Sequence record: NC_048170.1
Strand: one strand, 5' to 3'
DNA: 64,000 bases
From: Escherichia phage vB_EcoM_Goslar
Shown here: positions 1-64,000 of the stretch, piece after piece
Numbering within the stretch: position 1 is the stretch's first letter
How the letters are laid out: each line of letters starts with the position of its first letter
The notes under the pieces: model-generated
What the model was told of the DNA's origin: nothing
The model's database searches: none
Seen by the model: only the letters and a program-made list of their open reading frames with translations
Position numbers and translations under genes: made by a program

Positions 1-4
1 TGCG

Positions 5-940
5 TTGCTGCTCGCACAGCTCCCTATGAGATACGACATCTCAGTACAAACTTACTACGACATGATTCTCGATCTTACCCCAGAATTGGGTAATCGTGTC
101 AAGTTGACAACATCAAGATACGCGGGTAAGTTATTCGACGGTGCTTTCTATCCGGGACTGCACGAAGCTATTATCGCAACCGGTGAAAGTCGTCTTATTT
201 CACGTGATGTTCTTGACAACTGGCGTAATTGGTCACCAGTTAGAATCGTGACGCACCCATACGCAAATCTTCGTTACATTCCTCTTCACCAAAAGCAGGT
301 TGAAGAAGGACGAGGTTTTGCGGTCATTATGGTTGATGTGCCTTTGTTAGCGCTACAGTATCGAATGTGGTCTTTGGTCATGGGTCATAACGTCGACGGT
401 AAATGGGTGGTTAAAGAACCGGTTACAAGCTTCCTTGCGAGTTTTCCGTTGGTTAACGCATTATACTCACACAACGATGTTGTTATACGCAATCGTTGTT
501 TGTGGGTATCACCGGCTAAGAATCCACTCAAATCACCAATTTACGTTAACGACCTTGATAACGTATTCAGCCAAGTCGTTCTGTCCGTACAGCATCATTT
601 ATTACGAAGAAGACGAAGCTACACCGATATGCTTAAACAGATACCGAGTTTATACGGGGATCAGTACCAAGCAACCCGAATGGGTTACACCGTCGATCTT
701 CGACAAACACGATGGGCAAGGGATCTGGGTTGTCTGTCATTATGGCAACAACTCGTCACATTGCAAAACGTATCTGAAAGCGTCGGGTTCAGCAGTCAAA
801 TCGATAACGACCTGTACCGTGCTGCTGACCGTAGTCTAAAAGAAGGTAACTGGGAGTCCTCTCCGTTACCTGGCGATTTAAGACGTGAAGTTATCGCACA
901 GGTTGCCGACCTCTTAAAAATTCTTCCCGCCGGTGCATAA
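5..940 (+). CDS. hypothetical protein; 5' end probably outside window
   Basis: ORF open to window start (first codon TTG); no recognisable motif. Confidence 0.4.
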   Translation: MLLAQLPMRYDISVQTYYDMILDLTPELGNRVKLTTSRYAGKLFDGAFYPGLHEAIIATGESRLISRDVLDNWRNWSPVRIVTHPYANLRYIPLHQKQVEEGRGFAVIMVDVPLLALQYRMWSLVMGHNVDGKWVVKEPVTSFLASFPLVNALYSHNDVVIRNRCLWVSPAKNPLKSPIYVNDLDNVFSQVVLSVQHHLLRRRRSYTDMLKQIPSLYGDQYQATRMGYTVDLRQTRWARDLGCLSLWQQLVTLQNVSESVGFSSQIDNDLYRAADRSLKEGNWESSPLPGDLRREVIAQVADLLKILPAGA

Positions 941-960
941 TCACCCCCCTCTTCCCTTGC

Positions 961-990
961 ATCCTCCCAACCCGTAAGGGAAGGGAGGAT
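961..990. terminator. GC-rich stem-loop between convergent genes
   Basis: atcctccc-aa-ccc GTAA ggg-aa-gggaggat inverted repeat between ORF ends at 940 and 1007. Confidence 0.5.
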
Positions 991-1006
991 GGGGTGGTGG
1001 GTTATG

Positions 1007-3160
1007 TTATTCTGCGGTTTCTTGCTTCGGTAAATAACTTGCTGCAATGTCTTGGGCTAACAATGTATTGTTTTTATTCGAGATGAAAATACCGTAACTT
1101 TCCATTAACGCGTAATACGAACGAACGAGCGTAGAGATCAATCGACGAATATCCATACCTTGAATAAAGATATCAGGAAGCCCGGAGGCTTCGATCACCG
1201 GTAATGGTATCGTTAAGTTGCTTATCGTTTTCTTATCGTTACGTACAATCCAATCACGGAAACGTTGTTGTAACCCTTTATCCTCCCAGGAATCAATCCA
1301 ATCGTTAAGAAGCGTTTTGTTCTTCGTCGCCAACGGCACACGAACCCCAACATAGGGCGGTTCCTGGCAATGGCCGTACGATTGAGCAAACACCTCTTCC
1401 CACATATCGTAAGACTGTTTCGTTACCGCAACATGTGGCTTCACTTTAACACGTGTTAAGAAATCGGGATCACCTCGTTTCATGGACTCAACGATTTCGT
1501 TTTCTAACGAGATAATATCATCAAGAACCAATCGAATGCTGATCTTCTCGTTACGTAACAGCTTATCCATGATACCACACATCATGCGTTCAACACGTTT
1601 GACGATCATTTTTGGTGCTGACGCGTCACGCATAACCGGACCTTTCAATTCCAGCTTCGGTGGGTTGATAGGAACCCCCTCACGCATGGTCATGTAACCG
1701 TAATAGTTTTTACCCATCGAGGTTAACGACAGAATCAAGAACATATATTCGTTCTTCATTTCCATCACGTACATATGCTCTTTCGCTACACCGATATTAC
1801 CAGAACACATCGCCATCAGATGAACCGTAATCTGCGTAACCAGATAGATAAGCGTATTTGCTAAGCGCGTCGAAACTGGATTGATCTCCATATTTCCAAA
1901 TCGCCACTGCACCCACTCCTGGCAGGTAAACACCGTCGAGTCGGTATCAGACAACACACCCACTTCACGGATTGCTGATGGGAAAGCATAAACGCCAGCC
2001 GGTTGGTTCTCGGTACGCCAGAATGCCATAATCAAATCTGCGTAGCTTTGAATACGCTGTAGCATTAATTTTGTCGTCGCCGCAGTAAGACGATAACCAA
2101 GTTCATTTCCTTTTTCTAGCGCTACGTAAATCGCTTCCCCGTTCAAGAACTCCGTGCATTGTGCTGTAATCCAAGCGACCGTGTTGTTATCCATGGAAGC
2201 AATAATGGCTTTAGCCTCTTCCATCGTTTCAACAGGTTCGGATGCCAGCTCACATAACGAGTCAAGAAAATCTCGAACAAATTCAGGATTAAGCTCACGT
2301 AACGAGTACAGGTTATTGCTGTACATGTAGCAGGCACGTTCCAACGGTGTTAAACCGGTAATTAACTCCCGGATAGTCAGTTCTTTCTCTGGGTCGAAAG
2401 TATATCGATGCAAGCATTTCGATACGTTAGCCCAAACCTCTTCCGGCGTAGGGTAATGTAGTTTGTATTTTACCATTACCTGCTCAATGGCTTTGCGATC
2501 GCTGTTACGAACAATACTTACGATGTTTTCAATTGCGATATCACAATCGTAATAATGGAAATTGCCCGCAAGGAAGCGTTCGTTGTTCGCATTGGCTGAA
2601 CCTGAAGCACAGCGACATGTTGTCGTTAAACTTGGATGCGCGATCGGATTATAAAAAGGGTTAAACTTGGACGCCTGGGTTCCTGACAAACTGTTGTTGT
2701 CTAACTTGGTGTTGGTTTGTCGTTTATCGTGTAACTCAGCTTCGTCTTTACGTCCGTGTGCTTGCGCTATCGACATTTGTTTCTTTTGTTTCTTACGCAA
2801 CTTACCGTTTTCAACCGCGAAGTCGCTTAGCACACTGGAACGTGTTTCACGTGGATAACAGTTAGCCCATACCGGCGTGATAATTAAATTATTTTCTTTA
2901 ATATCATTGAAGTATTGGCTGAACTTGATGACTTCTTTTTCACGATTTCCTTCGGTACGCTGTGTTAATACAAGACAGTCGGGATCAACCATCCCGTATT
3001 TTCCACCGGGACGAACCGTATCAAGGACAAACTGCAACGCTTCCTGCTGTGATATCCCACGCATGCGCATTAAGAACAGGGTATAATCCTGTACCGCTTC
3101 TTTGGTCATATCCAACGTACGACCATATCCGTTTTCATCGTAAAAGAACGGATTTTCCAT
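1007..3160 (-). CDS. large hypothetical protein with DTDS motif (possibly polymerase-related)
   Basis: 717-aa ORF; segment GVLSDTDSTVF resembles family-B polymerase motif C, but other motifs not found in expected order. Confidence 0.45.
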   Translation of the reverse strand: MENPFFYDENGYGRTLDMTKEAVQDYTLFLMRMRGISQQEALQFVLDTVRPGGKYGMVDPDCLVLTQRTEGNREKEVIKFSQYFNDIKENNLIITPVWANCYPRETRSSVLSDFAVENGKLRKKQKKQMSIAQAHGRKDEAELHDKRQTNTKLDNNSLSGTQASKFNPFYNPIAHPSLTTTCRCASGSANANNERFLAGNFHYYDCDIAIENIVSIVRNSDRKAIEQVMVKYKLHYPTPEEVWANVSKCLHRYTFDPEKELTIRELITGLTPLERACYMYSNNLYSLRELNPEFVRDFLDSLCELASEPVETMEEAKAIIASMDNNTVAWITAQCTEFLNGEAIYVALEKGNELGYRLTAATTKLMLQRIQSYADLIMAFWRTENQPAGVYAFPSAIREVGVLSDTDSTVFTCQEWVQWRFGNMEINPVSTRLANTLIYLVTQITVHLMAMCSGNIGVAKEHMYVMEMKNEYMFLILSLTSMGKNYYGYMTMREGVPINPPKLELKGPVMRDASAPKMIVKRVERMMCGIMDKLLRNEKISIRLVLDDIISLENEIVESMKRGDPDFLTRVKVKPHVAVTKQSYDMWEEVFAQSYGHCQEPPYVGVRVPLATKNKTLLNDWIDSWEDKGLQQRFRDWIVRNDKKTISNLTIPLPVIEASGLPDIFIQGMDIRRLISTLVRSYYALMESYGIFISNKNNTLLAQDIAASYLPKQETAE

Positions 3161-3221
3161 AAATCCTCCAAAAGTTATTTAGTCTGTCTACATCATCTCG
3201 TATATCTGTTAAAAAAGAAGG

Positions 3222-3234
3222 ACGGCATAAAAAA
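3222..3234 (-). promoter_or_regulatory. TTTTTTATGCCGT box following a UUCG-loop hairpin
   Basis: minus-strand hairpin ccgatctggc-TTCG-gctggatcgg then TTTTTTATGCCGTCC, about 70 nt upstream of ATG at 3160. Confidence 0.4.
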
Positions 3235-3458
3235 GAACCGATCCAGCCGAAGCCAGATCGGTTAAAAAGGATAATAACTGACAGAAAGATATCGATGATG
3301 TTCGTGAAACAAGATCTTCTCTCGTGTACAATGATGCTAGATCAGAGGGAGGTTGTAACACGAGAGGTGGTTCGCCAAAGAAGGAATAAAAACACGAACC
3401 TATCTTATTTCACTGATGGCACTAACCACTCAAAATATATAGTACTGTATGTAAAAGT

Positions 3459-3872
3459 TTACTGATTAATCAAGTCGTTAGCAACAATCTTGGTGTAACC
3501 TGCCTGATTAAGAATCTGATTAATTTTCGTTACGTCGGTCGCATCCTCAATAACGATGCTGGGTTTATAGATCAGCGTCTTGGTAACGACGATTGTACTC
3601 TCCTTAATCCAAGGAATCCCTAGAATCACATACTCGCCATCGGCTGTAATGACCTCGACGTAATTGTATTTCGTCGGATCGTTCGGTACACTAGACGGGA
3701 GCCGGGAATAAATCTGTTGGTGAATGGCGTCTACATCACGGCCGTTGCGCACAGCCGTACGATAGTTGTACACGGCGCTAATTTCTACTCCGTTGAAGTT
3801 AACCCCAAGTTCTGGGGCGTATACATCAAAACTCACAACAGAGCCAATCTTTTCTAAATCAGAAGCTGGCAT
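3459..3872 (-). CDS. hypothetical protein
   Basis: 137-aa ORF. Confidence 0.5.
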   Translation of the reverse strand: MPASDLEKIGSVVSFDVYAPELGVNFNGVEISAVYNYRTAVRNGRDVDAIHQQIYSRLPSSVPNDPTKYNYVEVITADGEYVILGIPWIKESTIVVTKTLIYKPSIVIEDATDVTKINQILNQAGYTKIVANDLINQ

Positions 3873-3883
3873 AATAGCATCCT

Positions 3884-4405
3884 TTATTTAAAAATGTATT
3901 CGTATCCGAAGGTCGTCGCCGACCAGACCCGGATAGATGATAGTGTTCCGCCACGATAAAACGTTTTTGTGAATTCCATATCCTGGGCAACACGATAATA
4001 AACACGTCCGATAATACGCACGATAAGGTTTCGTGATAACGATCTCTCCTCGCAGTATTCATCGATAAAGTCATCGTCGATATCCGATAAGACAACATCC
4101 GCAATTTCTTGCAGTAGGTTCCTCATCAGCATCTGCCTTCCTTCGGTACCCCACCCAGACAAACAGTAATCGTCTTCTGCCTGACTATAGATGTCGTTAA
4201 CCGCCTGTTCGAGCAGTTGCTCAAGATAGTAGTCATCGCGTTTTATAACGTGGCGACGGCGCTCAGTGGCGTATTTTTCCATCCTGTGTTTCTCTTGTTC
4301 GGCGTATGTATTAACGACGCCACAGTCTTTTCTGGATCGTCCCACAATGCACGACGAAAACTGGATACTACCATAACGGTAGGATAGATTTGTACAACCT
4401 CCCAT
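3884..4405 (-). CDS. hypothetical protein (start uncertain, likely internal ATG near 4282)
   Basis: ORF overlaps upstream ORF; acidic protein. Confidence 0.35.
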   Translation of the reverse strand: MGGCTNLSYRYGSIQFSSCIVGRSRKDCGVVNTYAEQEKHRMEKYATERRRHVIKRDDYYLEQLLEQAVNDIYSQAEDDYCLSGWGTEGRQMLMRNLLQEIADVVLSDIDDDFIDEYCEERSLSRNLIVRIIGRVYYRVAQDMEFTKTFYRGGTLSSIRVWSATTFGYEYIFK

Positions 4406-4731
4406 CCGTAACGATGTGCGTTAGTCGTACGTCCGACATTGAACAGACATAGCTGATTTAAGAAACAGAGCTGCATCTTCGTAAACAACACCATGTCTTC
4501 ACGTTTAACGTATCCGAGGATATACGCATTCTCGAACGCCTCGCGTGACAAGACGGGACGATTAAGATACCGCAACGACAGTACCAACAACGTTGTTATG
4601 CGCAACGGATCTTCTGGGTCATTCATGGTGCTCAGCTCTGCTTGTAACCAGTCAGGGATAGTAACCGTCAGACGATAGGTATCTGTTCCACGATCAACCA
4701 CATTCAATGTTGAAAAAGGCAACATATCCAT
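4243..4731 (-). CDS. hypothetical protein
   Basis: 162-aa ORF in chain of overlapping minus-strand ORFs. Confidence 0.35.
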   Translation of the reverse strand: MDMLPFSTLNVVDRGTDTYRLTVTIPDWLQAELSTMNDPEDPLRITTLLVLSLRYLNRPVLSREAFENAYILGYVKREDMVLFTKMQLCFLNQLCLFNVGRTTNAHRYGWEVVQIYPTVMVVSSFRRALWDDPEKTVASLIHTPNKRNTGWKNTPLSAVATL

Positions 4732-5269
4732 GAATTCCTTCTAGCTCGAGGTTGTTCTCGCCGGTCTTCGGTAATAACCCACTGGCCGTTAACATCTGCG
4801 TCATCGAGTAGTCAAAGCACGGAAATATCAGGTTAACGGTTTCCTGGATCGCGTCAACATAACTATAAATGGCTTCATAATACTCACCGTCATGATCTAC
4901 GCTAACCAGTTCCTGACACAGTTCTTCGCTTATCATTTCATATACCGGTGGATACCACGATTGAAATGGTCGCTGCATACGTAACGACCAATACTCGTAC
5001 GTCGTATACTGAAGCACGTCATAAGCCGATACGTTAATGCGGTCGAAGAAAGCATACTTGTCCATATGCTGATACAACATCGCCAGCACGGTTTCCAAGC
5101 ACACCGATATCCGCACGCCGTCATCTTTCCCGTTAAGAAAATTAGGTTTCTGCCGATAACGCACAAATGCCGACGGCTTTGATTGCATTATTCCACCACC
5201 AACCATAACGTCATACTCGTATCTAACGTAAAATTGAAATGCCACCAATCTTCTACACGTGGAATCCAC
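4694..5269 (-). CDS. hypothetical protein
   Basis: 191-aa ORF. Confidence 0.35.
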   Translation of the reverse strand: MDSTCRRLVAFQFYVRYEYDVMVGGGIMQSKPSAFVRYRQKPNFLNGKDDGVRISVCLETVLAMLYQHMDKYAFFDRINVSAYDVLQYTTYEYWSLRMQRPFQSWYPPVYEMISEELCQELVSVDHDGEYYEAIYSYVDAIQETVNLIFPCFDYSMTQMLTASGLLPKTGENNLELEGIHGYVAFFNIECG

Positions 5270-5739
5270 GTACGAAGGATTTGGTTAACTTCGCTTCGCA
5301 TCACCGATAAACGACAACGAAAATCGAACTTCTCATCATGACCGTAGTCTTCATGCATGAAAACTTCATCCAAAACGAACTCAAGTTGCATGTCGACATC
5401 ACGGCCAGAGATATTCCGTTTGTACAAATACAACTCAATCGTGTCGTAAAGCAACGTATGAATATCATAATTTCCGTTCGGTGAGAAATAAGGTAATCGC
5501 TCATCGAGCATCGAAAACAGATATTCACTGTAGTTTAATAACGGGATGATGTACCGACGCCCTGTCTGTGGTGTGCGAATATGTATCGAAACCTGACTTG
5601 GGCGCGGAATAACCGACGGCTTAGAATCGTCTCTCTGAAATTGCTCTAAAGATCGCAACAAAGGTGGCCGCATTGTAACTCTCCAACGCCCAATTGTAAG
5701 GCCCTTCCAACATGTGTTCCCATACGTGAATAAACTCAC
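5188..5739 (-). CDS. hypothetical protein (start uncertain)
   Basis: 183-aa ORF overlapping neighbours. Confidence 0.3.
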   Translation of the reverse strand: MSLFTYGNTCWKGLTIGRWRVTMRPPLLRSLEQFQRDDSKPSVIPRPSQVSIHIRTPQTGRRYIIPLLNYSEYLFSMLDERLPYFSPNGNYDIHTLLYDTIELYLYKRNISGRDVDMQLEFVLDEVFMHEDYGHDEKFDFRCRLSVMRSEVNQILRTWIPRVEDWWHFNFTLDTSMTLWLVVE

Positions 5740-6250
5740 TACCGAAGACAGGCTCTAGTGCCATAGTGAGATTCGTAAGTTCTGACGCGGCCGCATGGTA
5801 AGCATCAACATGTCTTTCCATTGACGGATCGTCTTCATTGAAAATACGTTCTGTATCGCCAGCGCGCTCAATAAGTTCGGTAATGAGATCTGTCCATGTC
5901 TCGTGACACGTCATCATTTCCTGTTCTCGACTTAGTATGCCGATGTCTGCGTGGACGCTGGACTCGAACCGGTCTAAAAGGACCCGAAGAACGTGCACCT
6001 TGTCGATGTATTTCACCGTTATCCAGGAAAGCGGTTGCCACCGACTCAGCATCCATCCGGTACTCGGGAACCCCAAACTCATATAGTACGGGTTGCACCG
6101 GACCGAAGACGGAGCGACGTTGTTTAAATCGCTCCTTAAGGGCAAGGCCTTGTTTAATATAAACGGGTTCATTGGCGAGCTGTTCCGCTTTTCGTTTTGC
6201 GTGAGCCAATCGAAGTTCTTCCAATTGCCCAAGCCATTCAAATTGTTCAT
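5621..6250 (-). CDS. hypothetical protein (start uncertain)
   Basis: 209-aa ORF; overlaps 5868..6845 by about 380 nt in another frame. Confidence 0.3.
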   Translation of the reverse strand: MNNLNGLGNWKNFDWLTQNEKRNSSPMNPFILNKALPLRSDLNNVAPSSVRCNPYYMSLGFPSTGWMLSRWQPLSWITVKYIDKVHVLRVLLDRFESSVHADIGILSREQEMMTCHETWTDLITELIERAGDTERIFNEDDPSMERHVDAYHAAASELTNLTMALEPVFGSEFIHVWEHMLEGPYNWALESYNAATFVAIFRAISERRF

Positions 6251-6845
6251 CTGTTAGCTCCTGGGGACGTTCAACAATCGCGCCAGATGGGCAGACATTG
6301 ATCGTGATGTTAATTGACGGCATCGCCATCACTCGAGGATTACTATTACGTACGCGGACAACGTGTTCGGTTGCTGATTTACGATCGACGCAATACTCTG
6401 TTTCTTGGAACTCAAATGCTTTTAACGGTGTTGGTTTTGTTTGACGTTTAGGAACGCGGCCAAGATCGACAATATAGGCATAATCGCACACACGTTCTAT
6501 TCCGTAAATACGGTTATCCGACCAGTTCTTACCAAACAGCTTGTTGTGATGATAAGACAAATATTCGGTTACCATACCCTGGACAACATCGAAGTCTTCT
6601 CGAAATTCAGGTTGGTACCAAATCGGGCCGAGAATATCTGCGAACGATTCATGACGATATCGAGGATCATGTCGAGTCCAGGTCATTCTCTGATTAAGAT
6701 CGAAATCCACCAACAACTCGGTTAATTGCAATTTTTCCTTCGGAGAAAGCTGGCGTTGATGATGCAAACTCAGGCAATCGATAAGCGGTAATGAAACCCA
6801 CGATGCTAATGTGTACAAATCGATCCTGGCTAATCTCTTGGTCAT
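5868..6845 (-). CDS. hypothetical protein
   Basis: 325-aa ORF; Arg-rich C-terminal part may be out-of-frame read-through. Confidence 0.4.
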   Translation of the reverse strand: MTKRLARIDLYTLASWVSLPLIDCLSLHHQRQLSPKEKLQLTELLVDFDLNQRMTWTRHDPRYRHESFADILGPIWYQPEFREDFDVVQGMVTEYLSYHHNKLFGKNWSDNRIYGIERVCDYAYIVDLGRVPKRQTKPTPLKAFEFQETEYCVDRKSATEHVVRVRNSNPRVMAMPSINITINVCPSGAIVERPQELTDEQFEWLGQLEELRLAHAKRKAEQLANEPVYIKQGLALKERFKQRRSVFGPVQPVLYEFGVPEYRMDAESVATAFLDNGEIHRQGARSSGPFRPVRVQRPRRHRHTKSRTGNDDVSRDMDRSHYRTY

Positions 6846-6936
6846 ACTCTTTTCCTAAGTCCCCATTGTTTATACACACGATATCTGGGAATAGTTAAAA
6901 TATACGGCGTAAAACGAAGCAGGAGAGTTTCTGACG

Positions 6937-7257
6937 TCATTTTCTCCCTCTTCGAATACCACCGATACCTCTTTCGTCTAAGACGTCCCAAGCACGCTTT
7001 ATTTCATCCTCCGTTGCTCTGGTATCTGGAGGGACAACCATAACACAGTCGTGGAATGGCCAATGTGTAGGTCTGGGGTTAGCGAACAAATCATCCCATT
7101 CAAATGTCCATTCTTTCTTTGAGCGATTGTAGTAGAGCGTAAGGTACGTGTTGGTATACGCCGGATAACCACGCATAACTTCAATATCCTTACGATCTTG
7201 CCGTTCCTGATTCCAATCGTTAAACCGCTTTCTTATTTTCTCCCACCACTTTCCCAT
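6937..7257 (-). CDS. hypothetical protein
   Basis: 106-aa ORF with RBS AGGAG. Confidence 0.5.
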   Translation of the reverse strand: MGKWWEKIRKRFNDWNQERQDRKDIEVMRGYPAYTNTYLTLYYNRSKKEWTFEWDDLFANPRPTHWPFHDCVMVVPPDTRATEDEIKRAWDVLDERGIGGIRRGRK

Positions 7258-7269
7258 GCTTTCTCCTAC

Positions 7270-7280
7270 ACGGCATAAAA
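7270..7280 (-). promoter_or_regulatory. TTTTATGCCGT box following a UUCG-loop hairpin
   Basis: minus strand: agcctgtcc-TTCG-gggcaggct then TTTTATGCCGTG, 12 nt before ATG at 7257. Confidence 0.45.
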
Positions 7281-7310
7281 GCCTGCCCCGAAGGACAGGC
7301 TCGATAGAAC

Positions 7311-7511
7311 TTAATAACCATCCAATTTCAATGAAGGATGGTTGACGATATGTGCGTGTTTTGCTGGGTCATATAGCTGATATGGAAAATAGCCATGCCA
7401 TTGACGGCCTTGGCATTTCGTACACAGGAACTGACCAACACCTTGTCGATTCTCGTAAGCGAGTTCGGTACTATCAACATGTCCGCAACGTTCGCAGATA
7501 AACAGCGACAT
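7311..7511 (-). CDS. small zinc-ribbon protein
   Basis: 66 aa with CxxC...CxxC (CERCGH...CTKCQG). Confidence 0.45.
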   Translation of the reverse strand: MSLFICERCGHVDSTELAYENRQGVGQFLCTKCQGRQWHGYFPYQLYDPAKHAHIVNHPSLKLDGY

Positions 7512-7548
7512 AGCGCATCCCCATTCACTTGAACCTTTTGGTTCGGCA

Positions 7549-8529
7549 TTAGAAAAGCAAGAAACCGCTATTCTTCGCTTCCGCTACAGTTTCGTCACCA
7601 ACTTTCGGTGCTTGTTGACGTGCGTTACGATGTTCGATGTAACGTTTCGCTTCGTCAGCGATTTGTTTGATAATACCCCCTAAACGATCGGTACTTAAAA
7701 CAAACGACGTCGCTTCACGAATCGGGCTGCTTTCAGGCACAAAACCATCACAGCTATAAATAGCGCTAACACCCATGACTTTTGTCGCGTCTTTCGGATA
7801 AAGCGTACAGAAAGCAATCGGGCTATCGTTCTCTTTCGTCCATTCGTATCCCATGAACGTATTCAGTTCGGTGATCGTCGGTTCCAAACCGGTAACACGT
7901 GGATGGTTTAAGAAGTTTTCCAGGTCGGCGCTGTCAAGACGACGGTTCTCGCCAGAAAACAGAACACAAAGCTGGCTAATAACAACCTGCACGTCCAGGT
8001 TGACATCCTGCTCCGATTTCCCATTTTCGCCATTCATGTGATAGCTAACAATCACTGGACGTTTCAACCCTTCTGCAGCCGCCATCAGTCCTTTGAAGGT
8101 GCGATCGGCGTTGATCGTCTGGCGCTCATCATCGAACGAGGCAACGATACAACACACCACACGTTCACCGCGTTCCAGCAGGTTAGCAACCAACGCAGGA
8201 CCGGCAACAGAACCTGAACCACCGCTCAAACTAAAGACCACGATATTAAATTTACCTGGCGTATGCTTATTGAGAATACCTGGGATTTGTGAACAGATCA
8301 GTTCAGCGTTCTCATCACGCTTCTTACCAGAACCGTCTAACTCACGACCAGCTGCATCTTTAAAGATGTAAATATGATCGTCGCCCAGTGTGCTATCGCG
8401 TAGGTTAGCGCGGCTGGTATCAACATACGTCATGCTGTGTAATCCTTTCGCGACTTCGCCTTCAAATGCTGAGCCGATTTCGCCACCACAACCACCGACA
8501 GCCCAAATATGTACTTGGTTCTCTTGCAT
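7549..8529 (-). CDS. phuZ: tubulin/FtsZ-like GTPase (PhuZ-like)
   Basis: N-terminal WAVGGCGGEIG and SLSGGSGSVAGP (tubulin signature GGGTGSG-like); RBS AGGAG before ATG at 8529. Confidence 0.7.
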   Translation of the reverse strand: MQENQVHIWAVGGCGGEIGSAFEGEVAKGLHSMTYVDTSRANLRDSTLGDDHIYIFKDAAGRELDGSGKKRDENAELICSQIPGILNKHTPGKFNIVVFSLSGGSGSVAGPALVANLLERGERVVCCIVASFDDERQTINADRTFKGLMAAAEGLKRPVIVSYHMNGENGKSEQDVNLDVQVVISQLCVLFSGENRRLDSADLENFLNHPRVTGLEPTITELNTFMGYEWTKENDSPIAFCTLYPKDATKVMGVSAIYSCDGFVPESSPIREATSFVLSTDRLGGIIKQIADEAKRYIEHRNARQQAPKVGDETVAEAKNSGFLLF

Positions 8530-8593
8530 GTGAACTCCTAATTTAATATGTATTTAACGCACAATGAATCTTTCTTTGCTAAAGGGGTGACCC

Positions 8594-9436
8594 ATGGGTG
8601 CTATTGACTACAGTGTAGATCGTATCTGTCGTACAATACCGGCAGACATCCTACAGTATTGCTATATCGATCGCTACGACTGGCGTAATCGCTATCCTCG
8701 TTCCGTAGAAGACATCATTACCGATTGGGTAATCCGTAAACGGGTTATCGGCGACATCGATATCTACGGGGGACTACAAACCGTTATTCCCCTTGATGAT
8801 GCCGGTGTCACTATCGAAGAAGTCACCATCAACTGTTATGTTTTCCACATTCCGTTGGAAGCCACGCAGGGACGTTATATCACGTCTGCATTATCCATTA
8901 TCTCAGGGAGCGTGAACAACTACGGAATAAACTATAACGGGCAATGGGGCGCTTTCAACCAAACCCAATTTCAACGTCAGCTTTGTGGGTGGAACCCCGC
9001 AAGCAACACGTTACAGCAAGGGATGAACGCGTTCGGTCCCATGAACGTTCTTAGTACAGCCAACGTTGATATCATCGCACCTAACACCATCATGGTGAAC
9101 AACGTCACGCCGGTACAATTTCCCCTGAGCCTACGCTGTTTCCTTGCCCACGATCCGGAACTTACCAACCTCAGCATGGAGGTTTGGAACGACTTCTACA
9201 AACTCTGTTTATACGCCACACAAAGTGACATCTACAACAGAACCGTTATCCGTCTCGATAGAGGTGTTACAGCACAAGGACAAGAAGTCGGTGCATTCAA
9301 GGAATACATCGATCGCTTTGCCGATGCTGAAAACACATATCAGGAATTCCTGAACGAAACGTGGGCTGGCGTTGCTGCCTGGAACGATCCACAAACTAAA
9401 CGTCGCGCCATTCGACTACAAACCGGTTACTTCTGA
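8594..9436 (+). CDS. hypothetical protein
   Basis: 280-aa ORF. Confidence 0.55.
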   Translation: MGAIDYSVDRICRTIPADILQYCYIDRYDWRNRYPRSVEDIITDWVIRKRVIGDIDIYGGLQTVIPLDDAGVTIEEVTINCYVFHIPLEATQGRYITSALSIISGSVNNYGINYNGQWGAFNQTQFQRQLCGWNPASNTLQQGMNAFGPMNVLSTANVDIIAPNTIMVNNVTPVQFPLSLRCFLAHDPELTNLSMEVWNDFYKLCLYATQSDIYNRTVIRLDRGVTAQGQEVGAFKEYIDRFADAENTYQEFLNETWAGVAAWNDPQTKRRAIRLQTGYF

Positions 9437-9963
9437 TTAACGACAGCTTCCTCCCTCGGCGTTTTCGAGGGAGGTATTTGCCGTTTGAACACTTTCAGCA
9501 TGTTCGCAAAATCAGCAGCAATAATACAGGCCGAGCTTGATAGCTTATTGCTGAAAATGAGATCGTCCGGTAAACAATCGAACTGAATACCGTATTGCGT
9601 CTTTGTCTCATCAACGATCAATGATGGTGTCGATCTTGTCTTCGCGATGTCGGTGATATACAAACGTAAAAATAATTCACCGTCTTCGCTATCCATAAAA
9701 CGATAAGCGTTACCAGAAAACGCAGCATGCGGCGTAACGATAAATTGAACACGATCGTCGGTCGGATGGATATTTAACCAACGTTCGATATCATTACTAC
9801 TCACATTTCGCATATTTACTACGGTAAAAGCAAATAGCGTATCGTGATGTTTGGAATAATGCAGCACATACGCCGCATCTTTCTTTCCGTGAATCCCTTC
9901 AATGTATTCTATTGTCGTATAGCCGGATTTATATAGCTTTACTTGCGGTTTATCACTCATCAT
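9427..9963 (-). CDS. hypothetical protein (start at ATGATG overlapping upstream stop)
   Basis: ATGA-type overlap with stop of 9960..10259. Confidence 0.45.
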   Translation of the reverse strand: MMSDKPQVKLYKSGYTTIEYIEGIHGKKDAAYVLHYSKHHDTLFAFTVVNMRNVSSNDIERWLNIHPTDDRVQFIVTPHAAFSGNAYRFMDSEDGELFLRLYITDIAKTRSTPSLIVDETKTQYGIQFDCLPDDLIFSNKLSSSACIIAADFANMLKVFKRQIPPSKTPREEAVVNQK

Positions 9964-10259
9964 AACAACCCTTCCCGTTTCATCGCGGCACGCATACTTG
10001 CGTAAAGCGCATTCTTCATTGCACCCGGACGCAACGGATAACAAATCTCATATCGACGTCCTTGTTTTACAGCAATTTTCCTTCCGTTCAGAAACAACGT
10101 GCCGTTATCCAGCAACAACTCACCTTGTAGTACCATGAGTCCTGCTTTAACATGACGTCCTTCTTCTTTAGTTAAGACCTTATAGCCGTGTTTATCCAAT
10201 AACCACAATTCGTAGATACCGTGCGCAGCCTTCGGCATTACTTTCTTCTTCGTCGTCAT
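9960..10259 (-). CDS. hypothetical protein
   Basis: 99-aa ORF. Confidence 0.45.
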   Translation of the reverse strand: MTTKKKVMPKAAHGIYELWLLDKHGYKVLTKEEGRHVKAGLMVLQGELLLDNGTLFLNGRKIAVKQGRRYEICYPLRPGAMKNALYASMRAAMKREGLL

Positions 10260-10271
10260 GGAAGATCCTCC

Positions 10272-10646
10272 TTAAACTCCTTGTCGGATCATCACCAACC
10301 GGAGCATGTTGTATTCCAATGTAGCGCTTTCTAATTCGAATTCATATCGATACCAGAAATTCGGCTCTAATTGACCTACAACACATTTACGAACATCTGT
10401 CTGCACCTTCCTCGACAACACCTGTAACAGTTGTGTTATCTCCGGCTTGAAGTAATACGCCAAACCTAACTGATCAGAATAAAACAGGCCACAATCAAAG
10501 ATGGCCTGTAAAATAACATATTCAACCATCAGGTGACGCGCATCGGGGTCAGGGAATGGCGAACGTAAAGCGAGGTCTAACACATCGACAATTGGGCCGA
10601 CATAAATGGCGGCACGGTACTCACGAATAACACTGATGTTATCCAT
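10272..10646 (-). CDS. hypothetical protein
   Basis: 124-aa ORF. Confidence 0.45.
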   Translation of the reverse strand: MDNISVIREYRAAIYVGPIVDVLDLALRSPFPDPDARHLMVEYVILQAIFDCGLFYSDQLGLAYYFKPEITQLLQVLSRKVQTDVRKCVVGQLEPNFWYRYEFELESATLEYNMLRLVMIRQGV

Positions 10647-10659
10647 GATAACCTATTCG

Positions 10660-11484
10660 TTAACTGTCGCTTTCTGATGTATCGACGTAGTTGAAAATAC
10701 GATCCCGTAAACACTCGTAACGAGGCAACGCACTAAGAATGATCATCTTCAGCTGCATCGCGATCGATACACGTTCTTCATCCGACGCATCGTCTCCCCA
10801 TTTACCCGGCTTAACCTGAATGGGTTCGTGCGGATCCTGCGGGAATATAAAACTTAACAACAGATAATCCGTACGGAACTCCCATACTTCTCGACCGTCG
10901 TTATCGGTTTCTTTACGCAACGTGAAGAGTTGGCGTTCGGTGGTTGGATCCAGCATCAGCGGTCGGCCACGAACAATCTCCAGTTTACGTGGGCTGACGA
11001 ACGTCGTACGTTCAGGAAGGTATTTTTCAACATCATCCGTATCCAACAAGAACAAAATGATATCGTCGAAATACTTCGGTGCGTACGTGTGTATCGGTTC
11101 GCCGTCGCTATACGAAGAGATCTCTTGAAGTATTGGTGTCTTACACGAAAAGTTCTGGCACGAACCACGGGTTATCGGTAAGGTGGTCCATTGATGTTCT
11201 GTAGACAATTCAACAGGCACCAACGGATAATCATCGATGAAGACCACGCACGTTGTACTAATGGGTATTCTTCCATCATTACCTGGTTCAAAAACCAAAC
11301 GTATCTTACCGGTAATCAGCGCCATCTCATCTGGCATTAAATGGCTTGCTGAACGAGCAAGTCTGAAACCGCTCGCCTGTTTATAAGGTTCGGGTTTATA
11401 GCCACGGACAATAAGAGAGACATCCGCAAGTTCAACGCTCACGAATACATCTTTGGTGTCTTCATTGTTCGTCGTTAACGTCAT
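10660..11484 (-). CDS. hypothetical protein
   Basis: 274-aa ORF. Confidence 0.45.
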   Translation of the reverse strand: MTLTTNNEDTKDVFVSVELADVSLIVRGYKPEPYKQASGFRLARSASHLMPDEMALITGKIRLVFEPGNDGRIPISTTCVVFIDDYPLVPVELSTEHQWTTLPITRGSCQNFSCKTPILQEISSYSDGEPIHTYAPKYFDDIILFLLDTDDVEKYLPERTTFVSPRKLEIVRGRPLMLDPTTERQLFTLRKETDNDGREVWEFRTDYLLLSFIFPQDPHEPIQVKPGKWGDDASDEERVSIAMQLKMIILSALPRYECLRDRIFNYVDTSESDS

Positions 11485-12499
11485 TGTTCATTTTCTCCAT
11501 TGCAACAAATCGTTCAAGCTCGCGTAATAAACGCTCTTTTAACGCAGTATCAACTTCCGGAGCATGTTTATCACGATACCACTCTGTCCCGTTGTATTGC
11601 AGGCTAACGTGCCATGTTCCTAACGGGCTTTCCTCTGCAGCAGCAATGAAATTCTTAACGCCGGTTTTGGTAGGATACTCCATGATAGGAACAGCCTGCT
11701 TCAGATCCATTACGGTAAGATCCTGGAAGTTATAATCCAGAAGCGTTAATGCACGTTTGTCGCGTAACAGTAACCCGCAATCTAAGATAGTGAAATCGAT
11801 ACCCCAAAATTGTAGCTTACCACCCGTACTGATAGGAATATGACCGCGATAGACCGCGAGATAGATCTCCCCTTTATCGGTTTCTTTATTGTATCCTGCG
11901 ATGAATGCTGCGGTAATTAACGGCTGATCGCCTTTCGCAAAGAAAACAGGATGCGTACGATAAAGCCAATCATTACGAATTAAATCTGATACTTGACCTA
12001 AACGTGCCGTAGGCACCATTGTCGATCCTAAGTCACCATTACTAACTTCGAATTGGTAATATTCAAACAGAACACCGTCGACTTCTTCTTTGGCGTATGG
12101 CTCACGAGCCGGGTTAGCGAGTAGGTAACGCAACTTGCTATCGATTTCGGTTACGCGTTCCTCATGGGTATCCATACGACTAGCGACGACGAAAGCGGCC
12201 AGATTACGTACGCTAAGGAACACGTCGTCTTTCTCTTGGTCAGTTAGCCCTTCTTCATCTGCTATCGTTGTCCAATGCAGTGGTCCCTCCACCATCTTTA
12301 ACCATTTGTCTTCACGTTCTGGGTAAACAAAGGGTTTATGTACAGGAACATTGGTATGCTGAACGCGCAATAGTAACGAACAAGGGGATTGCATTATCGA
12401 CTCCCATGGCACTATACCACTCGTGACAGCGATGACGTGACGATTAAGAACAAGAGAAGCTGAATAGGTGATGTTATCTAATCCTGGTAATTGATCCAT
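11462..12499 (-). CDS. hypothetical protein
   Basis: 345-aa ORF. Confidence 0.5.
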   Translation of the reverse strand: MDQLPGLDNITYSASLVLNRHVIAVTSGIVPWESIMQSPCSLLLRVQHTNVPVHKPFVYPEREDKWLKMVEGPLHWTTIADEEGLTDQEKDDVFLSVRNLAAFVVASRMDTHEERVTEIDSKLRYLLANPAREPYAKEEVDGVLFEYYQFEVSNGDLGSTMVPTARLGQVSDLIRNDWLYRTHPVFFAKGDQPLITAAFIAGYNKETDKGEIYLAVYRGHIPISTGGKLQFWGIDFTILDCGLLLRDKRALTLLDYNFQDLTVMDLKQAVPIMEYPTKTGVKNFIAAAEESPLGTWHVSLQYNGTEWYRDKHAPEVDTALKERLLRELERFVAMEKMNNDVNDEQ

Positions 12500-12754
12500 G
12501 ATAGGAATCCTTAGTATGTTTGATATGTTGTTTAATTGACATATTAAGTTTAAAAGAGGTTATGTTTTACGTAATGTTAATAACGTATTCTTATCTCTAT
12601 TAAGTTATGTTCTATCTAAAGATAGTAAACAGATATAATGCTCCCCACCTCCCCATTCTCCCAAGTAATACTGGCCTACCGGCCCTCTCCTTTTTAAGGG
12701 AGAGAGTAAGCATTCAGTATTGCTCAAATGAATAAGCAAAACAGTATAAACTTA

Positions 12755-12778
12755 CCGTCTCGAGACAACTCGAGACGG
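12755..12778. terminator. perfect 10-bp hairpin ccgtctcgag-acaa-ctcgagacgg
   Basis: inverted repeat in 300-nt intergenic region, followed on minus strand by T-rich tract. Confidence 0.4.
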
Positions 12779-12807
12779 CGTAGTAGTATCTGTTTATCTC
12801 TTTTATG

Positions 12808-13161
12808 CTAACAGCCTATTTCTGCATGAACCTTTAACGATTCGAATACATCTTCCTTCTTTGTCATCGTCTTGTATAAACGCGATTGAGCGATGATCTT
12901 TATCCATTGTTGGGGATCGTGTAAATTCACATTTTCAAAACGGGGTGGGGTATTATCTCCGTCGAGTCGGATATACCCTAAGAGCAATCCTTCATGGTCT
13001 CCTCGACGGATTTCGATATGTGGTTTGAGGAAGACACGATTGTCTGGTGGATACCAGCTTACGGTGTAGTAATGGTTTCCTGAAACAACGAATTCGTGAA
13101 CGATTTTTGTCTCATCGTCAATGACCGCATTTACGCTGGGAATCATTAATTTTTGAAGCAT
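12808..13161 (-). CDS. hypothetical protein
   Basis: 117-aa ORF. Confidence 0.45.
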   Translation of the reverse strand: MLQKLMIPSVNAVIDDETKIVHEFVVSGNHYYTVSWYPPDNRVFLKPHIEIRRGDHEGLLLGYIRLDGDNTPPRFENVNLHDPQQWIKIIAQSRLYKTMTKKEDVFESLKVHAEIGC

Positions 13162-13745
13162 GGGACATAAACCTCCATCAACATCGCATAAAGCGCACCA
13201 AGCCCATGCAGGACTTGGTTAGGTGCAAAGGTCGGAGTGTAACATACTTGTTCGGTTGGTGCTTGTTGACGTAAGTCTAACGGATCTCCGTTGATAAGCA
13301 TCTGCAGGAGATCAGCATCATCTTGCAATGTGTCTTCATCGATATACGCATCAACACAAAGCAGTCGGTGTAACTGTTCGGGTTTAATTGAAATACCTAC
13401 AACCATGCAGTTGTTGTAGGTGGCGTTGTCCAGAAAGAAGTGGATGACGCCTGCTTGAGGATCGCCACCGTAGTGAAGCCAACGCGTAAAACCAGCCGAC
13501 ATCATCCATAGCGGGTTGTGTTGTAACGCACTGACGACACGGGTCTCGAAATCCAAACCAAACTTCTGGAAGATTGCACCCATCTGGAAACGATCTTCAT
13601 CGAGACGGTAGCGGAATATACAGGCATCCGATCCCGTTGAGTTATCGTACACCGAAAGATACCCACGATGGATTTCCACGGTAACATTGTTATCGTCAAG
13701 CGTAGCGCTCGCAACGCCGTTAGAAAAGGTTGGAACAAAGCTCAT
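13146..13745 (-). CDS. hypothetical protein
   Basis: 199-aa ORF. Confidence 0.45.
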   Translation of the reverse strand: MSFVPTFSNGVASATLDDNNVTVEIHRGYLSVYDNSTGSDACIFRYRLDEDRFQMGAIFQKFGLDFETRVVSALQHNPLWMMSAGFTRWLHYGGDPQAGVIHFFLDNATYNNCMVVGISIKPEQLHRLLCVDAYIDEDTLQDDADLLQMLINGDPLDLRQQAPTEQVCYTPTFAPNQVLHGLGALYAMLMEVYVPCFKN

Positions 13746-14293
13746 CTTGTAATCCTTAATTTACCTGAATGAATTATCGTTGATGGGTCCACGACGCGAC
13801 CATATTTCGCGTTACGTAATACACGATGCCCAAAGAAGTCAGCGGTTTCCAAAACAACCGTATAACAACCCAGCTGATGTTGATGTCCCCAAAACCGTTC
13901 AATGGGAATCCAGCAGGGCGACATGCCTTTGTGTCGCCAATCCGTAACACAGCCGAATTCAGCAAACTGTTCAGTAAACCACTCGTCAATGTCGGTATCC
14001 GTAAAGAGAAACACGTGGTTTTTAACCAGATAAGCGAACCCAGGATAAAAAAGCTGAGGGTCATCTGGGTCACGGAGATAAACACGAAGTTTGTCTAGCG
14101 TACCCTCGACAACGATCGTATCGGGTAATCCCGGCGGCGTGAACCGAAGTTGGAAGTTATCCTCGTTTGCCGAGGCGTTAACCAAATACCCCAATTGAAG
14201 GGGCCGATGCAATTCGAAAAGGTTAAACGTTAATGCATATTCGATATACTCTAATCCTATATTCATGTCTGACCTATGTGGTATGGACGGCAT
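13742..14293 (-). CDS. hypothetical protein
   Basis: 183-aa ORF; 4-nt overlap with downstream gene. Confidence 0.45.
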   Translation of the reverse strand: MPSIPHRSDMNIGLEYIEYALTFNLFELHRPLQLGYLVNASANEDNFQLRFTPPGLPDTIVVEGTLDKLRVYLRDPDDPQLFYPGFAYLVKNHVFLFTDTDIDEWFTEQFAEFGCVTDWRHKGMSPCWIPIERFWGHQHQLGCYTVVLETADFFGHRVLRNAKYGRVVDPSTIIHSGKLRITR

Positions 14294-14398
14294 TGCATTG
14301 CCTTCCGCGAGTGTAATCAGGAAGGTAATGTAGGTTTATTTTAATCTCCATTTCGCGATGATATGACAGTCTTTATTACGTTTACCATCTGAGGGAGC

Positions 14399-15643
14399 AT
14401 GCTCATGTCTTCTATTTTACAGGTGTTTAATGCGCATGCGGAAGGCATTGACATCGACGAGTATTTTGTTAATCAGGTTATCCGTTACGCGACACGCTTC
14501 CGTACGCAAGACCAAGAACACATGCGTTTTTTCGGTGGGGTTCTGTTAGGTGTACAGAAAATCCGATTCACAACAAGACATAACGATACATGGTTTTCAG
14601 ACGTCTTGATGATGGATGAAGAAAGCTTACGACGCGATTTGAGTAAACTACCCTTCTACAATACGCAGACCAACCGTGTTGCCTCAAACGCCTTTAACCT
14701 AAGTTGCTGTTGGTTGCTTTATGCGATCTTCCACAGCAAACAAATCAAAAAAGAAAAGGTTCGTGAAGCCGGGATGCTTGCAGCAATGCAAGTCCTCCAT
14801 TATAAATTCATTTGCGGTCTGGTAGCACGACGTTATCCTTATAACGCTGATCCGGCTATCGCTATTAAAGCGTACGATGAGTTAACCCTCAAATCAGGCA
14901 TCAAGCGCATGAATAGCTGGAATGAGTACATCGACGAACGCTGTAATGCCATCATTGCGCGTAATAGTACACATTTCAGTCGTTGGTCAACCCTGGAACC
15001 TGATAGCGTCGCCGAACGTTTTGTGCGTGATGTGAATACCGGAATCCGTAAGGTTATCAACCGTATCACCGATACGTACTACGCGATGTACGAAGAAGGT
15101 AAGAAGATAGGCACGTCTTCTCAAACTGTAGAGTTAGACGATGGTCTCGCTGTCCGCGATATTAAACGCAACGAAACCACTTATCGTCAATATCTGTTCG
15201 AAATCGCTTATGACCGAACGAGTTTCGTTAAACGCGAACTCATGGTCGTCATCCTTGACGTACACCATACTACCAATCTTTTATCCCTTGAGCGAGCGTT
15301 AAGCTATATCAGCGCTAACGTAGAACGACCGACAAGAGACGGAAAACAGGTCTCTCAGATGTTGCGGCTTGTAATGGAGCATGCTATCGAGTATATCATC
15401 TTGAATAAGGTCGATATGCGCGATCTTACGTTCTTATTCTACATGCGTAACGTGTACACGTCTAACCGCACTAGCAACCCGAAACTGTTAGAACTGCGTA
15501 AAATTGGCTCTGAAGTCATTAAGAAAGCAACCAATGCGAGAAATGACGCTGAGGCTGCGGCGACACGCACCGGTGTCTTTCTGTATATCCTGCTTCGTGT
15601 GTTTAGCCGTAACTATTACGTTCGACGTGCGATGTCACGTTAA
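14399..15643 (+). CDS. hypothetical protein
   Basis: 414-aa ORF. Confidence 0.55.
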   Translation: MLMSSILQVFNAHAEGIDIDEYFVNQVIRYATRFRTQDQEHMRFFGGVLLGVQKIRFTTRHNDTWFSDVLMMDEESLRRDLSKLPFYNTQTNRVASNAFNLSCCWLLYAIFHSKQIKKEKVREAGMLAAMQVLHYKFICGLVARRYPYNADPAIAIKAYDELTLKSGIKRMNSWNEYIDERCNAIIARNSTHFSRWSTLEPDSVAERFVRDVNTGIRKVINRITDTYYAMYEEGKKIGTSSQTVELDDGLAVRDIKRNETTYRQYLFEIAYDRTSFVKRELMVVILDVHHTTNLLSLERALSYISANVERPTRDGKQVSQMLRLVMEHAIEYIILNKVDMRDLTFLFYMRNVYTSNRTSNPKLLELRKIGSEVIKKATNARNDAEAAATRTGVFLYILLRVFSRNYYVRRAMSR

Positions 15644-15796
15644 CAATGTAACGGTAAAACTTTACTGACGTTGGTTATTATTTGAAGCATAGGGCTTCAC
15701 CCAGGAGTACCATCCCTTTAAGTCGTTTGTCCTCTCCTGGTTAACTGTCGTTCTCTCACAGTGCTCGACAGACCAAAAATGCTCAGGCCTCATAGC

Positions 15797-15825
15797 CTCC
15801 TCTGGGAATGGAACCCAGAGGAGGA
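15797..15825. terminator. bidirectional terminator hairpin
   Basis: cctcctctggg-aatggaa-cccagaggagg between convergent genes. Confidence 0.5.
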
Positions 15826-15836
15826 CTATGTTTGCC

Positions 15837-16157
15837 TTAAAATTCAATGCGACCTTTTGTCGTAAACAATACACCTCTTTGCCAACAGAAAAGATCCTCC
15901 GATTGAGCGCAAACACGAATACCCGCATCGAATAGATGTTTTGTTCTAGCGCTTAAACAATCAGGATCTTCTACATACAACAGAAGACGTTGGCATTTAT
16001 TTTGAATGCGTTCGACAAGGATGTTCTTATCGCTTAAAATAAAATGCGCGTTATCTGTTAAGTTATCGTCGGTTTCCAGCTGCTTGACAAGTTTGATTAA
16101 AATACGTAATTGCTCAAGTGTGTCATGATCAAGTGAATCACCCATGGCGTACCTCAA
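15837..16157 (-). CDS. hypothetical protein (probable start MGDSLDHD a few codons inside the ORF)
   Basis: 106-aa ORF; RBS GAGGT before internal ATG. Confidence 0.45.
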   Translation of the reverse strand: MRYAMGDSLDHDTLEQLRILIKLVKQLETDDNLTDNAHFILSDKNILVERIQNKCQRLLLYVEDPDCLSARTKHLFDAGIRVCAQSEDLFCWQRGVLFTTKGRIEF

Positions 16158-16230
16158 CGTTATACGTCGTTTGTATTATAATACGCTATCGTCTCCCCGC
16201 CTGTATTAACGGGGAGTCTGCAAACTACTC

Positions 16231-18462
16231 TTAGAAAAAACCGCCCGGACGGTATTGACCCATCGTCATCCACGCATTACGAGAAATATTCCGTTCATTC
16301 GAAGAGCGGCTTATTTGACGATAAGTATTCGCTCGTTCCTCCCTTGCTTTCGTGATCATCGCATCAATAGAAACAGCCGCTGAATCTTCCCCACGTATTT
16401 TTCCTTTATACGTAAGAAGCTCTGCCTCCAATCGATCCAAGATAAGGCCGTTGGTTTCGGTCTTAAGCAACTCATAGATTTCAGCAACGCGTTGACGAAG
16501 CTTCGCCTGCTGTTGGTTAAGATAAGCTTCATACGGATCGATTTCACCCGTCACAGATGCCGGTAAACGACTCATGACTTTAAGCGGATCGATACCATAA
16601 TGAATCTGTTTCTTAGCGCGCTTGATGAACCACATCGCTAACATCCAGGCGAACGTCATGTCGTCGTGCATTCCATCCTGGTGATCGACACGCCCATCTT
16701 TGATAACCAATCCAAGGATCTCGGAACACAACATCTTATCACGTAATTGCCCGCGGGTTTCTACAATACCTTCCATCAAGATGTCGGAATACAACTCCAT
16801 ACGTTTGCGTGCATCCGTTGTGAAGCCCAAATGCCGTTTACGTTGAGCATACCAACTTTCATCACGCATGCTCAATGGTAATTTCAGGTCTTCGAACATC
16901 GCTGGGTTATCAGCATGTCTGTCCACAATTGTGTTGTATACGCGTTTGAATACGTCGATGCCCGCTTGTCTCAGGAACTCTTCAATTGCGTCTAACAACA
17001 TGATTGCGCTGCTTTTACGTTCAGGAATCAACGTAACGTTCTTAAAACGCATCATGAAGTTGGCCATCCAACGAGCAAAAGAAAGCAAGCTCAGTTTATT
17101 AAAACGTCCTGTCGCAACAACTTCTGCTGTTTCTACATCCACCATCACCAAACCGATAGCGTCACGACCTATTGCATCGCTGGTGTCTAAACCAGCAACC
17201 ACCTTATTGTTCTGCATGTATGTCTCGATTTGACCTCGAGGTATATACCAGTTAATGCAGTAGCCTTCAGGTGAGATCTCGATGTGGTCGATTTCACGTT
17301 GTCCTGCCATGATCATCTCAACCATCTCAGCGGTTAACGGGCTTTCTGCTGAACCGTTGGTCCAGATGTTCATGTAGTCGCGGTCTTTCTGAAGTTTATC
17401 ACCTTCCGTTTCGTTCATGGTTTTTGCTAACCATTCATCACTGAATCCCAACTGAGCATGGTTCCATTGTGCCCCGATCCTGACGGTCGCTTTGCTGAGC
17501 TCGCACGGTACGTTGTTCAATACCGTCTGATGCAGATGCTTTTCGTTACGGCAGTCAAAGAAACTTTCAGAGAACGGCGCGGAACGCATGAAAACTTCAT
17601 AAGCCCATTTGCCTTCGCGTTTATCCAATTCACCTGCTGTTGTCGTATAGATGATACTTGTCAGGTCGCCGTTGCTTAATGCTTCATCGCGTGCCGCACC
17701 CATCGCACCGATACCAGCAGGAACAATAATTTCGATGTATTTCGTAAACGCGGTTTCGTCGCTATGGAATAGCGGGGTTGTTAGACCACGGCCGATGTTT
17801 GTTGCTTGTTTCTTATCCGAACGTGGAATCTTTACCGATAACTTGTTCTTGAAACGTGTGTAGGTTACGTTCTCTTTGTTCGATGAATCCCGACTATCCA
17901 GCGTCCAGAGATACGCAGGTAACAGATCGCGTATACTACGCACGTCTTCTACCGTTTTCGTACGGGCGTCACCGTCTTTTGTTAATTGAATAACCTCGGT
18001 GTTTCGACTACGAACATAGGTTAGATAACAGAACAGTCCTAACATGGTCATGGATTTACCGGTCTGACGTATCTGTATCTGATACCAGTTCGTTCGGGTA
18101 AATATCCCCCAGAGCATCGGAATGTTACCGCGGTTAGCACGGAATGAAATTTTGTTATCACCCGCTTTAGCCGGAACACGCATCACTTCACGGAAGAAGT
18201 ACCATGGATTAAGATAGCATTCCGCACTGATCATCTGAATCTGTTCTGACGTCAAATTCGGTGCGTGGGGATCAACACCAATCAATCTTGGGTTTAATAA
18301 CGCCATGAAAAACGCAGAGTTCCGGACACCGAATTCACGACGATACAAGATCGCTAAATCACGCCAACTTGTGTTTGTTGTTTCCCAGTGTGGAACAGCC
18401 TGAGGAAAATAATCCCAATCTTCCTCAAACAGGATGATTTTCTTCGGATCGACAATCGACAT
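16231..18462 (-). CDS. terL: terminase large subunit
   Basis: Walker A IRQTGKSMT, Walker B/catalytic FHSDETAF, coupling motif IIYTTTAGE; RBS GGAGG. Confidence 0.8.
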   Translation of the reverse strand: MSIVDPKKIILFEEDWDYFPQAVPHWETTNTSWRDLAILYRREFGVRNSAFFMALLNPRLIGVDPHAPNLTSEQIQMISAECYLNPWYFFREVMRVPAKAGDNKISFRANRGNIPMLWGIFTRTNWYQIQIRQTGKSMTMLGLFCYLTYVRSRNTEVIQLTKDGDARTKTVEDVRSIRDLLPAYLWTLDSRDSSNKENVTYTRFKNKLSVKIPRSDKKQATNIGRGLTTPLFHSDETAFTKYIEIIVPAGIGAMGAARDEALSNGDLTSIIYTTTAGELDKREGKWAYEVFMRSAPFSESFFDCRNEKHLHQTVLNNVPCELSKATVRIGAQWNHAQLGFSDEWLAKTMNETEGDKLQKDRDYMNIWTNGSAESPLTAEMVEMIMAGQREIDHIEISPEGYCINWYIPRGQIETYMQNNKVVAGLDTSDAIGRDAIGLVMVDVETAEVVATGRFNKLSLLSFARWMANFMMRFKNVTLIPERKSSAIMLLDAIEEFLRQAGIDVFKRVYNTIVDRHADNPAMFEDLKLPLSMRDESWYAQRKRHLGFTTDARKRMELYSDILMEGIVETRGQLRDKMLCSEILGLVIKDGRVDHQDGMHDDMTFAWMLAMWFIKRAKKQIHYGIDPLKVMSRLPASVTGEIDPYEAYLNQQQAKLRQRVAEIYELLKTETNGLILDRLEAELLTYKGKIRGEDSAAVSIDAMITKAREERANTYRQISRSSNERNISRNAWMTMGQYRPGGFF

Positions 18463-18474
18463 ATAAACTCCTCC

Positions 18475-18501
18475 GATGGAGGGTGCCGGGCACCCTCCAT
18501 C
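18475..18501 (-). promoter_or_regulatory. hairpin abutting terminase RBS
   Basis: gatggagggtgcc/ggcaccctccatc inverted repeat ends 1 nt before GGAGG RBS of terL; also 3' of upstream gene. Confidence 0.45.
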
Positions 18502-18512
18502 GTTGTATTACC

Positions 18513-20252
18513 TTATGCGACTTTACTAATAACGACTGCAGTGATACCAAGATGTAGGTCGACGCCATTCTGTACTTTAATCCAGCGGATATACAGGTTA
18601 GCGTTATCCTGTCCCGTACCACCTGGGACGTTATTGTTCCTATTCCATTGCGAGATTTCGAAACGTTTCTGCACGTTAGGACCAACCATGATTTCAAAGT
18701 GAGTCGGTTCTGGTGCTTTCGATTCCGTCTTCTCAAGATAGAGTGGATGTGTCGGGTAGTAAAGTTGGTTCAACCATTCACCCAGATCTGAGTGTTTGTT
18801 CGTCAAGTCAACATACGCGTTACCAGCAACATCGTAAGTAAACAACGCTTTCGTGTTACGACCGTACACATCCGTTGTCGTCGGTGTTGTTTGCGAGCTG
18901 AACGTTACTGTCCAGTAATCACCGGATGTCGCCGAACCTGCTTGCAGTAACGTCATTCGAATAGTCTGCGTATGACGTACGCGTTTGTAAACAGTAGGAT
19001 CGACTTCATCTAACCAGATGTTGTACGCAAATTCCTGAGGTTGTCCGTATTTCTTCGGATTAAACTCAGGGCTGTTCAGCGCCAATTGTACTTTATCGGT
19101 TACGTTGTAGTATCGTTCACGGTCAACGTTGTACAACCAGAACACCAGCTCGTATCCCACCGCATCAGATACCCATTGTGGATAGCAGAACAGTTTAACA
19201 CTGTATGCCCCTTTCGCTTCTTTAGAAACGACGGTATAAGGTACGCTGATGTGTTTCACTGCGCCAGGTAACGCGTAGGATGTGTCCTCATCATCGTCCA
19301 GGTAGTAGTGTAACGCCAGCGGGTGTTTGCTGTTGATAACCTGGGACGTGAAGACGTTAAGGCCATCCAACACAACCTTGTTGCCAGTAACCGGCCAATG
19401 TTTAATGGATCCGTCGCTGTAGGTGACTTCAGCTTGAAGGTCAACGGAATCCAGGTTGACGTTGATCGGCAACTCAAGCAGTTTGGTATCGCTGCTGTTC
19501 AGCCACGTTGATTTCAGTCGTACCCCGTCTTCCAGAATATATTTAATACCCTGGTCTGGTGTGCGTACATAGTCGGTGATACGAACGATCATACGTTTCA
19601 TGGATAGCGGCTGTGGACCATCGCCATAACCTACCACCATCACCTGCTCAAAATCTTCGACGGGCTTAATGCAGTAACCTTCGCGGGGTGCCCAGATAGC
19701 TTTATTCGTTCCGTCTTTGTAAGCGATAAGCTGACACGGAATAAAGTCACTGATCTTATTCCCACTGTTGTCATACATCGCACTGATGATTTCGCCTTTG
19801 GCGCTGATATCAGAACCACGGAACACGGCGATACGTCGAATATCCGAACCATGCAGATGGAAACGGCGATCGATATTCATCGTAGCAGGGATCGTGTTCG
19901 TATTAATCAATACGCGCCATGTATCGTACGACCATGTCGGATCAATACCCTCAAAGGTTGTCGTCCCATCGTCCTGACCATCGAACGGAGCAGAAAGCTG
20001 ACCGATAAGTTTAAGGGTACTTAGTTTAGTGCGATCGTCTACGGCGATAACACGATATACTGCGTTGGTATCCCAGTCTTCAACTTTATCGTCCACGTTG
20101 GGAACGTAAAGTTTCCAGTCTTCTTCAACGCCATTATAGATCTCTTTATACGCATAGGTGGTATAGCGTCTGTCGAGATCCTGAATAGCGAGTTTATCCG
20201 GATGCTGTTGTGCATAAAGCACCGGATTGGTAATCTCTCTTCCCATTATCAC
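18513..20252 (-). CDS. putative virion structural protein
   Basis: 579-aa ORF, 4-nt overlap with upstream 864-aa ORF; between terminase and tail genes. Confidence 0.45.
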   Translation of the reverse strand: MIMGREITNPVLYAQQHPDKLAIQDLDRRYTTYAYKEIYNGVEEDWKLYVPNVDDKVEDWDTNAVYRVIAVDDRTKLSTLKLIGQLSAPFDGQDDGTTTFEGIDPTWSYDTWRVLINTNTIPATMNIDRRFHLHGSDIRRIAVFRGSDISAKGEIISAMYDNSGNKISDFIPCQLIAYKDGTNKAIWAPREGYCIKPVEDFEQVMVVGYGDGPQPLSMKRMIVRITDYVRTPDQGIKYILEDGVRLKSTWLNSSDTKLLELPINVNLDSVDLQAEVTYSDGSIKHWPVTGNKVVLDGLNVFTSQVINSKHPLALHYYLDDDEDTSYALPGAVKHISVPYTVVSKEAKGAYSVKLFCYPQWVSDAVGYELVFWLYNVDRERYYNVTDKVQLALNSPEFNPKKYGQPQEFAYNIWLDEVDPTVYKRVRHTQTIRMTLLQAGSATSGDYWTVTFSSQTTPTTTDVYGRNTKALFTYDVAGNAYVDLTNKHSDLGEWLNQLYYPTHPLYLEKTESKAPEPTHFEIMVGPNVQKRFEISQWNRNNNVPGGTGQDNANLYIRWIKVQNGVDLHLGITAVVISKVA

Positions 20253-22843
20253 TCACCTTTGATTGTGTAAAACTTCGTGAAGTCCACGCGATCTTTCAAG
20301 AACTCACGACTGACACGTTCTAAGAACCGCAGTTGTTTAACCGTAACTTCGAGCGGCGTCCAACTGTCATGTGGATGAATAGAAACCATACGCCAATCGT
20401 AATTACATAACGCAGGATCGTAGTCATAGAACCATTTATACGGCTCCATGAAATCCATCAGTTTAACGTCCTGCATATCAGGATCGGGATCGATAACACC
20501 ATTGATAAGATCGTACGTTACGGCCATCAGCGTTGGACTGATAAGCTGGTATTTGTTTTCAATCGTTACCGGCGTATCGTACTTCACACGAGGGAAATAC
20601 AAGGACATATAGTCTTCAACGCGTTTATCGGTTTCAAGACTTTTGTCGCGTAGATAATACGTGTCTGTGTTCACGAGACCACGGATAGGGGCAATAACGT
20701 GGTAGATCGCATAAGGCACCCCATCGTTGACTTTGATGTCGGCAGGGTATTGCGTGTCCTCAGCTGTAACCACTTCGCTACGATCGTAAATACGTCCACC
20801 AACCACAATACGAACAACATGATCGTCACGAACATTAAACACATCGTCGTAAGAAAGCTGGTTATGCATCGTCCAACCGGTATCGTAAACGGTTTCACCG
20901 GTTAAGTCCGTACGTGGAAAACCAGTACATCTCACGGTAACCGTGTGCGTGTTCCCTTCACCGAAATACCGTTTCGCGTTGATCACGATCGTTGGCCATT
21001 TTACGATATAATCGATATCGCGTACCAAGCTGTAGCTTTTGGTTGCTTGCTCGTCACCTAACCATACTTCGATTTGACCGGGTTCGAAAGGCAGCGGATA
21101 TTCAACATCAATACCCGTCGTAACATCCAACCATACAGTGTGATTACGATGTTGTATCGTGGTCTTATACGCTAAGAAGTAGGTGTCGAACAATACTAAA
21201 CCGGTTTGCTTTCTTCCATCCAGCGACCATTTTATTACCCCGTTCTCTTCCGTTACCACAGAAGCATCGTCGGTAACATCCTTCCAGGTGTTCGCAACAG
21301 GTTGTCCGTTACGAAGGTTTACGCTATAACAGCGGTAACTCGCCCATTCACGGATTGGGACGTCGGCAACACCCATTACGTAATCAAGCGTTCTCCCACC
21401 AACACCCGATCGACCCTCAACATAGGACGTGGTTTCATATTGCGGATAAAAATGTCGGCCCGCCGGATGTTGCGTGATACCCAATAATAGACCGTCACTG
21501 TCGTACTCAAAGAACGTCGCATTTGCACGCAATCCCCATGGTACTTCAGCAGTAGGTGTACCCATATCGTCAGTAACGCGTTGTGGGCTATCTGCAACCA
21601 GTTTTGCCATCGCGTTATACCCGTAAGCGGAGGTCACCATGTCGATCGTGATATTGCTTTCCTTATTACGCATGATGCGCGTATAATCACTGGCTTCAAG
21701 GGTACGTGCAAAGAACTCAGGTATATTAGCGTTCTGTTCTAACATTGCACCGACGATGACGTCGTCTGGAAGTTTATACAATTCGTGGATGCGGTTATGT
21801 TCGAAGGTTAACTGCGTTTTCAGCCCACTATCGCGGACAACCACTTCCAGGGTTAAATCACGAAGCGATTCTGCTCCATCAACCCGTTCAACGAAGTAGC
21901 TGACATAATCAACAGGAATCCCGTAATCACGATGCGTGAGCATGCGGATACTATTTTCCTGGTTGGTGTGGTAATAACGCCCTTTTCCGTTAGGCCCTTT
22001 CACGTAGATATCAACGTCATCACGATACCGGATTTTAGTATCCGCTTCATCTTTCGGCGGATGAATAAGATACTTCACTTTTTTGTCCAGATCGCTGTTG
22101 TATGTTTTAAGATCTTCTACACGGAAACTATAACGATGAACAACTGTGCCATCATAGATGACCTGAATGCTATCGCCGATCTTAAAACTTGACGGTGGGA
22201 TGTCTTCAACCGCTTCACCATTGATGCTACAGTGCGTCCAACCGATCCCGGTTTCTTGGATCTTTTTACGCCAAGCGTATAGCTGACGCTGCCACTGTAG
22301 AACCTGCGTTGAACTGGTTACAATCCCGCCAAGGACATGCACCTCGCGTCCCGTCGGTTTCGTGTATGACGGATAGCCTTCCGCGAAGTCAGCATTGAGA
22401 TAGGTGCGCCAGTAATAATTGCCAACGCCAAGGTCAGCGATATTCGGTTGGTCGAGCACACAGACCAGCATCGTTTCGTTTTCCAGATTACCCGTCCACG
22501 TTAATGTCAACGGGAATTCTTTACCGTCCTCGGTATAGATATTGTAATACGATCCCTTCACTTCACAGAACTTGCTGAGTTCTCGCCACCATAACCGCCC
22601 AGCCCCGACATTAAAATCCTCCCCCATATGTCGTCCAATAACAAACACATGGAACGTATTCGTATCGTCAGGAAGATTGAATGTACGATGCCAAGCCGTA
22701 AAGTTTTTTACTGCGCCGGTCTTTCCGGTAATACGACGCATCTTGATACGATGCTGGTTGTCCATTAATGGACGGCAGTTCACATTCAGCGCAGCATGAT
22801 TTATCAAGTATTGCGCTGTAGGATTAGAAGCGTTCAACACCAC
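20249..22843 (-). CDS. large putative virion structural protein
   Basis: 864-aa ORF in structural region. Confidence 0.45.
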   Translation of the reverse strand: MVLNASNPTAQYLINHAALNVNCRPLMDNQHRIKMRRITGKTGAVKNFTAWHRTFNLPDDTNTFHVFVIGRHMGEDFNVGAGRLWWRELSKFCEVKGSYYNIYTEDGKEFPLTLTWTGNLENETMLVCVLDQPNIADLGVGNYYWRTYLNADFAEGYPSYTKPTGREVHVLGGIVTSSTQVLQWQRQLYAWRKKIQETGIGWTHCSINGEAVEDIPPSSFKIGDSIQVIYDGTVVHRYSFRVEDLKTYNSDLDKKVKYLIHPPKDEADTKIRYRDDVDIYVKGPNGKGRYYHTNQENSIRMLTHRDYGIPVDYVSYFVERVDGAESLRDLTLEVVVRDSGLKTQLTFEHNRIHELYKLPDDVIVGAMLEQNANIPEFFARTLEASDYTRIMRNKESNITIDMVTSAYGYNAMAKLVADSPQRVTDDMGTPTAEVPWGLRANATFFEYDSDGLLLGITQHPAGRHFYPQYETTSYVEGRSGVGGRTLDYVMGVADVPIREWASYRCYSVNLRNGQPVANTWKDVTDDASVVTEENGVIKWSLDGRKQTGLVLFDTYFLAYKTTIQHRNHTVWLDVTTGIDVEYPLPFEPGQIEVWLGDEQATKSYSLVRDIDYIVKWPTIVINAKRYFGEGNTHTVTVRCTGFPRTDLTGETVYDTGWTMHNQLSYDDVFNVRDDHVVRIVVGGRIYDRSEVVTAEDTQYPADIKVNDGVPYAIYHVIAPIRGLVNTDTYYLRDKSLETDKRVEDYMSLYFPRVKYDTPVTIENKYQLISPTLMAVTYDLINGVIDPDPDMQDVKLMDFMEPYKWFYDYDPALCNYDWRMVSIHPHDSWTPLEVTVKQLRFLERVSREFLKDRVDFTKFYTIKGE

Positions 22844-23771
22844 GGCATGCCTCCAGGAGGTATTTCATGTTGGCTTGGAAATCATTGACATCACGCGCCA
22901 TACGACGCTGATCTGCCATGAGACGAGCCAACACGGTATCACGGTAACCACGATCGTGGTCAGCAGCAGAGCATAAAAGAATAAATGTTGGTGGGTGCTC
23001 TAAAGCAATCCCGGCAACTTCTTTACTATAACCCCCAACCCAACTGTAAGCGGTGATTTCAAACAACAACGCCTGGGTTAACGTGTTCAAACGGGGACTG
23101 ATATTACTTTCTTTTAACGCTGTTACAAAAGCTGCCATGTTAGGGATGTAACCCAGGTTTTCGGTTGCGATACCGATGCTCGCAAAATCGTAACGAAGCG
23201 TTGTCTGGATGGTGCGCACCATAGTTAGTCTTTCATTATTTGTAAGGCTATCTTTAAACAAGCAAAGATAATACCATGCTGTTATGATGGCAACATCACG
23301 ACGTTGTTGAAGGTCCAACCCTAAACGCTGTGTGATTTGTCCGCTAATCCAATCACAAAAGACACGCATCGGGATAGGGCCAAGACGTTCAAAAGGGCGT
23401 GTGCCCAAGGATTCCCATCCTACCTGAAGATACGCACGTGATTGAAGAAAGTTATATTCACGTTCGTTAACAACGGTAGTACGCGATCCTGGGCGTGAAG
23501 TGTCTGTTGGGGTGCGTGCGTAAGCGCGTTGGTCGATAACAACGCGCTGTCCGTCCATCACTGTTTTAATGACCAGCGGATGGCCGAAAGAAGGGATATC
23601 GTCCAACGTATTTTTGTTGCCGATGACTTCGAGAACGGGAGTGTTTACGCCACTTTCTTCACCGGGTGCACTTAACAATCCGCCGACGTAAGCAACTTCG
23701 ATAGCGGTTCGGATACGGTCAATGCCTTTTAGTTTTGTTCCAACAGTTGTGTCGTAAGGAGAGATGAACAT
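22824..23771 (-). CDS. hypothetical protein
   Basis: 315-aa ORF; RBS AAGGA. Confidence 0.5.
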   Translation of the reverse strand: MFISPYDTTVGTKLKGIDRIRTAIEVAYVGGLLSAPGEESGVNTPVLEVIGNKNTLDDIPSFGHPLVIKTVMDGQRVVIDQRAYARTPTDTSRPGSRTTVVNEREYNFLQSRAYLQVGWESLGTRPFERLGPIPMRVFCDWISGQITQRLGLDLQQRRDVAIITAWYYLCLFKDSLTNNERLTMVRTIQTTLRYDFASIGIATENLGYIPNMAAFVTALKESNISPRLNTLTQALLFEITAYSWVGGYSKEVAGIALEHPPTFILLCSAADHDRGYRDTVLARLMADQRRMARDVNDFQANMKYLLEACRGVERF

Positions 23772-23787
23772 ATGTAATTCCTTTATT

Positions 23788-23799
23788 ACGGCATATAAG
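23788..23799 (-). promoter_or_regulatory. TATATGCCGTAAT box (variant of TTTATGCCGT)
   Basis: 17 nt upstream of ATG at 23771. Confidence 0.35.
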
Positions 23800-23914
23800 A
23801 AAACGGGTTAAGCACACAGATTTACGCATAATTGTAATATTTTACGTTATGCCTATGACATTGTGTCACGTGTGCAATTATGTCATACAATTTCCTTAAA
23901 TTAAGGAGAGTTCC

Positions 23915-25987
23915 ATGAGGCTTAAGAATAGCACGCCTCGCGCGATTTTTACGGGCTTTAAAGAGGGTCTTACCACGGATCCGGTTACAGCCCCAGAGAT
24001 CACGCCCATTCACCTCCCGTATGTTTTCATTCAGGGTGGTCGTGGTAAAGAGGACACCTTGCTGTTAACAGGGGACGCCCTGTCTACAGTCTACGGTGAA
24101 GATATGCTGAACTACCGCAGTAAGTACGCTTCTCCAGCAACACTGATTGCTCGTCAGGCTGCTTCTACAGGTAGCGCGATCTTCACAAAACGTTTGGTTG
24201 CGCCGGATGCAACGGCAGCACGCATCCGTATCGGTGTTGAAGTGGTCGCCGATAAACTGGTCGTTTACCAGCGTAACGCTGACGGGTCCTTTGTGAAGGA
24301 CACGCTCGGCAACAAAATCCCTGACGGCGATAAAACCGTTGACGGGTTGAAAATGCGTTGGGTTGTTAACCACGACAAAGATGCCGAAACACCTAATGCT
24401 TTCGGTAAAGATGAAGTGGTTCTCGGACAACTGACTGCAACTGGTGGTGCCCAGAGCAACTACTATCCTATTCTGGATGGATTGGTGAGCTGGCGTGGTG
24501 CTGAAGGGGACAACATCGGCATACGTCTGGAAGCACCGACCGCGCTGAGCAGTAACCCTACCCGTACCGATATTATCGAACGTATCGGTGCTTTCCTGTA
24601 CCGCATTCAGTTCGTGGAACGCAAGTCTTCACGTACTGCGCCGACGGTCATTCGTACGATCAGCGGTATGGAACAAGAAACCTTCGCGTTGCAGGAAGGT
24701 GTTATCCAGCCTGATGACGAAACCGATCTGTCCTTCGGTAAAGTGGTCGTTGACGCCTACGAGTATAATGAGACGGGTAATACCCCGATCTTTGCTCCGA
24801 TGGATCAGATGCATCTTTATCAGAAGAACATCGATGACGTCGTCAAGATGCTGTACGAATCTGAACGCAAAGTTAACAACGATCTGTTAACCGACGTTGA
24901 ATTCGTCGAAGGCCAGATGAACATCTTCACCGGTGTTGATTACAACGGCATCCCGTATCAAACCATCGAAGTTCTCGATGCGGATCAGGGCGGTGCTATC
25001 TTCGACGGTACCAGCACCTTCTACGCGATCGATGGTAGTGACGGTGACGTAAACTGGGATACCTTCGATGCGTTAGCGAAGCAGCAGTTCGAATCGTTCG
25101 GCAACATGGGCGAAGATCTGGAAGACATGGCTTTCTATCCGTTCTCCATCGTGTATGACATTGGTTACAAAGTCGACACGAAGAAAGCGATGGCAAACGT
25201 CTTGTCTCTGCGTCCGGATGTCATGATCATTGCGTCAACCCATACCTGGAAGGGTGTGGAACTGAATGTCGATGAAGAAAGCTCCATGGGCGCAATGCTG
25301 CGTAACTACTACCGTCTGCATCCAGAAAGCGTGCTTTACAATACCCCAGCTTGCCGTGCTGCTGTATTCATGCAATACGGTGAAAGCATCGAAGCGCCAA
25401 GCCTGGGTAAAGTTCCGTTGACGCTGGAAGTTGCTAATAAACTCGCAACTTACATGGGTGCTTCGGATGGTGTTATCCGCGGTACTCGCATCGATAACAA
25501 CCCTGGTAACGTTGTCACAACGATGCGTAAAATCAACAAGACGTATCGTAACGCAACGGTCCGCGATCGTGATTGGGAAAACGGCTTGAACTATGTTCAG
25601 ACCTACAACCGTAATTCCAACTTCTTCCCGGCTTGGGGCACGATCTACAATAACGACCGTTCGGTATGGCGTTCGTTGATCAACGTGATCATCGGTTGCG
25701 ATCTGACGCGTGTCTGCTATCGTCTCTGGGCAGAAACCACCGGTACTACAGGAATGGATGAAACGCTGTTCCTGAAACTGATGGGTGAACGCTTCCTGGA
25801 ATACACCACGGGTCGTTACAACGACCACGTGACTGTTAAGGGACGTTTCTACCTGGATAAAGAAGACGGCTATAACGGCTTCAGCTATCACGGCGATATC
25901 AGCCTGATCGGCGATCCAGGCATGACCGTGGGTACGTTTACCATCACCGGGCTGCGTCGTAACACCGAAGCAGCAGAAGCGGCGTAA
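23915..25987 (+). CDS. major virion structural protein, probably tail sheath
   Basis: 690 aa, strong RBS AAGGAGAG, highly biased codon usage, immediately followed by a 296-aa gene; size/synteny argument only. Confidence 0.5.
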   Translation: MRLKNSTPRAIFTGFKEGLTTDPVTAPEITPIHLPYVFIQGGRGKEDTLLLTGDALSTVYGEDMLNYRSKYASPATLIARQAASTGSAIFTKRLVAPDATAARIRIGVEVVADKLVVYQRNADGSFVKDTLGNKIPDGDKTVDGLKMRWVVNHDKDAETPNAFGKDEVVLGQLTATGGAQSNYYPILDGLVSWRGAEGDNIGIRLEAPTALSSNPTRTDIIERIGAFLYRIQFVERKSSRTAPTVIRTISGMEQETFALQEGVIQPDDETDLSFGKVVVDAYEYNETGNTPIFAPMDQMHLYQKNIDDVVKMLYESERKVNNDLLTDVEFVEGQMNIFTGVDYNGIPYQTIEVLDADQGGAIFDGTSTFYAIDGSDGDVNWDTFDALAKQQFESFGNMGEDLEDMAFYPFSIVYDIGYKVDTKKAMANVLSLRPDVMIIASTHTWKGVELNVDEESSMGAMLRNYYRLHPESVLYNTPACRAAVFMQYGESIEAPSLGKVPLTLEVANKLATYMGASDGVIRGTRIDNNPGNVVTTMRKINKTYRNATVRDRDWENGLNYVQTYNRNSNFFPAWGTIYNNDRSVWRSLINVIIGCDLTRVCYRLWAETTGTTGMDETLFLKLMGERFLEYTTGRYNDHVTVKGRFYLDKEDGYNGFSYHGDISLIGDPGMTVGTFTITGLRRNTEAAEAA

Positions 25988-26002
25988 TGAGAGGAGTCCA
26001 TA

Positions 26003-26893
26003 ATGCGTCCTGATAATACCCTACTCGGTGAACAGGGTGTTGGTGCTCTTAGCAACGCGGCTATGGTCGATATTCGTGCAGGTGCCCAAAACGGGTACAT
26101 CAGCAATATCGGTACGTACGTTGCTAACGCCAACTACATTCCGAACCAAATGTTCTGTCTCCTGCTGGAGGCACCACGTGGTTTCAACTATCTACCTAAC
26201 CCGGATGTACAGATTGGTTATCTGAAGGCGCTGGTAGAAGAGGTTGCGCATTCGATTACCGGTCTGCAACGCGGATTGGAAGTTGAATTCGTTAGCGTCC
26301 CGGTTTCTGGTTCCGGTGAAATCCAGGAAGAAGTTTCTGACGTTAAACGTCCTCGCTCTAACCCGACTTTCGGGATCTATGAGAAAGAAGGTCGTTCCGT
26401 TAGTTACTTCCTGGAACAATGGATCACGTATCTGTTGATGGATCCGGATGCCAAATATCCGATGTTGTCGTCTATCGTATCCACCGGTGGTCCAACCGAC
26501 CTGCTGGCGGATTATCGTAGCGCAACAATGCTGTTCGTTGAACCAGACCGTCAACACAAGAAAGTGGTTAACGCCTGGCTGTGCACGAACATGATGCCTC
26601 ACGGTACCGGTGACTGGACATCACGTCGTAACAAGAACGATGCGCCAAACGTGGTAGAATTGAGCATTCAGTTCACAGCGTTAACACAGACCAACTACGG
26701 TGTGCGTGCTTTTGCACAACGTCTGCTGGATAAGATGAACCTGCTCAAAGTGAACCCGGATTTCCGTCCGGCTTATCTGAGCGACATCGATCCTGCTGTG
26801 GCAGCGCAGAAGGTTGGCTATACCTTCGACTTTGATAACAACGATACCTTTGAGGTACCGAATACTTATCAAAACGTAACACCTCGCGTGTAA
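26003..26893 (+). CDS. probable tail tube protein
   Basis: 296 aa, 15 nt after the sheath-like gene, RBS GAGAGGAG. Confidence 0.4.
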   Translation: MRPDNTLLGEQGVGALSNAAMVDIRAGAQNGYISNIGTYVANANYIPNQMFCLLLEAPRGFNYLPNPDVQIGYLKALVEEVAHSITGLQRGLEVEFVSVPVSGSGEIQEEVSDVKRPRSNPTFGIYEKEGRSVSYFLEQWITYLLMDPDAKYPMLSSIVSTGGPTDLLADYRSATMLFVEPDRQHKKVVNAWLCTNMMPHGTGDWTSRRNKNDAPNVVELSIQFTALTQTNYGVRAFAQRLLDKMNLLKVNPDFRPAYLSDIDPAVAAQKVGYTFDFDNNDTFEVPNTYQNVTPRV

Positions 26894-26918
26894 CGTAAAA
26901 AAAAAAAAGCATATTAAC

Positions 26919-26958
26919 CTCCCTTCCTTCCCTAGCCGTCAAGGCCGGGGAAGGAAGG
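26919..26958. terminator. bidirectional terminator hairpin
   Basis: ccttccttccc...gggaaggaagg; T-rich on plus side, T12 run on minus side (26897-26908). Confidence 0.55.
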
Positions 26959-26970
26959 TTTATGGTTTAT

Positions 26971-27510
26971 TTACTGTTTGTTCGTGGCTTCACGAATGAA
27001 AATGACATCAGGATATTCTTGAGATTCAATGAATTCAGGATTACGATAACGACGAATATGACGCATCGTTGTACAAGCAAGTTTGTAAAGATGTTCCTCC
27101 TCACGTTGTGTTAATAACATCAGTTGCGCGTCTGGAATCACGAATGGGAGTCTTTCATTCACATATTCTCGAAGGTCATCGAGATCATCGTGATGAATGC
27201 CCTCTGAGAGCTTATATAACGCTTCCAGCAATTCTAATCCGCCGAACTGGTAACTTCCTATTGTCGTCGTAAACAATGCGCCAGAACGCGTGGTGGATGC
27301 TCTATCGGCGACATCGTATTGTTCTAACATATATCCGTAGACCATGCTACGTCGATCCAGTGTATCCGTAACGAGATTACGCCACCGTTCCAGTCTTTCG
27401 AGCGCTTTGTCGATAGAGTAAACGATCATGCCATGTTCATCCAACTCTTCCGCAATACCCAATAGTTCGTTGTTGTTAGGTTTTGCTGCACCGATAAGAA
27501 AAACACTCAT
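26971..27510 (-). CDS. hypothetical protein
   Basis: 179-aa ORF. Confidence 0.45.
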   Translation of the reverse strand: MSVFLIGAAKPNNNELLGIAEELDEHGMIVYSIDKALERLERWRNLVTDTLDRRSMVYGYMLEQYDVADRASTTRSGALFTTTIGSYQFGGLELLEALYKLSEGIHHDDLDDLREYVNERLPFVIPDAQLMLLTQREEEHLYKLACTTMRHIRRYRNPEFIESQEYPDVIFIREATNKQ

Positions 27511-27923
27511 TACTCAAACTCCTTATTCCAAAACTCGATTAATGAATCGAGCTGTTCCTTACTGGTTATCTCACCTCCCCTAACAAAATGAAATCGTTCT
27601 TGAATGGCGATCTTTTCAAGGATATCGGTAAGCAAATGACGGTGACAGAAATTTCCTGCAGGACAATAACACCCTAACACCACAACCGGATGGGAGAATA
27701 AAGCCAACCATTCCGGTGTATGATCAACAAAGCTTTTACGCATAAGCGTGTAGTAGCCTGCGGTATATTCATCCTCGGTTAACGTTTTTGATTTGATTCC
27801 TGTAACAAGTTCCCATGAAGGTGCGAAGAGCGGGTTACCTGTTTTCACCGTCGTGTCCAGTAGGAACGCTCGTGTGTCTGAAAGCCAACGATATTTGGCT
27901 AATTGAAGGGTGTATAAAAACAC
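27510..27923 (-). CDS. hypothetical protein with CxC...CHR motif (DUF488-like?)
   Basis: LGCYCPAGNFCHRHLL; GTG start. Confidence 0.35.
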   Translation of the reverse strand: MFLYTLQLAKYRWLSDTRAFLLDTTVKTGNPLFAPSWELVTGIKSKTLTEDEYTAGYYTLMRKSFVDHTPEWLALFSHPVVVLGCYCPAGNFCHRHLLTDILEKIAIQERFHFVRGGEITSKEQLDSLIEFWNKEFE

Positions 27924-28026
27924 AGCGCTAACCCCAAAGGATAAAAATAAAACCTTGACATAACCACCACCGTAGCCCTGTATGGGGCTACGGTGGGGTC
28001 ATACAGAGAGACGTGTTAAGTTACAA

Positions 28027-28506
28027 TCAGTCTTTCAGCAGCTCAGCCGCATACGCGCTGATGTTGTCGCGAATATGCTTAACCTGAGTTGTCGGGAAAG
28101 ATTTCTTATACGCGGTAGTCAGGCGTCCGTAAACCTGTTTCTTCTCGTTAGAGCCGAAACCAACTTCAGCGCTGCGTTGAACCGTTGCAGACACAACGTC
28201 TTTGCCCAGCGGCAGGGTTACAGAAACAACGTCAACCTGTTTGTTATCCGCCATGAACTGCGCGCCAACGCGACCTACCGCCAGACCATGAGCCAGACCG
28301 ATATCGGTGGTCAGTTTCTGTGCTTTTTCCAGGATTTCTTTTTCTTCCGGCGTTACCAGAGTACCCAGGAAATCACTACCTAACTTCTGGCTACCAGATT
28401 CGTCCAGTTTAATACCAGCGGCGATTTTATCAGAAAGAGCCTGAACTTCCGGACGTACGTTAGAAGTGGTTTCAGTCGCTACGGTGGTTTCTACAGCTTC
28501 AGACAT
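28027..28506 (-). CDS. hypothetical protein, probably abundant
   Basis: 159 aa, strongly biased codon usage. Confidence 0.5.
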   Translation of the reverse strand: MSEAVETTVATETTSNVRPEVQALSDKIAAGIKLDESGSQKLGSDFLGTLVTPEEKEILEKAQKLTTDIGLAHGLAVGRVGAQFMADNKQVDVVSVTLPLGKDVVSATVQRSAEVGFGSNEKKQVYGRLTTAYKKSFPTTQVKHIRDNISAYAAELLKD

Positions 28507-28641
28507 GTTAATACTCCAATTAGTTTTTTCGATCGATCAAAAGGATAAAATCAGAAGATTCTTTCTTCATAGGGAAAACACAAGTCGGTTAAGGTTTACT
28601 TCTTAAACTCCTTGCGTTCTATCAGTTAGGTAATATAGACC

Positions 28642-29442
28642 TCAACTTTTTTCCAATAATGCCGCAACGTTCCGTGCGAAACGAATTACCTTGTAATTGC
28701 GGGTCTGTTTGATATCTTCTTCCCCATCACTGTCACCTTCAGACGGATCTTCCCACATGAAGTCTTGTTCGTCCGCTTTCTGTAAATAGCGGTATAACTG
28801 CACCATGCTGCGTGCGGTCGGAGAGATAGCGCGAAGCTCATCCAATTCTTCATCAGTCAACAGAACATGCGGTGAACGCAGTGGTTCCATTGTTGTATTA
28901 CACAACAGACGAATCAGCAGATCGACGCACGGAATAACCGAACCTGGTGAGGCGATTTCTGGGTGTAACGTATAACCCCAATATACGGTGTTAAAATACG
29001 TCAAAACAGCAGGTAGTGACGGATGTTCCATCGCACGGCCAATTTGTTGTCTTACGATAGATGCACGATCGTTCAATACATCGAAAGTAATCTGTTGCGG
29101 TTCCATAACCGCAAGTGAAATACCGTACGCGTCAGCCACACCCAGGATTTCATGAAGGGTCGAACGTTCTTCTTCGGTGGATATTGTCCCGATCGCCTTA
29201 CGCCCCGCAAGGTCAATCAGCATCGGTGAAACAGCTTCTTTAACCGCATTAAAAGAAGCCTGGTAAGCGTGTTTATGAATATACAGTGTCCACGCTAATG
29301 CGCGCTCAGCCGCATGAAGCAGATCGACATAAGACAGTTCTTGATGGCATGGGCCATACACACTCACAGCAAGCTTGGTGGCTTTCTCAGAGGCTTGCAT
29401 AATAACATCTGGTGATTTAGGCATATCGCGTTCTTCTTGCAT
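28642..29442 (-). CDS. hypothetical protein
   Basis: 266-aa ORF. Confidence 0.5.
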   Translation of the reverse strand: MQEERDMPKSPDVIMQASEKATKLAVSVYGPCHQELSYVDLLHAAERALAWTLYIHKHAYQASFNAVKEAVSPMLIDLAGRKAIGTISTEEERSTLHEILGVADAYGISLAVMEPQQITFDVLNDRASIVRQQIGRAMEHPSLPAVLTYFNTVYWGYTLHPEIASPGSVIPCVDLLIRLLCNTTMEPLRSPHVLLTDEELDELRAISPTARSMVQLYRYLQKADEQDFMWEDPSEGDSDGEEDIKQTRNYKVIRFARNVAALLEKS

Positions 29443-29531
29443 CTTTTTAAATTCCTACTTAACAATAAAGTTCATATACGGCGTATGTATCCGTAGAATA
29501 ATGGGTTCTGGTAAGATCTTACATCAAAATG

Positions 29532-29543
29532 ACGGCATAAAAA
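29532..29543 (-). promoter_or_regulatory. TTTTTATGCCGT box following hairpin
   Basis: minus strand: acctccttaccc-acat-gggtaaggaggt then ACTTTTTATGCCGTCA, about 90 nt upstream of ATG at 29442. Confidence 0.4.
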
Positions 29544-29725
29544 GTACCTCCTTACCCATGTGGGTAAGGAGGTTCGTCCATCACGACGAAAGGACGTTAT
29601 GTGACGCGGTGTCCATAACGGCCCTGGTAGCAGGCATTAAAGATAACAAAAAGGATGTAAGTTGAGCTAAACCACCTAAATACGGTAACGATTACTTCCG
29701 TACACAATATAACGCAACATCTTTT

Positions 29726-30535
29726 TTACCAATGATTAAAGCTGCCCGCTTTAACGACGTCACAGCGCAGATGGTTACGTAACTGATCCAGGAAGACAAC
29801 CGGACTGTCACCAGACAACATAGCCAGCGCGTGTTGGCCACCGGAACGAACAACAAGCTCATCAACCATTGGTGCTGTAATCGGGAGATCATACGCATCC
29901 ATGATTGCCTTGGCTTCCTGTTCTACGTCTTTCTGGAACCCTTCCATCGTCGGAGAGTCATATTTGGTTGCAAACTCGATCCCAGGTAAGTTAACGTAAT
30001 CGTAAGTCATGACACGGGTCATAACACGACGGCGCTCACGTTGCCAGATCTGAGGATCGGTTAACGCGCGAACCGAAAAACATACGTTCACTAGCGGTGT
30101 TTCAAAATCTTTACGTAATGGATCACCGTACGGTCCGCAAGGAATAACATCCCCCATCACCATCACGACAGGACGACCACGACGATCACGTCCAGCTTCC
30201 TCTAACCAAATCTTAGAAAAGCAATGGCTTACCTTCGTTTCTTCGATTCGTAATGCCCGCTGCAAAAAGCTGGTTGCATCCTGACCGATCTCTGGTTTAG
30301 GGTGACCGTATTCACCTTTCAACGAACGATTGCGTGCGTTTGTTTGCAATAAACTGTTTTCCAGGAACAGCGGTTTCGAACGCTCAAGTTCGTAATATTC
30401 TTCGGTATTGTTAAAACAGTTAAACCCGCCTATAACACAGGTGTAGGCACCGTCAGCATTAGGACGGATAATACCTTTCTTATTCACACCAAGATAACTG
30501 GTGCAAACAAGATTACTAATTGGTGGTTGCATCAT
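29726..30535 (-). CDS. hypothetical protein
   Basis: 269-aa ORF. Confidence 0.5.
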   Translation of the reverse strand: MMQPPISNLVCTSYLGVNKKGIIRPNADGAYTCVIGGFNCFNNTEEYYELERSKPLFLENSLLQTNARNRSLKGEYGHPKPEIGQDATSFLQRALRIEETKVSHCFSKIWLEEAGRDRRGRPVVMVMGDVIPCGPYGDPLRKDFETPLVNVCFSVRALTDPQIWQRERRRVMTRVMTYDYVNLPGIEFATKYDSPTMEGFQKDVEQEAKAIMDAYDLPITAPMVDELVVRSGGQHALAMLSGDSPVVFLDQLRNHLRCDVVKAGSFNHW

Positions 30536-30583
30536 AACCCCTTTATAAGCAACTGAATGAAAAAAGCGTTACATTCCCGCTTT

Positions 30584-30597
30584 TACGTCAAGAAGGT
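30584..30597 (-). promoter_or_regulatory. ACCTTCTTGACGTA box (copy 2)
   Basis: identical 14-mer to 33856-33869, about 49 nt upstream of ATG at 30535. Confidence 0.4.
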
Positions 30598-30614
30598 GAC
30601 GCGTAAGCGTTATA

Positions 30615-31346
30615 TCACCATTCATACGATCCGGCGCACTGATGCCCCAACAGTACCAACGCGTCGTCTTTGGCAGCTAGGTATTTCTCTAACGTTATCC
30701 GTGAAACAGACACATTAGAGAAATCCATCACACCTAAGCGATGATCGTAATGGTTAATTTGCATCCGGTAGTAACCTTTCTTTACCACCAGAAACTCGCC
30801 TTGACGCAACCATAGCGGAACGTTGTCAACCTCCGCATGGATATAAAACACTGGACATTCTGTCGTAACGGAGTTTTCCTTCCCATCGCTATCTGTAATC
30901 TTCCCTTTGGGAACAGCCGCGATAAAACATTCTCCGATACGCTCGGTTTGATACCCGTTTGGATAGCGCGGATCGTGAAATAACCAGTGCTCATCGCTAA
31001 TATCAACATCGGATAATAACGTACGATGTGGACGTAAGGCGATATCAAACGGAACACGATAAATAACGTACCCGCCTAACCAATGGGCTAAGTGACCGCC
31101 AGAAAAATACTGCTTGATTGCGGTACTGTAACCGTATATACAACCCATCAAACTGCTGGATACACAGATCCTTGGAAACGACCCGTCTTCCATACGCAAA
31201 GTACGTTGAGGGATACGTGGCATCATCGTTTTCAGTTCGGTATCGGTGCTGATGTGCAATAAACCGAAAGGAAGCGTTTTACTCGGCACCCACGCACAAC
31301 GTTCCATAATCGCTCTTGGGACAATAGTCTCGATAGACGATAACAT
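30615..31346 (-). CDS. hypothetical protein
   Basis: 243-aa ORF. Confidence 0.5.
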   Translation of the reverse strand: MLSSIETIVPRAIMERCAWVPSKTLPFGLLHISTDTELKTMMPRIPQRTLRMEDGSFPRICVSSSLMGCIYGYSTAIKQYFSGGHLAHWLGGYVIYRVPFDIALRPHRTLLSDVDISDEHWLFHDPRYPNGYQTERIGECFIAAVPKGKITDSDGKENSVTTECPVFYIHAEVDNVPLWLRQGEFLVVKKGYYRMQINHYDHRLGVMDFSNVSVSRITLEKYLAAKDDALVLLGHQCAGSYEW

Positions 31347-31347
31347 A

Positions 31348-32058
31348 TCACCCCCTCAGAATCGCTTCTGTTTCGCTGATCGTATCCGCAGGATAAACCA
31401 AACTACTATCGATTGCGTTATTCACGTAACCACCCATTAAGTTGGTGATGGTGTTTGTGCCGCTATCGATAATGTTTCGTAATCCGATGTCGATGGCTTT
31501 TAAGGTGCTGCGTTCCTCATCCGAAAGCAAACGCCATGCTCGACGACGATCGTTGGGGTCACGTGTGGTGATAGAAGCCAGAACAGAATAGATGCTGCTA
31601 TCCGCATTCAGTTTAACGCCTGCCAATTTCGCTGACGTGTAGAGCAGCTGATATTTTTCTTTCTCAGTGTACCACCATGGCACCTTACCGAGCGTATAGA
31701 TCTCGTTATACATCAGCCATGGGAAAGAGTTTCGCATCACGACATCGGTCGACACCAACACCGTGTCGCCGGGAAGAAACACAAATTCATAAAACGGCTG
31801 GCCATCCATGGTAATTTCACGGATGTCAGAAGGGTCGATATGGAGCTGGGTCAATGCGTGGCTGACACCATACTGACCATCAGGAAGAATAATCGGGCAG
31901 CACGCACAAACCCGGTTCTCACTCCCGATGATAGATAAACCCAATCCCTCGTAACGGACGGGTGTCAGAATCGAACACCCGCCACGAGTAACAACAGATT
32001 TATCTTCTTGTATGTCCCAGTCCGCAAGCACCGCAGCACCGTTGCGGACAAGCGCCAT
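31348..32058 (-). CDS. hypothetical protein
   Basis: 236-aa ORF. Confidence 0.5.
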   Translation of the reverse strand: MALVRNGAAVLADWDIQEDKSVVTRGGCSILTPVRYEGLGLSIIGSENRVCACCPIILPDGQYGVSHALTQLHIDPSDIREITMDGQPFYEFVFLPGDTVLVSTDVVMRNSFPWLMYNEIYTLGKVPWWYTEKEKYQLLYTSAKLAGVKLNADSSIYSVLASITTRDPNDRRRAWRLLSDEERSTLKAIDIGLRNIIDSGTNTITNLMGGYVNNAIDSSLVYPADTISETEAILRG

Positions 32059-33582
32059 TTACACCTCGCTAATCTGGATAACGTAAAGCTGCTGGACCAC
32101 GTAATCGGTGGTCAGATGCATCGTTGCGATGGTTGCTGCTTCGAACACCGTGAGTTCAGGACGTTCACGCATAATCAAATCGATCTCATCGATAAGACGG
32201 TTAACGCCTTGAGCGTCTTCATGATGCATCGTTTTCACGTACAGCGTACGGAAATACTGCTGGAAATTAGCTACGTCGGTATCGGTAAGGGTAGCAACTT
32301 CACCACGCACAATTTCCATGACCTTCTTACGGGTATCTTCATCGAGGTCCACAGTAATCAGATCAGCAAATACACCCTGCAATGCCAGCGCATATGCACG
32401 TAAGCGGTTTGCGGCTTGCTGGCTGGCTTTCATGTTGATGTAGTTACGGTAATGCTGCATGAAGCCTGCGCCGTTAGCCAGCAGCTCATCTTTACTGATG
32501 AGTTCGCGCTCTAACAGGACAGCTGCGGTTAGTGCTTCCGGTGAACCGCCTTCTTGCAGATAACCCATGTAGACATCCGCGTTAACGAAAATCGTCATCG
32601 TTGACGCATCTTCAGCACGTTGAATCTGAGAAGCTGACGGTGCAGAAAGAATCAGTTCACCACGCTCCATACGCAGAATACGATCACGACCGACGCGTGC
32701 CATCCCGTTGATCGCCGCAGCACGAGCTTGTTGCATTTTAGCGCGGTAGTTTTCAAGCATCATGTCGTTGCCGTCCTGGATGTCTTCCAGCAGGTTAACG
32801 GCCCACATATAGCAGAGGAATGCAGGAGTTGCCGCAGCGCGGGAACCGTGGAATGCAACGTTATCGCTATCCGGATATGTAATCAGATAAGCGGTGTTGT
32901 TCGAAGAAGGAGCGGAACCACGGAAGAAATAGTTGTAGATGTCTTCCAGTGCCTGATCGCTCATCCCTTCCGTCGCTTGCTGTACAAAACGATCCAGGTT
33001 TTCATTACCGGTATACAGCAACGTACGCAGCTTGTCACCAGTGATAAACGCAAGCTTTTCGGTTGGGGTGAAATCGTTATTAATCGAAATCAAGCCATTG
33101 AGATCGTAATCGCTAACTAAGGCCTGGTACTCTTCGGAGTTATAAAACTCAGGATAGTAACTCAGACTTACCGTCGGGATCAGTTTCGGTGCCAGGATGA
33201 TCGAATCGATACGTTTTTCCAGTTCCGGGTACAGCGCACGGCATTTCGGCAGGATGGTATTACGCGCCAACTCTTTGGCATACACCACTTTTTCCACCAC
33301 GTCTTGAACTGCGGTCTGTAAAACTTCATCGTGGATATAAACCTCGCGTTCGCTGGCAGGTGCTACAACGCCATCTTCGGTTTCATCGAGTGTTTCAGCA
33401 ACAACCATACGTTCAGCACTAAGTTGCACCAACGCATCCGCGTCTTCCGGTGGCTGGTTCCAATGCATGGTTTCACAAACCGCGGCTAACGGGGTACCTG
33501 GAATCGCAGCGACGATTTGGTTACGTTTGATAAACCCTTCGACAATAGGCTCAACAGCATAAACGGTTTTATTGGTGATCAT
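32059..33582 (-). CDS. hypothetical protein (possible virion protein)
   Basis: 507-aa ORF. Confidence 0.5.
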   Translation of the reverse strand: MITNKTVYAVEPIVEGFIKRNQIVAAIPGTPLAAVCETMHWNQPPEDADALVQLSAERMVVAETLDETEDGVVAPASEREVYIHDEVLQTAVQDVVEKVVYAKELARNTILPKCRALYPELEKRIDSIILAPKLIPTVSLSYYPEFYNSEEYQALVSDYDLNGLISINNDFTPTEKLAFITGDKLRTLLYTGNENLDRFVQQATEGMSDQALEDIYNYFFRGSAPSSNNTAYLITYPDSDNVAFHGSRAAATPAFLCYMWAVNLLEDIQDGNDMMLENYRAKMQQARAAAINGMARVGRDRILRMERGELILSAPSASQIQRAEDASTMTIFVNADVYMGYLQEGGSPEALTAAVLLERELISKDELLANGAGFMQHYRNYINMKASQQAANRLRAYALALQGVFADLITVDLDEDTRKKVMEIVRGEVATLTDTDVANFQQYFRTLYVKTMHHEDAQGVNRLIDEIDLIMRERPELTVFEAATIATMHLTTDYVVQQLYVIQISEV

Positions 33583-33815
33583 TACTGCGCTCCCTCCAAC
33601 GCATTACTACCTACGGGTTCTTTGGTTTCCAGACGGCTGTTTAGGCGCGCAGCAACCGCATCTTCCAATCCCAACGGCATAACCTTTTTGTTCACGTCAG
33701 GATCGGCGGCATCATTACCAACGGTTTGACGTACGACCTCAGCAACCAACGTTACCGCGTTCGTCAGCGCAACAAAGCTCGCTGCCCGAGCCGTGTTAAG
33801 TTGTTCTTGGTTCAT
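33582..33815 (-). CDS. small hypothetical protein
   Basis: 77-aa ORF. Confidence 0.4.
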   Translation of the reverse strand: MNQEQLNTARAASFVALTNAVTLVAEVVRQTVGNDAADPDVNKKVMPLGLEDAVAARLNSRLETKEPVGSNALEGAQ

Positions 33816-33846
33816 TCACTTTTCCTTTTAATGTCAGAGCATCGCA

Positions 33847-33869
33847 TTCTTGACATACGTCAAGAAGGT
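33847..33869 (-). promoter_or_regulatory. ACCTTCTTGACGTA box (copy 1) within palindrome TTCTTGAC-GTAT-GTCAAGAA
   Basis: about 41 nt upstream of ATG at 33815, directly after beta-gene terminator. Confidence 0.45.
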
Positions 33870-33890
33870 ACTGCGTTCAGCGAAATAAAC

Positions 33891-33916
33891 GAGCAGGGGC
33901 ATGAAGCCCCCTGCTC
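33891..33916. terminator. terminator hairpin after RNAP beta-like gene
   Basis: gagcaggggg-c-atgaa-g-ccccctgctc immediately after stop; T-rich on both sides. Confidence 0.55.
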
Positions 33917-36900
33917 TTATTTGGCGTCGTTAAAATAAATATCAACAGCTCGTTCCGTTGCGTAGAGGAGACCAAGATTCACAGTCCCAACCACTTCCGG
34001 TGAACCGATGATACGGTTAGCGATACTGGTGCCACTGAAGATAGCATCAAGGGTGTGCCCGTCTTCGGTTTTGTTCACACCATGACCCACGGAAGAGACA
34101 ACGGATTTCGCTTGTGCTGCGAAGGTACCTTTATCACCCATCCCCGCACCAAGGTCGTAACGCATGAAAATACGGATGGCGATCTGGTTCTCGCCTAACG
34201 GATTACCGTCTATTCTTACGTTACTGTTGTTGATACGCCCCGTTGTTGCTTCGTTGAGTTTCAGTTCCTTAACGCGTTTAGCTCGTGCTTTATCCGCATC
34301 GCCGACGAGCGCTGCCATGGTTTCACTCATATCCTCAATCTGAGCGCGGTACAATACATCGATCTGTACAACTTCACCATGAACGTCAGCACGTGGGTTA
34401 TACTGACTCATACGCCGTAATGCTTCAACGGCTTCCTGACTCTCATCACTCAGATCGGTCGCAATCGGTTCTTCCAGTGTTGCAAGGATCGTTCGTGGTT
34501 CAACATGATCGCCGATTTTCACGAGACCACGAATGTTGAGATGGGCGTCAACGATGAGTGTACGACTCTTAATCGATGGTGTTACGAGACGATCGGCAAG
34601 ATTGTCGAAGATATACGAACTGTCCTCGTGCGTCTCTGGAATATCCAGAATACCGACAAGAGACAGAACACCTGCGCGCCAAACAACCTGACCTGGGTTC
34701 CACCAATCGCGTTTAAAATAAAGACGATGGAAAACCACCACATCCTGATCCTTAACGCGATCCCCGACTTTATAATCGGTAATGAGATCGTGAGGATAAT
34801 ACTTACCTGGTCCTTTCCCGATTATCGTGCCGAGTTGGAAAACCTCTTCTCCTAACTCTGGATCGTCGTATTGTATCGTAAGCGCAGTTTTGGTGACCTT
34901 CTTAACAACACCATCGCCTTGGGCAGCTGCTGCGAAGAGTTTACCAACACGATGCGCGATGACTGTCTCGCCACCCGTACGCCATGGTTGTACATCGTAA
35001 CCTTCAGCAGCAATCATGCGGTTGTGTTGGATTCCGACAAAAACCAGACGTTTTCCATCGTCACGGTCTACAGCCGGAACAGCTAACGCCGACGTACTCA
35101 TTACCGATGAGATACCATCTGTCTTTTCATCGAATGGTCGTGTTTCACCATACACCGACACGATATTAGCATTAGGTGCAAGGTAAGCAGAGATACCCAC
35201 ATCCCCACTATCTTTCGTACCCTCTGACACAATACCAACATCAGACTTGTCGTATTCACGATCGCGTGCGCGTCGAAGCGATGTCTTTGAACGACCTCCG
35301 ATACCGGTCATCGTTGCTTCTTCACCTTGCTTGATATCCAGCATTGGGTTGGTTTCATCAATGACGATAGAAGCACTGTCGTCAAGGATTTGGTTCCAAA
35401 CGCTCACCGGACTGATTGAGATCTTCTGTCGGTTGCCTTGGCTGCTGTTCTCATTCTGACGAATAGCGCCAACCAGGTCCTTATACACCAATTCAGCGAA
35501 CTTATCGTACGTTTTAAAACGTTGGTAGTTCACATCGTTCGTGTTAGGTGCCCAATCATCCAGAAGCAGTTCAACAGCACGCAGTAGCAACATGGCGAAA
35601 TCAGTAGGTTCTCCCATGTTCTGTAATAGCGTACGGCTTACCGGATCAACGAAAAGACGCTCCATGAGTTCAAGTTCGCGTAAATGGCGAACCTTAAGTC
35701 CAGCACCATCGACAACGTTAAAATAGATATCACGATTGTCAAAAGCGCCGCGAGCGTAACCGATGTAGTTACGGTACTCGTTAAACCCACCCAGCAACAA
35801 CGTCGTCATGCGATCGTCTTTACTGAAAATCAAACTTTCATCGTCAAAGCTCACCGCGAATTCATCTGCTGCTAACCCCATACGAGAACCACGAGGTACC
35901 GTACGATAGTTTGCTTTAAGATGTTCTAATAACGGGGTAAGTCCGCCCAGATAACTTAGAACAACGCCAACCGGAATACGTACACCCATGAATTCAAGAT
36001 CGGCGGCTTCGATCGGCATCTTAGCCGCATTGATACCGAAGAAATCAGGGAACGTCCCTACAGGTGTTGGTGTTTGTCCTGACTGACAGATATAGAGCTG
36101 ATTGCGTTCATCGATCGCTAGGAACTCACCCGATGTGTTACGTGCGAACGTCAGGAGTCCTTCGGCTAACTGTTCGTTGAACCGATCTTCCCCAATGAAC
36201 TCCGGCAATGTTTTTATATCGAGACGTATATCCCAATCAGCAAATTGGATTTGGGTATAGTTGCGTGCAAGCACAGCGAAGTAATACGGGACTTTGACAG
36301 CCGGATCAAAGACGTTACCACGTTTTAACGTTGTTAAGGGTGAGGACTTATCGTAATACATCGCCGTAAGTTGACGTGTTAGCCAACGACCGGCGTTATT
36401 AACGACGCGCTCTGAACGTTTAACAAACACCTTACCGTAGGCGGTACTTAATGCAACTTCGGATGATGATACCTTTCTAATAGGTTTATCAACACGTTGT
36501 TTACGCATCCGGTACTTGATGCCGTTAACAACATAAATGCCATCCTTACGAACCTTCGGCAACATCACCGGGAACGTGGTTGGGACACCGCCTACAGGGG
36601 CCAGTTTAATCGTGATGACTTGATAATCCCCCATCACGTCAACAACATCTTCGACTTTATATCCCGTAACAGGGTAACCTGCTTGCTGTACCGCAACAAC
36701 GGCAGCTGCGATGTCCTTTTGCATTACATGCTCAACGTAATGTTTATCCCACACCGCAAGCGTCGATTTACATAGGCTCTTATCGACGATAACATCCGCT
36801 TCCGGCATAACCTTTGCGGGAGCTAATTTTGCGGCTTTTGGTTTAACTTCAACATACTCGGCAAGCGTGAGTCCAGAACCGTCGGGCGCTTCGATTTCAT

Positions 36901-38263
36901 GAATAGCGTCGGCATTACGCATCGCTGCTTTATATTGGACGCCGCTTAACTGACCCGCATCCGCCAGATCGCTCGCGCGCACCAACACCGCATCCGATAA
37001 CGACTGAATATATTCACCGTGCGTTTTTGGTAACGTTGCCGCGTCAAAGACATCAACCTTTTCTTCTTCGGTATCGTCGGTAACGACTTCGAAGAGATCG
37101 TCGGTAATGTCCTGATCTTCATCGGGTTGGAAATCTGGTTGTACTTCTACCCCGGGTACTTCACGGACATCTTCGAACGCGCGTTCTACAATGGCGTTCC
37201 ACGCATCAGCGTCATCGTCTTCATCCGACCCACCGACCAACTCCGCTTCTAACTCGTCGGGGTCAAGAACAGTGGCCAGATCCTCCCCGTTAGGAAGCAT
37301 GACGTCACGATCATCGTACTCCGCATCCGGGCTGTCCGCAAGAATATCTCGCTCTTGACGAAGAACCTGTTCCTCTTCTTGTTTCTGTTCTTCTTCATTC
37401 GCACTCTGCGACCACAGACGTGTTACCGCCATCATCCAACGACGCTGGAAGGTTTCAAGTGTCGTTTTATCGAGTTCTTCCCCTTCCTTTACAAGTCCGG
37501 TACGCCATTCTTCCAGTAGACCAAGATTCAGCGTAAAGAAGTACACACCGTCTGTAAATACAACGTTAAGCTTATCCAGCGTGGCTCTGTCTAACGAAGC
37601 CATCGTGCTGTTCTCACGATCGACGCCCAGCCAGCGGAAGAAGTCAAAGAACGACAGCTCCTCCGGCGTGGCGAAATTCATGAGGTTGTTACGGGTCGGT
37701 GCCTGTTGCGTGGTACGCATCAACGAAATCTTCGGCAATGTTGACGGTATACGGAACAACAAAAAGTGTTGACGATCGCTTTGCTGTGCGATTTCGTTGG
37801 CTTTCGACCAAATTGTTTTACGCACGTTGAACCATTCATCATACCAACGGGTGAGCGTTGGACGATAGATGTACATGTGGTTAAGATGTGCGTAGTTAGC
37901 AACGATCTGAGCGTTGATGTTTTTCTCCACCGTACTTAGATCGGTAACCAAACGAAAACGACGATGCGATGCACGATAATCCAATTTCGCTCGTGGAAGT
38001 TGGAATCGTTGATCGCGTCGAGGTGCACCCTGTTTGGTTGCGAGATCATCAGCAAACGAAATCCATAGTTGAGCACTTTCTTTACTCAGCATGTATTCGT
38101 TTTCTGGAGGACCTATCAATGAAGGATCCGTTGCGGTGTAATGATAGACAGCATAACGCGGCAGCTGCAATAGCTGCACTAAACGTAATCTCGGTGACAA
38201 TAGCTCTTGGTAGCGTCTGACACCAAACTGTCGGTAGTAATCAAGGTATTTAAGTTTTGCCAT
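33917..38263 (-). CDS. multisubunit RNA polymerase beta-like subunit
   Basis: NPMLDIKQGEEATMTGIGGRSKTSLRRARD...SEGTKDSGDVGISAYLAPNANI resembles beta NPLSEITHKRR..GPGGLTRERAG..ETPEGPNIGLI; GDKGTF...GHGVNKTEDGHTLDAIFSGTSI resembles GDKMAGRHGNKGV block; RBS GGAG. Confidence 0.55.
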   Translation of the reverse strand: MAKLKYLDYYRQFGVRRYQELLSPRLRLVQLLQLPRYAVYHYTATDPSLIGPPENEYMLSKESAQLWISFADDLATKQGAPRRDQRFQLPRAKLDYRASHRRFRLVTDLSTVEKNINAQIVANYAHLNHMYIYRPTLTRWYDEWFNVRKTIWSKANEIAQQSDRQHFLLFRIPSTLPKISLMRTTQQAPTRNNLMNFATPEELSFFDFFRWLGVDRENSTMASLDRATLDKLNVVFTDGVYFFTLNLGLLEEWRTGLVKEGEELDKTTLETFQRRWMMAVTRLWSQSANEEEQKQEEEQVLRQERDILADSPDAEYDDRDVMLPNGEDLATVLDPDELEAELVGGSDEDDDADAWNAIVERAFEDVREVPGVEVQPDFQPDEDQDITDDLFEVVTDDTEEEKVDVFDAATLPKTHGEYIQSLSDAVLVRASDLADAGQLSGVQYKAAMRNADAIHEIEAPDGSGLTLAEYVEVKPKAAKLAPAKVMPEADVIVDKSLCKSTLAVWDKHYVEHVMQKDIAAAVVAVQQAGYPVTGYKVEDVVDVMGDYQVITIKLAPVGGVPTTFPVMLPKVRKDGIYVVNGIKYRMRKQRVDKPIRKVSSSEVALSTAYGKVFVKRSERVVNNAGRWLTRQLTAMYYDKSSPLTTLKRGNVFDPAVKVPYYFAVLARNYTQIQFADWDIRLDIKTLPEFIGEDRFNEQLAEGLLTFARNTSGEFLAIDERNQLYICQSGQTPTPVGTFPDFFGINAAKMPIEAADLEFMGVRIPVGVVLSYLGGLTPLLEHLKANYRTVPRGSRMGLAADEFAVSFDDESLIFSKDDRMTTLLLGGFNEYRNYIGYARGAFDNRDIYFNVVDGAGLKVRHLRELELMERLFVDPVSRTLLQNMGEPTDFAMLLLRAVELLLDDWAPNTNDVNYQRFKTYDKFAELVYKDLVGAIRQNENSSQGNRQKISISPVSVWNQILDDSASIVIDETNPMLDIKQGEEATMTGIGGRSKTSLRRARDREYDKSDVGIVSEGTKDSGDVGISAYLAPNANIVSVYGETRPFDEKTDGISSVMSTSALAVPAVDRDDGKRLVFVGIQHNRMIAAEGYDVQPWRTGGETVIAHRVGKLFAAAAQGDGVVKKVTKTALTIQYDDPELGEEVFQLGTIIGKGPGKYYPHDLITDYKVGDRVKDQDVVVFHRLYFKRDWWNPGQVVWRAGVLSLVGILDIPETHEDSSYIFDNLADRLVTPSIKSRTLIVDAHLNIRGLVKIGDHVEPRTILATLEEPIATDLSDESQEAVEALRRMSQYNPRADVHGEVVQIDVLYRAQIEDMSETMAALVGDADKARAKRVKELKLNEATTGRINNSNVRIDGNPLGENQIAIRIFMRYDLGAGMGDKGTFAAQAKSVVSSVGHGVNKTEDGHTLDAIFSGTSIANRIIGSPEVVGTVNLGLLYATERAVDIYFNDAK

Positions 38264-38266
38264 GGG

Positions 38267-38446
38267 TTAGGCTCCACGAGGTCCCGTTAAGTTGCGTAAT
38301 AGGAACGCAACCGTATCGTAACCAATATCAATGTTGAATTTATTTTTACCACTTACCCAGAAAGCTCGCTTCTTGTGCGAGTTGGTAATTTCGTCAATAG
38401 CTTCCATGGAATAAAGAACGTTAACCGAGACCGTATCACCGTCGAA
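38267..38446 (-). CDS. RNAP beta-prime-like subunit, exon 2
   Basis: frame translates FDGDTVSVNVLYSMEAIDEITN...GYDTVAFLLRNLTGPRGA*, colinear with E. coli beta-prime after DFDGD; below 60-codon ORF-track cutoff. Confidence 0.6.
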   Translation of the reverse strand, partial: FDGDTVSVNVLYSMEAIDEITNSHKKRAFWVSGKNKFNIDIGYDTVAFLLRNLTGPRGA

Positions 38447-38930
38447 CCTTGTCTTCGCCTCAGGTCGCTACGCTGAGACCGCCTGCATGGATACGTACAT
38501 CACAGGCTGCTTGCACTTTCATGCAAGAGGAGACTATATCAAACCGTCAGCTTCACTTTCTCGATCATATCGAGAATGCGGCGCTGAAGTATTCTTCAGC
38601 AGCACCTGTTACGGTAACCTACACTTCGAAGACGCTTGTCCTCTACAGGGTGGTAAATCCCTTAGTCGTTGAACCTGCGTTGTTTCACATTCTTACAACC
38701 AAGAATGCCGTATTGCTACGCAATAACCAGGCTGCTGATTGCCCATTGTCTCGCACCTTAGCACCGCTTACGCGGCTTTTCTTTCAGCCTAAGCCTCTTA
38801 CGGAGGTAGTGCATCTCAACTGTTGTTTCTGCCTTTCGGCACCTCATGGGTCGTTGAGCTTTAGGGGTTCCCAGCAATTCGTAGGTTTTTCAAGCACTCC
38901 CTTTCAGGAATACCGGACCTTATAGAAAAG
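38447..38930 (-). ncRNA. group I intron catalytic core (3' part of intron)
   Basis: minus strand: AATTGCTGGGAA (38879-38868), AATCAGCAGCC (38740-38730), GTTCAACGACTAAG (38674-38661), GATATAGTCTCC (38540-38529) in P-Q-R-S order; no ORF of 60 codons or more on the coding strand. Confidence 0.6.
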
Positions 38931-40403
38931 CTATTTATTCAAGTATCTGAAATCCCACTTATCCTTACGTCTATTATCGCACTTGATGTCAGGATGTCTA
39001 ACACGGTGTTGAATCGTAGTCGCTGGTAATTGACTCACATTCACAGCCGATTTCGCGCCAAGAACAATTGTTTTTGTGTTGTCCGGACGAGTAACTTCTA
39101 CCGCTCGATGATGTTTACGTAACACATCACGCCAATACTCACGCCGTTCCGGTTCCGCGTATTCGAGCATATAACCGTTGGTATCGACCAGACCGTAACT
39201 CTCGTTTAAACGAGAGGTGGCGGCTGGTCTACTAATACCAATCGCTTTAGCCGCGTCAACCACGGTTTTATACGGGGTCTCATTACCGTCTCTATCTACA
39301 ACCACAATAAAATCTGGACGCGAATCGAGCAGCTGCTGTCTTCGTTCAAGGGCTTGTTGATGAAGCACCTTATTAACATGTTCGAACCCGTAACCTTCTG
39401 GACCGTGCCACCCTGGATTGTTATTCGCTCGATAAAGTATCGTCGCAGATTTCACTCCCGTCTGACGTGACGCCTCGTTCGCACTATGGACAACCGTGGT
39501 AGTGCCATCAGGGTGATATATCCGTATCTGGTTCATTATACCAGAACCAACGAAATTACCATCAGCTGATTTAATGTCCGGCCAGGGTTGTGGATCATCT
39601 TTGAATTTAACCACCCAACGGTTGTTAAACAATTTGACTTTCCGAGCATGTTTACCTAATGTCGTGTCTGTAACACCGGCTACAGCAGAGGCTTGCGCGA
39701 TACTAGGATATTCCGTGACCACATCTTCTTCAGTATCCCAAAGGAGAACCGGTTTGTTATCATCACGTAGTCCGGTCTCAACCGCATGTAGAATATTTCT
39801 AAGGCGGGTTGCCCATTCTAGATTGTCTAACGCGTAATTCCACTTATCGCCATCAAGATGGTTAACGTCCATCCTATCGACATCAGCCGGATAATCTTTC
39901 CACGCTAAGAGCAGACAGCGATGAAGCGATCTTCTCTGGGATTTAAATCGGCAATCATGCTGCATACTAACGAAAACATAGCTATCGTCAACACACCAGT
40001 GAGGACACTGACGGCCAGTAATACGGTTGATGATTCTACCTTTCCGGTTGGCCAAATAACGAGTGTGTCCGGGAATGACACGATAACCTGGGTACTTAGC
40101 GATTTCGTAAGCAGGCTCGAACCGATAGGATAAATTATCAACATCCCAGTTAGATTCGTCACCATCAACAAACATCGCTTTGACGTATTTCTGTGTTTCA
40201 ATATCAACCAGGATGTTTTTGTGTGCGATACAAATCAATGCTGGGATATTGAATTCGCGACCGGCTATGATAACCGTGTCGCCATTTCTCGGTACCTCGA
40301 CGTGGGTATCGCGATACCGTAAGTTTCCATAGCCGTCTATTTCAATCCAGCTTAAAAACGGAATGGGTATAAACTCTTTTTCAGATACTCGCCATTTAAA
40401 CAT
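38931..40403 (-). CDS. HNH homing endonuclease (intron-encoded)
   Basis: HNH motif VNHLDGDKWNYALDNLEWATRLRN; C-terminal repeated DNA-binding-like modules (SIAQASAVAGVTDTTLGKHARK, TVVDAAKAIGISRPAATSRL). Confidence 0.8.
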   Translation of the reverse strand: MFKWRVSEKEFIPIPFLSWIEIDGYGNLRYRDTHVEVPRNGDTVIIAGREFNIPALICIAHKNILVDIETQKYVKAMFVDGDESNWDVDNLSYRFEPAYEIAKYPGYRVIPGHTRYLANRKGRIINRITGRQCPHWCVDDSYVFVSMQHDCRFKSQRRSLHRCLLLAWKDYPADVDRMDVNHLDGDKWNYALDNLEWATRLRNILHAVETGLRDDNKPVLLWDTEEDVVTEYPSIAQASAVAGVTDTTLGKHARKVKLFNNRWVVKFKDDPQPWPDIKSADGNFVGSGIMNQIRIYHPDGTTTVVHSANEASRQTGVKSATILYRANNNPGWHGPEGYGFEHVNKVLHQQALERRQQLLDSRPDFIVVVDRDGNETPYKTVVDAAKAIGISRPAATSRLNESYGLVDTNGYMLEYAEPERREYWRDVLRKHHRAVEVTRPDNTKTIVLGAKSAVNVSQLPATTIQHRVRHPDIKCDNRRKDKWDFRYLNK

Positions 40404-40410
40404 TTCAATA

Positions 40411-40440
40411 CCTATTAATTACCACTTTCATATTAATAGG
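40411..40440 (-). promoter_or_regulatory. AT-rich 9-bp hairpin just upstream of HNH start codon
   Basis: minus strand cctattaat-atgaaagtggta-attaatagg ending 8 nt before ATG. Confidence 0.35.
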
Positions 40441-40490
40441 TTTAAAAGTTAAATTTGCCAGAAAACTGGCATTTTGTTAGCCTTTCCTTG

Positions 40491-41957
40491 ATCACCGCCA
40501 AGTCCGGCGAGGTATGGCGCAGGGACAATAGTAGTTTCTACGAACGAGGCATTAGGTAACCAGTCGGGGTATTCCCACGCAATAAATCGCTCATCCGTTA
40601 TTGGTTCCCAGTTACTATCAAGTTCAGTTTTCGGTTTTGCTGCAACGGTCGTACGCGCGTAACAGGTTAACGGAATGACGGATTGCATACCCGATACCGG
40701 ATAACGTGTTACCATTGCAGCCAGGTTATTCCAGTATTTATATCCTGCGATATACACTAATTCGGTATACGTGATAGGGTGAACATCTGCACCAGGTTTG
40801 TTAAGCATCTCCGGAGGTAATTCACTCATACCACGGAATAACCGAAACGAATCATTGTTCACATAGACAAGACAAAGATATCGTCCATTAACCATGATAG
40901 GTTCGTTACGCACACCCGGATCGCTTAAGGTGTTCAGTAAGCGTTCTATTCCGTCCCAGGTTGTAAAGTCATCGATGGTGTCTGGATCAAGCGTGACGCG
41001 TTCACGTTCCATCGTTTCGGTATCAATAAGTTCAACTTCTGTAACATCACGGACAAATATTTCCTGCAAAATCCCCGTACGTAATGCATGTTGCGTTACA
41101 GGGAGAGCAGCTTTACTCATCTGGTATAACCCTAACTGAACCGCGGTACAGGAAGGCTGGTTAGGCGACCCTAGTACCTCCGTTGTGGGGTTAATTGCTG
41201 AAATAACGTTACGGGTTGAGTTCCAAACGCGACGTGAACCAAACTTACCTTGGAAGATCCCTTTCTTACCTTGGAACATATCCAACAACAAAGCGTAGAT
41301 ATCGTTAAATGTTCTCTGTAAGCTCCAGCGCTGGCCGTCGTAAACGGGATCAGAATAATCTTTTAATCCATCGGGGACGGTGTTAGAAATTGCAAGGAAA
41401 CGACGATACAACTCTGTAATCTCTTGCTCGCTTTCATACCCGCCTTCTTTTACTTCTATTTCACGTAAGCCTGCAGGCAATACCAGTAAGTGACGGGTCA
41501 TCGCTTTGAACATGTTCTCTTCGACAACTTTAATTCGTAGCTCTCGTTGAGCTGAGCCCGTTGAAACGAACTTGATATCCGCGACGTGTTGTGCAAAGAA
41601 CCCGTATCCTGTTTGTCCTGTTAACGCATCAGACGCAACGAAGTCGCGTTGTTCAGGATCCCAACGAGCGTACGCCTTCCCCGACATGATATCACCATAG
41701 AGGTGTTTTAGTCGAATGAGGCGGTCGTAAATGACAGGGTGCAGGATTTCAACTTTACATTCAATCACCGCAAATCGACGGTCTCGATCTTCACTACCCG
41801 CACTACCAAAGATGGTGTAAGAATAGAAACCATCATCGTGGAAATTACCGGTGCTTGGGTCACGAATGCTCATGCTCGTGATCTTGGGGAGAAAACGTAA
41901 CTGCTGTTTATCGAGGTGTAAAATGCTAATGTTAAACGGCTCTCTGACTTTAGCCAT
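40491..41957 (-). CDS. RNAP beta-prime-like subunit (N-terminal fragment), exon 1
   Basis: RBS GAGGAG before ATG at 41957; blocks LLVLPAGLREIEV, KKGIFQGKFGSRRVWNSTRNVISAINP, RYPVSGMQSVIP align with [41 protein letters not shown]; ORF-track tail past 40491 is intron read-through. Confidence 0.6.
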
Positions 41958-42202
41958 GGAGACACTCCTCTTTACCACCACCGGCTGCGGCGGTATCATC
42001 TGAACACACGAGAGACGTAATGGGTGATGGCGTCACCCATCGCTTCCTTGCTTGAGGCGAGGAAGTTATTAGGTTACGTACCTGCGTGATAAAATCAAGC
42101 AGGCGATGTGTGAAGTTACGCTTCAACATTATCAATGCCGAAGGTAAACTTCGTGCATCACGTTCCAACGTAACATGGGAACGTATCGAACTGGAGGTAT
42201 AC

Positions 42203-45200
42203 ATGGTAGATAAAACCCGTGTTGAGGGTGATGATAATTGGGATAACTGGGATGAAGACTTCTCCCTGGATCTCGATTTTAACGAACCCAAAGACGATCG
42301 TAAACCGATAACACGCTTTGCGATAGGAGCGGTTAAAGGTGCTGCTGAGGATCTTACTTCCTACGAAAGAATGAAGGAGATCGCCAGAAACGCATTGCCT
42401 AAGGGCTACAGCGACGGTATGGATCTTATCGATTCCGCCGTCGGATCCACGAAGGAACTATACAATGAAGCCGTTCGTGACGTTCTTCCTAAGGTCCAAA
42501 GCTCAAAACGGTTAGCAGCACAACTGACCAAGAAATACCGTGCGAGCATGCCCGATTTCTCGAAGAAAATTCTTGAGCAATGGGAGCGAGAAGCCAAGGA
42601 AGAAGACGAACGTAAACAAGCTGAAGAAGCCCTTCGTCAACGCATGGCGAGCGCGGGGGACGATGAGATCGCCCGCAAGGTTGCCGAGGCATTAGGCGAA
42701 TCAGCAAACCAAAGCGCGGATCAGTTTGCTGAACAGCAAGCGAAAGAAAGTATCCGTGACGATATCGCTGACAAACGGTACGCTGTAACCAACAAACAAA
42801 TGAGTGCGATGCAAGAAGGCGTCGCCAAGATGGTTGGTTTCAACAATGAATTCGCTGCACGCTACATGCGTAAAAGCCTGGAACTGAAATATCGTTCCTT
42901 AGCGATTCAACGTGCAAGTTTCGATCAGCATAAAAAGTTAGCCGAAGTCTATATCGGTCTATTACAAAACATCCAGAAGAATACGGCTTTACCTGATGCA
43001 GCTAAAGCGAAGATGTCGGAAGAATTCCGTCGTAGTGCATACCAACGTTTCTTTGGTAATGCGTTAGATGCGATGGGTTCTTTCGAGAACCGTTTCTTTG
43101 CCGATGTTAAGAAGAACCTCGCCACCAACGCATTAGGTGCTTTAAAAGGCGTCGTGTCTGGCGCAAACGATGCGTTATACGGTTTAAACGAAGCACGTGA
43201 CTCGATGTCCATGATGGACGGGATGGGGTCAGAAGGCGATATTAAGGAAATGCAAGGAAGGATGTTGGGTCAGTTCATTGGCTCAACTGTCGCGCCGTGG
43301 ATGGCTAATAAAGGCAGGATGGCGTTACGCGATTTAGCAAAACGTCACCCCAATGCTAAATTCGCAGGTGCGTTAAAAGCCGTGGATCAAGGTGGTGAGG
43401 CTGCCGCTTACACGACGCGTAATCTCGGTAAACTGCTCCAGGAAGATATTCGTAAGAACGAATTCAATCTTAGCGATCCATTTTACAAGCAATTGTTACG
43501 CGGCGCAGGGCGTTGGGCGTTCAACATGGACAGCGGACGTAACTTCCGTGTGATGAACGACACCGCTGAAACACTGGCAGAGCAAACATCTTTCGACGGT
43601 TTAACCTACCGCAGCATCAACGAGGTTATTCCGGGCTTTCTTGCACGCATTCTGAAAAGCAGTGAGGGTATCCGCACCGGAAACAGCGATCCTGACTACG
43701 AGGTCTATGACGGCATCAGCGGGCAATTCGTGGCTCAGCGCACGCGCGAACAAAGCGTCAACGACACGCTGTTTAACAAACGTTCGTTTGGTTATTACGC
43801 AAGCCGTTTCAATGAGGTTATCTCGGTCATCGATCCCGATAAACAATTATCGGAAAAAGCCAGAAAGGCGCTGGCCAAGCAGTTGGCACGAGATAGCGAC
43901 GCAAACATTGCATTCGACCCAGCTCGTTTTACGGATGAAAGCAACTTCGATCGTAGTATCGACCGTGACGCTATTAAGGAACTTTCCACATACTTTCGAG
44001 ACCGTTACGGTATTCGTGATGATGTCAACGATAAGGGCGAACGTCATCAGGTCATTGGAAACCGCGGGCAATATTACACGGAACGTAACCGAGCTGACCT
44101 TCGCTACGGAAATCTGAAATCGTTACAACCGGATATTCAGCGTAACCTTAACCTACTGAAACGTACTGGTGACGTCCAATATCTGGAACGTATCGGTATC
44201 GTAACGAGAAATAGCGACGGAAGCTACTCAGTTAATCACGATCGGTATTTCTCTGAAATCGATCGATACATCGACCGACCGGAGTACGCTGACCGCGGCG
44301 ATGTTAATACGCGATTAACCGCTCAGGAAACAAGAGCGCTGGCGTTGGGTTATCGTGACGCAAAACCATCAACTGGTGACGTCCAAAATGCGGGTCTGCC
44401 GAACATCGATCGTAAGGCTGCTGGAACAGTAACCGTTGATGAAAACATCGGCTACGATAAATGGTGGAACGACGCTGGCGTTATCACTACATCGCTTGAA
44501 GAACAGAATCGAGCATGGCAAGAACTCTATCTCGAAGCGTTATCTGAAGCATCCGAACAACGTGTCGAAATGCTTGCGTTGCTGAAAGCCATTTCTGAGA
44601 AAGACTGGTCTAATAACGTTTCGCTGGATGGTGAAGACGTACCTGAAGGTGCAGCGCCCATTTCATTTATCGATCGCGCCAAACAAAAACTCGGCGGACG
44701 CAACCTCTTTAAAGGTGGCCGTAATCTCCTCTGGAAAGGAATTAAAAATACCGCACGATTGGGTGTTAAAGGCGCACGTTGGGGTGCAGAACGTACATTA
44801 GGTAGTTTGGTAAATTCCGGCCGACGTATTATCAATTTCAACCGTTTTGTGTTCGGCGCATTATCCAAGGTCGATCAGGTTCCGTTTGACATTTACGTTA
44901 AAGGGGAATCCCAACCACGCATACTGGCTGCCAAACTTCGTCAGGGGTTATACTTCGACGAGGCGACAGGAAAAGCCGTAAAACGGATGAAGGATATCAA
45001 AGGCCCACTCGTTGATGCGGATGGAAACGTCGTAATCAGCAACGAGGATATCGAGAAAGGGCTGGTCACTCGCGCTGGTCGTGCCTTTGAGAATTCAGGA
45101 CTTAAGGCGTGGGCGCATGAAGGTCTTAATGGAATAACGACGGTATTAAGTCTGCCACGGATGTTAAAACGCGGTGCGGTTGAGATCTACAAACAGCTTG

Positions 45201-48200
45201 ACAGAACACCCGACGTTTACGTCAAGGGAGAATCAACGCCTCGTCTATTATCCATGGTGTTAGCAGCGGGTGGGTATTTCCGTCGCTCTGATGGGCAAGT
45301 CATCAAAAATCTTGAAGACATCGATGGTGATGTTGTTGATGCACAAGGTAACGTCGTACTTACGCTTGCCGACATGCAGAAAGGACTTGTCGATAAATAC
45401 GGTAAAGCGATTCGTCGCTTAAAAGAAAAGCTCATCAACTTCGGTGTGAAAGCTTTCACGTTACCGTTAACCTTACTACGCAAGACAAAGGACATCCTTA
45501 AAGCCCTTCCAGGTAAAACCGTTAACGGTCTACGACGGATGGGATTAAATTTCCAATCACCTGACGCATTACTGGTGGGAACAACGTCGAGCATGGTAGA
45601 TCGGCTCGATGCGATTTACCAGCTTCTTGACCAGCGTATGCCGGGTGGTGATAAGGATTACCGCGATTGGGATGGCGATGGTGTTCGAGAAGGATCGTTG
45701 GAAGACCTGAAACGTAAACGTGCAGCCAAGGAAAACGGTGAGGATGACGCAGGCAAAGATTCCAATAAAGGGGAAGAAAAGGAGAAGAAACGAGGATTAC
45801 TCGGAAGCCTTTTCGATATGCTCGGCGATACCGCATTAGGTAAACGCCTCATGGCGAGTCCGCTTGGAAAAATTCTAGGTGGTCTTGGGGCGGTGTTAAG
45901 CGGCGGTGCATCGTTAACCGGGTTGTTGGGCAAAGGTCTCATTAGAGGAACCGGTGCACTGGTCAAGGGAGGACTAAGTGCGGCAGGATGGTTAGGACGT
46001 GGTGCGTTAATGGCGGGCGGGGCCGCATTGAACGCCGTTGGTGGGTTATCGGGATTAGGTGCATTCCTCATCTCACCTGTTGGGCTTGCTATCGCTGGCG
46101 GCGCATTGGCTGCTTATGCTGGATGGAAGATCTATCAGCATTTCGCCGAGAAGCCTGACCCGATGCAGAAGCTCCGTCTTATCGCATACGGTGTAAAAGG
46201 TGACGATAAAGACTTCAATAAGAAGCTGCTTGCGACAGAAACATACCTCACCGACCATGTGGTTATGACCGGGGATACCATCGGATTCGATCCGAAAGCC
46301 GATTCTGAAAAGATTCTCGAAATCTGGGAATTGTCCCTGGAAGATTCCGACCGAATGAACGAATGGAAACGTTGGTATCTACATCGTTTTATTCCTGTTT
46401 TCGCTCGTGCGTACAAACTCTGGAAAGAGCATATGCCGGACGAGAAGAAATACATGGAAATGGATAAATATCCAAACGGTGAGAACAAAGTGAAATGGTC
46501 GGAAGCGTTTATCTGGCCTTCCGATAGTCCTGATGGTCCGTATTACGTCGAAGCTAACCCGTTGGGTTCTTCTGGTGCGACGCGTTATATTGCTGGTCAA
46601 GACGTCAAAACCTTGATGCTGAAACAACTCGAAGCCATCAAGAAAGAGTACCAGAATCAGATTAAGCAATACTCTCATGATGAGGCTATTGCTGATTGGT
46701 CACGGATGTCTGACACACAACGTAAATCCGTTGCGCCTAACGCATTACGCGGTCAGAAAGCGTCGTTACGTTTTAACGATAAACGTTACAACAGTGCTGG
46801 CGCTAAAGGACGACAGAAACTGGATGCAACCGCGGTTATTGAAAGCGTAGACCGCCGCGGCAGGAAATGGGTTGCCGGTGGATACATCGATGAACTCACC
46901 AGTCTCCGTGTTCGCGCGTACGGTATCAAGGTTCCGTTGTTAAGCCAGATAAAAGTGCTGATGGAACTTGAAGACGCTGTAGAACCTGGCGTTGTCGCTG
47001 AAGGTAAAGGTGTTAAATACGGTGGCGATCTTGTCGCGCTCTACAAGAAATTCGCGACGAAGTTCGGAAGAGACGTTAACAGCAAGCATGATCAGGATAT
47101 CTGGTTTGCTTGGATGAATAACCGTTTCCTGCCCGTCTTTTTAACCTATTACCAACAAGTTAGCGAAATGGGCGGTCAAGGACTTCTGTCCGACGTGGTA
47201 CAGAACCTGAAAGACAGCCAGCGTTGGGAAATCGGTGAAGCACTTGTCGCAACGCAATACCGTGATGAGAAAGGTGCATTACAGCCTGTATGGTCGTGGA
47301 ACAGTTGTGGTTTCTCCGGTACTGAAGCTAACACCACCAGCAGTTCAACAAAGAGCCAACTCGATCTGTTAAAAGAATATGCGGATAAAGAGAAGGTTCG
47401 TGAGAAGAACGCGGAAGCATCGCAAGAGGATACCGATAAATTATCGAAGATCCAAGAGCTGATGATGAAGCAGGCTGGGTACGAGAAGAAAGACGGTGTC
47501 TGGCAGAAGAAATCTCGCATTACTGGTGGGATGAGTAACTCCGAAGCGAATTACAACCCCAATGGGAATAAGGTCGGTGCAAGCAGCTTTACTGCTTCGG
47601 CTACTTCCAATGCGGGATTGGGATCAACCGGCGATCTTACTGGATTGCCTAACATGGGCTTACAGAAACCGGCAACGGGACCGGGTCCTGAAGCTGGACG
47701 TCGTGCGCTTGTTAAATCCGCTGTAAAACGCGGTATTACCGATCCAATGGAAATGGCGATGTTCCTTGCGAACATCGAACATGAATCGGGGAACTACACT
47801 CACGTACGTGAGGGGAACTATAAGACACCTGAGCGTCTTAAACAGGTCTTCCCTTACAAATTCCGTGATGTGCAGGATGCCGCACAGACGATCAGCATGG
47901 GGCCGGAAGCGGTATTCGAACGTGTGTATGGTAATCGTAAAGACCTAGGAAACACACAGAAAGGAGACGGGGCGAAGTATTTAGGACGTGGATTCATTCA
48001 GGTTACCGGTAAAGCTAACTACGCTCGTCTGTCTAAGACCTTGAATAAGGATCTTGTCAGCGATCCGACATACCTGGAAACGCCGGAAGGTGCAGCGGAA
48101 GGTAGTGTTGCATGGTGGCTCAACCGAGGTAACGTATTACGCGATCCCGCAAAACGGGGTGACGTGCGCCAAGTTCGTTATCTGGTTAATGGTGGCTATA

Positions 48201-48868
48201 ACGGATTACGTGATGTTGAACAACGTTCTGCATATTGGATTCAGGCGGCTAAGAATGGCACCCTGAAGAAAATGATGGACGAGTTATCAGGGTCAACATC
48301 AGACGATCAAGCTGAAGGACCGACCACTGCCGAACAGGTGAAGAACGAAGCAGCACAAGAGGCAAACGGAACACCAGCTGTAAGCAACGATCCGCAAGCC
48401 CCAGTATCTTCTACTACCCCTGAAGCTAAACCGTCTGCAGCTGCCGGGACGGCCCCAGCACCTGGAGAAGCATCACCAACGCCTGGAAGTTTCGAAACAG
48501 CAAAAGCCGCGGCAGGACAACCGACATCAACTCCAGCACCTAGCGATTTGCCGTCAAACCCGGGCGCAAATCGAGGGATATCGGTTCCGAATACGCCTGC
48601 ACAGGTTGCACAGTCTGCGACACAAACGTCGGCTGCAAGTGAGAACTTCTACGGTAGCGCAGGTGAAATTCTCCGACAGCAGCTGACCACGCAGCAGAAC
48701 ATCGAGAAGAACACCGGTAGAACGAATGAACTTATTTCGGAATTAATCCAAGCCGTTAAGGGTTCTTCTATCGGTAAGGGTTCTGCAGGTCCTTCTCAAC
48801 AACAGACGATGTCGCTACCTAATCGTCCGCAAGGAATCTCTCCAACACGGACAAGGTACGCACAGTAG
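42203..48868 (+). CDS. giant virion-associated protein with GH19-type lysozyme domain
   Basis: start MVDKTRVE with RBS GGAGG; FLANIEHESGNY...YLGRGFIQVTGKANY lysozyme/chitinase-like block; Gly-rich hydrophobic segment GGLGAVLSGGASLTGLLG...AIAGGALAAYAGW. Confidence 0.6.
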   Translation: MVDKTRVEGDDNWDNWDEDFSLDLDFNEPKDDRKPITRFAIGAVKGAAEDLTSYERMKEIARNALPKGYSDGMDLIDSAVGSTKELYNEAVRDVLPKVQSSKRLAAQLTKKYRASMPDFSKKILEQWEREAKEEDERKQAEEALRQRMASAGDDEIARKVAEALGESANQSADQFAEQQAKESIRDDIADKRYAVTNKQMSAMQEGVAKMVGFNNEFAARYMRKSLELKYRSLAIQRASFDQHKKLAEVYIGLLQNIQKNTALPDAAKAKMSEEFRRSAYQRFFGNALDAMGSFENRFFADVKKNLATNALGALKGVVSGANDALYGLNEARDSMSMMDGMGSEGDIKEMQGRMLGQFIGSTVAPWMANKGRMALRDLAKRHPNAKFAGALKAVDQGGEAAAYTTRNLGKLLQEDIRKNEFNLSDPFYKQLLRGAGRWAFNMDSGRNFRVMNDTAETLAEQTSFDGLTYRSINEVIPGFLARILKSSEGIRTGNSDPDYEVYDGISGQFVAQRTREQSVNDTLFNKRSFGYYASRFNEVISVIDPDKQLSEKARKALAKQLARDSDANIAFDPARFTDESNFDRSIDRDAIKELSTYFRDRYGIRDDVNDKGERHQVIGNRGQYYTERNRADLRYGNLKSLQPDIQRNLNLLKRTGDVQYLERIGIVTRNSDGSYSVNHDRYFSEIDRYIDRPEYADRGDVNTRLTAQETRALALGYRDAKPSTGDVQNAGLPNIDRKAAGTVTVDENIGYDKWWNDAGVITTSLEEQNRAWQELYLEALSEASEQRVEMLALLKAISEKDWSNNVSLDGEDVPEGAAPISFIDRAKQKLGGRNLFKGGRNLLWKGIKNTARLGVKGARWGAERTLGSLVNSGRRIINFNRFVFGALSKVDQVPFDIYVKGESQPRILAAKLRQGLYFDEATGKAVKRMKDIKGPLVDADGNVVISNEDIEKGLVTRAGRAFENSGLKAWAHEGLNGITTVLSLPRMLKRGAVEIYKQLDRTPDVYVKGESTPRLLSMVLAAGGYFRRSDGQVIKNLEDIDGDVVDAQGNVVLTLADMQKGLVDKYGKAIRRLKEKLINFGVKAFTLPLTLLRKTKDILKALPGKTVNGLRRMGLNFQSPDALLVGTTSSMVDRLDAIYQLLDQRMPGGDKDYRDWDGDGVREGSLEDLKRKRAAKENGEDDAGKDSNKGEEKEKKRGLLGSLFDMLGDTALGKRLMASPLGKILGGLGAVLSGGASLTGLLGKGLIRGTGALVKGGLSAAGWLGRGALMAGGAALNAVGGLSGLGAFLISPVGLAIAGGALAAYAGWKIYQHFAEKPDPMQKLRLIAYGVKGDDKDFNKKLLATETYLTDHVVMTGDTIGFDPKADSEKILEIWELSLEDSDRMNEWKRWYLHRFIPVFARAYKLWKEHMPDEKKYMEMDKYPNGENKVKWSEAFIWPSDSPDGPYYVEANPLGSSGATRYIAGQDVKTLMLKQLEAIKKEYQNQIKQYSHDEAIADWSRMSDTQRKSVAPNALRGQKASLRFNDKRYNSAGAKGRQKLDATAVIESVDRRGRKWVAGGYIDELTSLRVRAYGIKVPLLSQIKVLMELEDAVEPGVVAEGKGVKYGGDLVALYKKFATKFGRDVNSKHDQDIWFAWMNNRFLPVFLTYYQQVSEMGGQGLLSDVVQNLKDSQRWEIGEALVATQYRDEKGALQPVWSWNSCGFSGTEANTTSSSTKSQLDLLKEYADKEKVREKNAEASQEDTDKLSKIQELMMKQAGYEKKDGVWQKKSRITGGMSNSEANYNPNGNKVGASSFTASATSNAGLGSTGDLTGLPNMGLQKPATGPGPEAGRRALVKSAVKRGITDPMEMAMFLANIEHESGNYTHVREGNYKTPERLKQVFPYKFRDVQDAAQTISMGPEAVFERVYGNRKDLGNTQKGDGAKYLGRGFIQVTGKANYARLSKTLNKDLVSDPTYLETPEGAAEGSVAWWLNRGNVLRDPAKRGDVRQVRYLVNGGYNGLRDVEQRSAYWIQAAKNGTLKKMMDELSGSTSDDQAEGPTTAEQVKNEAAQEANGTPAVSNDPQAPVSSTTPEAKPSAAAGTAPAPGEASPTPGSFETAKAAAGQPTSTPAPSDLPSNPGANRGISVPNTPAQVAQSATQTSAASENFYGSAGEILRQQLTTQQNIEKNTGRTNELISELIQAVKGSSIGKGSAGPSQQQTMSLPNRPQGISPTRTRYAQ

Positions 48869-48878
48869 TCATTAGTTA

Positions 48879-48899
48879 AGGGCGGGAATCTCCCGCCCT
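48879..48899 (+). terminator. hairpin after giant gene
   Basis: agggcggga-atc-tcccgccct then TCTTCTT. Confidence 0.4.
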
Positions 48900-48917
48900 C
48901 TTCTTGAGGAATGTTAC

Positions 48918-51059
48918 ATGGGTATTCTTGTTCAAAACGCCCTAATTACCAAACAAGCGTTTTTATTACCAGGCGATAGCAGCACGCTTAGTGCCGACAT
49001 GATTAAAGCGAGACATACACCGTATTCCTACGATAACGTCGATGATACCACCTTAGGTGGGAACTGGGTGCTTAACCCACCGCCGCAATATACCAAATTT
49101 GCCGACATCAAAGAACGCCGACGTGCGGTTATGCCGGGATCAACGGGCATGGGTCGAGGCTATAGTGAAAGCATTAACAGCTTTAAAGAGGTCGTTACGT
49201 TACGATTCGGTAAACCTCGCTTTACAGGCGCAAGTATCTTCTTTACTGATTTCTACGATGCGGATGTTGCCGTAACGGTTAAAACCGGTCGCGATCCCGG
49301 TATCCTTTATTACGCAGCCAAAGCGTATACCACCGTTCTTTCTTACCTCACACCTCTACCCTACTTGTATATGGTTGGACGTATTGGTCGATATTTCCTG
49401 GGTAAGCCTACCAGTCAATATTACTATCAAGTACCAACCATGCATGTGTATTGGGCGTCTTTCCAGACGCTGGTAAACCAAACAGCGATAAACATGGGTC
49501 TTATCGCCGGTGCCGGTAAAGATAAAGGCTACGTGGAAGAAGGAGGTACCGTACTCCATCAATATTCAATCGGTGGTCAGAACGTTGAAGAATTCATCAA
49601 CTACGCGTCTAAGACGCTACCTGGGATTTATAAGAAAGGTGGTGGGATCGATATCTACCAGATTGCAACACGTCGTCAGCGTATACAGAACGCATGGGTA
49701 CGTCGTATTCAATCCATGATGGAAAACGATTACTCGTCTTACGAAGAATTCTGGAACGATCTTGATAAACGACTTGATAGCGGAGCGTTTCCATCGGATG
49801 TAACCGGCCGTACGCTAACGCAGTATCTCGCCGACACACAGAAGTCTGCTGTTTACAGCGCGACAGCTGGTGATAATAAACAAACGATGGACGACCTTTT
49901 ATTCGGAAGGGCCTCGTACACCAATAAAGATGCTGACGCCAACTTCAATGTCTCAGCGGCTACCTCCGACGGAGGTACGTCAACACAGAGTCAGGGTACA
50001 ACAGCCAATGTCGGTAATTCAACGTCAGGGACAACACAGGCTTCAACAGCAGCATCAACAGCTGGAGGCGCGAACGTACAGAGCAAAGGAATCGGGCAAA
50101 CGAACGCAGCCGAAGAAGCTACGTTTCTTGATCTGATGGATGCTGAATTGGCCGACGGTGCTCAGTTCATCAGTTTTCGAGTCGATTCTGTCACCAGTGT
50201 AACCGAAACGTTTTCAAACAGCGCTTCAGAAAGTTCTATCGCGCAGACGATGAACAGTCGTGCGCAAGCGAACATCGAACGTCGTTTCACCCTCTCCGGT
50301 GGTAATACCGGTTGGGCTGTACTGGACGAAGCCATCAAAGCCGGTTCCGACCTCGTCAATGGTGCTATTTCCGGGATGGGTCTGGATGGTATTTTTGGTG
50401 CCTTCATGGGTTCCGGCTTCGCTGACATTCCGAAATTCTATTCTGGTTCATCGGTAAGTCTTCCGCGTGCAGATCTGACGATGGAATTACGTTCCTGGAG
50501 TGGGGATCGCTGGTCGATCTTTACGAACCTCATGGTACCTCTTTTAGCGATCCTTGCAGGCGGTTTGCCTCAGGCTACCGGTAAATCGTCCTACGGGATG
50601 CCGTTCATGTGTGAGTGTTATATTCCCGGTAAAGTCCAGATTAAAATGGGCCTTATCGACAACATCACTGTGACGCGTCATGTTGGAAACGTGCCGTCAA
50701 CACGTGAGCGGTTACCGTTAGGCATCGATGTCAGCTTCAGTGTTTATGATCTGTCGTCCATCGTCGCAATGCCGATCACAACGACAGCCGCATCGATCGC
50801 AAAATTAGATCCTCGTGGCTTCTTAAGTGATCTTCTTGCTGACGATACTCCACTCAACAACTATCTTGCTGTGTTATCGGCATTGACGCTTACGGAACAA
50901 GTTTACATGATTCCGGATTTAAGTCGTCGCATGCATAAAACCATGGCTGATATCGATAGTTTCTGGAGCAAAGGTAATTTTGCTAGCTGGTTGTCTGACA
51001 CCATGCCTGGCAGGATAGCATCAGGGCTGTTATGGAAACGTACAGAACGACCGTTCTGA
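48918..51059 (+). CDS. putative virion structural protein
   Basis: 713-aa ORF with Ser/Thr/Gly-rich central region. Confidence 0.5.
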   Translation: MGILVQNALITKQAFLLPGDSSTLSADMIKARHTPYSYDNVDDTTLGGNWVLNPPPQYTKFADIKERRRAVMPGSTGMGRGYSESINSFKEVVTLRFGKPRFTGASIFFTDFYDADVAVTVKTGRDPGILYYAAKAYTTVLSYLTPLPYLYMVGRIGRYFLGKPTSQYYYQVPTMHVYWASFQTLVNQTAINMGLIAGAGKDKGYVEEGGTVLHQYSIGGQNVEEFINYASKTLPGIYKKGGGIDIYQIATRRQRIQNAWVRRIQSMMENDYSSYEEFWNDLDKRLDSGAFPSDVTGRTLTQYLADTQKSAVYSATAGDNKQTMDDLLFGRASYTNKDADANFNVSAATSDGGTSTQSQGTTANVGNSTSGTTQASTAASTAGGANVQSKGIGQTNAAEEATFLDLMDAELADGAQFISFRVDSVTSVTETFSNSASESSIAQTMNSRAQANIERRFTLSGGNTGWAVLDEAIKAGSDLVNGAISGMGLDGIFGAFMGSGFADIPKFYSGSSVSLPRADLTMELRSWSGDRWSIFTNLMVPLLAILAGGLPQATGKSSYGMPFMCECYIPGKVQIKMGLIDNITVTRHVGNVPSTRERLPLGIDVSFSVYDLSSIVAMPITTTAASIAKLDPRGFLSDLLADDTPLNNYLAVLSALTLTEQVYMIPDLSRRMHKTMADIDSFWSKGNFASWLSDTMPGRIASGLLWKRTERPF

Positions 51060-51076
51060 TATTCACTGCATAAACC

Positions 51077-51108
51077 CCCTCTCCCAACCCGTGAGGGAAG
51101 GGAGAGGG
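51077..51108. terminator. bidirectional terminator hairpin with GTGA tetraloop
   Basis: ccctctccc-aa-ccc GTGA ggg-aa-gggagaggg between convergent genes. Confidence 0.5.
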
Positions 51109-51114
51109 AATATG

Positions 51115-52182
51115 TTAACCTAACGTTACCGTCGGTAAATCAGGATAAAGTTTCTTCAAGCCTGCCATCGTGGTGGTAGTTGTATAATTCTTACCCATTA
51201 CGGCGAGAGATGCGTATTTCCTACTGCGGGAGAAAAGAGAATAGAACCCACTGGATGTTTCCATCCACATCGTGAGGAGTTCTGCATCGTTACCGTGATA
51301 GTTCGTTTTACCCCATCCAGGTTTAAACGCATCAGCAAAATCAATTAAACGCGAGGCTTCAGCGTCGTATTCTTTAAGGGTAATGTACGATGGAATGCGG
51401 TAGTTACGAAACAGTAACGTAATGAGTTCAGGGACAACGCTACGGGCACGTTCAGCCGTGATAAGTTCGGTGATCACAGCAGCTGTACGGAAATCGCCGT
51501 TAAGACCAACGCTGCTTAACGATTCCGCTAAAGTGGTCGCCATCGCCACTTTATCCTCCGCTGACCCAGAGTCATACAGACTACGCACATCGATGTAGTT
51601 GCCTGCTAATGCGGCTTGACGAATCAACGATGTGACAACTGTCCGGTTCGTCTTATAGTCGTTGTAGCTGAATTCGGTTCGCGTTTTCCCTTGATCGTCG
51701 AGATACCGATCGACAATCGTCGACAGTTTATAATACTCATCGCCCGACATCAGACTATCGAGAAGCTTAACGTTTCCATCTTTATCAATAAGCTTCCCTA
51801 ACGCGCCATTGGATTGCTGGTTAATGGTGCTGTAAATCTGGTCTTTTACTTGCGATAGGATGTTATCGGTTGACGATATATTCAGGCCAGTAACATCTTT
51901 GATCTTATTCATCAACGCATTTTCATTCAGGGAGATTTTGCCTCCGCTGATATCGATGAAAGAATTAAGATCGCTTATGGAAATCAGGTTTCCTGTTAAC
52001 GCCGATAATGTACTATTGATACTGTTCGTAATACTGCTGCGAAAACTGGTTAACGCATCCGCCGCTGAAACAGCGGTACCGCTAACCGCTTTAAGGAGCG
52101 TATCACGCCCTGTCGAAAAGTCACTGGTGATGGTTTTGATCTTGGACGTATCTATACTCGGCAGTTTGTCGTAAAGACTCAT
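51115..52182 (-). CDS. hypothetical protein (start MSLYDKLP)
   Basis: RBS GGAGG before ATG at 52182; ORF-track start is further upstream. Confidence 0.5.
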   Translation of the reverse strand: MSLYDKLPSIDTSKIKTITSDFSTGRDTLLKAVSGTAVSAADALTSFRSSITNSINSTLSALTGNLISISDLNSFIDISGGKISLNENALMNKIKDVTGLNISSTDNILSQVKDQIYSTINQQSNGALGKLIDKDGNVKLLDSLMSGDEYYKLSTIVDRYLDDQGKTRTEFSYNDYKTNRTVVTSLIRQAALAGNYIDVRSLYDSGSAEDKVAMATTLAESLSSVGLNGDFRTAAVITELITAERARSVVPELITLLFRNYRIPSYITLKEYDAEASRLIDFADAFKPGWGKTNYHGNDAELLTMWMETSSGFYSLFSRSRKYASLAVMGKNYTTTTTMAGLKKLYPDLPTVTLG

Positions 52183-52210
52183 CACGTCCTCCTGAAAAAG
52201 AAAAAAGAAA

Positions 52211-52220
52211 TACGGCATAA
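52211..52220 (-). promoter_or_regulatory. TTTATGCCGT box following hairpin
   Basis: minus strand agcctacccac-cattgt-gtgggtaggct then TTTATGCCGTAT, 29 nt upstream of ATG at 52182. Confidence 0.45.
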
Positions 52221-52264
52221 AGCCTACCCACACAATGGTGGGTAGGCTAAGATCAACATCGATG

Positions 52265-52777
52265 TTAAACTTCTTCGTTTTCTGAACCTAACGATTCAGC
52301 ATCTGGATCGTCAACAGGAATTGTTGCATCAAAATACCGTTTCGTATGCGTGGTTGTATATCCTACGCTATCTGTGATGGAAATCGTAAACGTGACTTCC
52401 CTTGCACGGATTAAGCGTAGTTTATTCATGAAGTTACGGAACGGCATCGATCCCCGATTCAACTCCTTAATGACGTTTCCTCGAATACTGGAAATGTCTT
52501 TATTCGTTTTATCAGGATGTCGTTTCTTCACATCACGCATATGTCGGGTAATATACGAATTGAGCTGATTTGCGCCGATCCCTCTCTCCGTATAAATCTG
52601 CAACAGGAACTCCGTAAGGAAATCCTGTCTACCCGTAGGCGTCCAGAAATTGTTACCGTGATGGTAGTTAGTCGCTCGTCCTCGATTGCTTTGAGGATTT
52701 TCATCATCGCTTTCATCACGACGCTTAAGCGGATTAATGCGTGCGCGGAAAGAGACTTCATTATATTTATTTGTCAT
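52265..52777 (-). CDS. hypothetical basic protein (start MTNKYNEV)
   Basis: ATGA overlap with stop of 52774..53289. Confidence 0.45.
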   Translation of the reverse strand: MTNKYNEVSFRARINPLKRRDESDDENPQSNRGRATNYHHGNNFWTPTGRQDFLTEFLLQIYTERGIGANQLNSYITRHMRDVKKRHPDKTNKDISSIRGNVIKELNRGSMPFRNFMNKLRLIRAREVTFTISITDSVGYTTTHTKRYFDATIPVDDPDAESLGSENEEV

Positions 52778-53289
52778 AATACACCAGTGTACTGACTGAG
52801 TGCGAAGGTTAGGAGTTCGCAACAGTCTCTCGCTAGTTTCCTTGTTTTGCGTAATCCATAAGCCGCATCCAAATCGTCCCGTTCCGCCAGCGCGTCTAAC
52901 CACGTCGCAAGTATGCGTCCATACTCGATAACGTCGCGCATGAGAACGTCGAACTGGATAACACGACCATCGGCATCAGCAAGCCAACGATTGAATGTGA
53001 TTTGTGGTGCTAGTATTGCATATGTTCTCTCCTCTAATGCGATTATGTTTATGTTGCCTTCGTTATCGAACGCTTGATGCCAACGGCGAAGGTCAAGCAT
53101 CAACGACTCAGCGTCCATATACCACAACGGTAAATACGTTTTACGTGCAACGCGTATATCGTAGATGTTGTGAACCCAGGACGTTGTTTTGTAAAGCAAC
53201 AAGAGTTCGTTTAACCGTTGCCTATCATCTTGAAACGTCTTCCTTTTATAACGCTGGAACGCACGCCTCAAGAAAAAGCGATGTAACAT
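52774..53289 (-). CDS. hypothetical protein
   Basis: 171-aa ORF. Confidence 0.5.
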   Translation of the reverse strand: MLHRFFLRRAFQRYKRKTFQDDRQRLNELLLLYKTTSWVHNIYDIRVARKTYLPLWYMDAESLMLDLRRWHQAFDNEGNINIIALEERTYAILAPQITFNRWLADADGRVIQFDVLMRDVIEYGRILATWLDALAERDDLDAAYGLRKTRKLARDCCELLTFALSQYTGVL

Positions 53290-53422
53290 GGCATCACCTA
53301 TGTATCATTCTTGCAGGCATCAATGAAGCCATCACAAGAAGGTAACGTTATACGTCGCCTTCATGACAGTCATCATGAAGGTAATATAGTCCTGTTATTT
53401 TTTTCAATACGGAGAATGTAAA

Positions 53423-54052
53423 ATGAGCGAATATGGTGTTGCCCCCGTAGATGATGAACCGCAAGAAGCACCTGATAAATTCGAGGTCCGTCTTGACGAA
53501 ACCCGTAATATCCGCCAACGATTTATTCAACGCCTTGAAATGCTATTAGATAGCGAATTCAAAGATTTCGAGCGTAATCCTGGCGCTGATAACAAAGCCA
53601 TCGTCGACGTCGAAAACGTCGACCGAATAGGTAAGCTGTTGTTGAAATCGTTGGGCGATAACGACAAAGTCGACTTAACGTTGAAACGTATCAGTGCCGA
53701 CCAGGCCATGAACGACAGCGCGTTGAAAACAGCACAAGCCCTAACCGAAACCATGCTGCGCCGCTTAGGTCAGATGGATCAACATCCTCTCGCAGCAGGG
53801 GCTGTTTATGAAGGCGAAGTCGTGAAGCCAGTCACACCTGAAGAACGTGATCGTCGACTTGGTTTTGCGTCATTGGAAGAGTTCGATAGTAAGGAGTTTT
53901 CACCAGGCGTTCTCATCCAGGGACGTGTCGAAGAAACCAGTGATGCTTTCTACGCTAGAATGGCTCAACTGACGGCGTCGGTTCGTGAGGAGGTATCTCA
54001 GAAGATGGCTGCAGACCATCAGTCTTCGGAGGCGTCACACGAGGAGGAATAA
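53423..54052 (+). CDS. hypothetical acidic protein
   Basis: 209-aa ORF. Confidence 0.5.
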   Translation: MSEYGVAPVDDEPQEAPDKFEVRLDETRNIRQRFIQRLEMLLDSEFKDFERNPGADNKAIVDVENVDRIGKLLLKSLGDNDKVDLTLKRISADQAMNDSALKTAQALTETMLRRLGQMDQHPLAAGAVYEGEVVKPVTPEERDRRLGFASLEEFDSKEFSPGVLIQGRVEETSDAFYARMAQLTASVREEVSQKMAADHQSSEASHEEE

Positions 54053-54743
54053 AATAACTGAACCATTTTATTCCAAAGAACCGCATGAACATCACAGGTG
54101 CGTTAGAAAGTTCGATTGCTTCGTAAAGTTTATCATAAGCCAGATCGGAATCAGGGATGGTTTCACTGATTCGTCTGGCTACAACCAATACGTTACAAAT
54201 CGGATTGTCTTCTAACAGCATCTGATTGGGGAGGTGCCAGCGTTTGAAATCGTAAAAGAACATCGCATTATACGTCTTACGGATTTCTGACGGATGCAGT
54301 GTGGCCGGATGACGGTAAATAATCTCAACGCTATCTTGCGCGCCGAGGTATTGCTGGATGCCTTCTTTTAACGCAATTGCAGCATCTCCCACAAATTCAA
54401 ACGGGTACGTATTCACATGAACCGAAAAATCCGGTGCAGCAATCCCTGTCAAGCGGTCTTTCATGTAGTCCGCTACCACGTAACATAATCGCCACATCAA
54501 CTCCGTCGGAATGCATTTATCGAGAATGGTTTCATCGATATTTGCCAACGCACCCTTAAACTCTTCGTAAGTGTAAGTAACACCCGCCTGCTTCTCCGGC
54601 TCCAGGTTATAGGGTCGGTAATGCCATTTCTTCCCCCACTTTCTGATAGCCTCCGGATCCAACGTTGTTGCTACCGCCATTTCGATATCAAGCAGCGCCT
54701 CGAGTTCTACGTACACCGTCACTAACGCCGCACTTCCAATCAT
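53955..54743 (-). CDS. hypothetical protein
   Basis: 262-aa ORF; 3' end overlaps convergent gene by about 100 nt. Confidence 0.45.
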   Translation of the reverse strand: MIGSAALVTVYVELEALLDIEMAVATTLDPEAIRKWGKKWHYRPYNLEPEKQAGVTYTYEEFKGALANIDETILDKCIPTELMWRLCYVVADYMKDRLTGIAAPDFSVHVNTYPFEFVGDAAIALKEGIQQYLGAQDSVEIIYRHPATLHPSEIRKTYNAMFFYDFKRWHLPNQMLLEDNPICNVLVVARRISETIPDSDLAYDKLYEAIELSNAPVMFMRFFGIKWFSYFIPPRVTPPKTDGLQPSSEIPPHEPTPSVEPF

Positions 54744-55447
54744 CGTTGCTCTCCAGCTTCACCGGTTAACATCTGCATATCGGGAGACGTTTTAATTTTC
54801 TTCTCGTACTCTTTTGTTTGTTTGAATACCAACTCACCGATTTCTTCCAATTCTTCAACGGTGACGGTATGCAAATAAAGCAACGGAATAATCCAGGTAT
54901 TCGCACGAAGCATATCCCGAATATCATCAACGGTGGGTAATTCCGTAAAGAACTGTTCGTCTACCGCGAATAAATCCCGGGCGATACCATCCACCAGTTT
55001 ATGATTGCTTTCATGGATCCATGCAAAACTTCCAGCAAGATGATCGATAAGTATATCGATATCATCGACCGTTGAGAACACTGTACGGCGAACATGCGTT
55101 GTGAGGTCCATCGTAAAACCCATTAACGAAGGGGTTTCCTCAGAACGGAGTTCACGCCAAAGACGGATCATGTTTTCAGGGATAAACAAATCATGGATGA
55201 ACGTCACACTGAATTTCGTAACCCAGTCACGAATTGTTGCCCCTTTGGAATATTGTTGCGGCGGGGAATACAAATACACCCAGCGTTTTGTGTACGCGAT
55301 AACTTCCTTTCGCATCGCTGCATCTAAAACAAGCACGTAACGATCGGAAGCAAGCTCTTCTAATAAAAGCTCGAACGCGGTATCACTCTCTGGGGAGAAC
55401 GATCGTTTTATTTCTGCGATACGTCGTGATAACCGACCACGTAACAT
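54740..55447 (-). CDS. hypothetical protein
   Basis: 235-aa ORF. Confidence 0.5.
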   Translation of the reverse strand: MLRGRLSRRIAEIKRSFSPESDTAFELLLEELASDRYVLVLDAAMRKEVIAYTKRWVYLYSPPQQYSKGATIRDWVTKFSVTFIHDLFIPENMIRLWRELRSEETPSLMGFTMDLTTHVRRTVFSTVDDIDILIDHLAGSFAWIHESNHKLVDGIARDLFAVDEQFFTELPTVDDIRDMLRANTWIIPLLYLHTVTVEELEEIGELVFKQTKEYEKKIKTSPDMQMLTGEAGEQR

Positions 55448-55449
55448 AA

Positions 55450-56124
55450 TTAGCCCTCATCAAGGTTATTCTGGAGATGCATCGCGGTGAGGATAACGCC
55501 AACCGCCGAAACCGATTTTGCCTTGCTGTCTTCAGGGAGCTGCTCCAAGCTTACGGTACCTGTTTCTAACAGCATGCGGTTCATCGCGTTGAACTTCTTA
55601 TCGTCACCACCACGAGCCTGCATCAGTTCTCGGTTCACGTTCGGCATCGAGCGTCCTAACGTTGCTTGCATTTCCGGCTGACTCCAAGTGGAACCTTTAC
55701 TATCACCCGTCGGCTGATTGGTGAGCTGGTCCTTGGTGTTGTTGTTTTTCGGAATCGATATTTTAGCACTCAACGTTTCGGCTTGTCGGCGGTTTGGAAT
55801 CAAGTACAATCTGGTTGGACGGTCACGAAGCACCAGTTGTCCTGTTTTCTGGTCGGTGAGGTAAATACGCTGGAAGAAAGGGAAACCGTATTTCTTACCG
55901 ACTTCCAACGCACGTTTTATCGTCACCTCGTTTTTGTTCATGTTGGGTACCCAGATGGGTAGAATCTCTTTCTTATCCCGACATAAACGCATATAGGCAT
56001 CAAACGTCTCATCATCGATTTCAGCAAAACGTTTTTTGTAAATAGCGTAAGTCGGGCTCGATTCACCCACCAGGTCTTTGATATACCCAAGAATGAATTT
56101 TTCTGCTGCAGCGCGGTTGGACAT
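55450..56124 (-). CDS. hypothetical protein
   Basis: 224-aa ORF. Confidence 0.5.
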   Translation of the reverse strand: MSNRAAAEKFILGYIKDLVGESSPTYAIYKKRFAEIDDETFDAYMRLCRDKKEILPIWVPNMNKNEVTIKRALEVGKKYGFPFFQRIYLTDQKTGQLVLRDRPTRLYLIPNRRQAETLSAKISIPKNNNTKDQLTNQPTGDSKGSTWSQPEMQATLGRSMPNVNRELMQARGGDDKKFNAMNRMLLETGTVSLEQLPEDSKAKSVSAVGVILTAMHLQNNLDEG

Positions 56125-56133
56125 AAACGTCTC

Positions 56134-56475
56134 CTATTGTCGTGTCTGTTGCGGAAATACCCGAAACACCTGGACAATGATGTTCTTGTCCTCGCGGTTG
56201 GCGATGTCGATCATGTGTTTTGTTCCAGGACTTTTGAAATCCCAGAACGCAATTAAATGCGTAATGACATCGCCCATCCACTCATTGCGTCTGAATCCAG
56301 CACCTTTACGATAAGGGCCATCCCAATCGGCAGGAAACGTGGTGTATTTAAACCCGTAATCCTTCGCATAGCGGCGCACGTGCAAATCAGCACCTGAACG
56401 CGCACCGCCAGCAATGAGATGAACTTTGTCGTGAGGGAGGTTATGTAACATCTGGTTCATACGCTTTTCGAACAA
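56134..56475 (-). CDS. SLOG-fold / DUF2493-like protein
   Basis: LIAGGARSGADL...FPADWDG...GAGFRRNEWM...IAFWDFKSPGTKHMI. Confidence 0.55.
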   Translation of the reverse strand: MFEKRMNQMLHNLPHDKVHLIAGGARSGADLHVRRYAKDYGFKYTTFPADWDGPYRKGAGFRRNEWMGDVITHLIAFWDFKSPGTKHMIDIANREDKNIIVQVFRVFPQQTRQ

Positions 56476-56528
56476 GGGATAATCATCCCAGTAGCGTGAT
56501 CCTGATACCCCTACACGATAGGGTTCGC

Positions 56529-56849
56529 TTATCTTCCACCGCGCAATGACTTTACGTTGCGTGCGATAAAGGGTGCAACGTAATCACGGAAATTATGGAT
56601 CCATCCTTTAATGGGTTGGTTGTCTAGTAAGCACTCACGTACCGAAAACGTACTTACTTCTAATACGCCGAACTGTAGTCGCCAATAGCGATTGATTTCA
56701 GCTTGGGTATGTTCTAATGTCATGTACTCAGGAACACGAGCCAATAGGTCGTGTTTAAATTGCTCAGCAATCGCTGGTTGATGTGACGCAATTGTCTGCG
56801 TGATAACATCAATCAGTTCATGCGCATGCTTGATAGCAGGTGCGGTCAT
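56529..56849 (-). CDS. hypothetical protein
   Basis: 106-aa ORF. Confidence 0.45.
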   Translation of the reverse strand: MTAPAIKHAHELIDVITQTIASHQPAIAEQFKHDLLARVPEYMTLEHTQAEINRYWRLQFGVLEVSTFSVRECLLDNQPIKGWIHNFRDYVAPFIARNVKSLRGGR

Positions 56850-56861
56850 TTATTTAGCCTT

Positions 56862-58352
56862 TTATTTTTTACTCGGACGATTCAATGCGGGTACCGGGTT
56901 CTTTGGTTGCTTTGTCTTTTCATCCATCCAGTACGGGAAGTACTCACCGGTACGCATACGCAATAAGTCCATTGTGGACAGGAACGGCAGTGGGTTAGGA
57001 TCGTCCAAATACGTCCAGTAACCACGCGTGTTTAACAATACATCCCAATCGAAACCTTTTGCTTTAAGATCGTCGTACAGTTCCTGTGGGGTGCAATACA
57101 GCTGTGGGTTTTCGTAAACCTCTTGACGCCAGAGATTATGCATCTGACACAGCTCCGACGTGATTTCCAGAGCACGCTGTAAATACTCATCCTCTTCGCA
57201 AAGAGAACGAATGGTCGTACGCTGCAACGCAACATCCGGATAAATATCCAAATATACCGTTGAAGCACCATCAGCTGATTTACCACCTGACGCATGCATA
57301 CCCCAACCACGCATCCAATCTTTATCGCGCAGGTAGTGGTATTCCGTTAATGATGGTTTAACCCCTTCGCTCTGACTAACCACAATCGGGAACGGTAAGC
57401 CGGTGGGTCCGTTTTTAGCACGCATGTTGAAGACTTGAATCAACTGCAGATCGGTATCCCCGATAAGGTTGTCACCAGGCCCACGCGGATAAAGGACGCG
57501 TTTATCGGCGTTCTGAAGAATCGTCAGTTTATCGATTTTCCAGAGGTTATTCGTATAAAACGTGAAGCGTTCCGGGACGTTCTTAAACTTCTCATCGCCC
57601 TTAAACCCTTTCAGTTTTCGTACCGGCTGCTGTCCAGGCATACCACCGACGTTTACACCATCACCAAGGTGGGCAGTCATGGTAATGTAGATACCCGCCG
57701 ACGCTGTGAGTACTGGCATCTGTGATAAAATCTGGCTTTTCGCTGCTGCGGAACGCATCGCTTCAGCATTCAGTTTTGCACCACCAGCGGTTTCTTTATC
57801 GAACAATGCATCAACAGCATCGATTGGTAACCCAGAGAAACTGTCGATGAGTACAACGGTCGGCAACCACCAGGTATAGTTCTCACCGTGTTTATTAATA
57901 AACGGAACGGCTTTGCGTTGAGATTTATCTTTGACCTTGTCGTCACGGAATTTCTTAATCGCATCAAACCAAATGTTACCGCTCATCTGAACAGCATCGG
58001 TGATAAACACACGTTCTTCTTCGAAAAGATCGACACCTGCGATATTAGACATGTTCATCGCAAGCGTTAAGATACGTGTTGTCGTTAACGACATTTCTGT
58101 GTCGTAAACGCTACTATTGCTGTTTGCGTAACGATCGATAACGCGTAACAAGCGAAACATTATGAACGTGGTTTTGTTCATGTTGCCGCGAGCGCCTGCG
58201 CCCTCAACAAGCATCATGCCGCCATTACAAATGCTTTCACCGTGTTTACCGACATAGTACCGACCACCAGATGTGGGAATATCCATTAAGCAACCAATGT
58301 TGAGATTAAAACGCATCTCTTCACCAGGAGAAAGGTACTTATTAAGATTCAT
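56862..58352 (-). CDS. RecA-fold ATPase, possibly UvsX/RecA-like recombinase
   Basis: VEGAGARGNMNKTTF (P-loop-like), VVLIDSFSGL (Walker B-like). Confidence 0.4.
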   Translation of the reverse strand: MNLNKYLSPGEEMRFNLNIGCLMDIPTSGGRYYVGKHGESICNGGMMLVEGAGARGNMNKTTFIMFRLLRVIDRYANSNSSVYDTEMSLTTTRILTLAMNMSNIAGVDLFEEERVFITDAVQMSGNIWFDAIKKFRDDKVKDKSQRKAVPFINKHGENYTWWLPTVVLIDSFSGLPIDAVDALFDKETAGGAKLNAEAMRSAAAKSQILSQMPVLTASAGIYITMTAHLGDGVNVGGMPGQQPVRKLKGFKGDEKFKNVPERFTFYTNNLWKIDKLTILQNADKRVLYPRGPGDNLIGDTDLQLIQVFNMRAKNGPTGLPFPIVVSQSEGVKPSLTEYHYLRDKDWMRGWGMHASGGKSADGASTVYLDIYPDVALQRTTIRSLCEEDEYLQRALEITSELCQMHNLWRQEVYENPQLYCTPQELYDDLKAKGFDWDVLLNTRGYWTYLDDPNPLPFLSTMDLLRMRTGEYFPYWMDEKTKQPKNPVPALNRPSKK

Positions 58353-58450
58353 TGGGTAAAGACTCCTTCGATTCTTCGACTAATTCTTAGTGTTCAGAGA
58401 ATAACTATTTTTAGTTAAGACTGACAACCGCTATTTCCACGAGGACAATC

Positions 58451-59293
58451 ATGCATAAATTTACCATTCCTGAAGACCCGATTACACTGCAGACCCTTTG
58501 GGATTCACATCGTGCTTTATCAATGGAAGGCTTTGCGCAAGACTTCGCTTCACTTACCGCAGTAACGAACCTTCGTAGTATGTTTACTAACGGTAAGAAG
58601 TTCGTTACCGATTGGCTTAAGAAACGTGATGTGACGGTTTATCCTAAAGTCTTCGATGACCTCGATACCATCTTTAGCAACAACGCTTACAGCGATCTCA
58701 TTGGGTATCGCGCTTTTATTCCGAATGGTTTAAATGCGCCGATGTCAGATTATGTTGTCGCTTTAACCCAGAGTCTGGATAGCGTAATTGGCACCATCCT
58801 ACCCGATTTGGATAAGTTGACCGTAACGTGCGCTAAAGCCGTCAACGACGTTAACTTCCGTCGTAGTAGTGGTATGGCTCAAACACTACCTAAAAACGAT
58901 CCAGAGAACGTTCTAGAGACGTTACGTGCGATGTTCAAACAAGGGACGGTAACACAGACCACTGTAGGCCGTGCATATAAGAACGAAGATGATATTCGTC
59001 AGATCGGAAAAGATCTGGATGCTTCCCGTATCCGTGCGCTTGACGTTAATCCTAAAGACGTGAAGAAGGCAATCGAACGTTTCATGGAGGTAGCTGACCG
59101 TTTAACCGAAATCCTGGTTCAAGACTACAACGAAGGTGCGGTGAGTAACGCAATGATTCGCGATATTAGCGACGCTATCTACCAAACAGCCAAACAGGCT
59201 GAGCTGTATGCGTTTCTCGTGAACGCTTTGGCTGAGGCGATCATCGCATATAACGACACTTGGGACGCTGTTAAAAAGAACGCGAAAAAATAA
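58451..59293 (+). CDS. hypothetical protein
   Basis: 280-aa ORF. Confidence 0.5.
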   Translation: MHKFTIPEDPITLQTLWDSHRALSMEGFAQDFASLTAVTNLRSMFTNGKKFVTDWLKKRDVTVYPKVFDDLDTIFSNNAYSDLIGYRAFIPNGLNAPMSDYVVALTQSLDSVIGTILPDLDKLTVTCAKAVNDVNFRRSSGMAQTLPKNDPENVLETLRAMFKQGTVTQTTVGRAYKNEDDIRQIGKDLDASRIRALDVNPKDVKKAIERFMEVADRLTEILVQDYNEGAVSNAMIRDISDAIYQTAKQAELYAFLVNALAEAIIAYNDTWDAVKKNAKK

Positions 59294-59301
59294 CATAATA
59301 A

Positions 59302-59337
59302 CCCACCCTACTACCCCGTTAAGGGCGGTAGGGTGGG
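59302..59337. terminator. bidirectional terminator hairpin
   Basis: cccaccctac...gtagggtggg between convergent genes, followed by TTTATTTGCCGTAT. Confidence 0.5.
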
Positions 59338-59344
59338 ATAAGGT

Positions 59345-59776
59345 TTATTTGCCGTATAGTTGTACCACTCGTTGTGTCGTAGGAACGCAGACTCTTACCA
59401 GAAGCTTCTTAATCTCCTGACGAATCGTTGCTTTATCATCATAATAAAGCCATGGCGGAACGCGTTGCATTATGCACTGCACGGCTTCATCGTAGTTCGT
59501 CGTCTCATTAAGTAACGTCTCACTATCCAGATCTTTCCATGCAGTAATACCAAGTCGCGCAGCAAACATCAACGCTGAAACCGACTCAGCTATCTCCAAT
59601 CGCTCATTCATATCCGCAAGACCTTTTAGCATGATGTAATTATCATCATGCTGATGTAAGGTGCCATACAAACTTCCGAAGAGAAGTATACGTTTAGCTT
59701 TTGCGGTTAAGAGGAACGACAGGAGAGCGTGTTTCAACGGTTGTTTCTCACGTTCTACCTGTTCGACCATCACCAT
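59345..59776 (-). CDS. hypothetical protein
   Basis: 143-aa ORF. Confidence 0.5.
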   Translation of the reverse strand: MVMVEQVEREKQPLKHALLSFLLTAKAKRILLFGSLYGTLHQHDDNYIMLKGLADMNERLEIAESVSALMFAARLGITAWKDLDSETLLNETTNYDEAVQCIMQRVPPWLYYDDKATIRQEIKKLLVRVCVPTTQRVVQLYGK

Positions 59777-59779
59777 TGA

Positions 59780-61318
59780 TTACTCCAACACATAACGTGG
59801 GTTACTGTATATGTTAGCCCATATACCAACGTCGTCTCCTGATTCGATAATCACAGCGAAACGAAACGCAACATCAGATTCACGATAAGTTACCGCGTAC
59901 GCTTTCGTTTCTGGCGATGCTAAATAGCTCAAGTTCAGACGTTGAGGTAGGTCTAACCCCAAGGACATGGTACAAGACGTAACGCCCTGCTTATCGGGGG
60001 TCAGTCTGTAATTCACGTCCACCTTCAAGCTTTTCGTAACCTGCGTAATCGCACTATGCACTTTGGTAACCGTTTTGCCTTTCTTATCCTTTTCTGTTTC
60101 GAAAAGAACGTCGGTAATTTCGGTTACAACCAGGCGCGGTGTGGATTCGCGGTTAGCATCCAGCCATTCATCCAGCAACGTCTTTAAGAAGTTCAAGGAA
60201 TCAATCGCGCGCCAAGCAAGGTTAGGTGGATTGCACGCTTCCATTAGAATGGCTGTGTTGGATCCACCTAGCGGAAGATGCACGCTCTTACCGAGGCCCG
60301 TCGGACGCATCGTAAGATCGCACTCGCCCTCAAGAATATCGCGATGATACTGACGATGATGAAGGTTATCCGTGTATGCGATATACACTGACTCCGTTGT
60401 CCCATGCTCTAATACCCGAGATGCATGCGTACGCATAATCTCAACAGCATCATCCGGCTTGCTTAAATAGATAACACTGTACGCACTATCGCTAATCCTT
60501 TTCCCTAACTCAAGACGTCCCTTGTTGTCTTTATCAGTGTTACCACCGAAATAGATGTAGCGGCCATCTTTCGCACGCTCTTGCTGCTGGTTGGTGGTAA
60601 AGTAGCAGCGTGAGAACGTAAAGAACGGGCTTATTTCCGGTTCGGGGCTCCAATACCCCTTAGCCGGAAGTTCGCGGCGTATTTGGGTTCTTACAGCCCA
60701 GTCCTGGTTTTGTGACAGATATGTTCCACGCGTTGCCAGCATATCCGCACGTTCGTTACCAACATTGCCCTCATGTCCAGGAACGTAGCGCAGCGAAATA
60801 TCGATAGCGTCGCGCTTCGCATCCCTTATCGCGCTATCGAGTTTCCGCCACCGTTCCGCATTCATTAACGGTTTATTGTCGGATTTAACCCAGTTGTTCT
60901 CTCGCCAGTTAGCAAGATGGTTGGTGGCACCTACAACAACATATTGGCTGTCCGACAACAGCTGGATCCGTTTTGCCCCCTTTGCTTTTCCAAGTTCAAT
61001 CGCACGTATTGCAGCATCCAACTCAGCCTGATTGTTCGTTACGTTGAAACCCAAAGCCTCTAACTCATCCACGTATTCCTTGGGTTCGACCAGCACAGCG
61101 TCTTTAGGAAAGTCGAGTTTAGGGTCAACATAACCGTATTGCGTTGGTTTGGGCTTCCCACTTTTTGAGGGTTCCAAGGTGCCTTTTATTTCTTTCACCA
61201 TATCGTAGGTGTAGCCGTGCACGCCGTAGCCACCATACCCACTCGATGTTGGACGGGATCCTCCATCACAGTAGAAAACGGCACCGAGCTCAGTATTTCC
61301 TGCCATTGTAAACCTCAT
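59780..61318 (-). CDS. RNase H-domain protein with C-terminal extension
   Basis: N-terminal FYCDGGS...NNQAELDAAIRAIE...LLSDSQYVV...NW...GHEGNVGNERADMLA matches RNase HI catalytic blocks. Confidence 0.7.
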   Translation of the reverse strand: MRFTMAGNTELGAVFYCDGGSRPTSSGYGGYGVHGYTYDMVKEIKGTLEPSKSGKPKPTQYGYVDPKLDFPKDAVLVEPKEYVDELEALGFNVTNNQAELDAAIRAIELGKAKGAKRIQLLSDSQYVVVGATNHLANWRENNWVKSDNKPLMNAERWRKLDSAIRDAKRDAIDISLRYVPGHEGNVGNERADMLATRGTYLSQNQDWAVRTQIRRELPAKGYWSPEPEISPFFTFSRCYFTTNQQQERAKDGRYIYFGGNTDKDNKGRLELGKRISDSAYSVIYLSKPDDAVEIMRTHASRVLEHGTTESVYIAYTDNLHHRQYHRDILEGECDLTMRPTGLGKSVHLPLGGSNTAILMEACNPPNLAWRAIDSLNFLKTLLDEWLDANRESTPRLVVTEITDVLFETEKDKKGKTVTKVHSAITQVTKSLKVDVNYRLTPDKQGVTSCTMSLGLDLPQRLNLSYLASPETKAYAVTYRESDVAFRFAVIIESGDDVGIWANIYSNPRYVLE

Positions 61319-61356
61319 TAATCATTGTCCGTATGATAGCCCAAAGTTGTACGGTA

Positions 61357-61908
61357 TTACCGATTACCGTCGGTTGACGTTGGTTGATCGCGATCGACTT
61401 TCATTGACCGCAGTTTTCCGCCGTTAATTACACATTGATTGCGCTGTTTGGCGGAGGTCAGACTATTACAGACGTAATAGGTATCGATAAAACGTTCAAC
61501 GCGTTCTTGAAACTCCCTCTCGTCAACTTTCTCTTTTTCAAAAGTTCGTAACGCCCGATCAACCTCACCCTGGAGAATCCGGTTCTGTTCAACCATACTG
61601 TCGATTAAACGGCCTCGTACTTCGTTCGATGTGTAAAGTTGACGAATCAGTTCTCGGTTGGTGTCTCGCGCATAACGCAATGTTGCATTTTCCTGACGTA
61701 AACTACTCACGTCAGCCATCAAGGTAATGATTTTTTCGCCAGCGAATAACGTCACGATACCCAATACGATGAAAAAGCCCGTAATCAAGAATATCGAGGA
61801 CTGTCGAGCTCCATCTCGACGATAGCGTGTGGGCGGTCGCTTACTTCGCCGAAACAACTCGCGAAGAAAAGGGAAAAGCCAGGGCAACGCCTTGAGTGTA
61901 GTAAACAT
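61357..61908 (-). CDS. membrane protein with N-terminal TM helix and coiled coil (spanin-like topology)
   Basis: start MFTTLKAL with RBS AAGGA; hydrophobic SSIFLITGFFIVLGIVTLFAG then heptad-like charged region. Confidence 0.35.
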   Translation of the reverse strand: MFTTLKALPWLFPFLRELFRRSKRPPTRYRRDGARQSSIFLITGFFIVLGIVTLFAGEKIITLMADVSSLRQENATLRYARDTNRELIRQLYTSNEVRGRLIDSMVEQNRILQGEVDRALRTFEKEKVDEREFQERVERFIDTYYVCNSLTSAKQRNQCVINGGKLRSMKVDRDQPTSTDGNR

Positions 61909-61962
61909 GCGTGTGTCCTTGATAGTATGAAATTTCCAATACAACTTAACCGAGGACGTCGA

Positions 61963-63303
61963 ATGATTAGTATTTTTGGTTTTTATACGTACAAAGGGTA
62001 CGCTAATAACCACCCAAAAACCACGGCGAAATTCGGTGAGTTCAGTCAGCACAGTGCTACGTTCAGTCGCGAAATCGGCATCTATACCAACACGGCGTAC
62101 GCACGTACGACCTTATTAGTGTTGAATGCCGAAAACGAAGCTGGTGAAGCACAAACGCTGAATGACGACACCGCAGGCCGCATTCTTCAGGTTGGTCAAT
62201 GGTTGCTGGAAAAAGCCGCATCGGGCGAAATCCAGGAAGACCGAGACCAAGTTATCGATTACCTAAAAGACGACTTCACAACGTATCTGGATTCTATCGA
62301 CATCCCAACACCCACCACCGATGGCACAGTCTATCTACCAGCGTGGATCAGTTTCAAGATAACGGCCACCGGCGATGTTGTCAAGATTTGGTTGTCTGAT
62401 AGCGTATTCCAAAGTCAATATCCAAAATACGAATATGAAGTCGTTCCCCCTGTTCCTAAGGATCAGTTAGATACCTTCTTCGAAGATCTGGCAACATTGA
62501 AGAAACTGGTTGACAGTCGAAGCAGCGAGAAACTGACCGAAGAAATCAACGAGGTGCGCGACCAATTCCCAGACACACAATTGTGGACGAAAACCTATAA
62601 AGCGTACGATTACACCGACGATTCGAAATACATTAATACCGATTGGACGGTGATTATCTACGGTGCAGCAGGTAACAACATTGATAATATCAAGGAGTTC
62701 CTGCAAAACTGGATTCTTAGCAATAGCACGCACGGACGTCCAGACTGGGAAATCGTTCTGCCGGATCTTTTTATTCCGACGGAACACATCTTCATCCCGA
62801 TCTGGAACCGCCACAGTGCTCCAGAAATGACCAATCAGGCACGTATTTATAGTCCTATCTTCGATGATTCGTTGATGGATACCTACCTGAAAAACTTTGC
62901 TGATGGTTACGGCGAAACCGCCGAAGTCCGTAAGTCGCTTCAAGCGGTGCCGACGTTGTGGCGCTCGATCGGTTTCTTAAGTGTCGGTAACTCACGTAAC
63001 CGAGACGGTAAACTTAAGTTCTACGATCGTTGGCCACAATACGCGCTCATCAGCACAACCAGCATCGACATTAACCGTATCGACGATGCGACACGTGAAT
63101 TCATCACGTTCACTTACGAAATGCTGAAACTGGCAGAATCGCTCACCGAAGACGACCCGGTACCGTTGGGTTATAGTCGTGTTACGCGTGGTAGCAATAG
63201 CTTCTTAGCGAAAAGCCACAACGATGTTCAGTATCTCTTCTTAACAAAAGAAGCGTTCCTGAAGAAAATGCCGGATGAAGCCGACACGCCTGTTGGAGGT
63301 TGA
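61963..63303 (+). CDS. hypothetical protein
   Basis: start MISIFGFY with RBS GAGGA. Confidence 0.5.
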   Translation: MISIFGFYTYKGYANNHPKTTAKFGEFSQHSATFSREIGIYTNTAYARTTLLVLNAENEAGEAQTLNDDTAGRILQVGQWLLEKAASGEIQEDRDQVIDYLKDDFTTYLDSIDIPTPTTDGTVYLPAWISFKITATGDVVKIWLSDSVFQSQYPKYEYEVVPPVPKDQLDTFFEDLATLKKLVDSRSSEKLTEEINEVRDQFPDTQLWTKTYKAYDYTDDSKYINTDWTVIIYGAAGNNIDNIKEFLQNWILSNSTHGRPDWEIVLPDLFIPTEHIFIPIWNRHSAPEMTNQARIYSPIFDDSLMDTYLKNFADGYGETAEVRKSLQAVPTLWRSIGFLSVGNSRNRDGKLKFYDRWPQYALISTTSIDINRIDDATREFITFTYEMLKLAESLTEDDPVPLGYSRVTRGSNSFLAKSHNDVQYLFLTKEAFLKKMPDEADTPVGG

Positions 63304-63305
63304 TT

Positions 63306-63932
63306 ATGGCTGTAACACGCATGACGCCAAGTCCCGGTGCGGTCGGGGTATTCACAGTATCAGCGCCGTTTTCCGTTGGTACGTCAACGCTATATACCGT
63401 TACAGCGTTACGCCGATTCAGCGAAGTCATCGGTAGTGGAATCGATCTATTTACGGAACTGTACGAACCGTTATCAATAGACAAATCCACTTTCGAAGCG
63501 CATCTCGAAGCGAATGCTTATCTCGTCACGTTGCAACCGGATTATGGTGCGCCCGTACTGGTACCCGATACGTATATCACGTCGTACCCAAAGAACGATT
63601 CCTTGCGGTATCGTCGCATTATTCTGGGTATCGATTTCGGGCCTCTTCCTCCCGGTCTTGACCTTTCGTATTTAACAACGATATTGAAAGGTAAGGCTAG
63701 TGATATTCTTGGTGTCGAACCTGAAGTTAAAACGATGGAAATCACTCTCGATGATACCGTTACTCAGGAACAACATCAGATAAACGAAGCCCGTCGTCAG
63801 GCTGCGATAAAAGAACGAGATACCATTTACGCACGCTGTGAAACGCAAGAGAAGCAGATAACGGCTTTACTTGCAACCCAAAAGCAACTTATCAAATTGC
63901 TTCAAGACGCCGGTATCAATCCGACACCTTAA
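63306..63932 (+). CDS. hypothetical protein
   Basis: start MAVTRMTP with RBS GGAGG, 2 nt after upstream stop. Confidence 0.5.
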   Translation: MAVTRMTPSPGAVGVFTVSAPFSVGTSTLYTVTALRRFSEVIGSGIDLFTELYEPLSIDKSTFEAHLEANAYLVTLQPDYGAPVLVPDTYITSYPKNDSLRYRRIILGIDFGPLPPGLDLSYLTTILKGKASDILGVEPEVKTMEITLDDTVTQEQHQINEARRQAAIKERDTIYARCETQEKQITALLATQKQLIKLLQDAGINPTP

Positions 63933-63938
63933 CATATT

Positions 63939-63980
63939 CCCTCCTCCTTCCCTGATGGGTTGGAGGAGGGTTATGCCGTC
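63939..63980 (+). promoter_or_regulatory. hairpin followed by TTATGCCGTC box
   Basis: ccctcctcc-ttccc-tgat-gggtt-ggaggaggg then TTATGCCGTCAAGC then A16. Confidence 0.4.
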
Positions 63981-64000
63981 AAGCAAAAAAAAAAAAAAAA

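Follow-up and report, generated by a model that had tools for sequence, protein, structure and literature searches.

The closest described counterparts of the elements analysed here are the terminators of phage phiKZ, in which ONT-cappable-seq identified 133 termination sites, 61 of them motif-bearing (Putzeys et al. 2024, PMC10914365). The phiKZ intrinsic-terminator motif is 5'-BCCYCCCCHWWDGGGRRGGBYTTATKYYGT-3', and six regions between convergent genes hold bidirectional terminators (PMC10914365). In phage 201phi2-1, terminator motifs A and A+B are found genome-wide, with the second motif lengthening the hairpin; 15 of 132 termination sites are bidirectional, and the authors interpret the long stems as resistance to antitermination (PMC11512511).

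We analysed a 64,000-nucleotide stretch of Escherichia phage vB_EcoM_Goslar (NC_048170.1), hereafter the window, in which a sequence-only reading had pointed to a family of hairpins at gene junctions. The phage is phiKZ-like, with genes for split RNAP beta subunits, a tail sheath and a terminase and approximately 35% identity to known jumbo phages. Because of this kinship, and because the hairpins carry a tail as in the mapped phiKZ motif, we consider it quite probable that they are phiKZ-type transcription terminators at which the phage's own multisubunit RNA polymerases stop.

Hairpins at convergent and tandem gene ends

Five GC-rich stem-loops had been described at the outset, and the sequences read as described at all five. 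RNA folding recovered each of them on the plus and minus strands alike, with energies of -23 to -29 kcal/mol and z scores of -4.35 to -5.36 (both strands), and at each site none of 200 shuffles was as stable as the native hairpin. Three of the five share a fixed design consisting of a 9-bp pyrimidine/purine (Y/R) stem, an AA/AA or TT/TT tandem mismatch, CCC/GGG and a 4-nt loop. The AA-type two-tier hairpin at 961–990 (ATCCTCCC-AA-CCC-GTAA-GGG-AA-GGGAGGAT) lies between convergent genes 5–940 (+) and 1007–3160 (−, DNA polymerase), and is flanked by TTATG at 1002–1006 on the plus strand and by CATAA at 936–940, which is TTATG on the minus strand. Its AA-type counterpart at 51077–51108 (CCCTCTCCC-AA-CCC-GTGA-GGG-AA-GGGAGAGGG) separates convergent genes 48918–51059 (+) and 51115–52233 (−), with tails AATATG (51109–51114, +) and TTATGCAGT (51065–51073, −). 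The 14-nt core AACCCGTRAGGGAA attributed to both is exact at 969 and 51086, and occurs on the minus strand at 63948 with 2 mismatches. The latter copy belongs to the hairpin at 63939–63970 (CCCTCCTCC-TT-CCC-TGAT-GGG-TT-GGAGGAGGG), which had been taken for the same design reversed; it is indeed flipped (TT/TT on the plus strand), but its loop in the AA orientation is ATCA and thus not GNRA. It lies 3' of gene 63300–63932 (+) and is followed by TTATGCCGT at 63971–63979, which matches the phiKZ TTATKYYGT; the minus-strand tail is AATATG, the reverse complement of 63933–63938. Its convergent partner, encoded downstream on the minus strand, can be seen only in L002, a relative with 97.7% identity.

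The remaining two hairpins had been called related, and they keep the two-tier design but not the AA/AA loop, the interruption common to both being TA/CG; their apical stems are GCC/GGC and CCC/GGG and their loops 5–6 nt. The hairpin at 26919–26958, between convergent genes 26003–26893 (+) and 26971–27510 (−), has an 11–12-bp Y/R stem, the TA/CG interruption, GCC/GGC and the loop GTCAA, with TTTATGG as its plus tail and GTTAATATGC followed by T12 (A-run 26899–26910) as its minus tail. The hairpin at 59302–59337 (CCCACCCTAC-TA-CCC-CGTTAA-GGG-CG-GTAGGGTGGG), between convergent genes 58451–59293 (+) and 59345–59776 (−), has a plus tail ending in TTTATTTGCCGT (to 59355) and the minus tail TTATTATG. 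Placement at convergent or tandem gene ends had been proposed; all five proved to be convergent and none tandem.

In all, about 18 intergenic hairpins were found, these five among them. Seven convergent junctions in the window are well supported and each has a Y/R hairpin, not counting two further junctions that depend either on an intron block or on small ORFs of doubtful status. One Y/R hairpin at 9448–9476 (CCTCCCTCG-GCGTTTT-CGAGGGAGG, plus tail TATTTGCCGT) begins 12 nt past the stop of 8594–9436 (+), within the last codons of the convergent ORF 9427–10044 (−), and another at 15796–15824 (CCTCCTCTGGG-AATGGAA-CCCAGAGGAGG) has a CTATG tail on each strand at the junction of 14399–15643 (+) and 15837–16157 (−).

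Five unidirectional members lie on the minus strand. At 3222–3263, upstream of the DNA polymerase gene, a stem-loop (3236–3263) is followed by CTTTTTTATGCCGT, with TTATGCCGT at 3222–3230; at 7270–7302, GAGCCTGTCC-TTCG-GGGCAGGCTT is followed by TTATGCCGT (7270–7278); and at 52212–52248 the stem-loop 52221–52248 runs immediately into TTATGCCGT (52212–52220). The element at 29532–29573 is a perfect 13-bp stem-loop (29546–29573), whose 2-nt loop is flipped in relative B, followed by ACTTTTTATGCCGT (29532–29540), and that at 27967–27996 has 12 bp and then TGGTTATGTC. A further minus-strand hairpin, 18474–18502, separates the terminase gene from a virion protein gene and is followed by GAGGAGTTTATATG, so placed that the ATG at 18462 in its tail is the terminase start codon. 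On the plus strand, the hairpin 48879–48899 (GGGCGGG-AATCT-CCCGCCC), 3' of a 2260-aa gene, has a T-rich tail (TCTTCTT) without TATG, and L020 and L032 carry the exact reverse complement of its loop.

Tail grammar, covariation and the terminator reading

On the strand of the upstream gene, a T(T)ATG tail, often TTATGCCGT, replaces the U-run, and at convergent junctions a tail of this type is present on both strands. TATG was found within 16 nt past the stem on the sense strand in 15–16 of 25 cases, compared with a background of 3.5% (P ~3e-16); the antisense count was 1 of 11. Exact TTATGCCGT occurs six times in the window, five of them directly 3' of hairpins, and TTATKYYGT gave 15 matches against 6.8 expected. 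The phiKZ 3'-arm-plus-tail pattern taken alone was not significantly enriched (5 matches against 2.4 expected). A canonical U-run is absent at the five founding hairpins (0–5 T among the first 8 nt), so these would fail the classical terminator definition; a consensus terminator scan of positions 1–20000 listed 15796 and 18474 but not 961.

Comparison with intergenic hairpins of related phages showed that the phiKZ convergent PHIKZ031.1/032 junction has a palindrome flanked by CATAA and TTATG; at phiKZ 25213–25242 it reads CAGCATAA-GCCCTCCC-ATTGC-GGGAGGGC-ATTATG, and on the other strand TTATGCTGT. With phiKZ-type tails on both strands at convergent junctions in a phiKZ-like phage, these data give good indirect support to the earlier proposal of bidirectional terminators at gene ends.

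Changes in the stems point to the RNA. Hairpins 3236, 7279 and 16190 each have two G.U pairs, on the sense strand only (minus for 3236), and such sense-only G.U pairs reflect RNA-level selection on the transcribed strand. Between relatives, compensatory or G.U-preserving changes were found in hairpins 18474, 27967 and 48872. In 18474–18502, a C-G pair is replaced in a compensatory way by T-A in relative A, and relative B has the G.U intermediate on the sense strand; in 27967–27996, relatives A and B have stem changes that stay paired (G.U) only on the minus-strand (sense) RNA; and in 48879–48899, L028 and L033 have G-C in place of A-T, again a compensatory change. A contrary case is the 33891 hairpin, where one stem change of relative B leaves the sense strand with an A.C mismatch. 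The 32-nt design recurs beyond chance, at no fewer than 14 sites of this phage lineage; among its paralogous copies 7 of 9 outer pairs covary, one-sided alterations are absent, and 99.6% of cells are paired.

These observations suggest a mechanism. The RNA folds into a stable stem, rich in pyrimidines in its 5' arm and in purines in its 3' arm, and T(T)ATG, often TTATGCCGT, comes 1–6 nt later where a long U-run would otherwise stand. The enzyme would pause 5–10 nt past the stem, over a weak U/A-rich hybrid, and transcripts would end at the hairpin. GP123 binds non-template TATG (PMC12809450); that a beta-lobe pocket may act in termination is our own suggestion rather than a published result. 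At convergent junctions the element is a perfect Watson-Crick palindrome free of G.U, preceded by CATA(A) and followed by (T)TATG, so that each converging transcript should meet a hairpin plus UUAUG; a palindrome flanked in this way would therefore be a two-way terminator and 3'-end cap. The working part is predicted to be the lower 9-bp stem plus the tail, and the AA/AA or UU/UU mismatch with its CCC-NNNN-GGG cap may be a lineage-specific build of the hairpin's upper half.

Other explanations for the hairpins

It is conceivable, if rather unlikely, that the hairpins do not stop polymerase and instead serve as 3'-end stabilisers or processing boundaries, with read-through transcripts being trimmed to the stem by 3'–5' exonucleases or cut by an endonuclease. 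The stems are very stable on both strands, sit at gene 3' ends and have no proper U-run, and by our reading of the method the phiKZ ONT-cappable-seq 3' ends cannot by themselves separate termination from processing. However, the strand-specific conserved tail TTATGCCGT past the stem would be superfluous for an exonuclease block, the phiKZ and 201phi2-1 terminators of the same type are classed as intrinsic (PMC10914365, PMC11512511), and several from 201phi2-1 were active in vivo in a terminator trap (PMC11512511). Termination and 3'-end stabilisation or processing are not mutually exclusive.

We give similarly low probability to the tail being a late promoter or initiator of the next unit that merely adjoins a hairpin, with the hairpin and a few Ts causing termination. 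The phiKZ late-promoter consensus is TATG, with G as +1, and this second identity of TATG counts against the terminator reading. Upstream of a structural gene, at 23788–23796, ATATGCCGT stands without a hairpin, so that the tail might be a promoter that adjoins the terminator and no part of it; several TATG likewise lack hairpins in this divergent region upstream of tail-sheath and head genes, and tails at tandem sites precede the next gene. By contrast, at convergent junctions a promoter on each strand would fire antisense into the opposing gene, the published 3'-end-anchored phiKZ motif contains TTATKYYGT (PMC10914365), and the P119L late promoter of phiKZ lacks both a hairpin upstream and the YYGT extension.

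The sequence-only reading had also suggested an additional protein- or RNA-recognition role for the internal loop. The AA/AA loop and a GNRA-like tetraloop might form a dedicated element recognised by an RNA or protein of phage or host, such as an (anti-)termination factor, a nuclease or a phage-nucleus mRNA export or localisation factor, either in addition to simple termination or in its place. Consistent with this, an 18-nt core, CC-AA-CCC-NNNN-GGG-AA-GG, is invariant at at least 14 sites while outer stems covary, although the core itself was the search pattern that retrieved many of the additional copies, which makes its invariance among them partly a matter of construction. A relative with only 30–42% protein identity keeps the hairpin grammar and, at a convergent junction, combines this core with another outer stem, and tetraloops in the AA orientation are all R-N-N-A (GTAA, GTGA, GTCA, ATCA, AACA and AGCA), compatible with a GNRA-like fold. 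Against it, the AA-CCC-loop-GGG-AA tip is inverted to TT-CCC-loop-GGG-TT at the orthologous sites 961 (in relative A) and 51077 in genomes that are 96–98% identical, such that the transcript would alternate between AA/RNNA and UU/UNNY. A 15-nt tip is inverted in the 26919 hairpin of relative B, and among eight orthologues of the 51077 site tips are flipped and loops vary. At one site, five tetraloop sequences were seen across eight genomes (GTGA, GTAA, ATCA, AACA and AGCA), only GTGA and GTAA being GNRA; the sense RNA of all four tandem-context copies has the UU rather than the AA/GNRA form; base pairs take the place of the mismatch in the L013 4093 hairpin and in Klebsiella phage Miami; and outside the lineage the AA/AA core is no commoner than paired controls (6 contigs versus 10 and 8). 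These comparisons speak against the recognition role, which we consider quite doubtful. The AA/AA mismatch is most likely a lineage-specific peculiarity whose orientation flips freely between near-identical genomes.

Action at the DNA level, as a cruciform, a dimeric-protein site for replication, packaging or recombination, or a REP/MITE-like mobile repeat, is very improbable: convergent copies are perfect palindromes without G.U, near-identical copies are scattered through the genome and frequent tip inversions show DNA-level interaction of the arms, but the copies are confined to gene 3' ends, one-way members carry G.U pairs and the tail only on the transcribed strand, presence/absence polymorphism was found neither at 21 sites in three genomes nor at five comparable sites in up to eight genomes, similarity ends with the hairpin and short tail with no terminal repeats or target duplications, and perfect symmetry is the exact requirement of a two-way RNA hairpin.

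Comparison with known systems

The hairpins are thus most likely a lineage-specific variant within a known terminator class, the phiKZ hairpin plus TTATG. As in phiKZ, they are carried by a phage with two multisubunit RNAPs, have a C-rich 5' arm, a G-rich 3' arm, a short loop and a TTAT-K-YY-GT tail without a U-run (window 63962–63979, GGAGGAGGG-TTATGCCGT), lie 3' of genes on the sense strand, and between convergent genes take the form of a CATAA/TTATG-flanked palindrome that would serve both strands. The phiKZ stem is 7–8 bp with a loop of 4–5 nt, whereas the hairpins of the window are two-tiered (9–12 bp, a 2x2 mismatch, 3 bp and the loop) and have a sharper tail consensus (TTATGCCGT); the two phages share only approximately 35% protein identity. 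The conserved phiKZ-resembling motif and elongated hairpins of 201phi2-1 are similar by their published description.

Like Rho-independent terminators, these are GC-rich hairpins at gene ends, and symmetric versions of those between convergent genes also work both ways, but the 7–9-nt U-run and the A-run/U-run flanks are replaced by CATAA and TTATG(CCGT). Y/R hairpins capped by CCC-GTRA-GGG are found in other jumbo phages as well, including 220–230-kb IMG/VR contigs. In Klebsiella jumbo phage Miami, an annotated terminator at the convergent gp216/gp215 junction has the Y-rich arm, the CCC-GTRA-GGG cap and the R-rich arm; it differs in its tails and in pairing TA/TA (Watson-Crick) where the window has AA/AA. 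Small hairpin-loop inversions between short inverted repeats ('flip-flop') are best known from chloroplast non-coding DNA. As there, closely related genomes differ by exact reverse complementation of the segment between the arms, and this happens repeatedly at a given site; here the setting is the terminator hairpins of a phage lineage, and the inverted unit may include a whole mini-hairpin (14–15 nt).

Y/R hairpins at convergent gene junctions

The window (64 kb, GC about 46%) codes for split RNA-polymerase beta-like subunits (33917..38263 and 40449..41999, matching phrog_3148 and phrog_2986), a tail sheath, a large terminase, a DNA polymerase and a UvsX-like recombinase, a gene set typical of phiKZ-like jumbo phages. 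Together with other phiKZ-like core genes, the beta-like genes fit the virion and non-virion multisubunit RNAPs expected of the phiKZ class, and they may belong to either enzyme. The window proteins are only about 35% identical to those of cultured jumbo phages, and a DNA search of INPHARED (50,697 phage records) with 3-4 kb around 51077, in near and distant modes, returned no match. At least six metagenome or IMG/VR contigs of 183-249 kb are 94-98% identical to the window across the shared stretch, and a seventh contig, JACXXQ010000003, is 84-88% identical.

All five hairpins described in the sequence-only reading (961-990, 26919-26958, 51077-51108, 59302-59337 and 63939-63970) were found. 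On either strand each folds as proposed, with energies of -23 to -29 kcal/mol and z of -4.35 to -5.36; for each of them, none of 200 shuffles was as stable as the native sequence. The design shared by 961, 51077 and 63939 also held up: a 9-bp outer stem, a 2x2 AA/AA mismatch, CCC/GGG and a 4-nt loop. In the outer stem, the 5' arm consists of pyrimidines and the 3' arm of purines (Y/R polarity), and the mismatch reads TT/TT from the other strand. Three details required revision. Hairpin 63939 is indeed the same design flipped, but its loop (TGAT/ATCA; 5 nt long in relative L002) is ATCA in the AA orientation rather than a GNRA tetraloop. Hairpins 26919 and 59302 are related to the others, but through a sister design with a TA/CG interruption, a third copy of which lies at 4417 in relative L004. 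Finally, placement at convergent gene ends was correct for all five, whereas none of them sits at a tandem junction.

A 44-nt folding scan of both strands detected about 18 strong intergenic hairpins in the window. A Y/R hairpin, equally stable on both strands, was present at all seven well-supported convergent junctions; two more convergent junctions of the rough gene map, which depend on the intron block or on small ORFs of doubtful status, were set apart from the seven. A C/pyrimidine-rich 5' arm paired with a G/purine-rich 3' arm characterizes the five hairpins as well as those at 9448 and 15796. Hairpin 9448-9476 lies within the last ~17 codons (…IPPSKTPREEAVVNQK*) of the minus-strand member of two convergent ORFs, 8594..9436(+) and 9427..10044(-), which overlap by 10 nt; this terminator is thus partly coding, unless the 3' end of the ORF is mis-called.

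When IMG/VR was scanned with the 18-nt core, numerous copies came from two big contigs closely related to the window. A regex census gave 23 copies at about 14 distinct sites, about nine of them convergent and four to six tandem, with outer stems of 9 bp except in two copies (8 and 11 bp). When the 23 distinct copies were aligned, Y/R polarity was kept in every one. By pair counting, seven of the nine outer pairs had changed on both sides, no outer pair had changed on a single side, and pairing held in 99.6% of cells, compared with 49-65% in slid controls. The inner 18 nt were invariant, which is partly circular because many copies were retrieved with exactly that pattern. The flanks of paralogous copies had only CATA(A) upstream and (T)TATG downstream in common and were otherwise unrelated.

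In Rfam 15, at the gathering threshold, nothing matched at the hairpins, and the sole match in the window was a group I intron (RF00028, 67.7 bits, core 38510-38938). This intron, together with an HNH endonuclease ORF (38931..40403), occupies 38447-40491 (-) in an RNAP beta-like gene, about 60 codons from its end. L020 has the gene as a single unbroken ORF of 562 aa, and in the window it is divided into 516 aa (40449..41999) and a 46-aa exon-2 ORF (38267..38407). Three states exist in near-identical genomes: no intron (L020, L028), the core without HNH (L021, L033, L029) and intron plus HNH (the window, L030, L032). In phiKZ, the HNH gene PHIKZ056 likewise adjoins the RNAP beta subunit gene PHIKZ055.

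The TATG tail and constraint on the RNA

None of the five hairpins is directly followed by the uninterrupted T-rich tract of a canonical Rho-independent terminator (at least five T in 8 nt). The first 8 nt after the stem contain 0-5 T across the five and at most four in the three AA-type hairpins (961, 51077 and 63939), and a consensus terminator scan of 1-20000 did not report 961. The window ends in an A17 run (63984-64000), after which a second strong hairpin comes in L002 (5421-5480). On the minus strand, that hairpin and T17 give the converging gene a canonical U-run terminator, and the junction therefore combines a classical element with a phiKZ-type one. At 26899-26910, an A12 run is placed similarly.

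Inspection of both strands of all strong intergenic hairpins revealed instead that, on the upstream gene's strand, the stem leads into T(T)ATG, often TTATGCCGT. Exact TTATGCCGT occurs six times in the window, compared with about 0.5 expected for a 9-mer, and five of these directly follow hairpins. In the 16 nt that follow the stem, TATG is found on the sense strand in 15-16 of 25 cases, relative to a background of 3.5% (P about 3e-16), and on the antisense strand of one-way sites in 1 of 11. At a convergent junction, the upstream CATAA is the TTATG of the other strand, so both converging transcripts meet 'hairpin + UUAUG'. As in the phiKZ class, sites are in sense orientation downstream of genes, with opposed pairs between convergent genes, and the stem leads into TTAT-K-YY-GT rather than a U-run. 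The tail is exact at 63971 (+), departs from this pattern once or twice at 51065 (-) and 59344-59355 (+), and is a looser TTATG or TATG at 961, 26919, 51077(+) and 63939(-). TTATKYYGT occurs 15 times in the window, with 6.8 expected; the 18-nt pattern of 3' arm plus tail is not significant in the window by itself, although hairpin sites account for four of its five matches. Window positions 63962-63979, GGAGGAGGG-TTATGCCGT, fit the tail of the published phiKZ motif exactly.

Base-pair changes point to the transcribed strand. The one-way hairpins 3236, 7279 and 16190 each have two G.U pairs (4-5 kcal/mol) that form on the sense strand alone. Between relatives, both members of a C-G pair at 18474 have changed to T-A, with a G.U intermediate on the sense strand, 27967 has changes that are paired on the sense RNA only and 48872 has an A-T to G-C double change; one change at 33891 disrupts pairing on the sense strand. 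Overall, constraint acts on the RNA of the transcribed strand or strands. Another, very stable hairpin, 56367-56410 (-), forms on the minus strand only (-27.4 kcal/mol), inside ORF 56134..56475(-), has no TATG tail and shows one-sided changes in its stem in relatives; it probably lies outside the terminator family.

In late promoters, the phiKZ non-virion RNA polymerase (nvRNAP) recognizes TATG, whose G is +1, and the tail could therefore be an adjacent late promoter rather than part of a terminator. Consistent with this alternative, ATATGCCGT occurs without a hairpin upstream of a structural gene (23788-23796). However, the tail is found on both strands at convergent junctions, and P119L, the model late promoter of phiKZ, which we checked for an upstream hairpin, has neither a hairpin nor the YYGT extension. 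The ATATGCCGT copy, on the minus strand 17 nt ahead of a gene start, belongs to a cluster of TATG elements on both strands, all without hairpins, in the divergent region 23772-23914 between 22824..23771(-) and the tail-sheath gene 23915..25987(+). Three TATG lie within 70 nt upstream of the tail-sheath start, and the elements of this region are candidates for late promoters that, as in phiKZ, are of the TATG type.

Several other ideas were set aside. A REP- or MITE-like mobile repeat was rejected, as we found no presence/absence polymorphism, terminal repeats, target duplications or flank similarity; the hairpin sites are present at 21 of 21 positions in three genomes, and five near a 713-aa gene in up to eight. 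The AT-rich TATATTAC was not enriched as an early-promoter motif (3 matches, 2.4 expected). The 3' arms resemble GGAGG followed by ATG, but a Shine-Dalgarno and start-codon role was discarded as a general account because the tail ATG opens only a few codons (ATG CCG TCA TTT TGA at 29532), the exception being 18462, the terminase start.

Structure, position, strand-specific tail and covariation are shown by the sequences; from them we infer that transcripts end at the hairpins, and we hypothesize that TATG is a polymerase-read termination element shared with late promoters. TATG starts 1-6 nt past the stem, placing its G 5-10 nt from the stem base, which fits the distance at which hairpins act on RNAP. 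Since the TATG-reading subunit remains part of the elongating enzyme, such a TATG could be captured once the active site reaches the G. Capture would make the polymerase pause on a weak U/A-rich hybrid, 5-10 nt from the stem base, and on our own hypothesis this position would provide the geometry needed for hairpin-driven release. The general form of this model is speculative and, in our estimation, rather improbable: that phiKZ-like phages use a sequence-specific element in place of a U-run, that one protein-DNA contact at TATG both positions initiation and triggers the release pause, and that the two-tier AA.AA/UU.UU hairpin flanked by CATAA and TTATG is a dedicated symmetric two-way stop.

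Inversion of the hairpin tips

Comparison of the window with relatives L020-L033 revealed that the segment between the arms is reverse-complemented at 8 of 21 hairpin sites: 961-990, 12750-12775, 26919-26958, 27967-27996, 29546-29573, about 42092-42110, 48879-48899 and 51077-51108. Hairpin 961 is AA-CCC-GTAA-GGG-AA in the window and relative B and TT-CCC-TTAC-GGG-TT in relative A, and at 51077 five genomes show the AA form and three the TT form. Inversion is exact at five sites, which include 12750, 29546 and 48872 (the last in two non-sister genomes); additional substitutions accompany it at 26919 (one), at 27967 and near 42092. As these genomes differ by 2-6%, inversion between the arms is far faster than substitution, and one transcript therefore alternates between AA/RNNA and UU/UNNY tips. 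The UU form is on the sense RNA in all four tandem copies.

Loops are also hypervariable (five variants at 51077), with the stems unchanged; at 51077 GTGA, GTAA and ATCA occur in one orientation and TGAT, TGTT and TGCT in the flipped one, so GNRA is not conserved on one defined strand across orthologues and paralogues. Paired versions of the AA/AA hairpin also occur, and outside the lineage the AA/AA core is no commoner than paired controls (AG/CT and TA/TA scans). The suggestion that the internal loop has an additional protein- or RNA-recognition role thus finds no support and is unlikely, as tips flip, loops vary and paired versions exist. These comparisons argue against a strand-specific recognition role. 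The AA/AA mismatch is nonetheless kept at many sites and in the distant relative L010, and Y/R polarity is universal, in phiKZ as well. Such frequent inversion calls for caution in assigning strand-specific meaning to asymmetric tips from a single genome.

Relation to phiKZ-type terminators

The hairpin and TTATG grammar could mark transcription-unit ends in uncultivated nucleus-forming jumbo phages for which transcriptomes are lacking, and two-way stops at every convergent junction could be annotated in the same way; the sites may also serve as compact bidirectional insulators for engineering such phages. Persistence of the TTATKYYGT tail at only about 35% protein identity suggests that what these sigma-less phage polymerases need for termination is a sequence element, not a U-run.

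Of the 133 termination sites that ONT-cappable-seq defined in phiKZ, 61 carry 5'-BCCYCCCCHWWDGGGRRGGBYTTATKYYGT-3', in which TTAT comes after a C-rich/G-rich hairpin; between convergent genes, phiKZ has six bidirectional terminator regions (PMC10914365). Phage 201phi2-1 has a similar motif and a second one that elongates the hairpin (PMC11512511). Inspecting phiKZ DNA, we found hairpins such as GCCTCCC-TTCG-GGGAGGC-T-TTATGTTGT and, at the convergent PHIKZ031.1/032 junction, CAGCATAA-GCCCTCCC-ATTGC-GGGAGGGC-ATTATG, with TTATGCTGT on the other strand. L010 (30-42% protein identity) follows the same grammar: its one-way hairpins lead into TTTATGCCG or TTTTATGCCG, and at a convergent junction it has an AA-type hairpin whose outer stem is different. 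Several 220-230-kb viral contigs also have Y/R hairpins with a CCC-GTRA-GGG cap, as does Klebsiella phage Miami, in which one such hairpin, at a convergent junction, carries a terminator annotation. The occurrence of this grammar in phiKZ and L010, and of capped Y/R hairpins in Miami and the contigs, places the window hairpins in the phiKZ-type terminator class. By strong analogy to the phiKZ sites, their assignment as transcription terminators is supported, and so is the earlier proposal that they are bidirectional. The phiKZ-type class is already known; the window hairpins are further members of it, and their two-tier AA/AA form is a lineage-specific variant.

Follow-up and report, generated by a model that had tools for sequence, protein, structure and literature searches.

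The 64-kb window, meaning the whole stretch of phage DNA analyzed here, contains two RNAP beta-like genes (33917-38263 and 40449-41999) together with sheath and terminase genes, and is syntenic with phiKZ gp25-30 and gp178-182 and also with Ea35-70. Judged from its sequence, it belongs to a distant phiKZ-like (Chimalliviridae) jumbo phage, whose genome, like others of this kind, encodes split multisubunit RNAPs. Its sheath protein is only ~32-33% identical to those of phiKZ and 201phi2-1, and its genome GC content is 47%, compared with 37% in phiKZ.

Five hairpins in the window are directly followed by a tail containing TATGCCGT; every one of them lies after a stop codon, in sense orientation, and trails a co-oriented gene. 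The first (3236..3263, minus strand; 12 bp stem, UUCG loop, -18.3 kcal/mol, z -4.5) comes after gene 3459-3872 and ahead of the gene for DNA polymerase (1007-3160). Its tail, CTTTTTTATGCCGT (3222..3235), has a run of six T here and of five in relatives, and reads TATGCTGT in strain L001. The second, folded as GAGCCTGTCC-UUCG-GGGCAGGCTT (7279..7302, minus), is followed by TTATGCCGT (7270..7278), 13 nt ahead of the start codon of gene 6937-7257; a second, identical copy of this hairpin, with the tail TTTT(T)ATGCTGT, occurs elsewhere in the genome, outside the window. The third, ACCTCCTTACCC-ACAU-GGGTAAGGAGGT (29546..29573, minus; -28.6 kcal/mol, z -6.2), trails the gene for the head maturation protease (29726-30535) and carries the tail ACTTTTTATGCCGT (29532..29545). 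The fourth, with an 11 bp stem (52221..52248, minus), follows gene 52265-52903, and its tail TTATGCCGT (52212..52220) precedes gene 51115-52182. The fifth, CCCTCCTCC-TTCCC-loop-GGG-TTGGAGGAGGG (63939..63970, plus; -29.3 kcal/mol, z -5.7), comes after gene 63300-63932; its stem is kept and its loop is different in each of three strains. Its tail TTATGCCGT (63971..63979), which is TTATGCCGC in L010, stands in a pure terminator context, since the next gene, seen in the 98%-identical contig L009, is convergent, on the minus strand. A further copy just outside the window (L009:16204) is also located between convergent genes.

The recurrence of this module, reported in the earlier note, is real. The 10-mer TTTATGCCGT occurs four times in the window versus 0.21 expected, a count reached in 0 of 100 shuffles; the exact copies (3222-3231, 7270-7279, 29532-29541 and 52212-52221) are all on the minus strand, and each has a hairpin directly before it. 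The shorter TATGCCGT occurs seven times versus 2.25 expected. Six of these copies are intergenic, in a window with an intergenic share of only ~7%. A strong GC hairpin directly precedes five of the seven, with RNA folds (the four TTTATGCCGT sites and 63972(+)) of -18 to -29 kcal/mol and z-scores of -2.4 to -6.2; two of the loops, at 3236-3263 and 7279-7302, are UUCG, as noted. The copy at 33674(-) is within an ORF, has no hairpin and is probably a chance occurrence. Some details need correction: 63971-63980 reads GTTATGCCGT rather than TTTATGCCGT, and the copy given as 52220-52211 is at 52221-52212. The variants at 23788-23795(-), 6903-6913(-) and 23847-23857(+) are present as described; the 23788 copy lacks a hairpin (fold z = +1.2). 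Five copies do precede a gene as claimed, namely the hairpin copies 3222, 7270, 29532 and 52212 and the hairpin-less 23788, but 63972 does not, as it faces a convergent gene in L009.

Beyond the sites first noted, the window contains about 10 more terminator hairpins with TATG or ..GCCGT tails. Several are bidirectional. The terminator 948..1000, which separates gene 5-940(+) from the gene for DNA polymerase (1007-3160, minus), has the tails ..GTTATGTTATTC (+) and ..GATTATGCACCGG (-); that at 15785..15837 (z -7.3 and -4.9), also between convergent genes, has ACTATGTTTGCC (+) and CTATGAGGCC (-); and that at 51068..51115, between genes 48918-51059(+) and 51115-52182(-), has AATATGTTAACC (+) and GGTTTATGCAGTG (-). 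Downstream of both the tail-tube gene (26003-26893, plus) and gene 26971-27510(-) lies the terminator 26916..26967, with TTTATGGTTT (+) and TTAATATGCTTTTTTTTTTTT (-); at the orthologous position, Ea35-70 has TTTATGCCGG, LucasX TTATGCCGC and DT01 TATGCCGTC. The terminator 59299..59358 (-27 to -28 kcal/mol), between genes 58451-59293(+) and 59345-59776(-), has ATAAGGTTTATTTGCCGT (+) and TTATTATGTTATTTTTT (-). In a further convergent setting, the hairpin CCTCCCTCG..CGAGGGAGG with the tail TATTTGCCGT (9450..9484, plus) follows gene 8594-9436; here GCCGT is present without TATG. The GCCGT stands behind TATTT rather than TATG in two convergent gaps, at 9475 and 59347. Convergent gaps with terminators include 948-1000, 15785-15837, 26916-26967, 51068-51115, 59299-59340 and 63939-63979. 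On the minus strand there are a tandem hairpin at 27956..28005 (tail TGGTTATGTCAAGG; -35 kcal/mol, z -6.7), one at 12741..12793 (tail AAGTTTATACTGTTTTGC) with its loop inverted in strain L001, and one at 33880..33925, directly after the virion-RNAP beta-like gene, with the tail GTTTATTTCGCTG. The variant TTTTACGCCGT (6903..6913, minus) lies behind a weak long-loop hairpin (6909-6959, -15.7 kcal/mol) and is conserved in L001 and L002. The hairpins with TATGCCGT are mostly tandem (4/5); over all hairpin strand-instances of this phage, TATG follows 10 of 12 convergent versus 6 of 10 tandem ones.

These elements share one build. A pyrimidine-rich 5' arm and a purine-rich 3' arm (CCYCCCC..GGGRRGG type; for example ACCTCCTTACCC/GGGTAAGGAGGT, CCCTCCTCC/GGAGGAGGG, CCTCCCTCG/CGAGGGAGG and CCTCCTCTGGG/CCCAGAGGAGG) enclose a short loop of 4-7 nt, and fold z-scores range from -2.4 to -7.3 across the window terminators. 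The stem is followed by TTAT-K-YY-GT, in the form TTATGCCGT after five hairpins, with looser spacing at two sites; tail variants are TTATGCTGT and TTATGCCGC in relatives and TTTATTTCG at 33891 of the window. The uninterrupted U-tract of ~7-8 nt typical of canonical Rho-independent terminators is absent: runs of 5-6 T are found only at 3236 and 29546, and the remaining hairpin tails have 2-4 T, then ATGCCGT. Among strains, stems are kept, loops and hairpin tops are changed or inverted, and the tail variants remain inside the consensus (CCGT to CTGT).

The same arrangement is known from phiKZ, in which 61 terminators mapped by ONT-cappable-seq yielded the consensus 5'-BCCYCCCCHWWDGGGRRGGBYTTATKYYGT-3' (E = 1.7e-212; Putzeys et al. 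2024, microLife; PMC10914365). Terminator motif A of 201phi2-1 (n = 59) is similar, and reporter constructs in uninfected cells have shown that such 201phi2-1 terminators halt transcription in vivo (PMC11512511). The tail of the 33880..33925 hairpin is the K=T form, comparable to phiKZ TTATTTCGT. Our scan of the phiKZ genome found 60 exact TTATKYYGT sites, half of them (30/60) directly after a GC hairpin. TATG located 0-7 nt from a hairpin is enriched 7-9x in phiKZ (88/257), Ea35-70, LucasX, DT01 and 201phi2-1, and the pairing of a hairpin with TATG(YYGT/CCGN) is found in Erwinia, Xanthomonas and Pseudomonas relatives; in the 50 kb of 201phi2-1 that were scanned, tails such as TTTATGTCGT, CTTATGCCGT and ATATGCTGT follow GC hairpins. 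In the AR9 control, TATG was near a hairpin in 0 of 23 cases; in T4, the link is weak and terminators are plain T-runs. The module is, in our opinion, likely the characteristic factor-independent terminator of phiKZ-like (Chimalliviridae) jumbo phages. It is already known from phiKZ and 201phi2-1, and the present phage is a distant relative carrying the same terminator type; the functional role assigned to it here is transferred from data on those two phages. The earlier proposal that hairpin and U-tract form a terminator is supported. The objection that ATGCCGT does not fit one is not supported, as the published consensus itself ends in TTATKYYGT.

The earlier note also suggested a combined terminator/promoter or a processing site, pointing to TATG-centred late promoters in phiKZ-type phages. 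Such promoters are confirmed for phiKZ: they are centred on a TATG whose G is +1, and this motif is both needed by the non-virion RNAP (nvRNAP) and bound by the beta-lobe of gp123 (Ceyssens 2014; Yakunina 2015, PMC4666361; structure PMC12809450). On the dual reading, the hairpin would end upstream transcripts, and nvRNAP would restart at the adjacent TATG as its late-promoter initiator, CCGT being conserved as the first stretch to be transcribed. Downstream sequence does matter at phiKZ late promoters, and the TATGs at which P049 and P075 begin lie just 5-12 nt past a terminator hairpin. Here, four of the hairpin copies stand 13-94 nt ahead of the start codon of a co-oriented gene, three of them with no second TATG; for genes 6937-7257 and 51115-52182, the module supplies the sole TATG between hairpin and start codon. 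The mapped RNA ends of phiKZ (tables S3/S4 of bioRxiv 10.1101/2023.10.13.562163; match window ±3 nt) nevertheless render this reading unlikely. None of the 88 hairpin-adjacent TATGs coincides with any of the 149 mapped starts, while 43 of 66 late TSSs are on a TATG G. An RNA 3' end does map to 24 of the 88 (median +1), and at five bidirectional hairpins this is so on both strands. ONT 3' ends have a few-nt uncertainty and may reflect exonuclease trimming, so the release point, and with it the extent to which YYGT is transcribed, is approximate. In tandem cases, phiKZ has a separate TSS 21-58 nt downstream. Moreover, the TATG tail is commoner in convergent gaps (29 of 40 convergent versus 22 of 78 tandem phiKZ terminators, p = 5e-6), where, in phiKZ as in the window and near-identical contigs, no co-oriented gene comes next; a role of the tail for the gene behind it is thus not supported. 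Both 63972 and L009:16204 stand in convergent gaps, two sites (9475 and 59347) have GCCGT but no TATG, and YYGT is absent from the validated promoter P119L and from divergent-gap promoters of five relatives. On this analysis, the module is probably not a promoter.

Two motifs lie in the divergent gap that separates the gp28 homologue from the sheath gene. One is TATGCCGT without a hairpin (23788..23795, minus), 17 nt ahead of where gene 22824-23771 begins with its start codon, and the other is TTATGCCTATG (23847..23857, plus), upstream of the sheath gene; the latter may be compared with phiKZ P049, where transcription begins at the second of the TATGs in TTATGCTATG. Both are candidate late promoters, the former not being a terminator, and their occurrence in a promoter gap is a further point for the dual reading.

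In bidirectional terminators, pairing of the A-tract with the U-tract lengthens the hairpin. TATG(YYGT) could likewise be just the 3' half of an extended stem, paired with an upstream CATAA and devoid of sequence-specific meaning. The flanks of phiKZ bidirectional terminators are indeed mutually complementary (ACRRCATAA-hairpin-TTATGYYGT), and the folds at 15785-15837, 27956-28005 and 63933-63975 reach into CAUA/UAUG. Yet nothing complementary lies upstream of the unidirectional copies (3236, 7279, 29546 and 52221), and pairing does not require fixed TATG-YYGT letters, which are kept across genomes of 37-57% GC. We consider this explanation very improbable. Still less credit is due to the view that ATGCCGT is an endonuclease signal or that its ATG starts a short peptide. 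ONT 3' ends alone cannot separate termination from processing, and an 87-aa ORF does begin at the module's ATG in L009. However, the ATG has no Shine-Dalgarno sequence before it, the hairpin filling that space; the frames end after ~11 codons or overlap a longer ORF on the opposite strand; no Rfam match to the module sites was found; and the 201phi2-1 terminators act in reporters in uninfected cells (PMC11512511).

The module, read as a terminator, closes transcription units and, where genes converge, often does so on both strands. The proposed build is a GC hairpin with a pyrimidine-rich and a purine-rich arm, a short U-rich stretch ending in UAU, and the conserved G-YY-GT (CCGT in this phage). 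Folding of the transcript yields the hairpin, and in phiKZ RNA 3' ends map to the G of TATG (±3 nt). Since the conserved TATG-YYGT is at or just beyond the release point, it probably acts via the DNA or the polymerase active-site region. Downstream DNA is known to influence intrinsic termination, and multisubunit RNAPs generally pause where a 3' pyrimidine is followed by an incoming G (elemental pause consensus G-10 Y-1 G+1). G-YYGT may be a polymerase-specific pause or release signal, its position (3' pyrimidine, incoming G) offsetting the short U-tract. Tandem downstream genes would be reached by read-through or from separate promoters a few tens of bases on. More speculatively, and with the odds against it, the tail could be specific to the phage's own multisubunit RNAPs, one recognition pocket marking both starts and ends of transcripts. 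If true, this would account for terminators that function in the phage nucleus with hardly any U-tract, and for a tail that is shared by Pseudomonas phages and the present distant relative but absent in AR9, whose nvRNAP reads a different promoter.

Canonical intrinsic terminators consist of a GC hairpin and a U-rich segment, with release a few nt past the stem. The module differs in its very short U-tract (UUAU), followed by a conserved non-U sequence; in our control scans, AR9 and T4 terminators have long T-runs and no conserved downstream letters. Compared with the phiKZ late promoter, the module has the same TATG letters, and in phiKZ an RNA end maps to the G of both (5' at promoters, 3' at terminators), but the promoter lacks the upstream hairpin and a conserved YYGT, and terminator tails may have T at K. 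The 201phi2-1 motif A has the same hairpin and TTATG.. architecture, and composite motifs (A/B) that elongate the stem are reported for that phage (PMC11512511). A close counterpart is the phiKZ terminator (PMC10914365), with a C-rich 5' arm, a G-rich 3' arm, a 4-nt loop (often UUCG) and then TTAT-G-YY-GT, likewise intergenic, after stop codons and often bidirectional between convergent genes. Unlike in phiKZ, YY is almost always CC in the present phage, whose stems are longer and show more sequence variety, the T-run before ATG ranges from 1 to 6, the hairpin-to-TATG spacing is looser (1-8 nt, with 5-6 T at two sites), and the TATTTGCCGT form occurs. Its strain variants hit the degenerate Y positions of the phiKZ consensus.

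The module described here, a GC-rich hairpin followed by a short T-rich stretch and a conserved tail, is a real, non-random feature of the window. The 10-mer TTTATGCCGT has four exact matches, all on the minus strand (3222, 7270, 29532 and 52212), against 0.21 expected from shuffles; its TATGCCGT core occurs seven times against 2.25 expected, and six of the seven copies are intergenic in a window of which intergenic DNA makes up only about 7%. These counts bear out the recurrence reported in the earlier note. The enrichment is restricted to the hairpin-linked TATGCCGT form, unlike the degenerate TATKYYGT, which is not enriched across the whole window (30 occurrences vs 22 expected). Five of the seven TATGCCGT copies lie directly 3' of a strong GC hairpin (RNA folds of -18 to -29 kcal/mol, z of -2.4 to -6.2 vs shuffles), and two module hairpins carry the UUCG loop, as had been noticed. 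The copy at 23788 lacks a hairpin (fold z = +1.2). The copy at 33674 lies within an ORF and is probably a chance occurrence, while the one at 63971-63980 reads GTTATGCCGT and not the sequence first ascribed to it. An Rfam search returned no family matching at the module sites.

The closest published counterpart is a terminator. In phiKZ, 61 intrinsic terminators share 5'-BCCYCCCCHWWDGGGRRGGBYTTATKYYGT-3', a hairpin and then TTATKYYGT (Putzeys et al. 2024, PMC10914365). The principal motif of 201phi2-1 terminators (n = 59) is similar, and members of that set halt transcription in vivo (PMC11512511). The TTATGCCGT of the window fits TTATKYYGT, and the window hairpins share the C-rich/G-rich arm composition. 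The module has the anatomy and placement of the phiKZ terminator, which matches it better than does the late promoter. When the phiKZ genome was assembled and scanned for TTATKYYGT and hairpins, 60 exact sites were found, 30 of them directly 3' of a GC hairpin.

Comparison of three near-identical strains revealed variation within the consensus, with TATGCCGT changed to TATGCTGT or TATGCCGC and the T-run varying in length by one. The stems are conserved; the loops are altered or the hairpin tops inverted. Thus, the top at 12754-12779 is the reverse complement of its counterpart in contig L001 (loop TTGT vs ACAA), and the tops at 16204 of contig L009 and 16199 of contig L010 read TTCCCttacGGGTT and AACCCgtaaGGGAA, respectively. 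These swaps are palindrome inversions that preserve the structure. Some terminator hairpins recur as sequence families: GAGCCTGTCCTTCGGGGCAGGC has two exact copies in the genome, and the CCTCCC-TTCCC-loop-GGG-TTGGGAGG type is represented at least four times. Such families are seen at 7279-7302, 948-1000, 51068-51115, 63939-63970 and about 16170-16200 of L009, and they suggest duplication of whole terminator cassettes.

Folding every intergenic gap of the window with RNAfold revealed imperfect bidirectional hairpins that the earlier note had missed (948-1000, 26916-26967, 51068-51115 and 59299-59340). TATG follows terminator-like hairpins in 10 of 12 convergent and 6 of 10 tandem strand-instances. 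In two convergent gaps, at 9475-9484 (+) and 59347-59358 (+), a variant tail, (T)TTATTTGCCGT, keeps GCCGT and has TATTTG in place of TATG. In L009, which is 98% identical to the window, three elements lie beyond the copy at 63972: an A16 run, a second hairpin and an opposite-strand gene. The A16 run (63985-64000; L009 12059-12120) is genuine; read from the minus strand, it forms a T16 tract behind that hairpin (GGCTCTCC..GGAGAGCC), the terminator of the convergent gene. Two terminator styles thus adjoin in this gap on opposite strands, one with a phiKZ-type tail and one with a long T-run. A further hairpin with TATGCCGT, at 16204 of L009, faces the 3' end of a thymidylate kinase gene on the minus strand.

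The earlier note had suggested that the module may be a combined terminator/promoter or a processing site; its statement that late promoters of phiKZ-type phages are TATG-centred is correct for phiKZ (PMC4666361, PMC12809450). In phiKZ, TATG defines the late promoters, and its G is the +1 position (PMC4666361). The phiKZ transcript maps, taken as start (TSS) and 3'-end (TTS) tables from the bioRxiv preprint by Putzeys et al., argue against the combined role. The 149 TSS coordinates are consistent with the assembled genome, and the G of TATG is the start position for 43 of 66 "late" TSSs. None of the 88 hairpin-adjacent TATGs, by comparison, has a TSS within ±3 nt; the nearest lies at +6, at a second TATG (TTATGCTATG), and tandem terminators typically have a separate start 21-58 nt downstream. 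Conversely, a mapped RNA 3' end falls within ±3 nt of the G at 24 hairpin-adjacent TATGs (median +1; among TTS entries T034-T118), ONT ends being good to a few nt and possibly exonuclease-trimmed. These matches include both strands of five bidirectional hairpins. Among functionally oriented phiKZ terminators, convergent contexts carry the TATG-type tail more often (29 of 40) than tandem ones do (22 of 78; p = 5e-6), the opposite of what is expected for a promoter of the next gene. The class of the driving promoter (early vs middle/late) does not predict the G-type tail in phiKZ (p = 0.2). Thus, phiKZ RNA ends at this TATG and does not start there. The modules probably mark transcription-unit ends, and annotating them as promoters should be avoided. 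A dual role is conceivable at some tandem sites, since the module TATG is the sole TATG before the start codons of 6937-7257 and 51115-52182. The ATG was also considered as a start codon or part of a small ORF, a reading rejected for lack of an SD and because the frames are short or overlapped.

TATG without YYGT is found in the validated promoter P119L and in the divergent sheath-gap promoters of five phages. The gap between the gp28 homologue and the sheath gene (23772-23914) contains six TATGs, three per direction: TATGCCGT (23788, no hairpin), TATGCGTA and TATGACAT toward gp28, and TTATGCCTATG (23847, with two overlapping TATGs) and TATGTCAT toward the sheath gene. These TATGs are likely late promoters. 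Two of the six have the TATGCC form without a hairpin. Those at 23788 and 23847 lie in a divergent gap where no termination is needed, and the reading that suits them best is that of candidate late promoters. At 23788, the CCGT may be due to chance, given about a dozen intergenic TATGs.

Because the mapped 3' ends fall at or beside the G, the conserved YYGT would lie at or past the release point, and would therefore act via the DNA or the polymerase rather than the released RNA. Release could also come only after the full nine-base tail, which is as long as one RNA:DNA hybrid. The general pause signature of multisubunit RNA polymerases consists of a 3' pyrimidine and an incoming G, and such a pause could make up for the very short U-tract. 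More speculatively, the promoter-recognition pocket of the phage polymerase might capture the non-template TATG during elongation; in the non-virion enzyme, non-template TATG sits bound under the β-lobe of subunit gp123 (PMC12809450). A rejected alternative, that the TATG(YYGT) tail is simply the 3' half of a longer stem, accounts for the bidirectional copies only.

The window proteins (sheath, RNA polymerase β-like subunits, terminase, DNA polymerase) identify a phiKZ-like jumbo phage. Its tail sheath shares about 33% identity with the sheaths of Erwinia, Xanthomonas and Pseudomonas jumbo phages, and its gene order corresponds to phiKZ gp25-30 and gp178-182, as well as to Erwinia phage Ea35-70. 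Megablast with 10 kb of the window found no close DNA-level relative among GenBank phages; in IMG/VR, two contigs (183 and 237 kb) match the window at 94-98% identity. Between the virion-polymerase β-like genes 33917-38263 and 40449-41999 sit a group I intron (38510-38938, minus strand; Rfam RF00028, 67.7 bits, full-length match) and an abutting HNH homing-endonuclease ORF (38931-40403, minus strand).

The family was surveyed for TATG starting 0-7 nt past a GC hairpin, counted per hairpin strand-instance. TATG was present at 88/257 instances in phiKZ (background 0.038), 10/37 in 201phi2-1 (0.026), 9/46 in Ea35-70 (0.020), 20/113 in LucasX (0.019), 7/119 in DT01 (0.008) and 7/46 in this window (0.022), and the next letters were mostly YYGT or CCGN. 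At an orthologous site, the convergent gap 3' of the tail-tube gene, the hairpin is followed by TTTATGCCGG in Ea35-70, TTATGCCGC in LucasX and TATGCCGTC in DT01. AR9 has related RNA polymerases but a different late promoter, and hairpin-linked TATG in 0/23 instances; the terminators of T4 are plain T-runs. The same tail letters recur across 37-57% GC, RNA ends at the G of a TATG that resembles a promoter, and AR9 lacks the tail; together, these observations suggest that nucleus-forming phages may have a termination code specific to their polymerases. Such terminators also make useful synthetic-biology parts. What the survey adds is that the tail is common to several genera and absent from AR9, is enriched in convergent gaps and, in phiKZ, coincides with 3' ends but with none of the mapped starts. 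The element itself is of a kind already described: it is the conserved terminator of phiKZ and 201phi2-1, represented here by a CCGT-flavoured member in a distant relative.

Follow-up and report, generated by a model that had tools for sequence, protein, structure and literature searches.

The PhuZ tubulin of Escherichia phage vB_EcoM_Goslar, a divergent member of the tubulin/FtsZ superfamily, in its genomic context

The closest described system is the PhuZ protein of Escherichia phage vB_EcoM_Goslar itself, which is already known from the genome of 2019, from the in vivo study of Birkholz et al. 2022 and from the cryo-EM entries PDB 9PM9/9PMK of December 2025. It has been reported that GFP-PhuZ forms a vortex in Goslar infection, and a dominant-negative mutant of the protein, D202A, has been published (PMC9891218). 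This mutant needs a much lower expression level to assemble and gives no vortex during infection; the share of cells with rotating nuclei falls from 92-97% to 29%, while the position of the nucleus is unaltered (PMC9891218). PhuZ is an accessory protein, missing from about one third of chimalliviruses (PMC10299810), and therefore indicates a nucleus-forming phage without defining one; the defining marker of these phages is chimallin, not PhuZ. According to a review of 2025 the factors behind spindle versus vortex are unknown (PMC12908238).

The ORF at 7549..8529 belongs to a 64-kb stretch of phage DNA (the window), features of which are collected in Table 1. The original prediction, made from the raw sequence, had described a 326-aa ORF with two motifs, GGCGGEIG and SGGSGS, and had given no strand; both motifs are present at residues 12-19 and 102-107, and the strand is minus. 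Across its six frames the window has 40 segments that are free of stops and at least 200 aa long, and the product of this ORF is the only one of them with a motif resembling the tubulin signature ([SAG]GG[ST]G[STA]). Exact-sequence look-up reveals identity at 326 of 326 residues with Goslar_00201 (QBO63993.1 / YP_009820885.1), recorded as 'tubulin PhuZ [Escherichia phage vB_EcoM_Goslar]' and also under the title 'hypothetical protein Goslar_00201'; contigs with the exact protein are up to 237,307 bp long. The ORF is therefore Goslar phuZ. Residues 2-326 of the product are 100% identical to PDB chain 9pm9_C (also 9pmk; E 1.8e-220), and the 9PM9 entry, released on 2025-12-24, bears the title 'PhuZ Tubulin from phage Goslar (locally refined monomer)'. 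A full-text literature search for 9PM9 and 9PMK returned no paper on the structures, the one relevant use being the benchmark of a flexibility-prediction preprint. Numbering of the protein varies between sources, being gp201 in GenBank and Birkholz et al. 2022 (PMC9891218) and gp234 in the 2026 Goslar virion-structure preprint.

Table 1. Features of the phuZ locus and of other parts of the window, with window coordinates
Feature	Position	Strand	Remark
phuZ ORF	7549..8529	minus	ATG start, 326 aa + stop (ORF listing of the window)
C-terminal tail of PhuZ, residues 300-326, ending GFLLF	7552..7632	minus	low pLDDT in monomer model
D199-S-A-D202 acidic pair, T7-loop / helix-8 region	7924..7935	minus	D199 and D202 invariant in 24/24
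SGGSGS, residues 102-107, tubulin signature (T4-loop)	8209..8226	minus	within Pfam Tubulin match, residues 9-151
GGCGGEIG, residues 12-19, first glycine-rich nucleotide-binding loop (T1-loop equivalent)	8473..8496	minus	aligns with 'GGAGFRIG' of phiKZ gp039
Shine-Dalgarno AGGAG	8535..8539	minus	5 nt upstream of phuZ ATG, read from sequence
Divergent DNA polymerase	1007..3160
Terminase large subunit, 743 aa	16231..18462	minus
Virion protein	18513..20252
Virion protein, DUF7193	20249..22843
phiKZ gp28-like vertex protein	22824..23771
Tail sheath	23915..25987
Head protease	29726..30535
RNAP-like ORF, 1448 aa	33917..38263	minus	phiKZ gp178 counterpart
Exon 2 of gp180-like gene (predicted)	38446-38272	minus	starts FDGDTVSV...
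Predicted intron, 2044 nt	40490..38447	minus	junction against intron-less Eowyn homologue
Group I intron core, full length	38510..38938	minus	Rfam RF00028, 67.7 bits against gathering score 50
HNH/NUMOD1 endonuclease ORF, 490 aa	38931..40403	minus	adjoins ribozyme core
RNAP-like ORF, 516 aa	40449..41999	minus	phiKZ gp180 counterpart
Exon 1 of gp180-like gene (predicted)	41999-40491	minus	ends ...LGGD
2260-aa homologue of phiKZ gp181 tail-associated lysin	42086..48868	plus
RNAP-like ORF, 224 aa	55450..56124	minus	counterpart of phiKZ region 154.3-154.9 kb

We put at roughly 97% the probability that the ORF is phuZ of Goslar, or of an isolate with an identical PhuZ, and that it encodes a divergent tubulin/FtsZ-superfamily GTPase forming nucleus-rotating vortex filaments. 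Identity, fold, conserved residues and genomic context come from the present analysis; filaments, vortex, rotation and the D202A phenotype are taken from published experiments on the same protein. No observation speaks against the assignment.

Membership of the tubulin/FtsZ superfamily, and of its PhuZ type, had been proposed from the two loops and is borne out by the profile search, by PDB matches and by the predicted fold. The profile search suggested as a check gave a match to PHROG 4733 'tubulin PhuZ' over residues 1-323 (profile positions 1-321 of 323, E 1.9e-68), and the structure prediction suggested alongside it gave an AlphaFold2 model with the tubulin/FtsZ fold; a missing family match or a missing tubulin fold had been named as grounds for giving up the assignment, and both the match and the fold were found. 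Pfam Tubulin (PF00091) aligns with residues 9-151 at E 8.3e-7, with a score of 29.9 bits that lies below the curated gathering cut-off of 33. The protein falls short of this cut-off because its sequence has diverged and not because a Tubulin domain is absent, and its relatives at 29-61% identity bear precomputed PF00091 and PF22334 matches. Sequence matches in the PDB include phiKZ gp039 (3zbp) at E 5e-29 and PhuZ-201 (3r4v, 3rb8 and 3j5v) at E about 4e-15, and in a phage collection that evidently does not include the Goslar record megablast of the gene gives no match and tblastn finds only relatives whose identity is 31-34% or lower.

The AlphaFold2 model has a mean pLDDT of 86.5 and a pTM of 0.86, with the last ~20 residues poorly defined (pLDDT 47-59). 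It shows the two-domain architecture of the superfamily, which comprises a Rossmann-like GTPase domain, a core helix and an activation domain. Foldseek search of the PDB with this model places 9pm9 at the top (TM 0.91, 100% identity), followed by phiKZ TubZ (3zbq, TM 0.81) and PhuZ-201 (3r4v, 0.80), while further down are c-st TubZ, CetZ, many FtsZ proteins and eukaryotic tubulin, all at probability 1.00; in total 1118 PDB chains are matched at E <= 0.001. In these alignments the identity of Goslar PhuZ to the other characterised PhuZ proteins is only 22-27%.

Alignment of 24 sequences, for which 23 homologues were collected from 97% down to 29% identity, reveals sixteen invariant columns: D37, T38, S39, N42, G66, G68, R71, G103, G104, V108, N140, Y163, N166, D199, D202 and G262. 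Conservation in the first glycine-rich loop is 90% or higher at G12, G13 and G15. In the tubulin signature the invariant G103 and G104 are accompanied by S105, G106 and S107, each conserved at 90% or more. The acidic catalytic residues that the superfamily carries in T7/H8 would be D199 and D202 in Goslar PhuZ. In tubulin/FtsZ polymers such an acidic pair reaches into the next subunit's nucleotide pocket, where it activates hydrolysis of GTP and so couples assembly to turnover. At the end of the tail G322 and the hydrophobic C-terminus are conserved at 90% or above in the alignment. In PhuZ-201 the C-terminal tail reportedly takes part in longitudinal subunit contacts (Kraemer 2012, Zehr 2014), and by analogy the Goslar tail should dock on the neighbouring subunit. 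The roles given here to single residues in GTP binding and hydrolysis, and to the tail, are putative and follow homology.

Taken together with the published work, these features give the following picture of how Goslar PhuZ acts. A monomer would bind GTP through the glycine-rich loops at residues 12-19 and 102-107, and monomers polymerise head to tail into filaments in which D199 and D202 of one subunit probably complete the GTPase site of the next, making the filaments dynamic. In infected cells, GTP-dependent dynamic filaments round the phage nucleus have been published for this exact protein (PMC9891218). They form a vortex-like array about the chimallin-bounded nucleus, push on the cell membrane and rotate the nucleus, and in Goslar they do not bring it to midcell. 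Rotation of the nucleus is thought to aid the spreading of docking capsids across the nuclear surface.

The original prediction had gone further and assumed a spindle that centres the phage nucleus. This part stands for the Pseudomonas phages and does not stand for Goslar, where the vortex rotates the nucleus without positioning it at midcell (PMC9891218, PMC12908238). Were Goslar PhuZ to build a bipolar spindle that serves chiefly to hold the nucleus at midcell, in the manner of 201phi2-1, phiKZ and phiPA3, this would fit the homology of Goslar PhuZ to the PhuZ proteins of those phages and the conservation of the catalytic and polymerisation motifs. However, the Goslar nucleus lies anywhere along the cell axis and D202A leaves its position unchanged (PMC9891218, PMC12908238), and published live-cell and cryo-ET data contradict such a spindle, which makes it very improbable for this phage.

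With the rotating vortex as the preferred reading, one may ask what sets it apart from a bipolar spindle. It is conceivable, though we would count it as rather unlikely, that the Goslar-clade PhuZ proteins, meaning the present one and its relatives at 56-61% identity, bear clade-specific features that decide between the two. Compared with the consensus 'D...D.GLV' that the alignment gives for the family, the Goslar tail (DETVAEAKNSGFLLF) is poorer in acidic residues. A less acidic tail that ends in GF/LL-hydrophobic instead of this consensus may be a candidate determinant of the vortex, a weak lead from one alignment observation.

The original prediction also reasoned from PhuZ to a nucleus-forming jumbo phage and expected a chimallin homologue elsewhere in the genome. 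The inference to a nucleus-forming phage holds, as the chimallin gene is present on contigs that carry the identical phuZ, and the homologue was found: a 631-aa chimallin (PF25677) lies ~8 kb from phuZ and starts at window coordinate -409, about 410 nt beyond the left edge of the window. The exact PhuZ protein occurs on 19 contigs. Among these, contig L006 matches window positions 1-14312 at 100% identity and supplies the position of the chimallin start, and other contigs show 96.4-98.3% identity across about 18.5 kb. Chimallin is found on all five of the contigs that reach far enough, with a partial copy on a sixth, and the order on related contigs is the divergent DNA polymerase, a 364-aa gene and then chimallin. 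Compared with the chimallin chain in PDB 7sqt/7squ/7sqv, the copy on contig L001 reaches 1377 bits and is near-identical; we take these PDB entries to be the ones that Laughlin et al. 2022 deposited for Goslar chimallin. A reading of the raw sequence alone had thus recognised a tubulin that scores below the Pfam threshold and rightly predicted a chimallin gene, and this has value for calibration. As a discovery Goslar PhuZ matters little, since gene, product, cellular role and structure are all published. It also marks the window as Goslar DNA, so that the literature on this phage bears on all other observations in the window.

The 90%-identity cluster of Goslar PhuZ has 111 members, several of which bear the annotation 'hypothetical protein' under E. 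coli O157, Shigella sonnei, Shigella flexneri or Salmonella enterica and sit on contigs of 238-248 kb. These enterobacterial-labelled contigs look like Goslar-like jumbo phage genomes in bacterial isolate assemblies, which agrees with PMC12768965. Megablast of phuZ against complete E. coli RefSeq genomes gave no match.

Two regions near phuZ deserve mention in their own right. Directly downstream of phuZ a 66-aa ORF (7311-7511, minus strand) looks like a zinc ribbon because of its two CxxC pairs (C6/C9 and C30/C33); it belongs to no PHROG family, and the gene calls of every related contig include it. Farther on, the minus-strand ORFs 5621-6250 and 5868-6845 lie in different frames and overlap by ~380 nt. 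So long an overlap probably arises only from choosing the first possible start codon, since gene calls on related contigs begin the downstream ORF later and give it 97-98 aa.

The surroundings of phuZ also bear on a quite different role, that of a TubZ-type (type III) DNA-partition motor that works with a TubR adaptor and a tubC centromere to segregate a replicon, be it plasmid-like or a prophage. Foldseek matches to c-st phage TubZ and Bacillus thuringiensis TubZ (TM 0.56-0.65), and the deposition of the phiKZ homologue as 'TubZ' (3zbp/3zbq), speak for such a motor. However, the genome context is that of a lytic chimallivirus, and in structure the nearest proteins belong to PhuZ and not to TubZ. 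A search of 6800-9600 for iterons or a centromere-like array of repeats gave just short two-copy chance matches, and the small ORFs neighbouring phuZ match no TubR-like or other named family; the intergenic region upstream of phuZ is only 64 nt. Because iterons and an adaptor gene are lacking there, we reject the partition motor, to which we give next to no chance. A role as an FtsZ mimic that mainly interferes with host cell division, instead of forming a phage cytoskeleton, would fit the fold that the protein shares with FtsZ (TM about 0.55-0.6), but it is scarcely credible in view of the 12-16% identity to FtsZ, the full-length PhuZ-family profile match and the published localisation of PhuZ round the phage nucleus and not at the division site (PMC9891218).

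The remainder of the window is typical of a chimallivirus in its gene content, which besides the virion genes of Table 1 includes a UvsX-like recombinase and an RNase H-like protein; from ~30 to 49 kb the gene order is that of phiKZ gp175-gp181. The profile match of the terminase large subunit covers only residues ~9-212, the other ~530 residues being without a PHROGs match at the threshold used. The gp181 homologue has a lysozyme/endolysin-like domain at residues ~1875-2100, and the positive GC and AT skew at 42-48 kb is explained by this one long plus-strand gene.

Three RNAP-like ORFs of 516, 1448 and 224 aa map to phiKZ gp180, gp178 and the phiKZ region at 154.3-154.9 kb, respectively, and are therefore assigned to the virion RNAP. 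In the last of these regions relatives annotate a beta/beta'-like virion-associated protein; the phiKZ gene concerned is presumably gp149. The three ORFs and a 235-aa ORF have no sequence match to any solved structure, the solved non-virion RNAP being included in this comparison for the first three, and of the non-virion RNAP, which the original prediction had expected elsewhere in the genome, no subunit was detectable within the 64-kb window. Five virion RNAP subunits have been detected in Goslar virions (2026 Goslar virion-structure preprint). Chimalliviruses also encode an nvRNAP (PMC10299810), which for Goslar is a statement of the literature only.

Analysis of the gp180-like gene suggests that it is interrupted by a group I intron, whose core is present in full length directly after an endonuclease ORF (Table 1). 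The 516-aa ORF ends ~55 positions short of its PHROG profile, and 'RFDGDTVSVNVLYSMEA...' is encoded by an open frame of 66 codons that lies immediately upstream of the 1448-aa gene. In Klebsiella phage Eowyn the homologue lacks the intron: a single gene of 540 aa, directly adjoining the gp178 homologue of that phage, encodes '...LAGLGADFDGDTGSV...'. The tblastn query consisted of the end of the 516-aa ORF, the 66-codon frame and seven filler residues at the N-terminus, and the matches begin at residue 13 or 42, none of them on the filler. The splice junction was derived from the actual window sequence: exon 1 would end in ...GGC GGT GAT at 40491, its last base being U, and exon 2 would begin with TTC GAC GGT GAT at 38446, the preceding base being G. 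The putative junction-spanning peptide of the spliced product is LGGDFDGDTVSV. So placed, the predicted 2044-nt intron obeys the splice-site rules of group I and would split the Mg-binding catalytic DFDGD motif of a beta'-like subunit; splicing itself we infer from the sequence. We also considered an intron within an intergenic spacer or at the start of the 1448-aa gene (its 5' end) and ruled out both, as the frame upstream of the ATG of this gene is exon 2 of the preceding one.

The same arrangement is seen in phiKZ, where gp180 is split at the same site. The annotated phiKZ gp180 ends in 'LGAD*', and the gap between it and gp178, which bears no annotation, encodes 'FDGDTVSFNAVYSEEA...'. As in Goslar, the 5' splice site is preceded by U and the 3' splice site by G. 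According to PMC11512511, which cites Ceyssens 2014, introns have been reported in phiKZ gp55 and gp180. One long-read study saw no splicing in phiKZ (PMC10914365), and a different intron endonuclease, in the phiPA3 gp178 homologue, acts as a competition weapon (PMC11620839). We found no mention of the Goslar intron in the literature, including the 2026 Goslar virion-structure preprint. It would be a previously unmentioned example of the intron type already reported for phiKZ gp180.

Comparison with known systems places the locus as follows. TubZ (c-st and B. thuringiensis pBtoxis), CetZ, FtsZ and tubulin have the GTPase fold and the signature loops in common with Goslar PhuZ; in contrast, their identity to it is 11-17%, their cellular role is another one, and Goslar is without a TubR/tubC partner. 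The PhuZ of 201phi2-1 (gp59; 3R4V, 3RB8, 3J5V) has the same fold (TM 0.80) and, like the Goslar protein, a tail that extends past the last helix. However, it is only ~22% identical by Foldseek, or 27% according to PMC9891218, and the sequence match begins only at residue 65. With the deposited Goslar PhuZ (PDB 9PM9, 9PMK) the sequence is identical and the neighbours are the same on the contigs that carry the gene, so that no difference is detectable. The phiKZ protein gp039 (PDB 3ZBP/3ZBQ), also from a chimallivirus, has the same fold (TM 0.77-0.81), aligns with residues 5-292 of Goslar PhuZ (E 5e-29) and has the glycine loops and the D-x-x-D element in common with it. However, the two proteins are ~26-27% identical, and the phiKZ bipolar spindle both centres and rotates the nucleus whereas the Goslar vortex only rotates it (PMC9891218).

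Follow-up and report, generated by a model that had tools for sequence, protein, structure and literature searches.

In the 64,000-nucleotide stretch of DNA analyzed here (the window), from Escherichia phage vB_EcoM_Goslar, the gene of the terminase large subunit, terL, is preceded on the minus strand by a long palindrome which adjoins its Shine-Dalgarno (SD) sequence and closely follows the stop codon of a virion structural gene. A first-pass annotation had proposed that this hairpin is the 3' structure of the upstream gene, that terminator read-through delivers terL, and that the structure also limits ribosome access and in this way may keep the terminase stoichiometry low. The question is to which of the two genes the hairpin belongs, and whether it acts on DNA, on the transcript or on the ribosome.

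The junction between the gp26-like gene and terL

The reading frame downstream of the hairpin encodes TerL (phrog_2, 4e-38), with 37-41% identity to the TerLs of phiKZ-like jumbo phages, and the upstream gene codes for a structural protein of the virion (phrog_3430, 6e-155), so both genes are what the first-pass annotation had called them. The ATG at 18462 is the sole usable start of terL; an in-frame TAA lies upstream, an alternative start codon is absent, and the N-terminus is the same in a relative with 67% identity. The gp28-like, gp27-like and gp26-like genes and terL follow each other on one strand, and the sheath gene diverges from them. This order matches that of phiKZ, and a gp26 ortholog stands directly 5' of terL in phiKZ (PHIKZ026) and in most relatives. 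Beta-type subunits of a multisubunit phage RNA polymerase are also encoded within the window, which makes a phiKZ-type transcription system a reasonable assumption. By analogy with the TATG of phiKZ late promoters, TATGCCGT before the gp28-like gene may be the late promoter of a gp28-gp27-gp26-(hairpin)-terL operon, and the two-strand hairpin with its TATG beyond terL is the putative end of this operon. Because TATG is frequent (30 on the coding strand in 5.7 kb), internal promoters are possible in the operon.

The junction reads TAA-ggtaatacaa-CGATGGAGGGTGC-ccg-GCACCCTCCATCG-gaggagtttatATG on the minus strand or, from stop to start, TAA(18515-18513)-GGTAATACAA-CGATGGAGGGTGC-CCG-GCACCCTCCATCG-GAGGAGTTTAT-ATG(18462). 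It measures 50 nt from the gp26-like stop to the terL start, and the stem begins 10 nt 3' of the TAA. The coordinates of these and other features are given in Table 1. Adjacency of the hairpin to GGAGG was described correctly by the first-pass annotation, but the gap of 1 nt was not, as the arms it quoted (18501-18489 / 18487-18475) touch GGAGG with 0 nt between. An extra pair, C18502-G18474, lengthens these 13-nt arms, and the palindrome thereby overlaps the SD by 1 nt: the final G of the 3' arm (18474) doubles as the first G of the SD.

Table 1. Features of the junction and related elements in the window (positions counted from the first letter of the window)
Feature	Position	Strand	Remarks
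terL, 743 aa	16231-18462	-	start ATG (18462-18460) inside TTTATATG
Predicted outer helix, AGUCGCAUA (18522-18514) / UAUG-U-CGAUU (18463-18454)	18454-18522	-	from MFE fold and ensemble
terL Shine-Dalgarno GGAGG	18470-18474	-	followed by 7-nt spacer AGTTTAT
Palindrome	18474-18502		repeat finder; perfect 14-nt arms (18474-18487 / 18489-18502), 1 central base
3' arm GCACCCTCCATCG	18474-18486	-	contains anti-SD-like CCTCC (18482-18478)
Hairpin loop, 3 nt	18487-18489	-	CCG in the window
5' arm CGATGGAGGGTGC	18490-18502	-	contains SD-like GGAGG, a direct repeat of the real terL SD
Spacer GGTAATACAA, 10 nt	18503-18512	-	from gp26-like stop codon to stem
gp26-like virion structural gene	18513-20252	-	phrog_3430, 6e-155; stop TAA 18515-18513
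gp27-like gene	20249-22843	-	
gp28-like gene	22824-23771	-	
TATGCCGT without hairpin	23788-23795	-	21 nt 5' of the gp28-like gene; putative late promoter
Strong two-strand hairpin, then TATG	15787-15835		between convergent genes; putative operon end
Gene-end hairpins with TTATG tail	3263-3236, 7302-7279, 28005-27956, 29578-29531		
Gene-end hairpins with TTATG tail	52243-52212, 51111-51074, 59337-59302, 63940-63979		
Hairpins with TTATG tail on both strands	15787-15835, 26917-26966		

Two coding possibilities at the junction were rejected. A 48-aa open reading frame from an ATG in the 5' arm (18500) has no SD, and its ATG is missing in the sister clade. Translational bypass of the T4 gene 60 type over the 50-nt gap does not fit either, because GCA precedes the stop and none is present 3' of the stem, so that take-off and landing sites are mismatched.

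The palindrome folds into a stable stem-loop

Two perfect inverted repeats in the window have arms of 13 nt or more and a loop of at most 8 nt; 200 composition-matched, first-order Markov simulations produced none. The palindrome is real and a chance origin is rejected. The junction RNA folds into a 13-bp stem with 9 G-C pairs and a 3-nt loop (-24.7 kcal/mol in isolation), which bears out the 13-bp-arm hairpin seen by the first-pass annotation. In a 91-nt context the fold has -33.3 kcal/mol (z = -4.0), and none of 200 shuffles was equally stable. Within the window's own clade the palindrome is perfect and both strands fold equally. An Rfam scan of 15500-24200 found nothing at E <= 1.

Selection on the stem at the RNA level

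We compared 1.2 kb round the junction among 19 distinct strains of the window's own clade, which share 90-98% DNA identity. Third-codon positions of the flanking genes were polymorphic at 48%, whereas the 12-bp lower stem varied at none of its 24 positions (P about 1e-7). All three loop positions varied (CCG, CGG, TCG, TCA, CTA, CAA), as did 2 of the 10 positions of the spacer; from the terL SD through the ATG, 0 of 14 positions varied. In the 3' arm, two strains have A instead of G at the top pair, and the arm is otherwise invariant.

The sister clade (12 loci, TerL 67% identical) carries the hairpin CGGGAGGCTGGC-TGAAAG-GCCGGTCTCCCG, which is as far from the stop codon as the hairpin of the window. 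When the two clades were aligned in register, the ten shared pairs were all paired in all six alleles. Both sides changed between the clades at 4 pairs, and one pair occurs in the forms G-C, G·U and A-U. Covariation scored 0.444 versus 0.215 for shuffles, 0 of 500 shuffles reached 0.444, and none of the slid registers came near the in-register covariation. These values derive from an alignment of the hairpin only, as MAFFT alignment of the whole junction misregistered the 3' arms of the clades and its RNAalifold consensus was uninformative. Substitutions within the sister clade were all in the stem and all preserved pairing via G·U; the stem has -25.1 kcal/mol on the mRNA strand versus -14.8 kcal/mol on the opposite strand. 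Compensatory and G·U changes, with selection on the stem and not on the loop, are the marks of a conserved structured RNA, and these comparisons clearly point to a palindrome that acts as an RNA stem-loop under selection and is functional at the RNA level. A scan of metagenomes yielded only further near-identical strains and nothing new in the range from 67% to 99% TerL identity, and a near-identity search of phage isolates, complete E. coli genomes and plasmids gave zero matches.

One natural strain lacks the hairpin. L090, a 238-kb contig, is 97.7% identical to the window over 7.25 kb, and its junction is ACAACGATGGAGG-AGTTTATATG, from which 24 nt between the two GGAGG direct repeats have been lost cleanly. 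This loss is the only indel in the 7.25 kb, and the SD-to-ATG spacing is unchanged. Since a 5-nt repeat cannot collapse a k-mer assembly, the deletion is probably a real allele, although a library artefact is possible. The absence of the hairpin in L090 suggests that it is probably dispensable and plays a modulatory role.

The position of the hairpin is conserved among relatives

We collected 50 syntenic loci in which at most 400 nt separate a gp26 ortholog from the terL downstream of it. All 50 junctions, that of phiKZ included, carry a strong hairpin (-12 to -43 kcal/mol), which in 49 of them begins within about 16 nt of the stop codon of the gp26 ortholog; this agrees with the earlier assignment of the hairpin to the 3' end of the upstream structural gene. 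Relatives share this position, but their stem sequences show no relation to one another. Hairpin and terL start lie about 3 to 180 nt apart, depending on the relative; the sister clade has 3 nt between its hairpin and the SD, whereas the two are flush in the window. As judged from this comparison, the contact of hairpin and ribosome binding site is lineage-specific, and what is conserved is the location behind the stop codon.

At the phiKZ gp26/gp25 junction, a hairpin located 3 nt beyond the gp26 stop, ATAAAGCCCCCTAGG-tggtt-CCTAGGGGGCTTTAT-aacgt, fits the published phiKZ terminator motif, BCCYCCCCHWWDGGGRRGGBYTTATKYYGT, whose 61 mapped sites are predicted to be intrinsic (Putzeys et al. 2024, PMC10914365). 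A similar terminator motif has been reported for 201phi2-1, in which 52 of 132 mapped 3' ends are intrinsic-terminator-like (PMC11512511). Gene-end hairpins in the window are typically followed by TTATG within 0-6 nt, often as TTATGCCGT. Of 39 distinct junctions, 24 have a TATG between -6 and +12 nt relative to the end of the hairpin, compared to 5.6% expected, an excess of about 10 times. Compact junctions tend to have stronger stems and fewer T's in the tail than expanded ones, a trend in which genome GC content is a confounder and some stem trimming and start calls are imperfect.

Expression of terL by read-through

The core of phiKZ late promoters is TATG, and its G is the transcription start +1 (PMC4666361). 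A TATG-type core is absent between the hairpin and the terL SD in the window and also for 337 nt upstream; the closest coding-strand TATG upstream of the junction is at 18812. Many relatives carry TATGCCG between the hairpin and the terL SD. In the window and the sister clade the SD takes the place of the TTATG tail, and TATG is shifted to +11 to +14, where it forms the terL start codon. With no TATG between hairpin and SD or close upstream, TATG-initiated transcripts that bear the terL SD would have to cross the hairpin. The earlier proposal that terL is delivered by read-through is supported by these positions and is most probably correct.

On balance, we consider the hairpin to be probably a leaky terminator or 3'-end protector, at which expression would step down from the virion proteins to TerL. 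There is neither a U-run nor a TTATG at the stem, nor room for a promoter, so a leaky terminator and/or an exonuclease block appear most likely. The purine-rich tail (GAGGAG) predicts that canonical termination is weak, consistent with designed leakiness. According to this model, the stem-loop would mark the 3' end of the mRNA of the gp26-like structural gene. Compaction of the junction to 50 nt would have placed the terL SD flush with the stem, in the usual site of the TTATG(CCGT) tail, and moved TATG 8 nt downstream to supply the terL start codon. Transcripts would start upstream, probably at TATGCCGT before the gp28-like gene. Most of them would terminate at the stem or be trimmed to it by 3'-to-5' exonucleases, and a fraction would read through, from which terL may be translated by way of the exposed GGAGG. 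The outcome would be a step-down from structural proteins to TerL, with any direct effect on ribosome binding secondary. A low terminase stoichiometry is a plausible, putative role of the hairpin.

Alternative explanations

The tail of the stem could also be read as that of a purely post-transcriptional stabilizer, at which the polymerase does not stop. The stem would block 3'-to-5' exonucleases after a downstream cleavage, and the upstream mRNA would outlive the terL segment. The absence of both a U-run and an adjacent TTATG, the very high stability and strong conservation of the stem, and the stronger stems and T-poor tails of compact junctions in general are in its favor, as is the low share of intrinsic-like ends among those mapped in 201phi2-1, 52 of 132 (PMC11512511). 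We nevertheless think it rather unlikely, as the hairpin at the corresponding site in phiKZ matches the motif of predicted-intrinsic terminators and the downstream cleavage site is putative; sequence alone cannot separate this explanation from leaky termination. A DNA-level element, that is, a palindromic protein-binding site, a cruciform or a pac signal near terL, is scarcely credible. The palindrome is perfect in the window's clade, folds equally on both strands and adjoins the terminase gene. However, the G·U pairs of the sister clade become C·A mismatches on the other strand, which accounts for the difference in strand stability noted above, the central bases vary freely, the stems of relatives are unrelated in sequence at a conserved position, and similar hairpins stand at many other gene ends. 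A double-stranded palindromic or pac site would be expected to conserve its two-fold symmetry and a recognition sequence, and neither is conserved here.

The other alternatives concern translation. For the core GAGG of the SD, the predicted probabilities of being unpaired in a -70 to +40 context were 0.99, 0.98, 0.27 and 0.90, and opening GAGG to AUG would cost 4.3 kcal/mol, which is under the window average. Only the first G of GGAGG lies in the stem, so the hairpin does not sequester the SD. Opening the longer region from -20 to +15, on the other hand, is predicted to cost 29 kcal/mol for terL, the highest of 56 genes (mean 11.9), and freeing the 4 nt 5' of the SD costs about 9 kcal/mol above opening SD to AUG alone. 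The ensemble gives the terL AUG a probability of about 0.04-0.12 of being unpaired, and this is due to the outer helix, a weak predicted pairing in which the AUG would pair with CAU of the upstream GCA-UAA (last codon and stop). We infer this pairing of the AUG with the end of the upstream gene from the fold model; the sister-clade locus L004 has an analogous CAUAAG/UUUAUG helix, and covariation support for the outer helix was none. The claim of the first-pass annotation that the structure limits ribosome access is therefore only weakly supported: the SD core is predicted to be exposed and cheap to open, and terL would be the least accessible of the 56 genes only if the 30S subunit needs -20 to +15 in single-stranded form. 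In a translational throttle of this kind, the flush stem would remove a single-stranded standby platform and, together with the outer helix and an AUG predicted to be about 90% paired, lower 30S binding and keep TerL scarce. The invariance of SD through ATG agrees with such a throttle. Given the exposed SD core, the 3-nt gap in the sister clade, the variable distances in other relatives, and the conservation of position after the stop codon instead of contact with the SD, we regard it as improbable. Should the phage form a phiKZ-like nucleus, transcription and translation would be uncoupled, and the stem would already be fully folded when ribosomes reach it. In a different translational scheme the CCCUCC of the 3' arm resembles the 16S anti-SD, and the decoy GGAGG of the 5' arm keeps it occupied; once the 5' arm is lost or opened, CCUCC would pair with the real SD and silence terL on truncated or decaying RNAs. 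RNA without the 5' arm is indeed predicted to fold into CCUCC-AUC-GGAGG (-7.2 kcal/mol), and L004, L046 and L007/L008/L052 share the decoy-SD/anti-SD layout. This layout was not enriched near ribosome binding sites (6/21 vs. 2/16, p = 0.42), and arm polarity was not correlated with distance (rho = -0.02), so neither is a signature of hairpins adjacent to a ribosome binding site. GGAG/CUCC is good stem material in an SD-rich genome and is used by other terminators in the window. We consider this gate very improbable. A direct translational effect of the hairpin is possible according to the fold models, but it is not the conserved feature.

A broader interpretation starts from the TTATG tail itself. 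If the tail of phiKZ-type terminators is the TATG of the late promoter, hairpin and TATG(CCGT) could form a combined stop-and-restart element; in the window the terL ribosome binding site would have replaced the restart element, which would make terL dependent on read-through, with possibly an additional anti-SD gate. We find this doubtful. In its favor, TATG is about 10 times more frequent than expected behind junction hairpins, TATGCCGT occurs after hairpins and also hairpin-free at the gp28 promoter position, and at convergent gene ends, with nothing downstream, hairpins are followed by a TATG that lacks the CCGT extension. The phiKZ promoter P119L has no upstream hairpin, which rules out the hairpin as part of the late promoter. 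Since this TATG promoter needs no hairpin, the stop and restart functions appear separable and not obligatorily fused.

The natural variation among relatives is of interest. Few non-coding features of phiKZ-like phages hold their position as firmly as the hairpin after gp26, while lineages differ in how far it lies from terL and in whether a restart promoter is present. Together, compact junctions, expanded ones and the single clean deletion form a natural series which bears on how phages with their own polymerase set the ratio of virion protein to terminase. The value of the junction lies in being a well-documented and testable example, and in pointing to the unexplained overlap between the TTATG of terminator tails and the TATG of late promoters.

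Comparison with known systems

Standby-site effects can lower 30S loading where structure lies directly 5' of an SD, and in T4 gene e a hairpin sequesters the SD. The window resembles the standby type in having structure just 5' of the SD, with an anti-SD-like strand adjoining it. Unlike in T4 gene e, the SD of terL is not sequestered, and the flush arrangement is not conserved.

In T7, T-phi after capsid gene 10 is a partial terminator with a U-run, and expression of the downstream gene crosses T-phi by measured read-through. The two arrangements are alike in that a hairpin follows an abundant structural gene and late or packaging genes are reached by lower-level read-through. They differ in the type of polymerase and in the U-run of T-phi, and read-through has been measured for T-phi while it is inferred for the window. 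Intercistronic stabilizer hairpins include the REP element in malE-malF and the stem-loops of the puf operon. Here too a stable stem ends the more-needed upstream cistron within one operon, which would give the segments differential stability. The sequence family is not shared.

With Rho-independent terminators the hairpin shares a stable, GC-rich 13-bp stem with a short loop right after a stop codon. It differs from them in the tail: on the mRNA strand this is GAGGAGUUUAUAUG, which lacks a U-tract and whose first 6 nt are purines (GAGGAG). A scan with the Rho-independent consensus flagged only the opposite (+) strand and a 5-bp CCTCC/GGAGG mini-hairpin.

The closest relation is to the terminators of phiKZ. 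In both cases a GC-rich stem-loop stands a few nt after the stop codon of a late gene on the transcribed strand, at the syntenic site between the gp26 ortholog and terL, with TTAT(A)TG downstream and a multisubunit RNA polymerase encoded by the phage. Other hairpins of the window fit the phiKZ motif, including its YYGT extension (TTATGCCGT). Unlike the motif, which has a C-rich 5' arm, the junction hairpin has a G-rich 5' arm, CGATGGAGGGTGC, and the 3' arm GCACCCTCCATCG, and so the polarity is reversed; the polarity of the motif is present only in the weak alternative CCUCC-AUC-GGAGG. The terL SD intervenes between the stem and TTAT..G, which starts 8 nt past the stem rather than about 2, and in the tail GAGGAGTT-TATATGTCGA the G of TATG is at +14, compared to +4 to +10 in the other members of the class in the window. 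In addition, terL of the window has no 5' UTR or separate promoter region, for which phiKZ has 97 nt. As arm polarity and tail spacing are both different, the hairpin falls outside the phiKZ motif family proper. Its position and surroundings indicate that it is a local, compacted form of the known phiKZ-type gene-end hairpin, which calls for no new mechanism.

Natural deletion of the terL hairpin

The 13-bp hairpin that precedes the terL Shine-Dalgarno sequence (SD) is cleanly gone from one natural strain of the same clade (L090; ERZ1643250 NODE-25, equivalent of window 18470-18498). The loss is a 24-nt deletion bounded by two GGAGG direct repeats, and it is the sole indel across 7.25 kb at 97.7% identity with the window. 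The SD-to-ATG spacing of terL is unchanged.

Stability of the junction hairpins

UUCG and GNRA tetraloops are RNA-specific stabilising loops. One or the other is present in many hairpins of the gene-end class, both at the gp26-terL junctions of relatives (L001-L085) and in the window (3236-3263 and 7279-7302). Among the L001-L085 junction hairpins, those at most 30 nt from terL had more stable stems (mean -26 vs. -16 kcal/mol) and tails poorer in T, a trend that genome GC content might account for.

Hairpins and TATG motifs in the window

Same-direction junctions (Table) usually read, within the phage, stop codon, GC hairpin, (T)TTATGCCGT, leader, SD and ATG. The motif TATGCCGT was observed 7 times against 2.25 expected, and a hairpin-free copy at 23788-23795 lies where a promoter for the gp28-like gene would be placed. 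Hairpins at convergent gene ends carry TATG but lack the CCGT extension. The late-promoter core and the terminator tail overlap in sequence. A run of 16 A's at the very end of the window (63985-64000, plus strand) directly follows a hairpin and TATGCCGTCAAGC.

For the minus-strand gene 51115-52233, the GTG start of the longest ORF (52233) falls within a terminator-type hairpin (region 52180-52243); ATG 52180 has AGGAGG upstream and is probably the true start. At 29524-29553 (minus strand), a perfect 13-bp hairpin of the terminator type has as its 3' arm a consensus SD (AAGGAGGT), located 7 nt upstream of the ATG within TATGCCGT; this creates a four-codon mini-ORF, ATG CCG TCA TTT TGA.

Table. 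Coordinates of same-direction junctions and other features
Feature	Record	Coordinates	Strand	Remark
Same-direction junction	window	3222-3263		
Same-direction junction	window	7270-7302		
Same-direction junction	window	29532-29578		
Same-direction junction	window	52212-52243		
Same-direction junction	window	63940-63979		
RNA polymerase beta-type subunit gene (phage)	window	33917-38263		
HNH endonuclease gene	window	38931-40403	-	between the two subunit genes
RNA polymerase beta-type subunit gene (phage)	window	40449-41999		
gp26-gp25 intergenic region	phiKZ (L086)	5739-5877		

Occurrence of the phage

The same phage (whole window; protein ids P0135-P0145), roughly 235-247 kb, was found in draft assemblies of isolates of E. 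coli, Shigella flexneri and Salmonella enterica (serovars Newport, Heidelberg and Muenchen), as well as in human gut metagenomes. It was not found in complete E. coli genomes or PLSDB plasmids, and isolated phages gave no near-identity match. It appears to be a phiKZ-like jumbo phage of enterobacteria that is as yet uncultivated, and it may persist with its hosts.

Comparison with phiKZ

In the phiKZ gp26-gp25 intergenic region, a CCATATGAG site lies between the post-gp26 terminator and terL. The same interval holds another hairpin, a small one (GCCGT-tcaat-ACGGC) with TTTATTATGG behind it, some 45 nt upstream of the terL start codon. This small hairpin may be a terminator inside the 5' UTR, a kind described for phiKZ.
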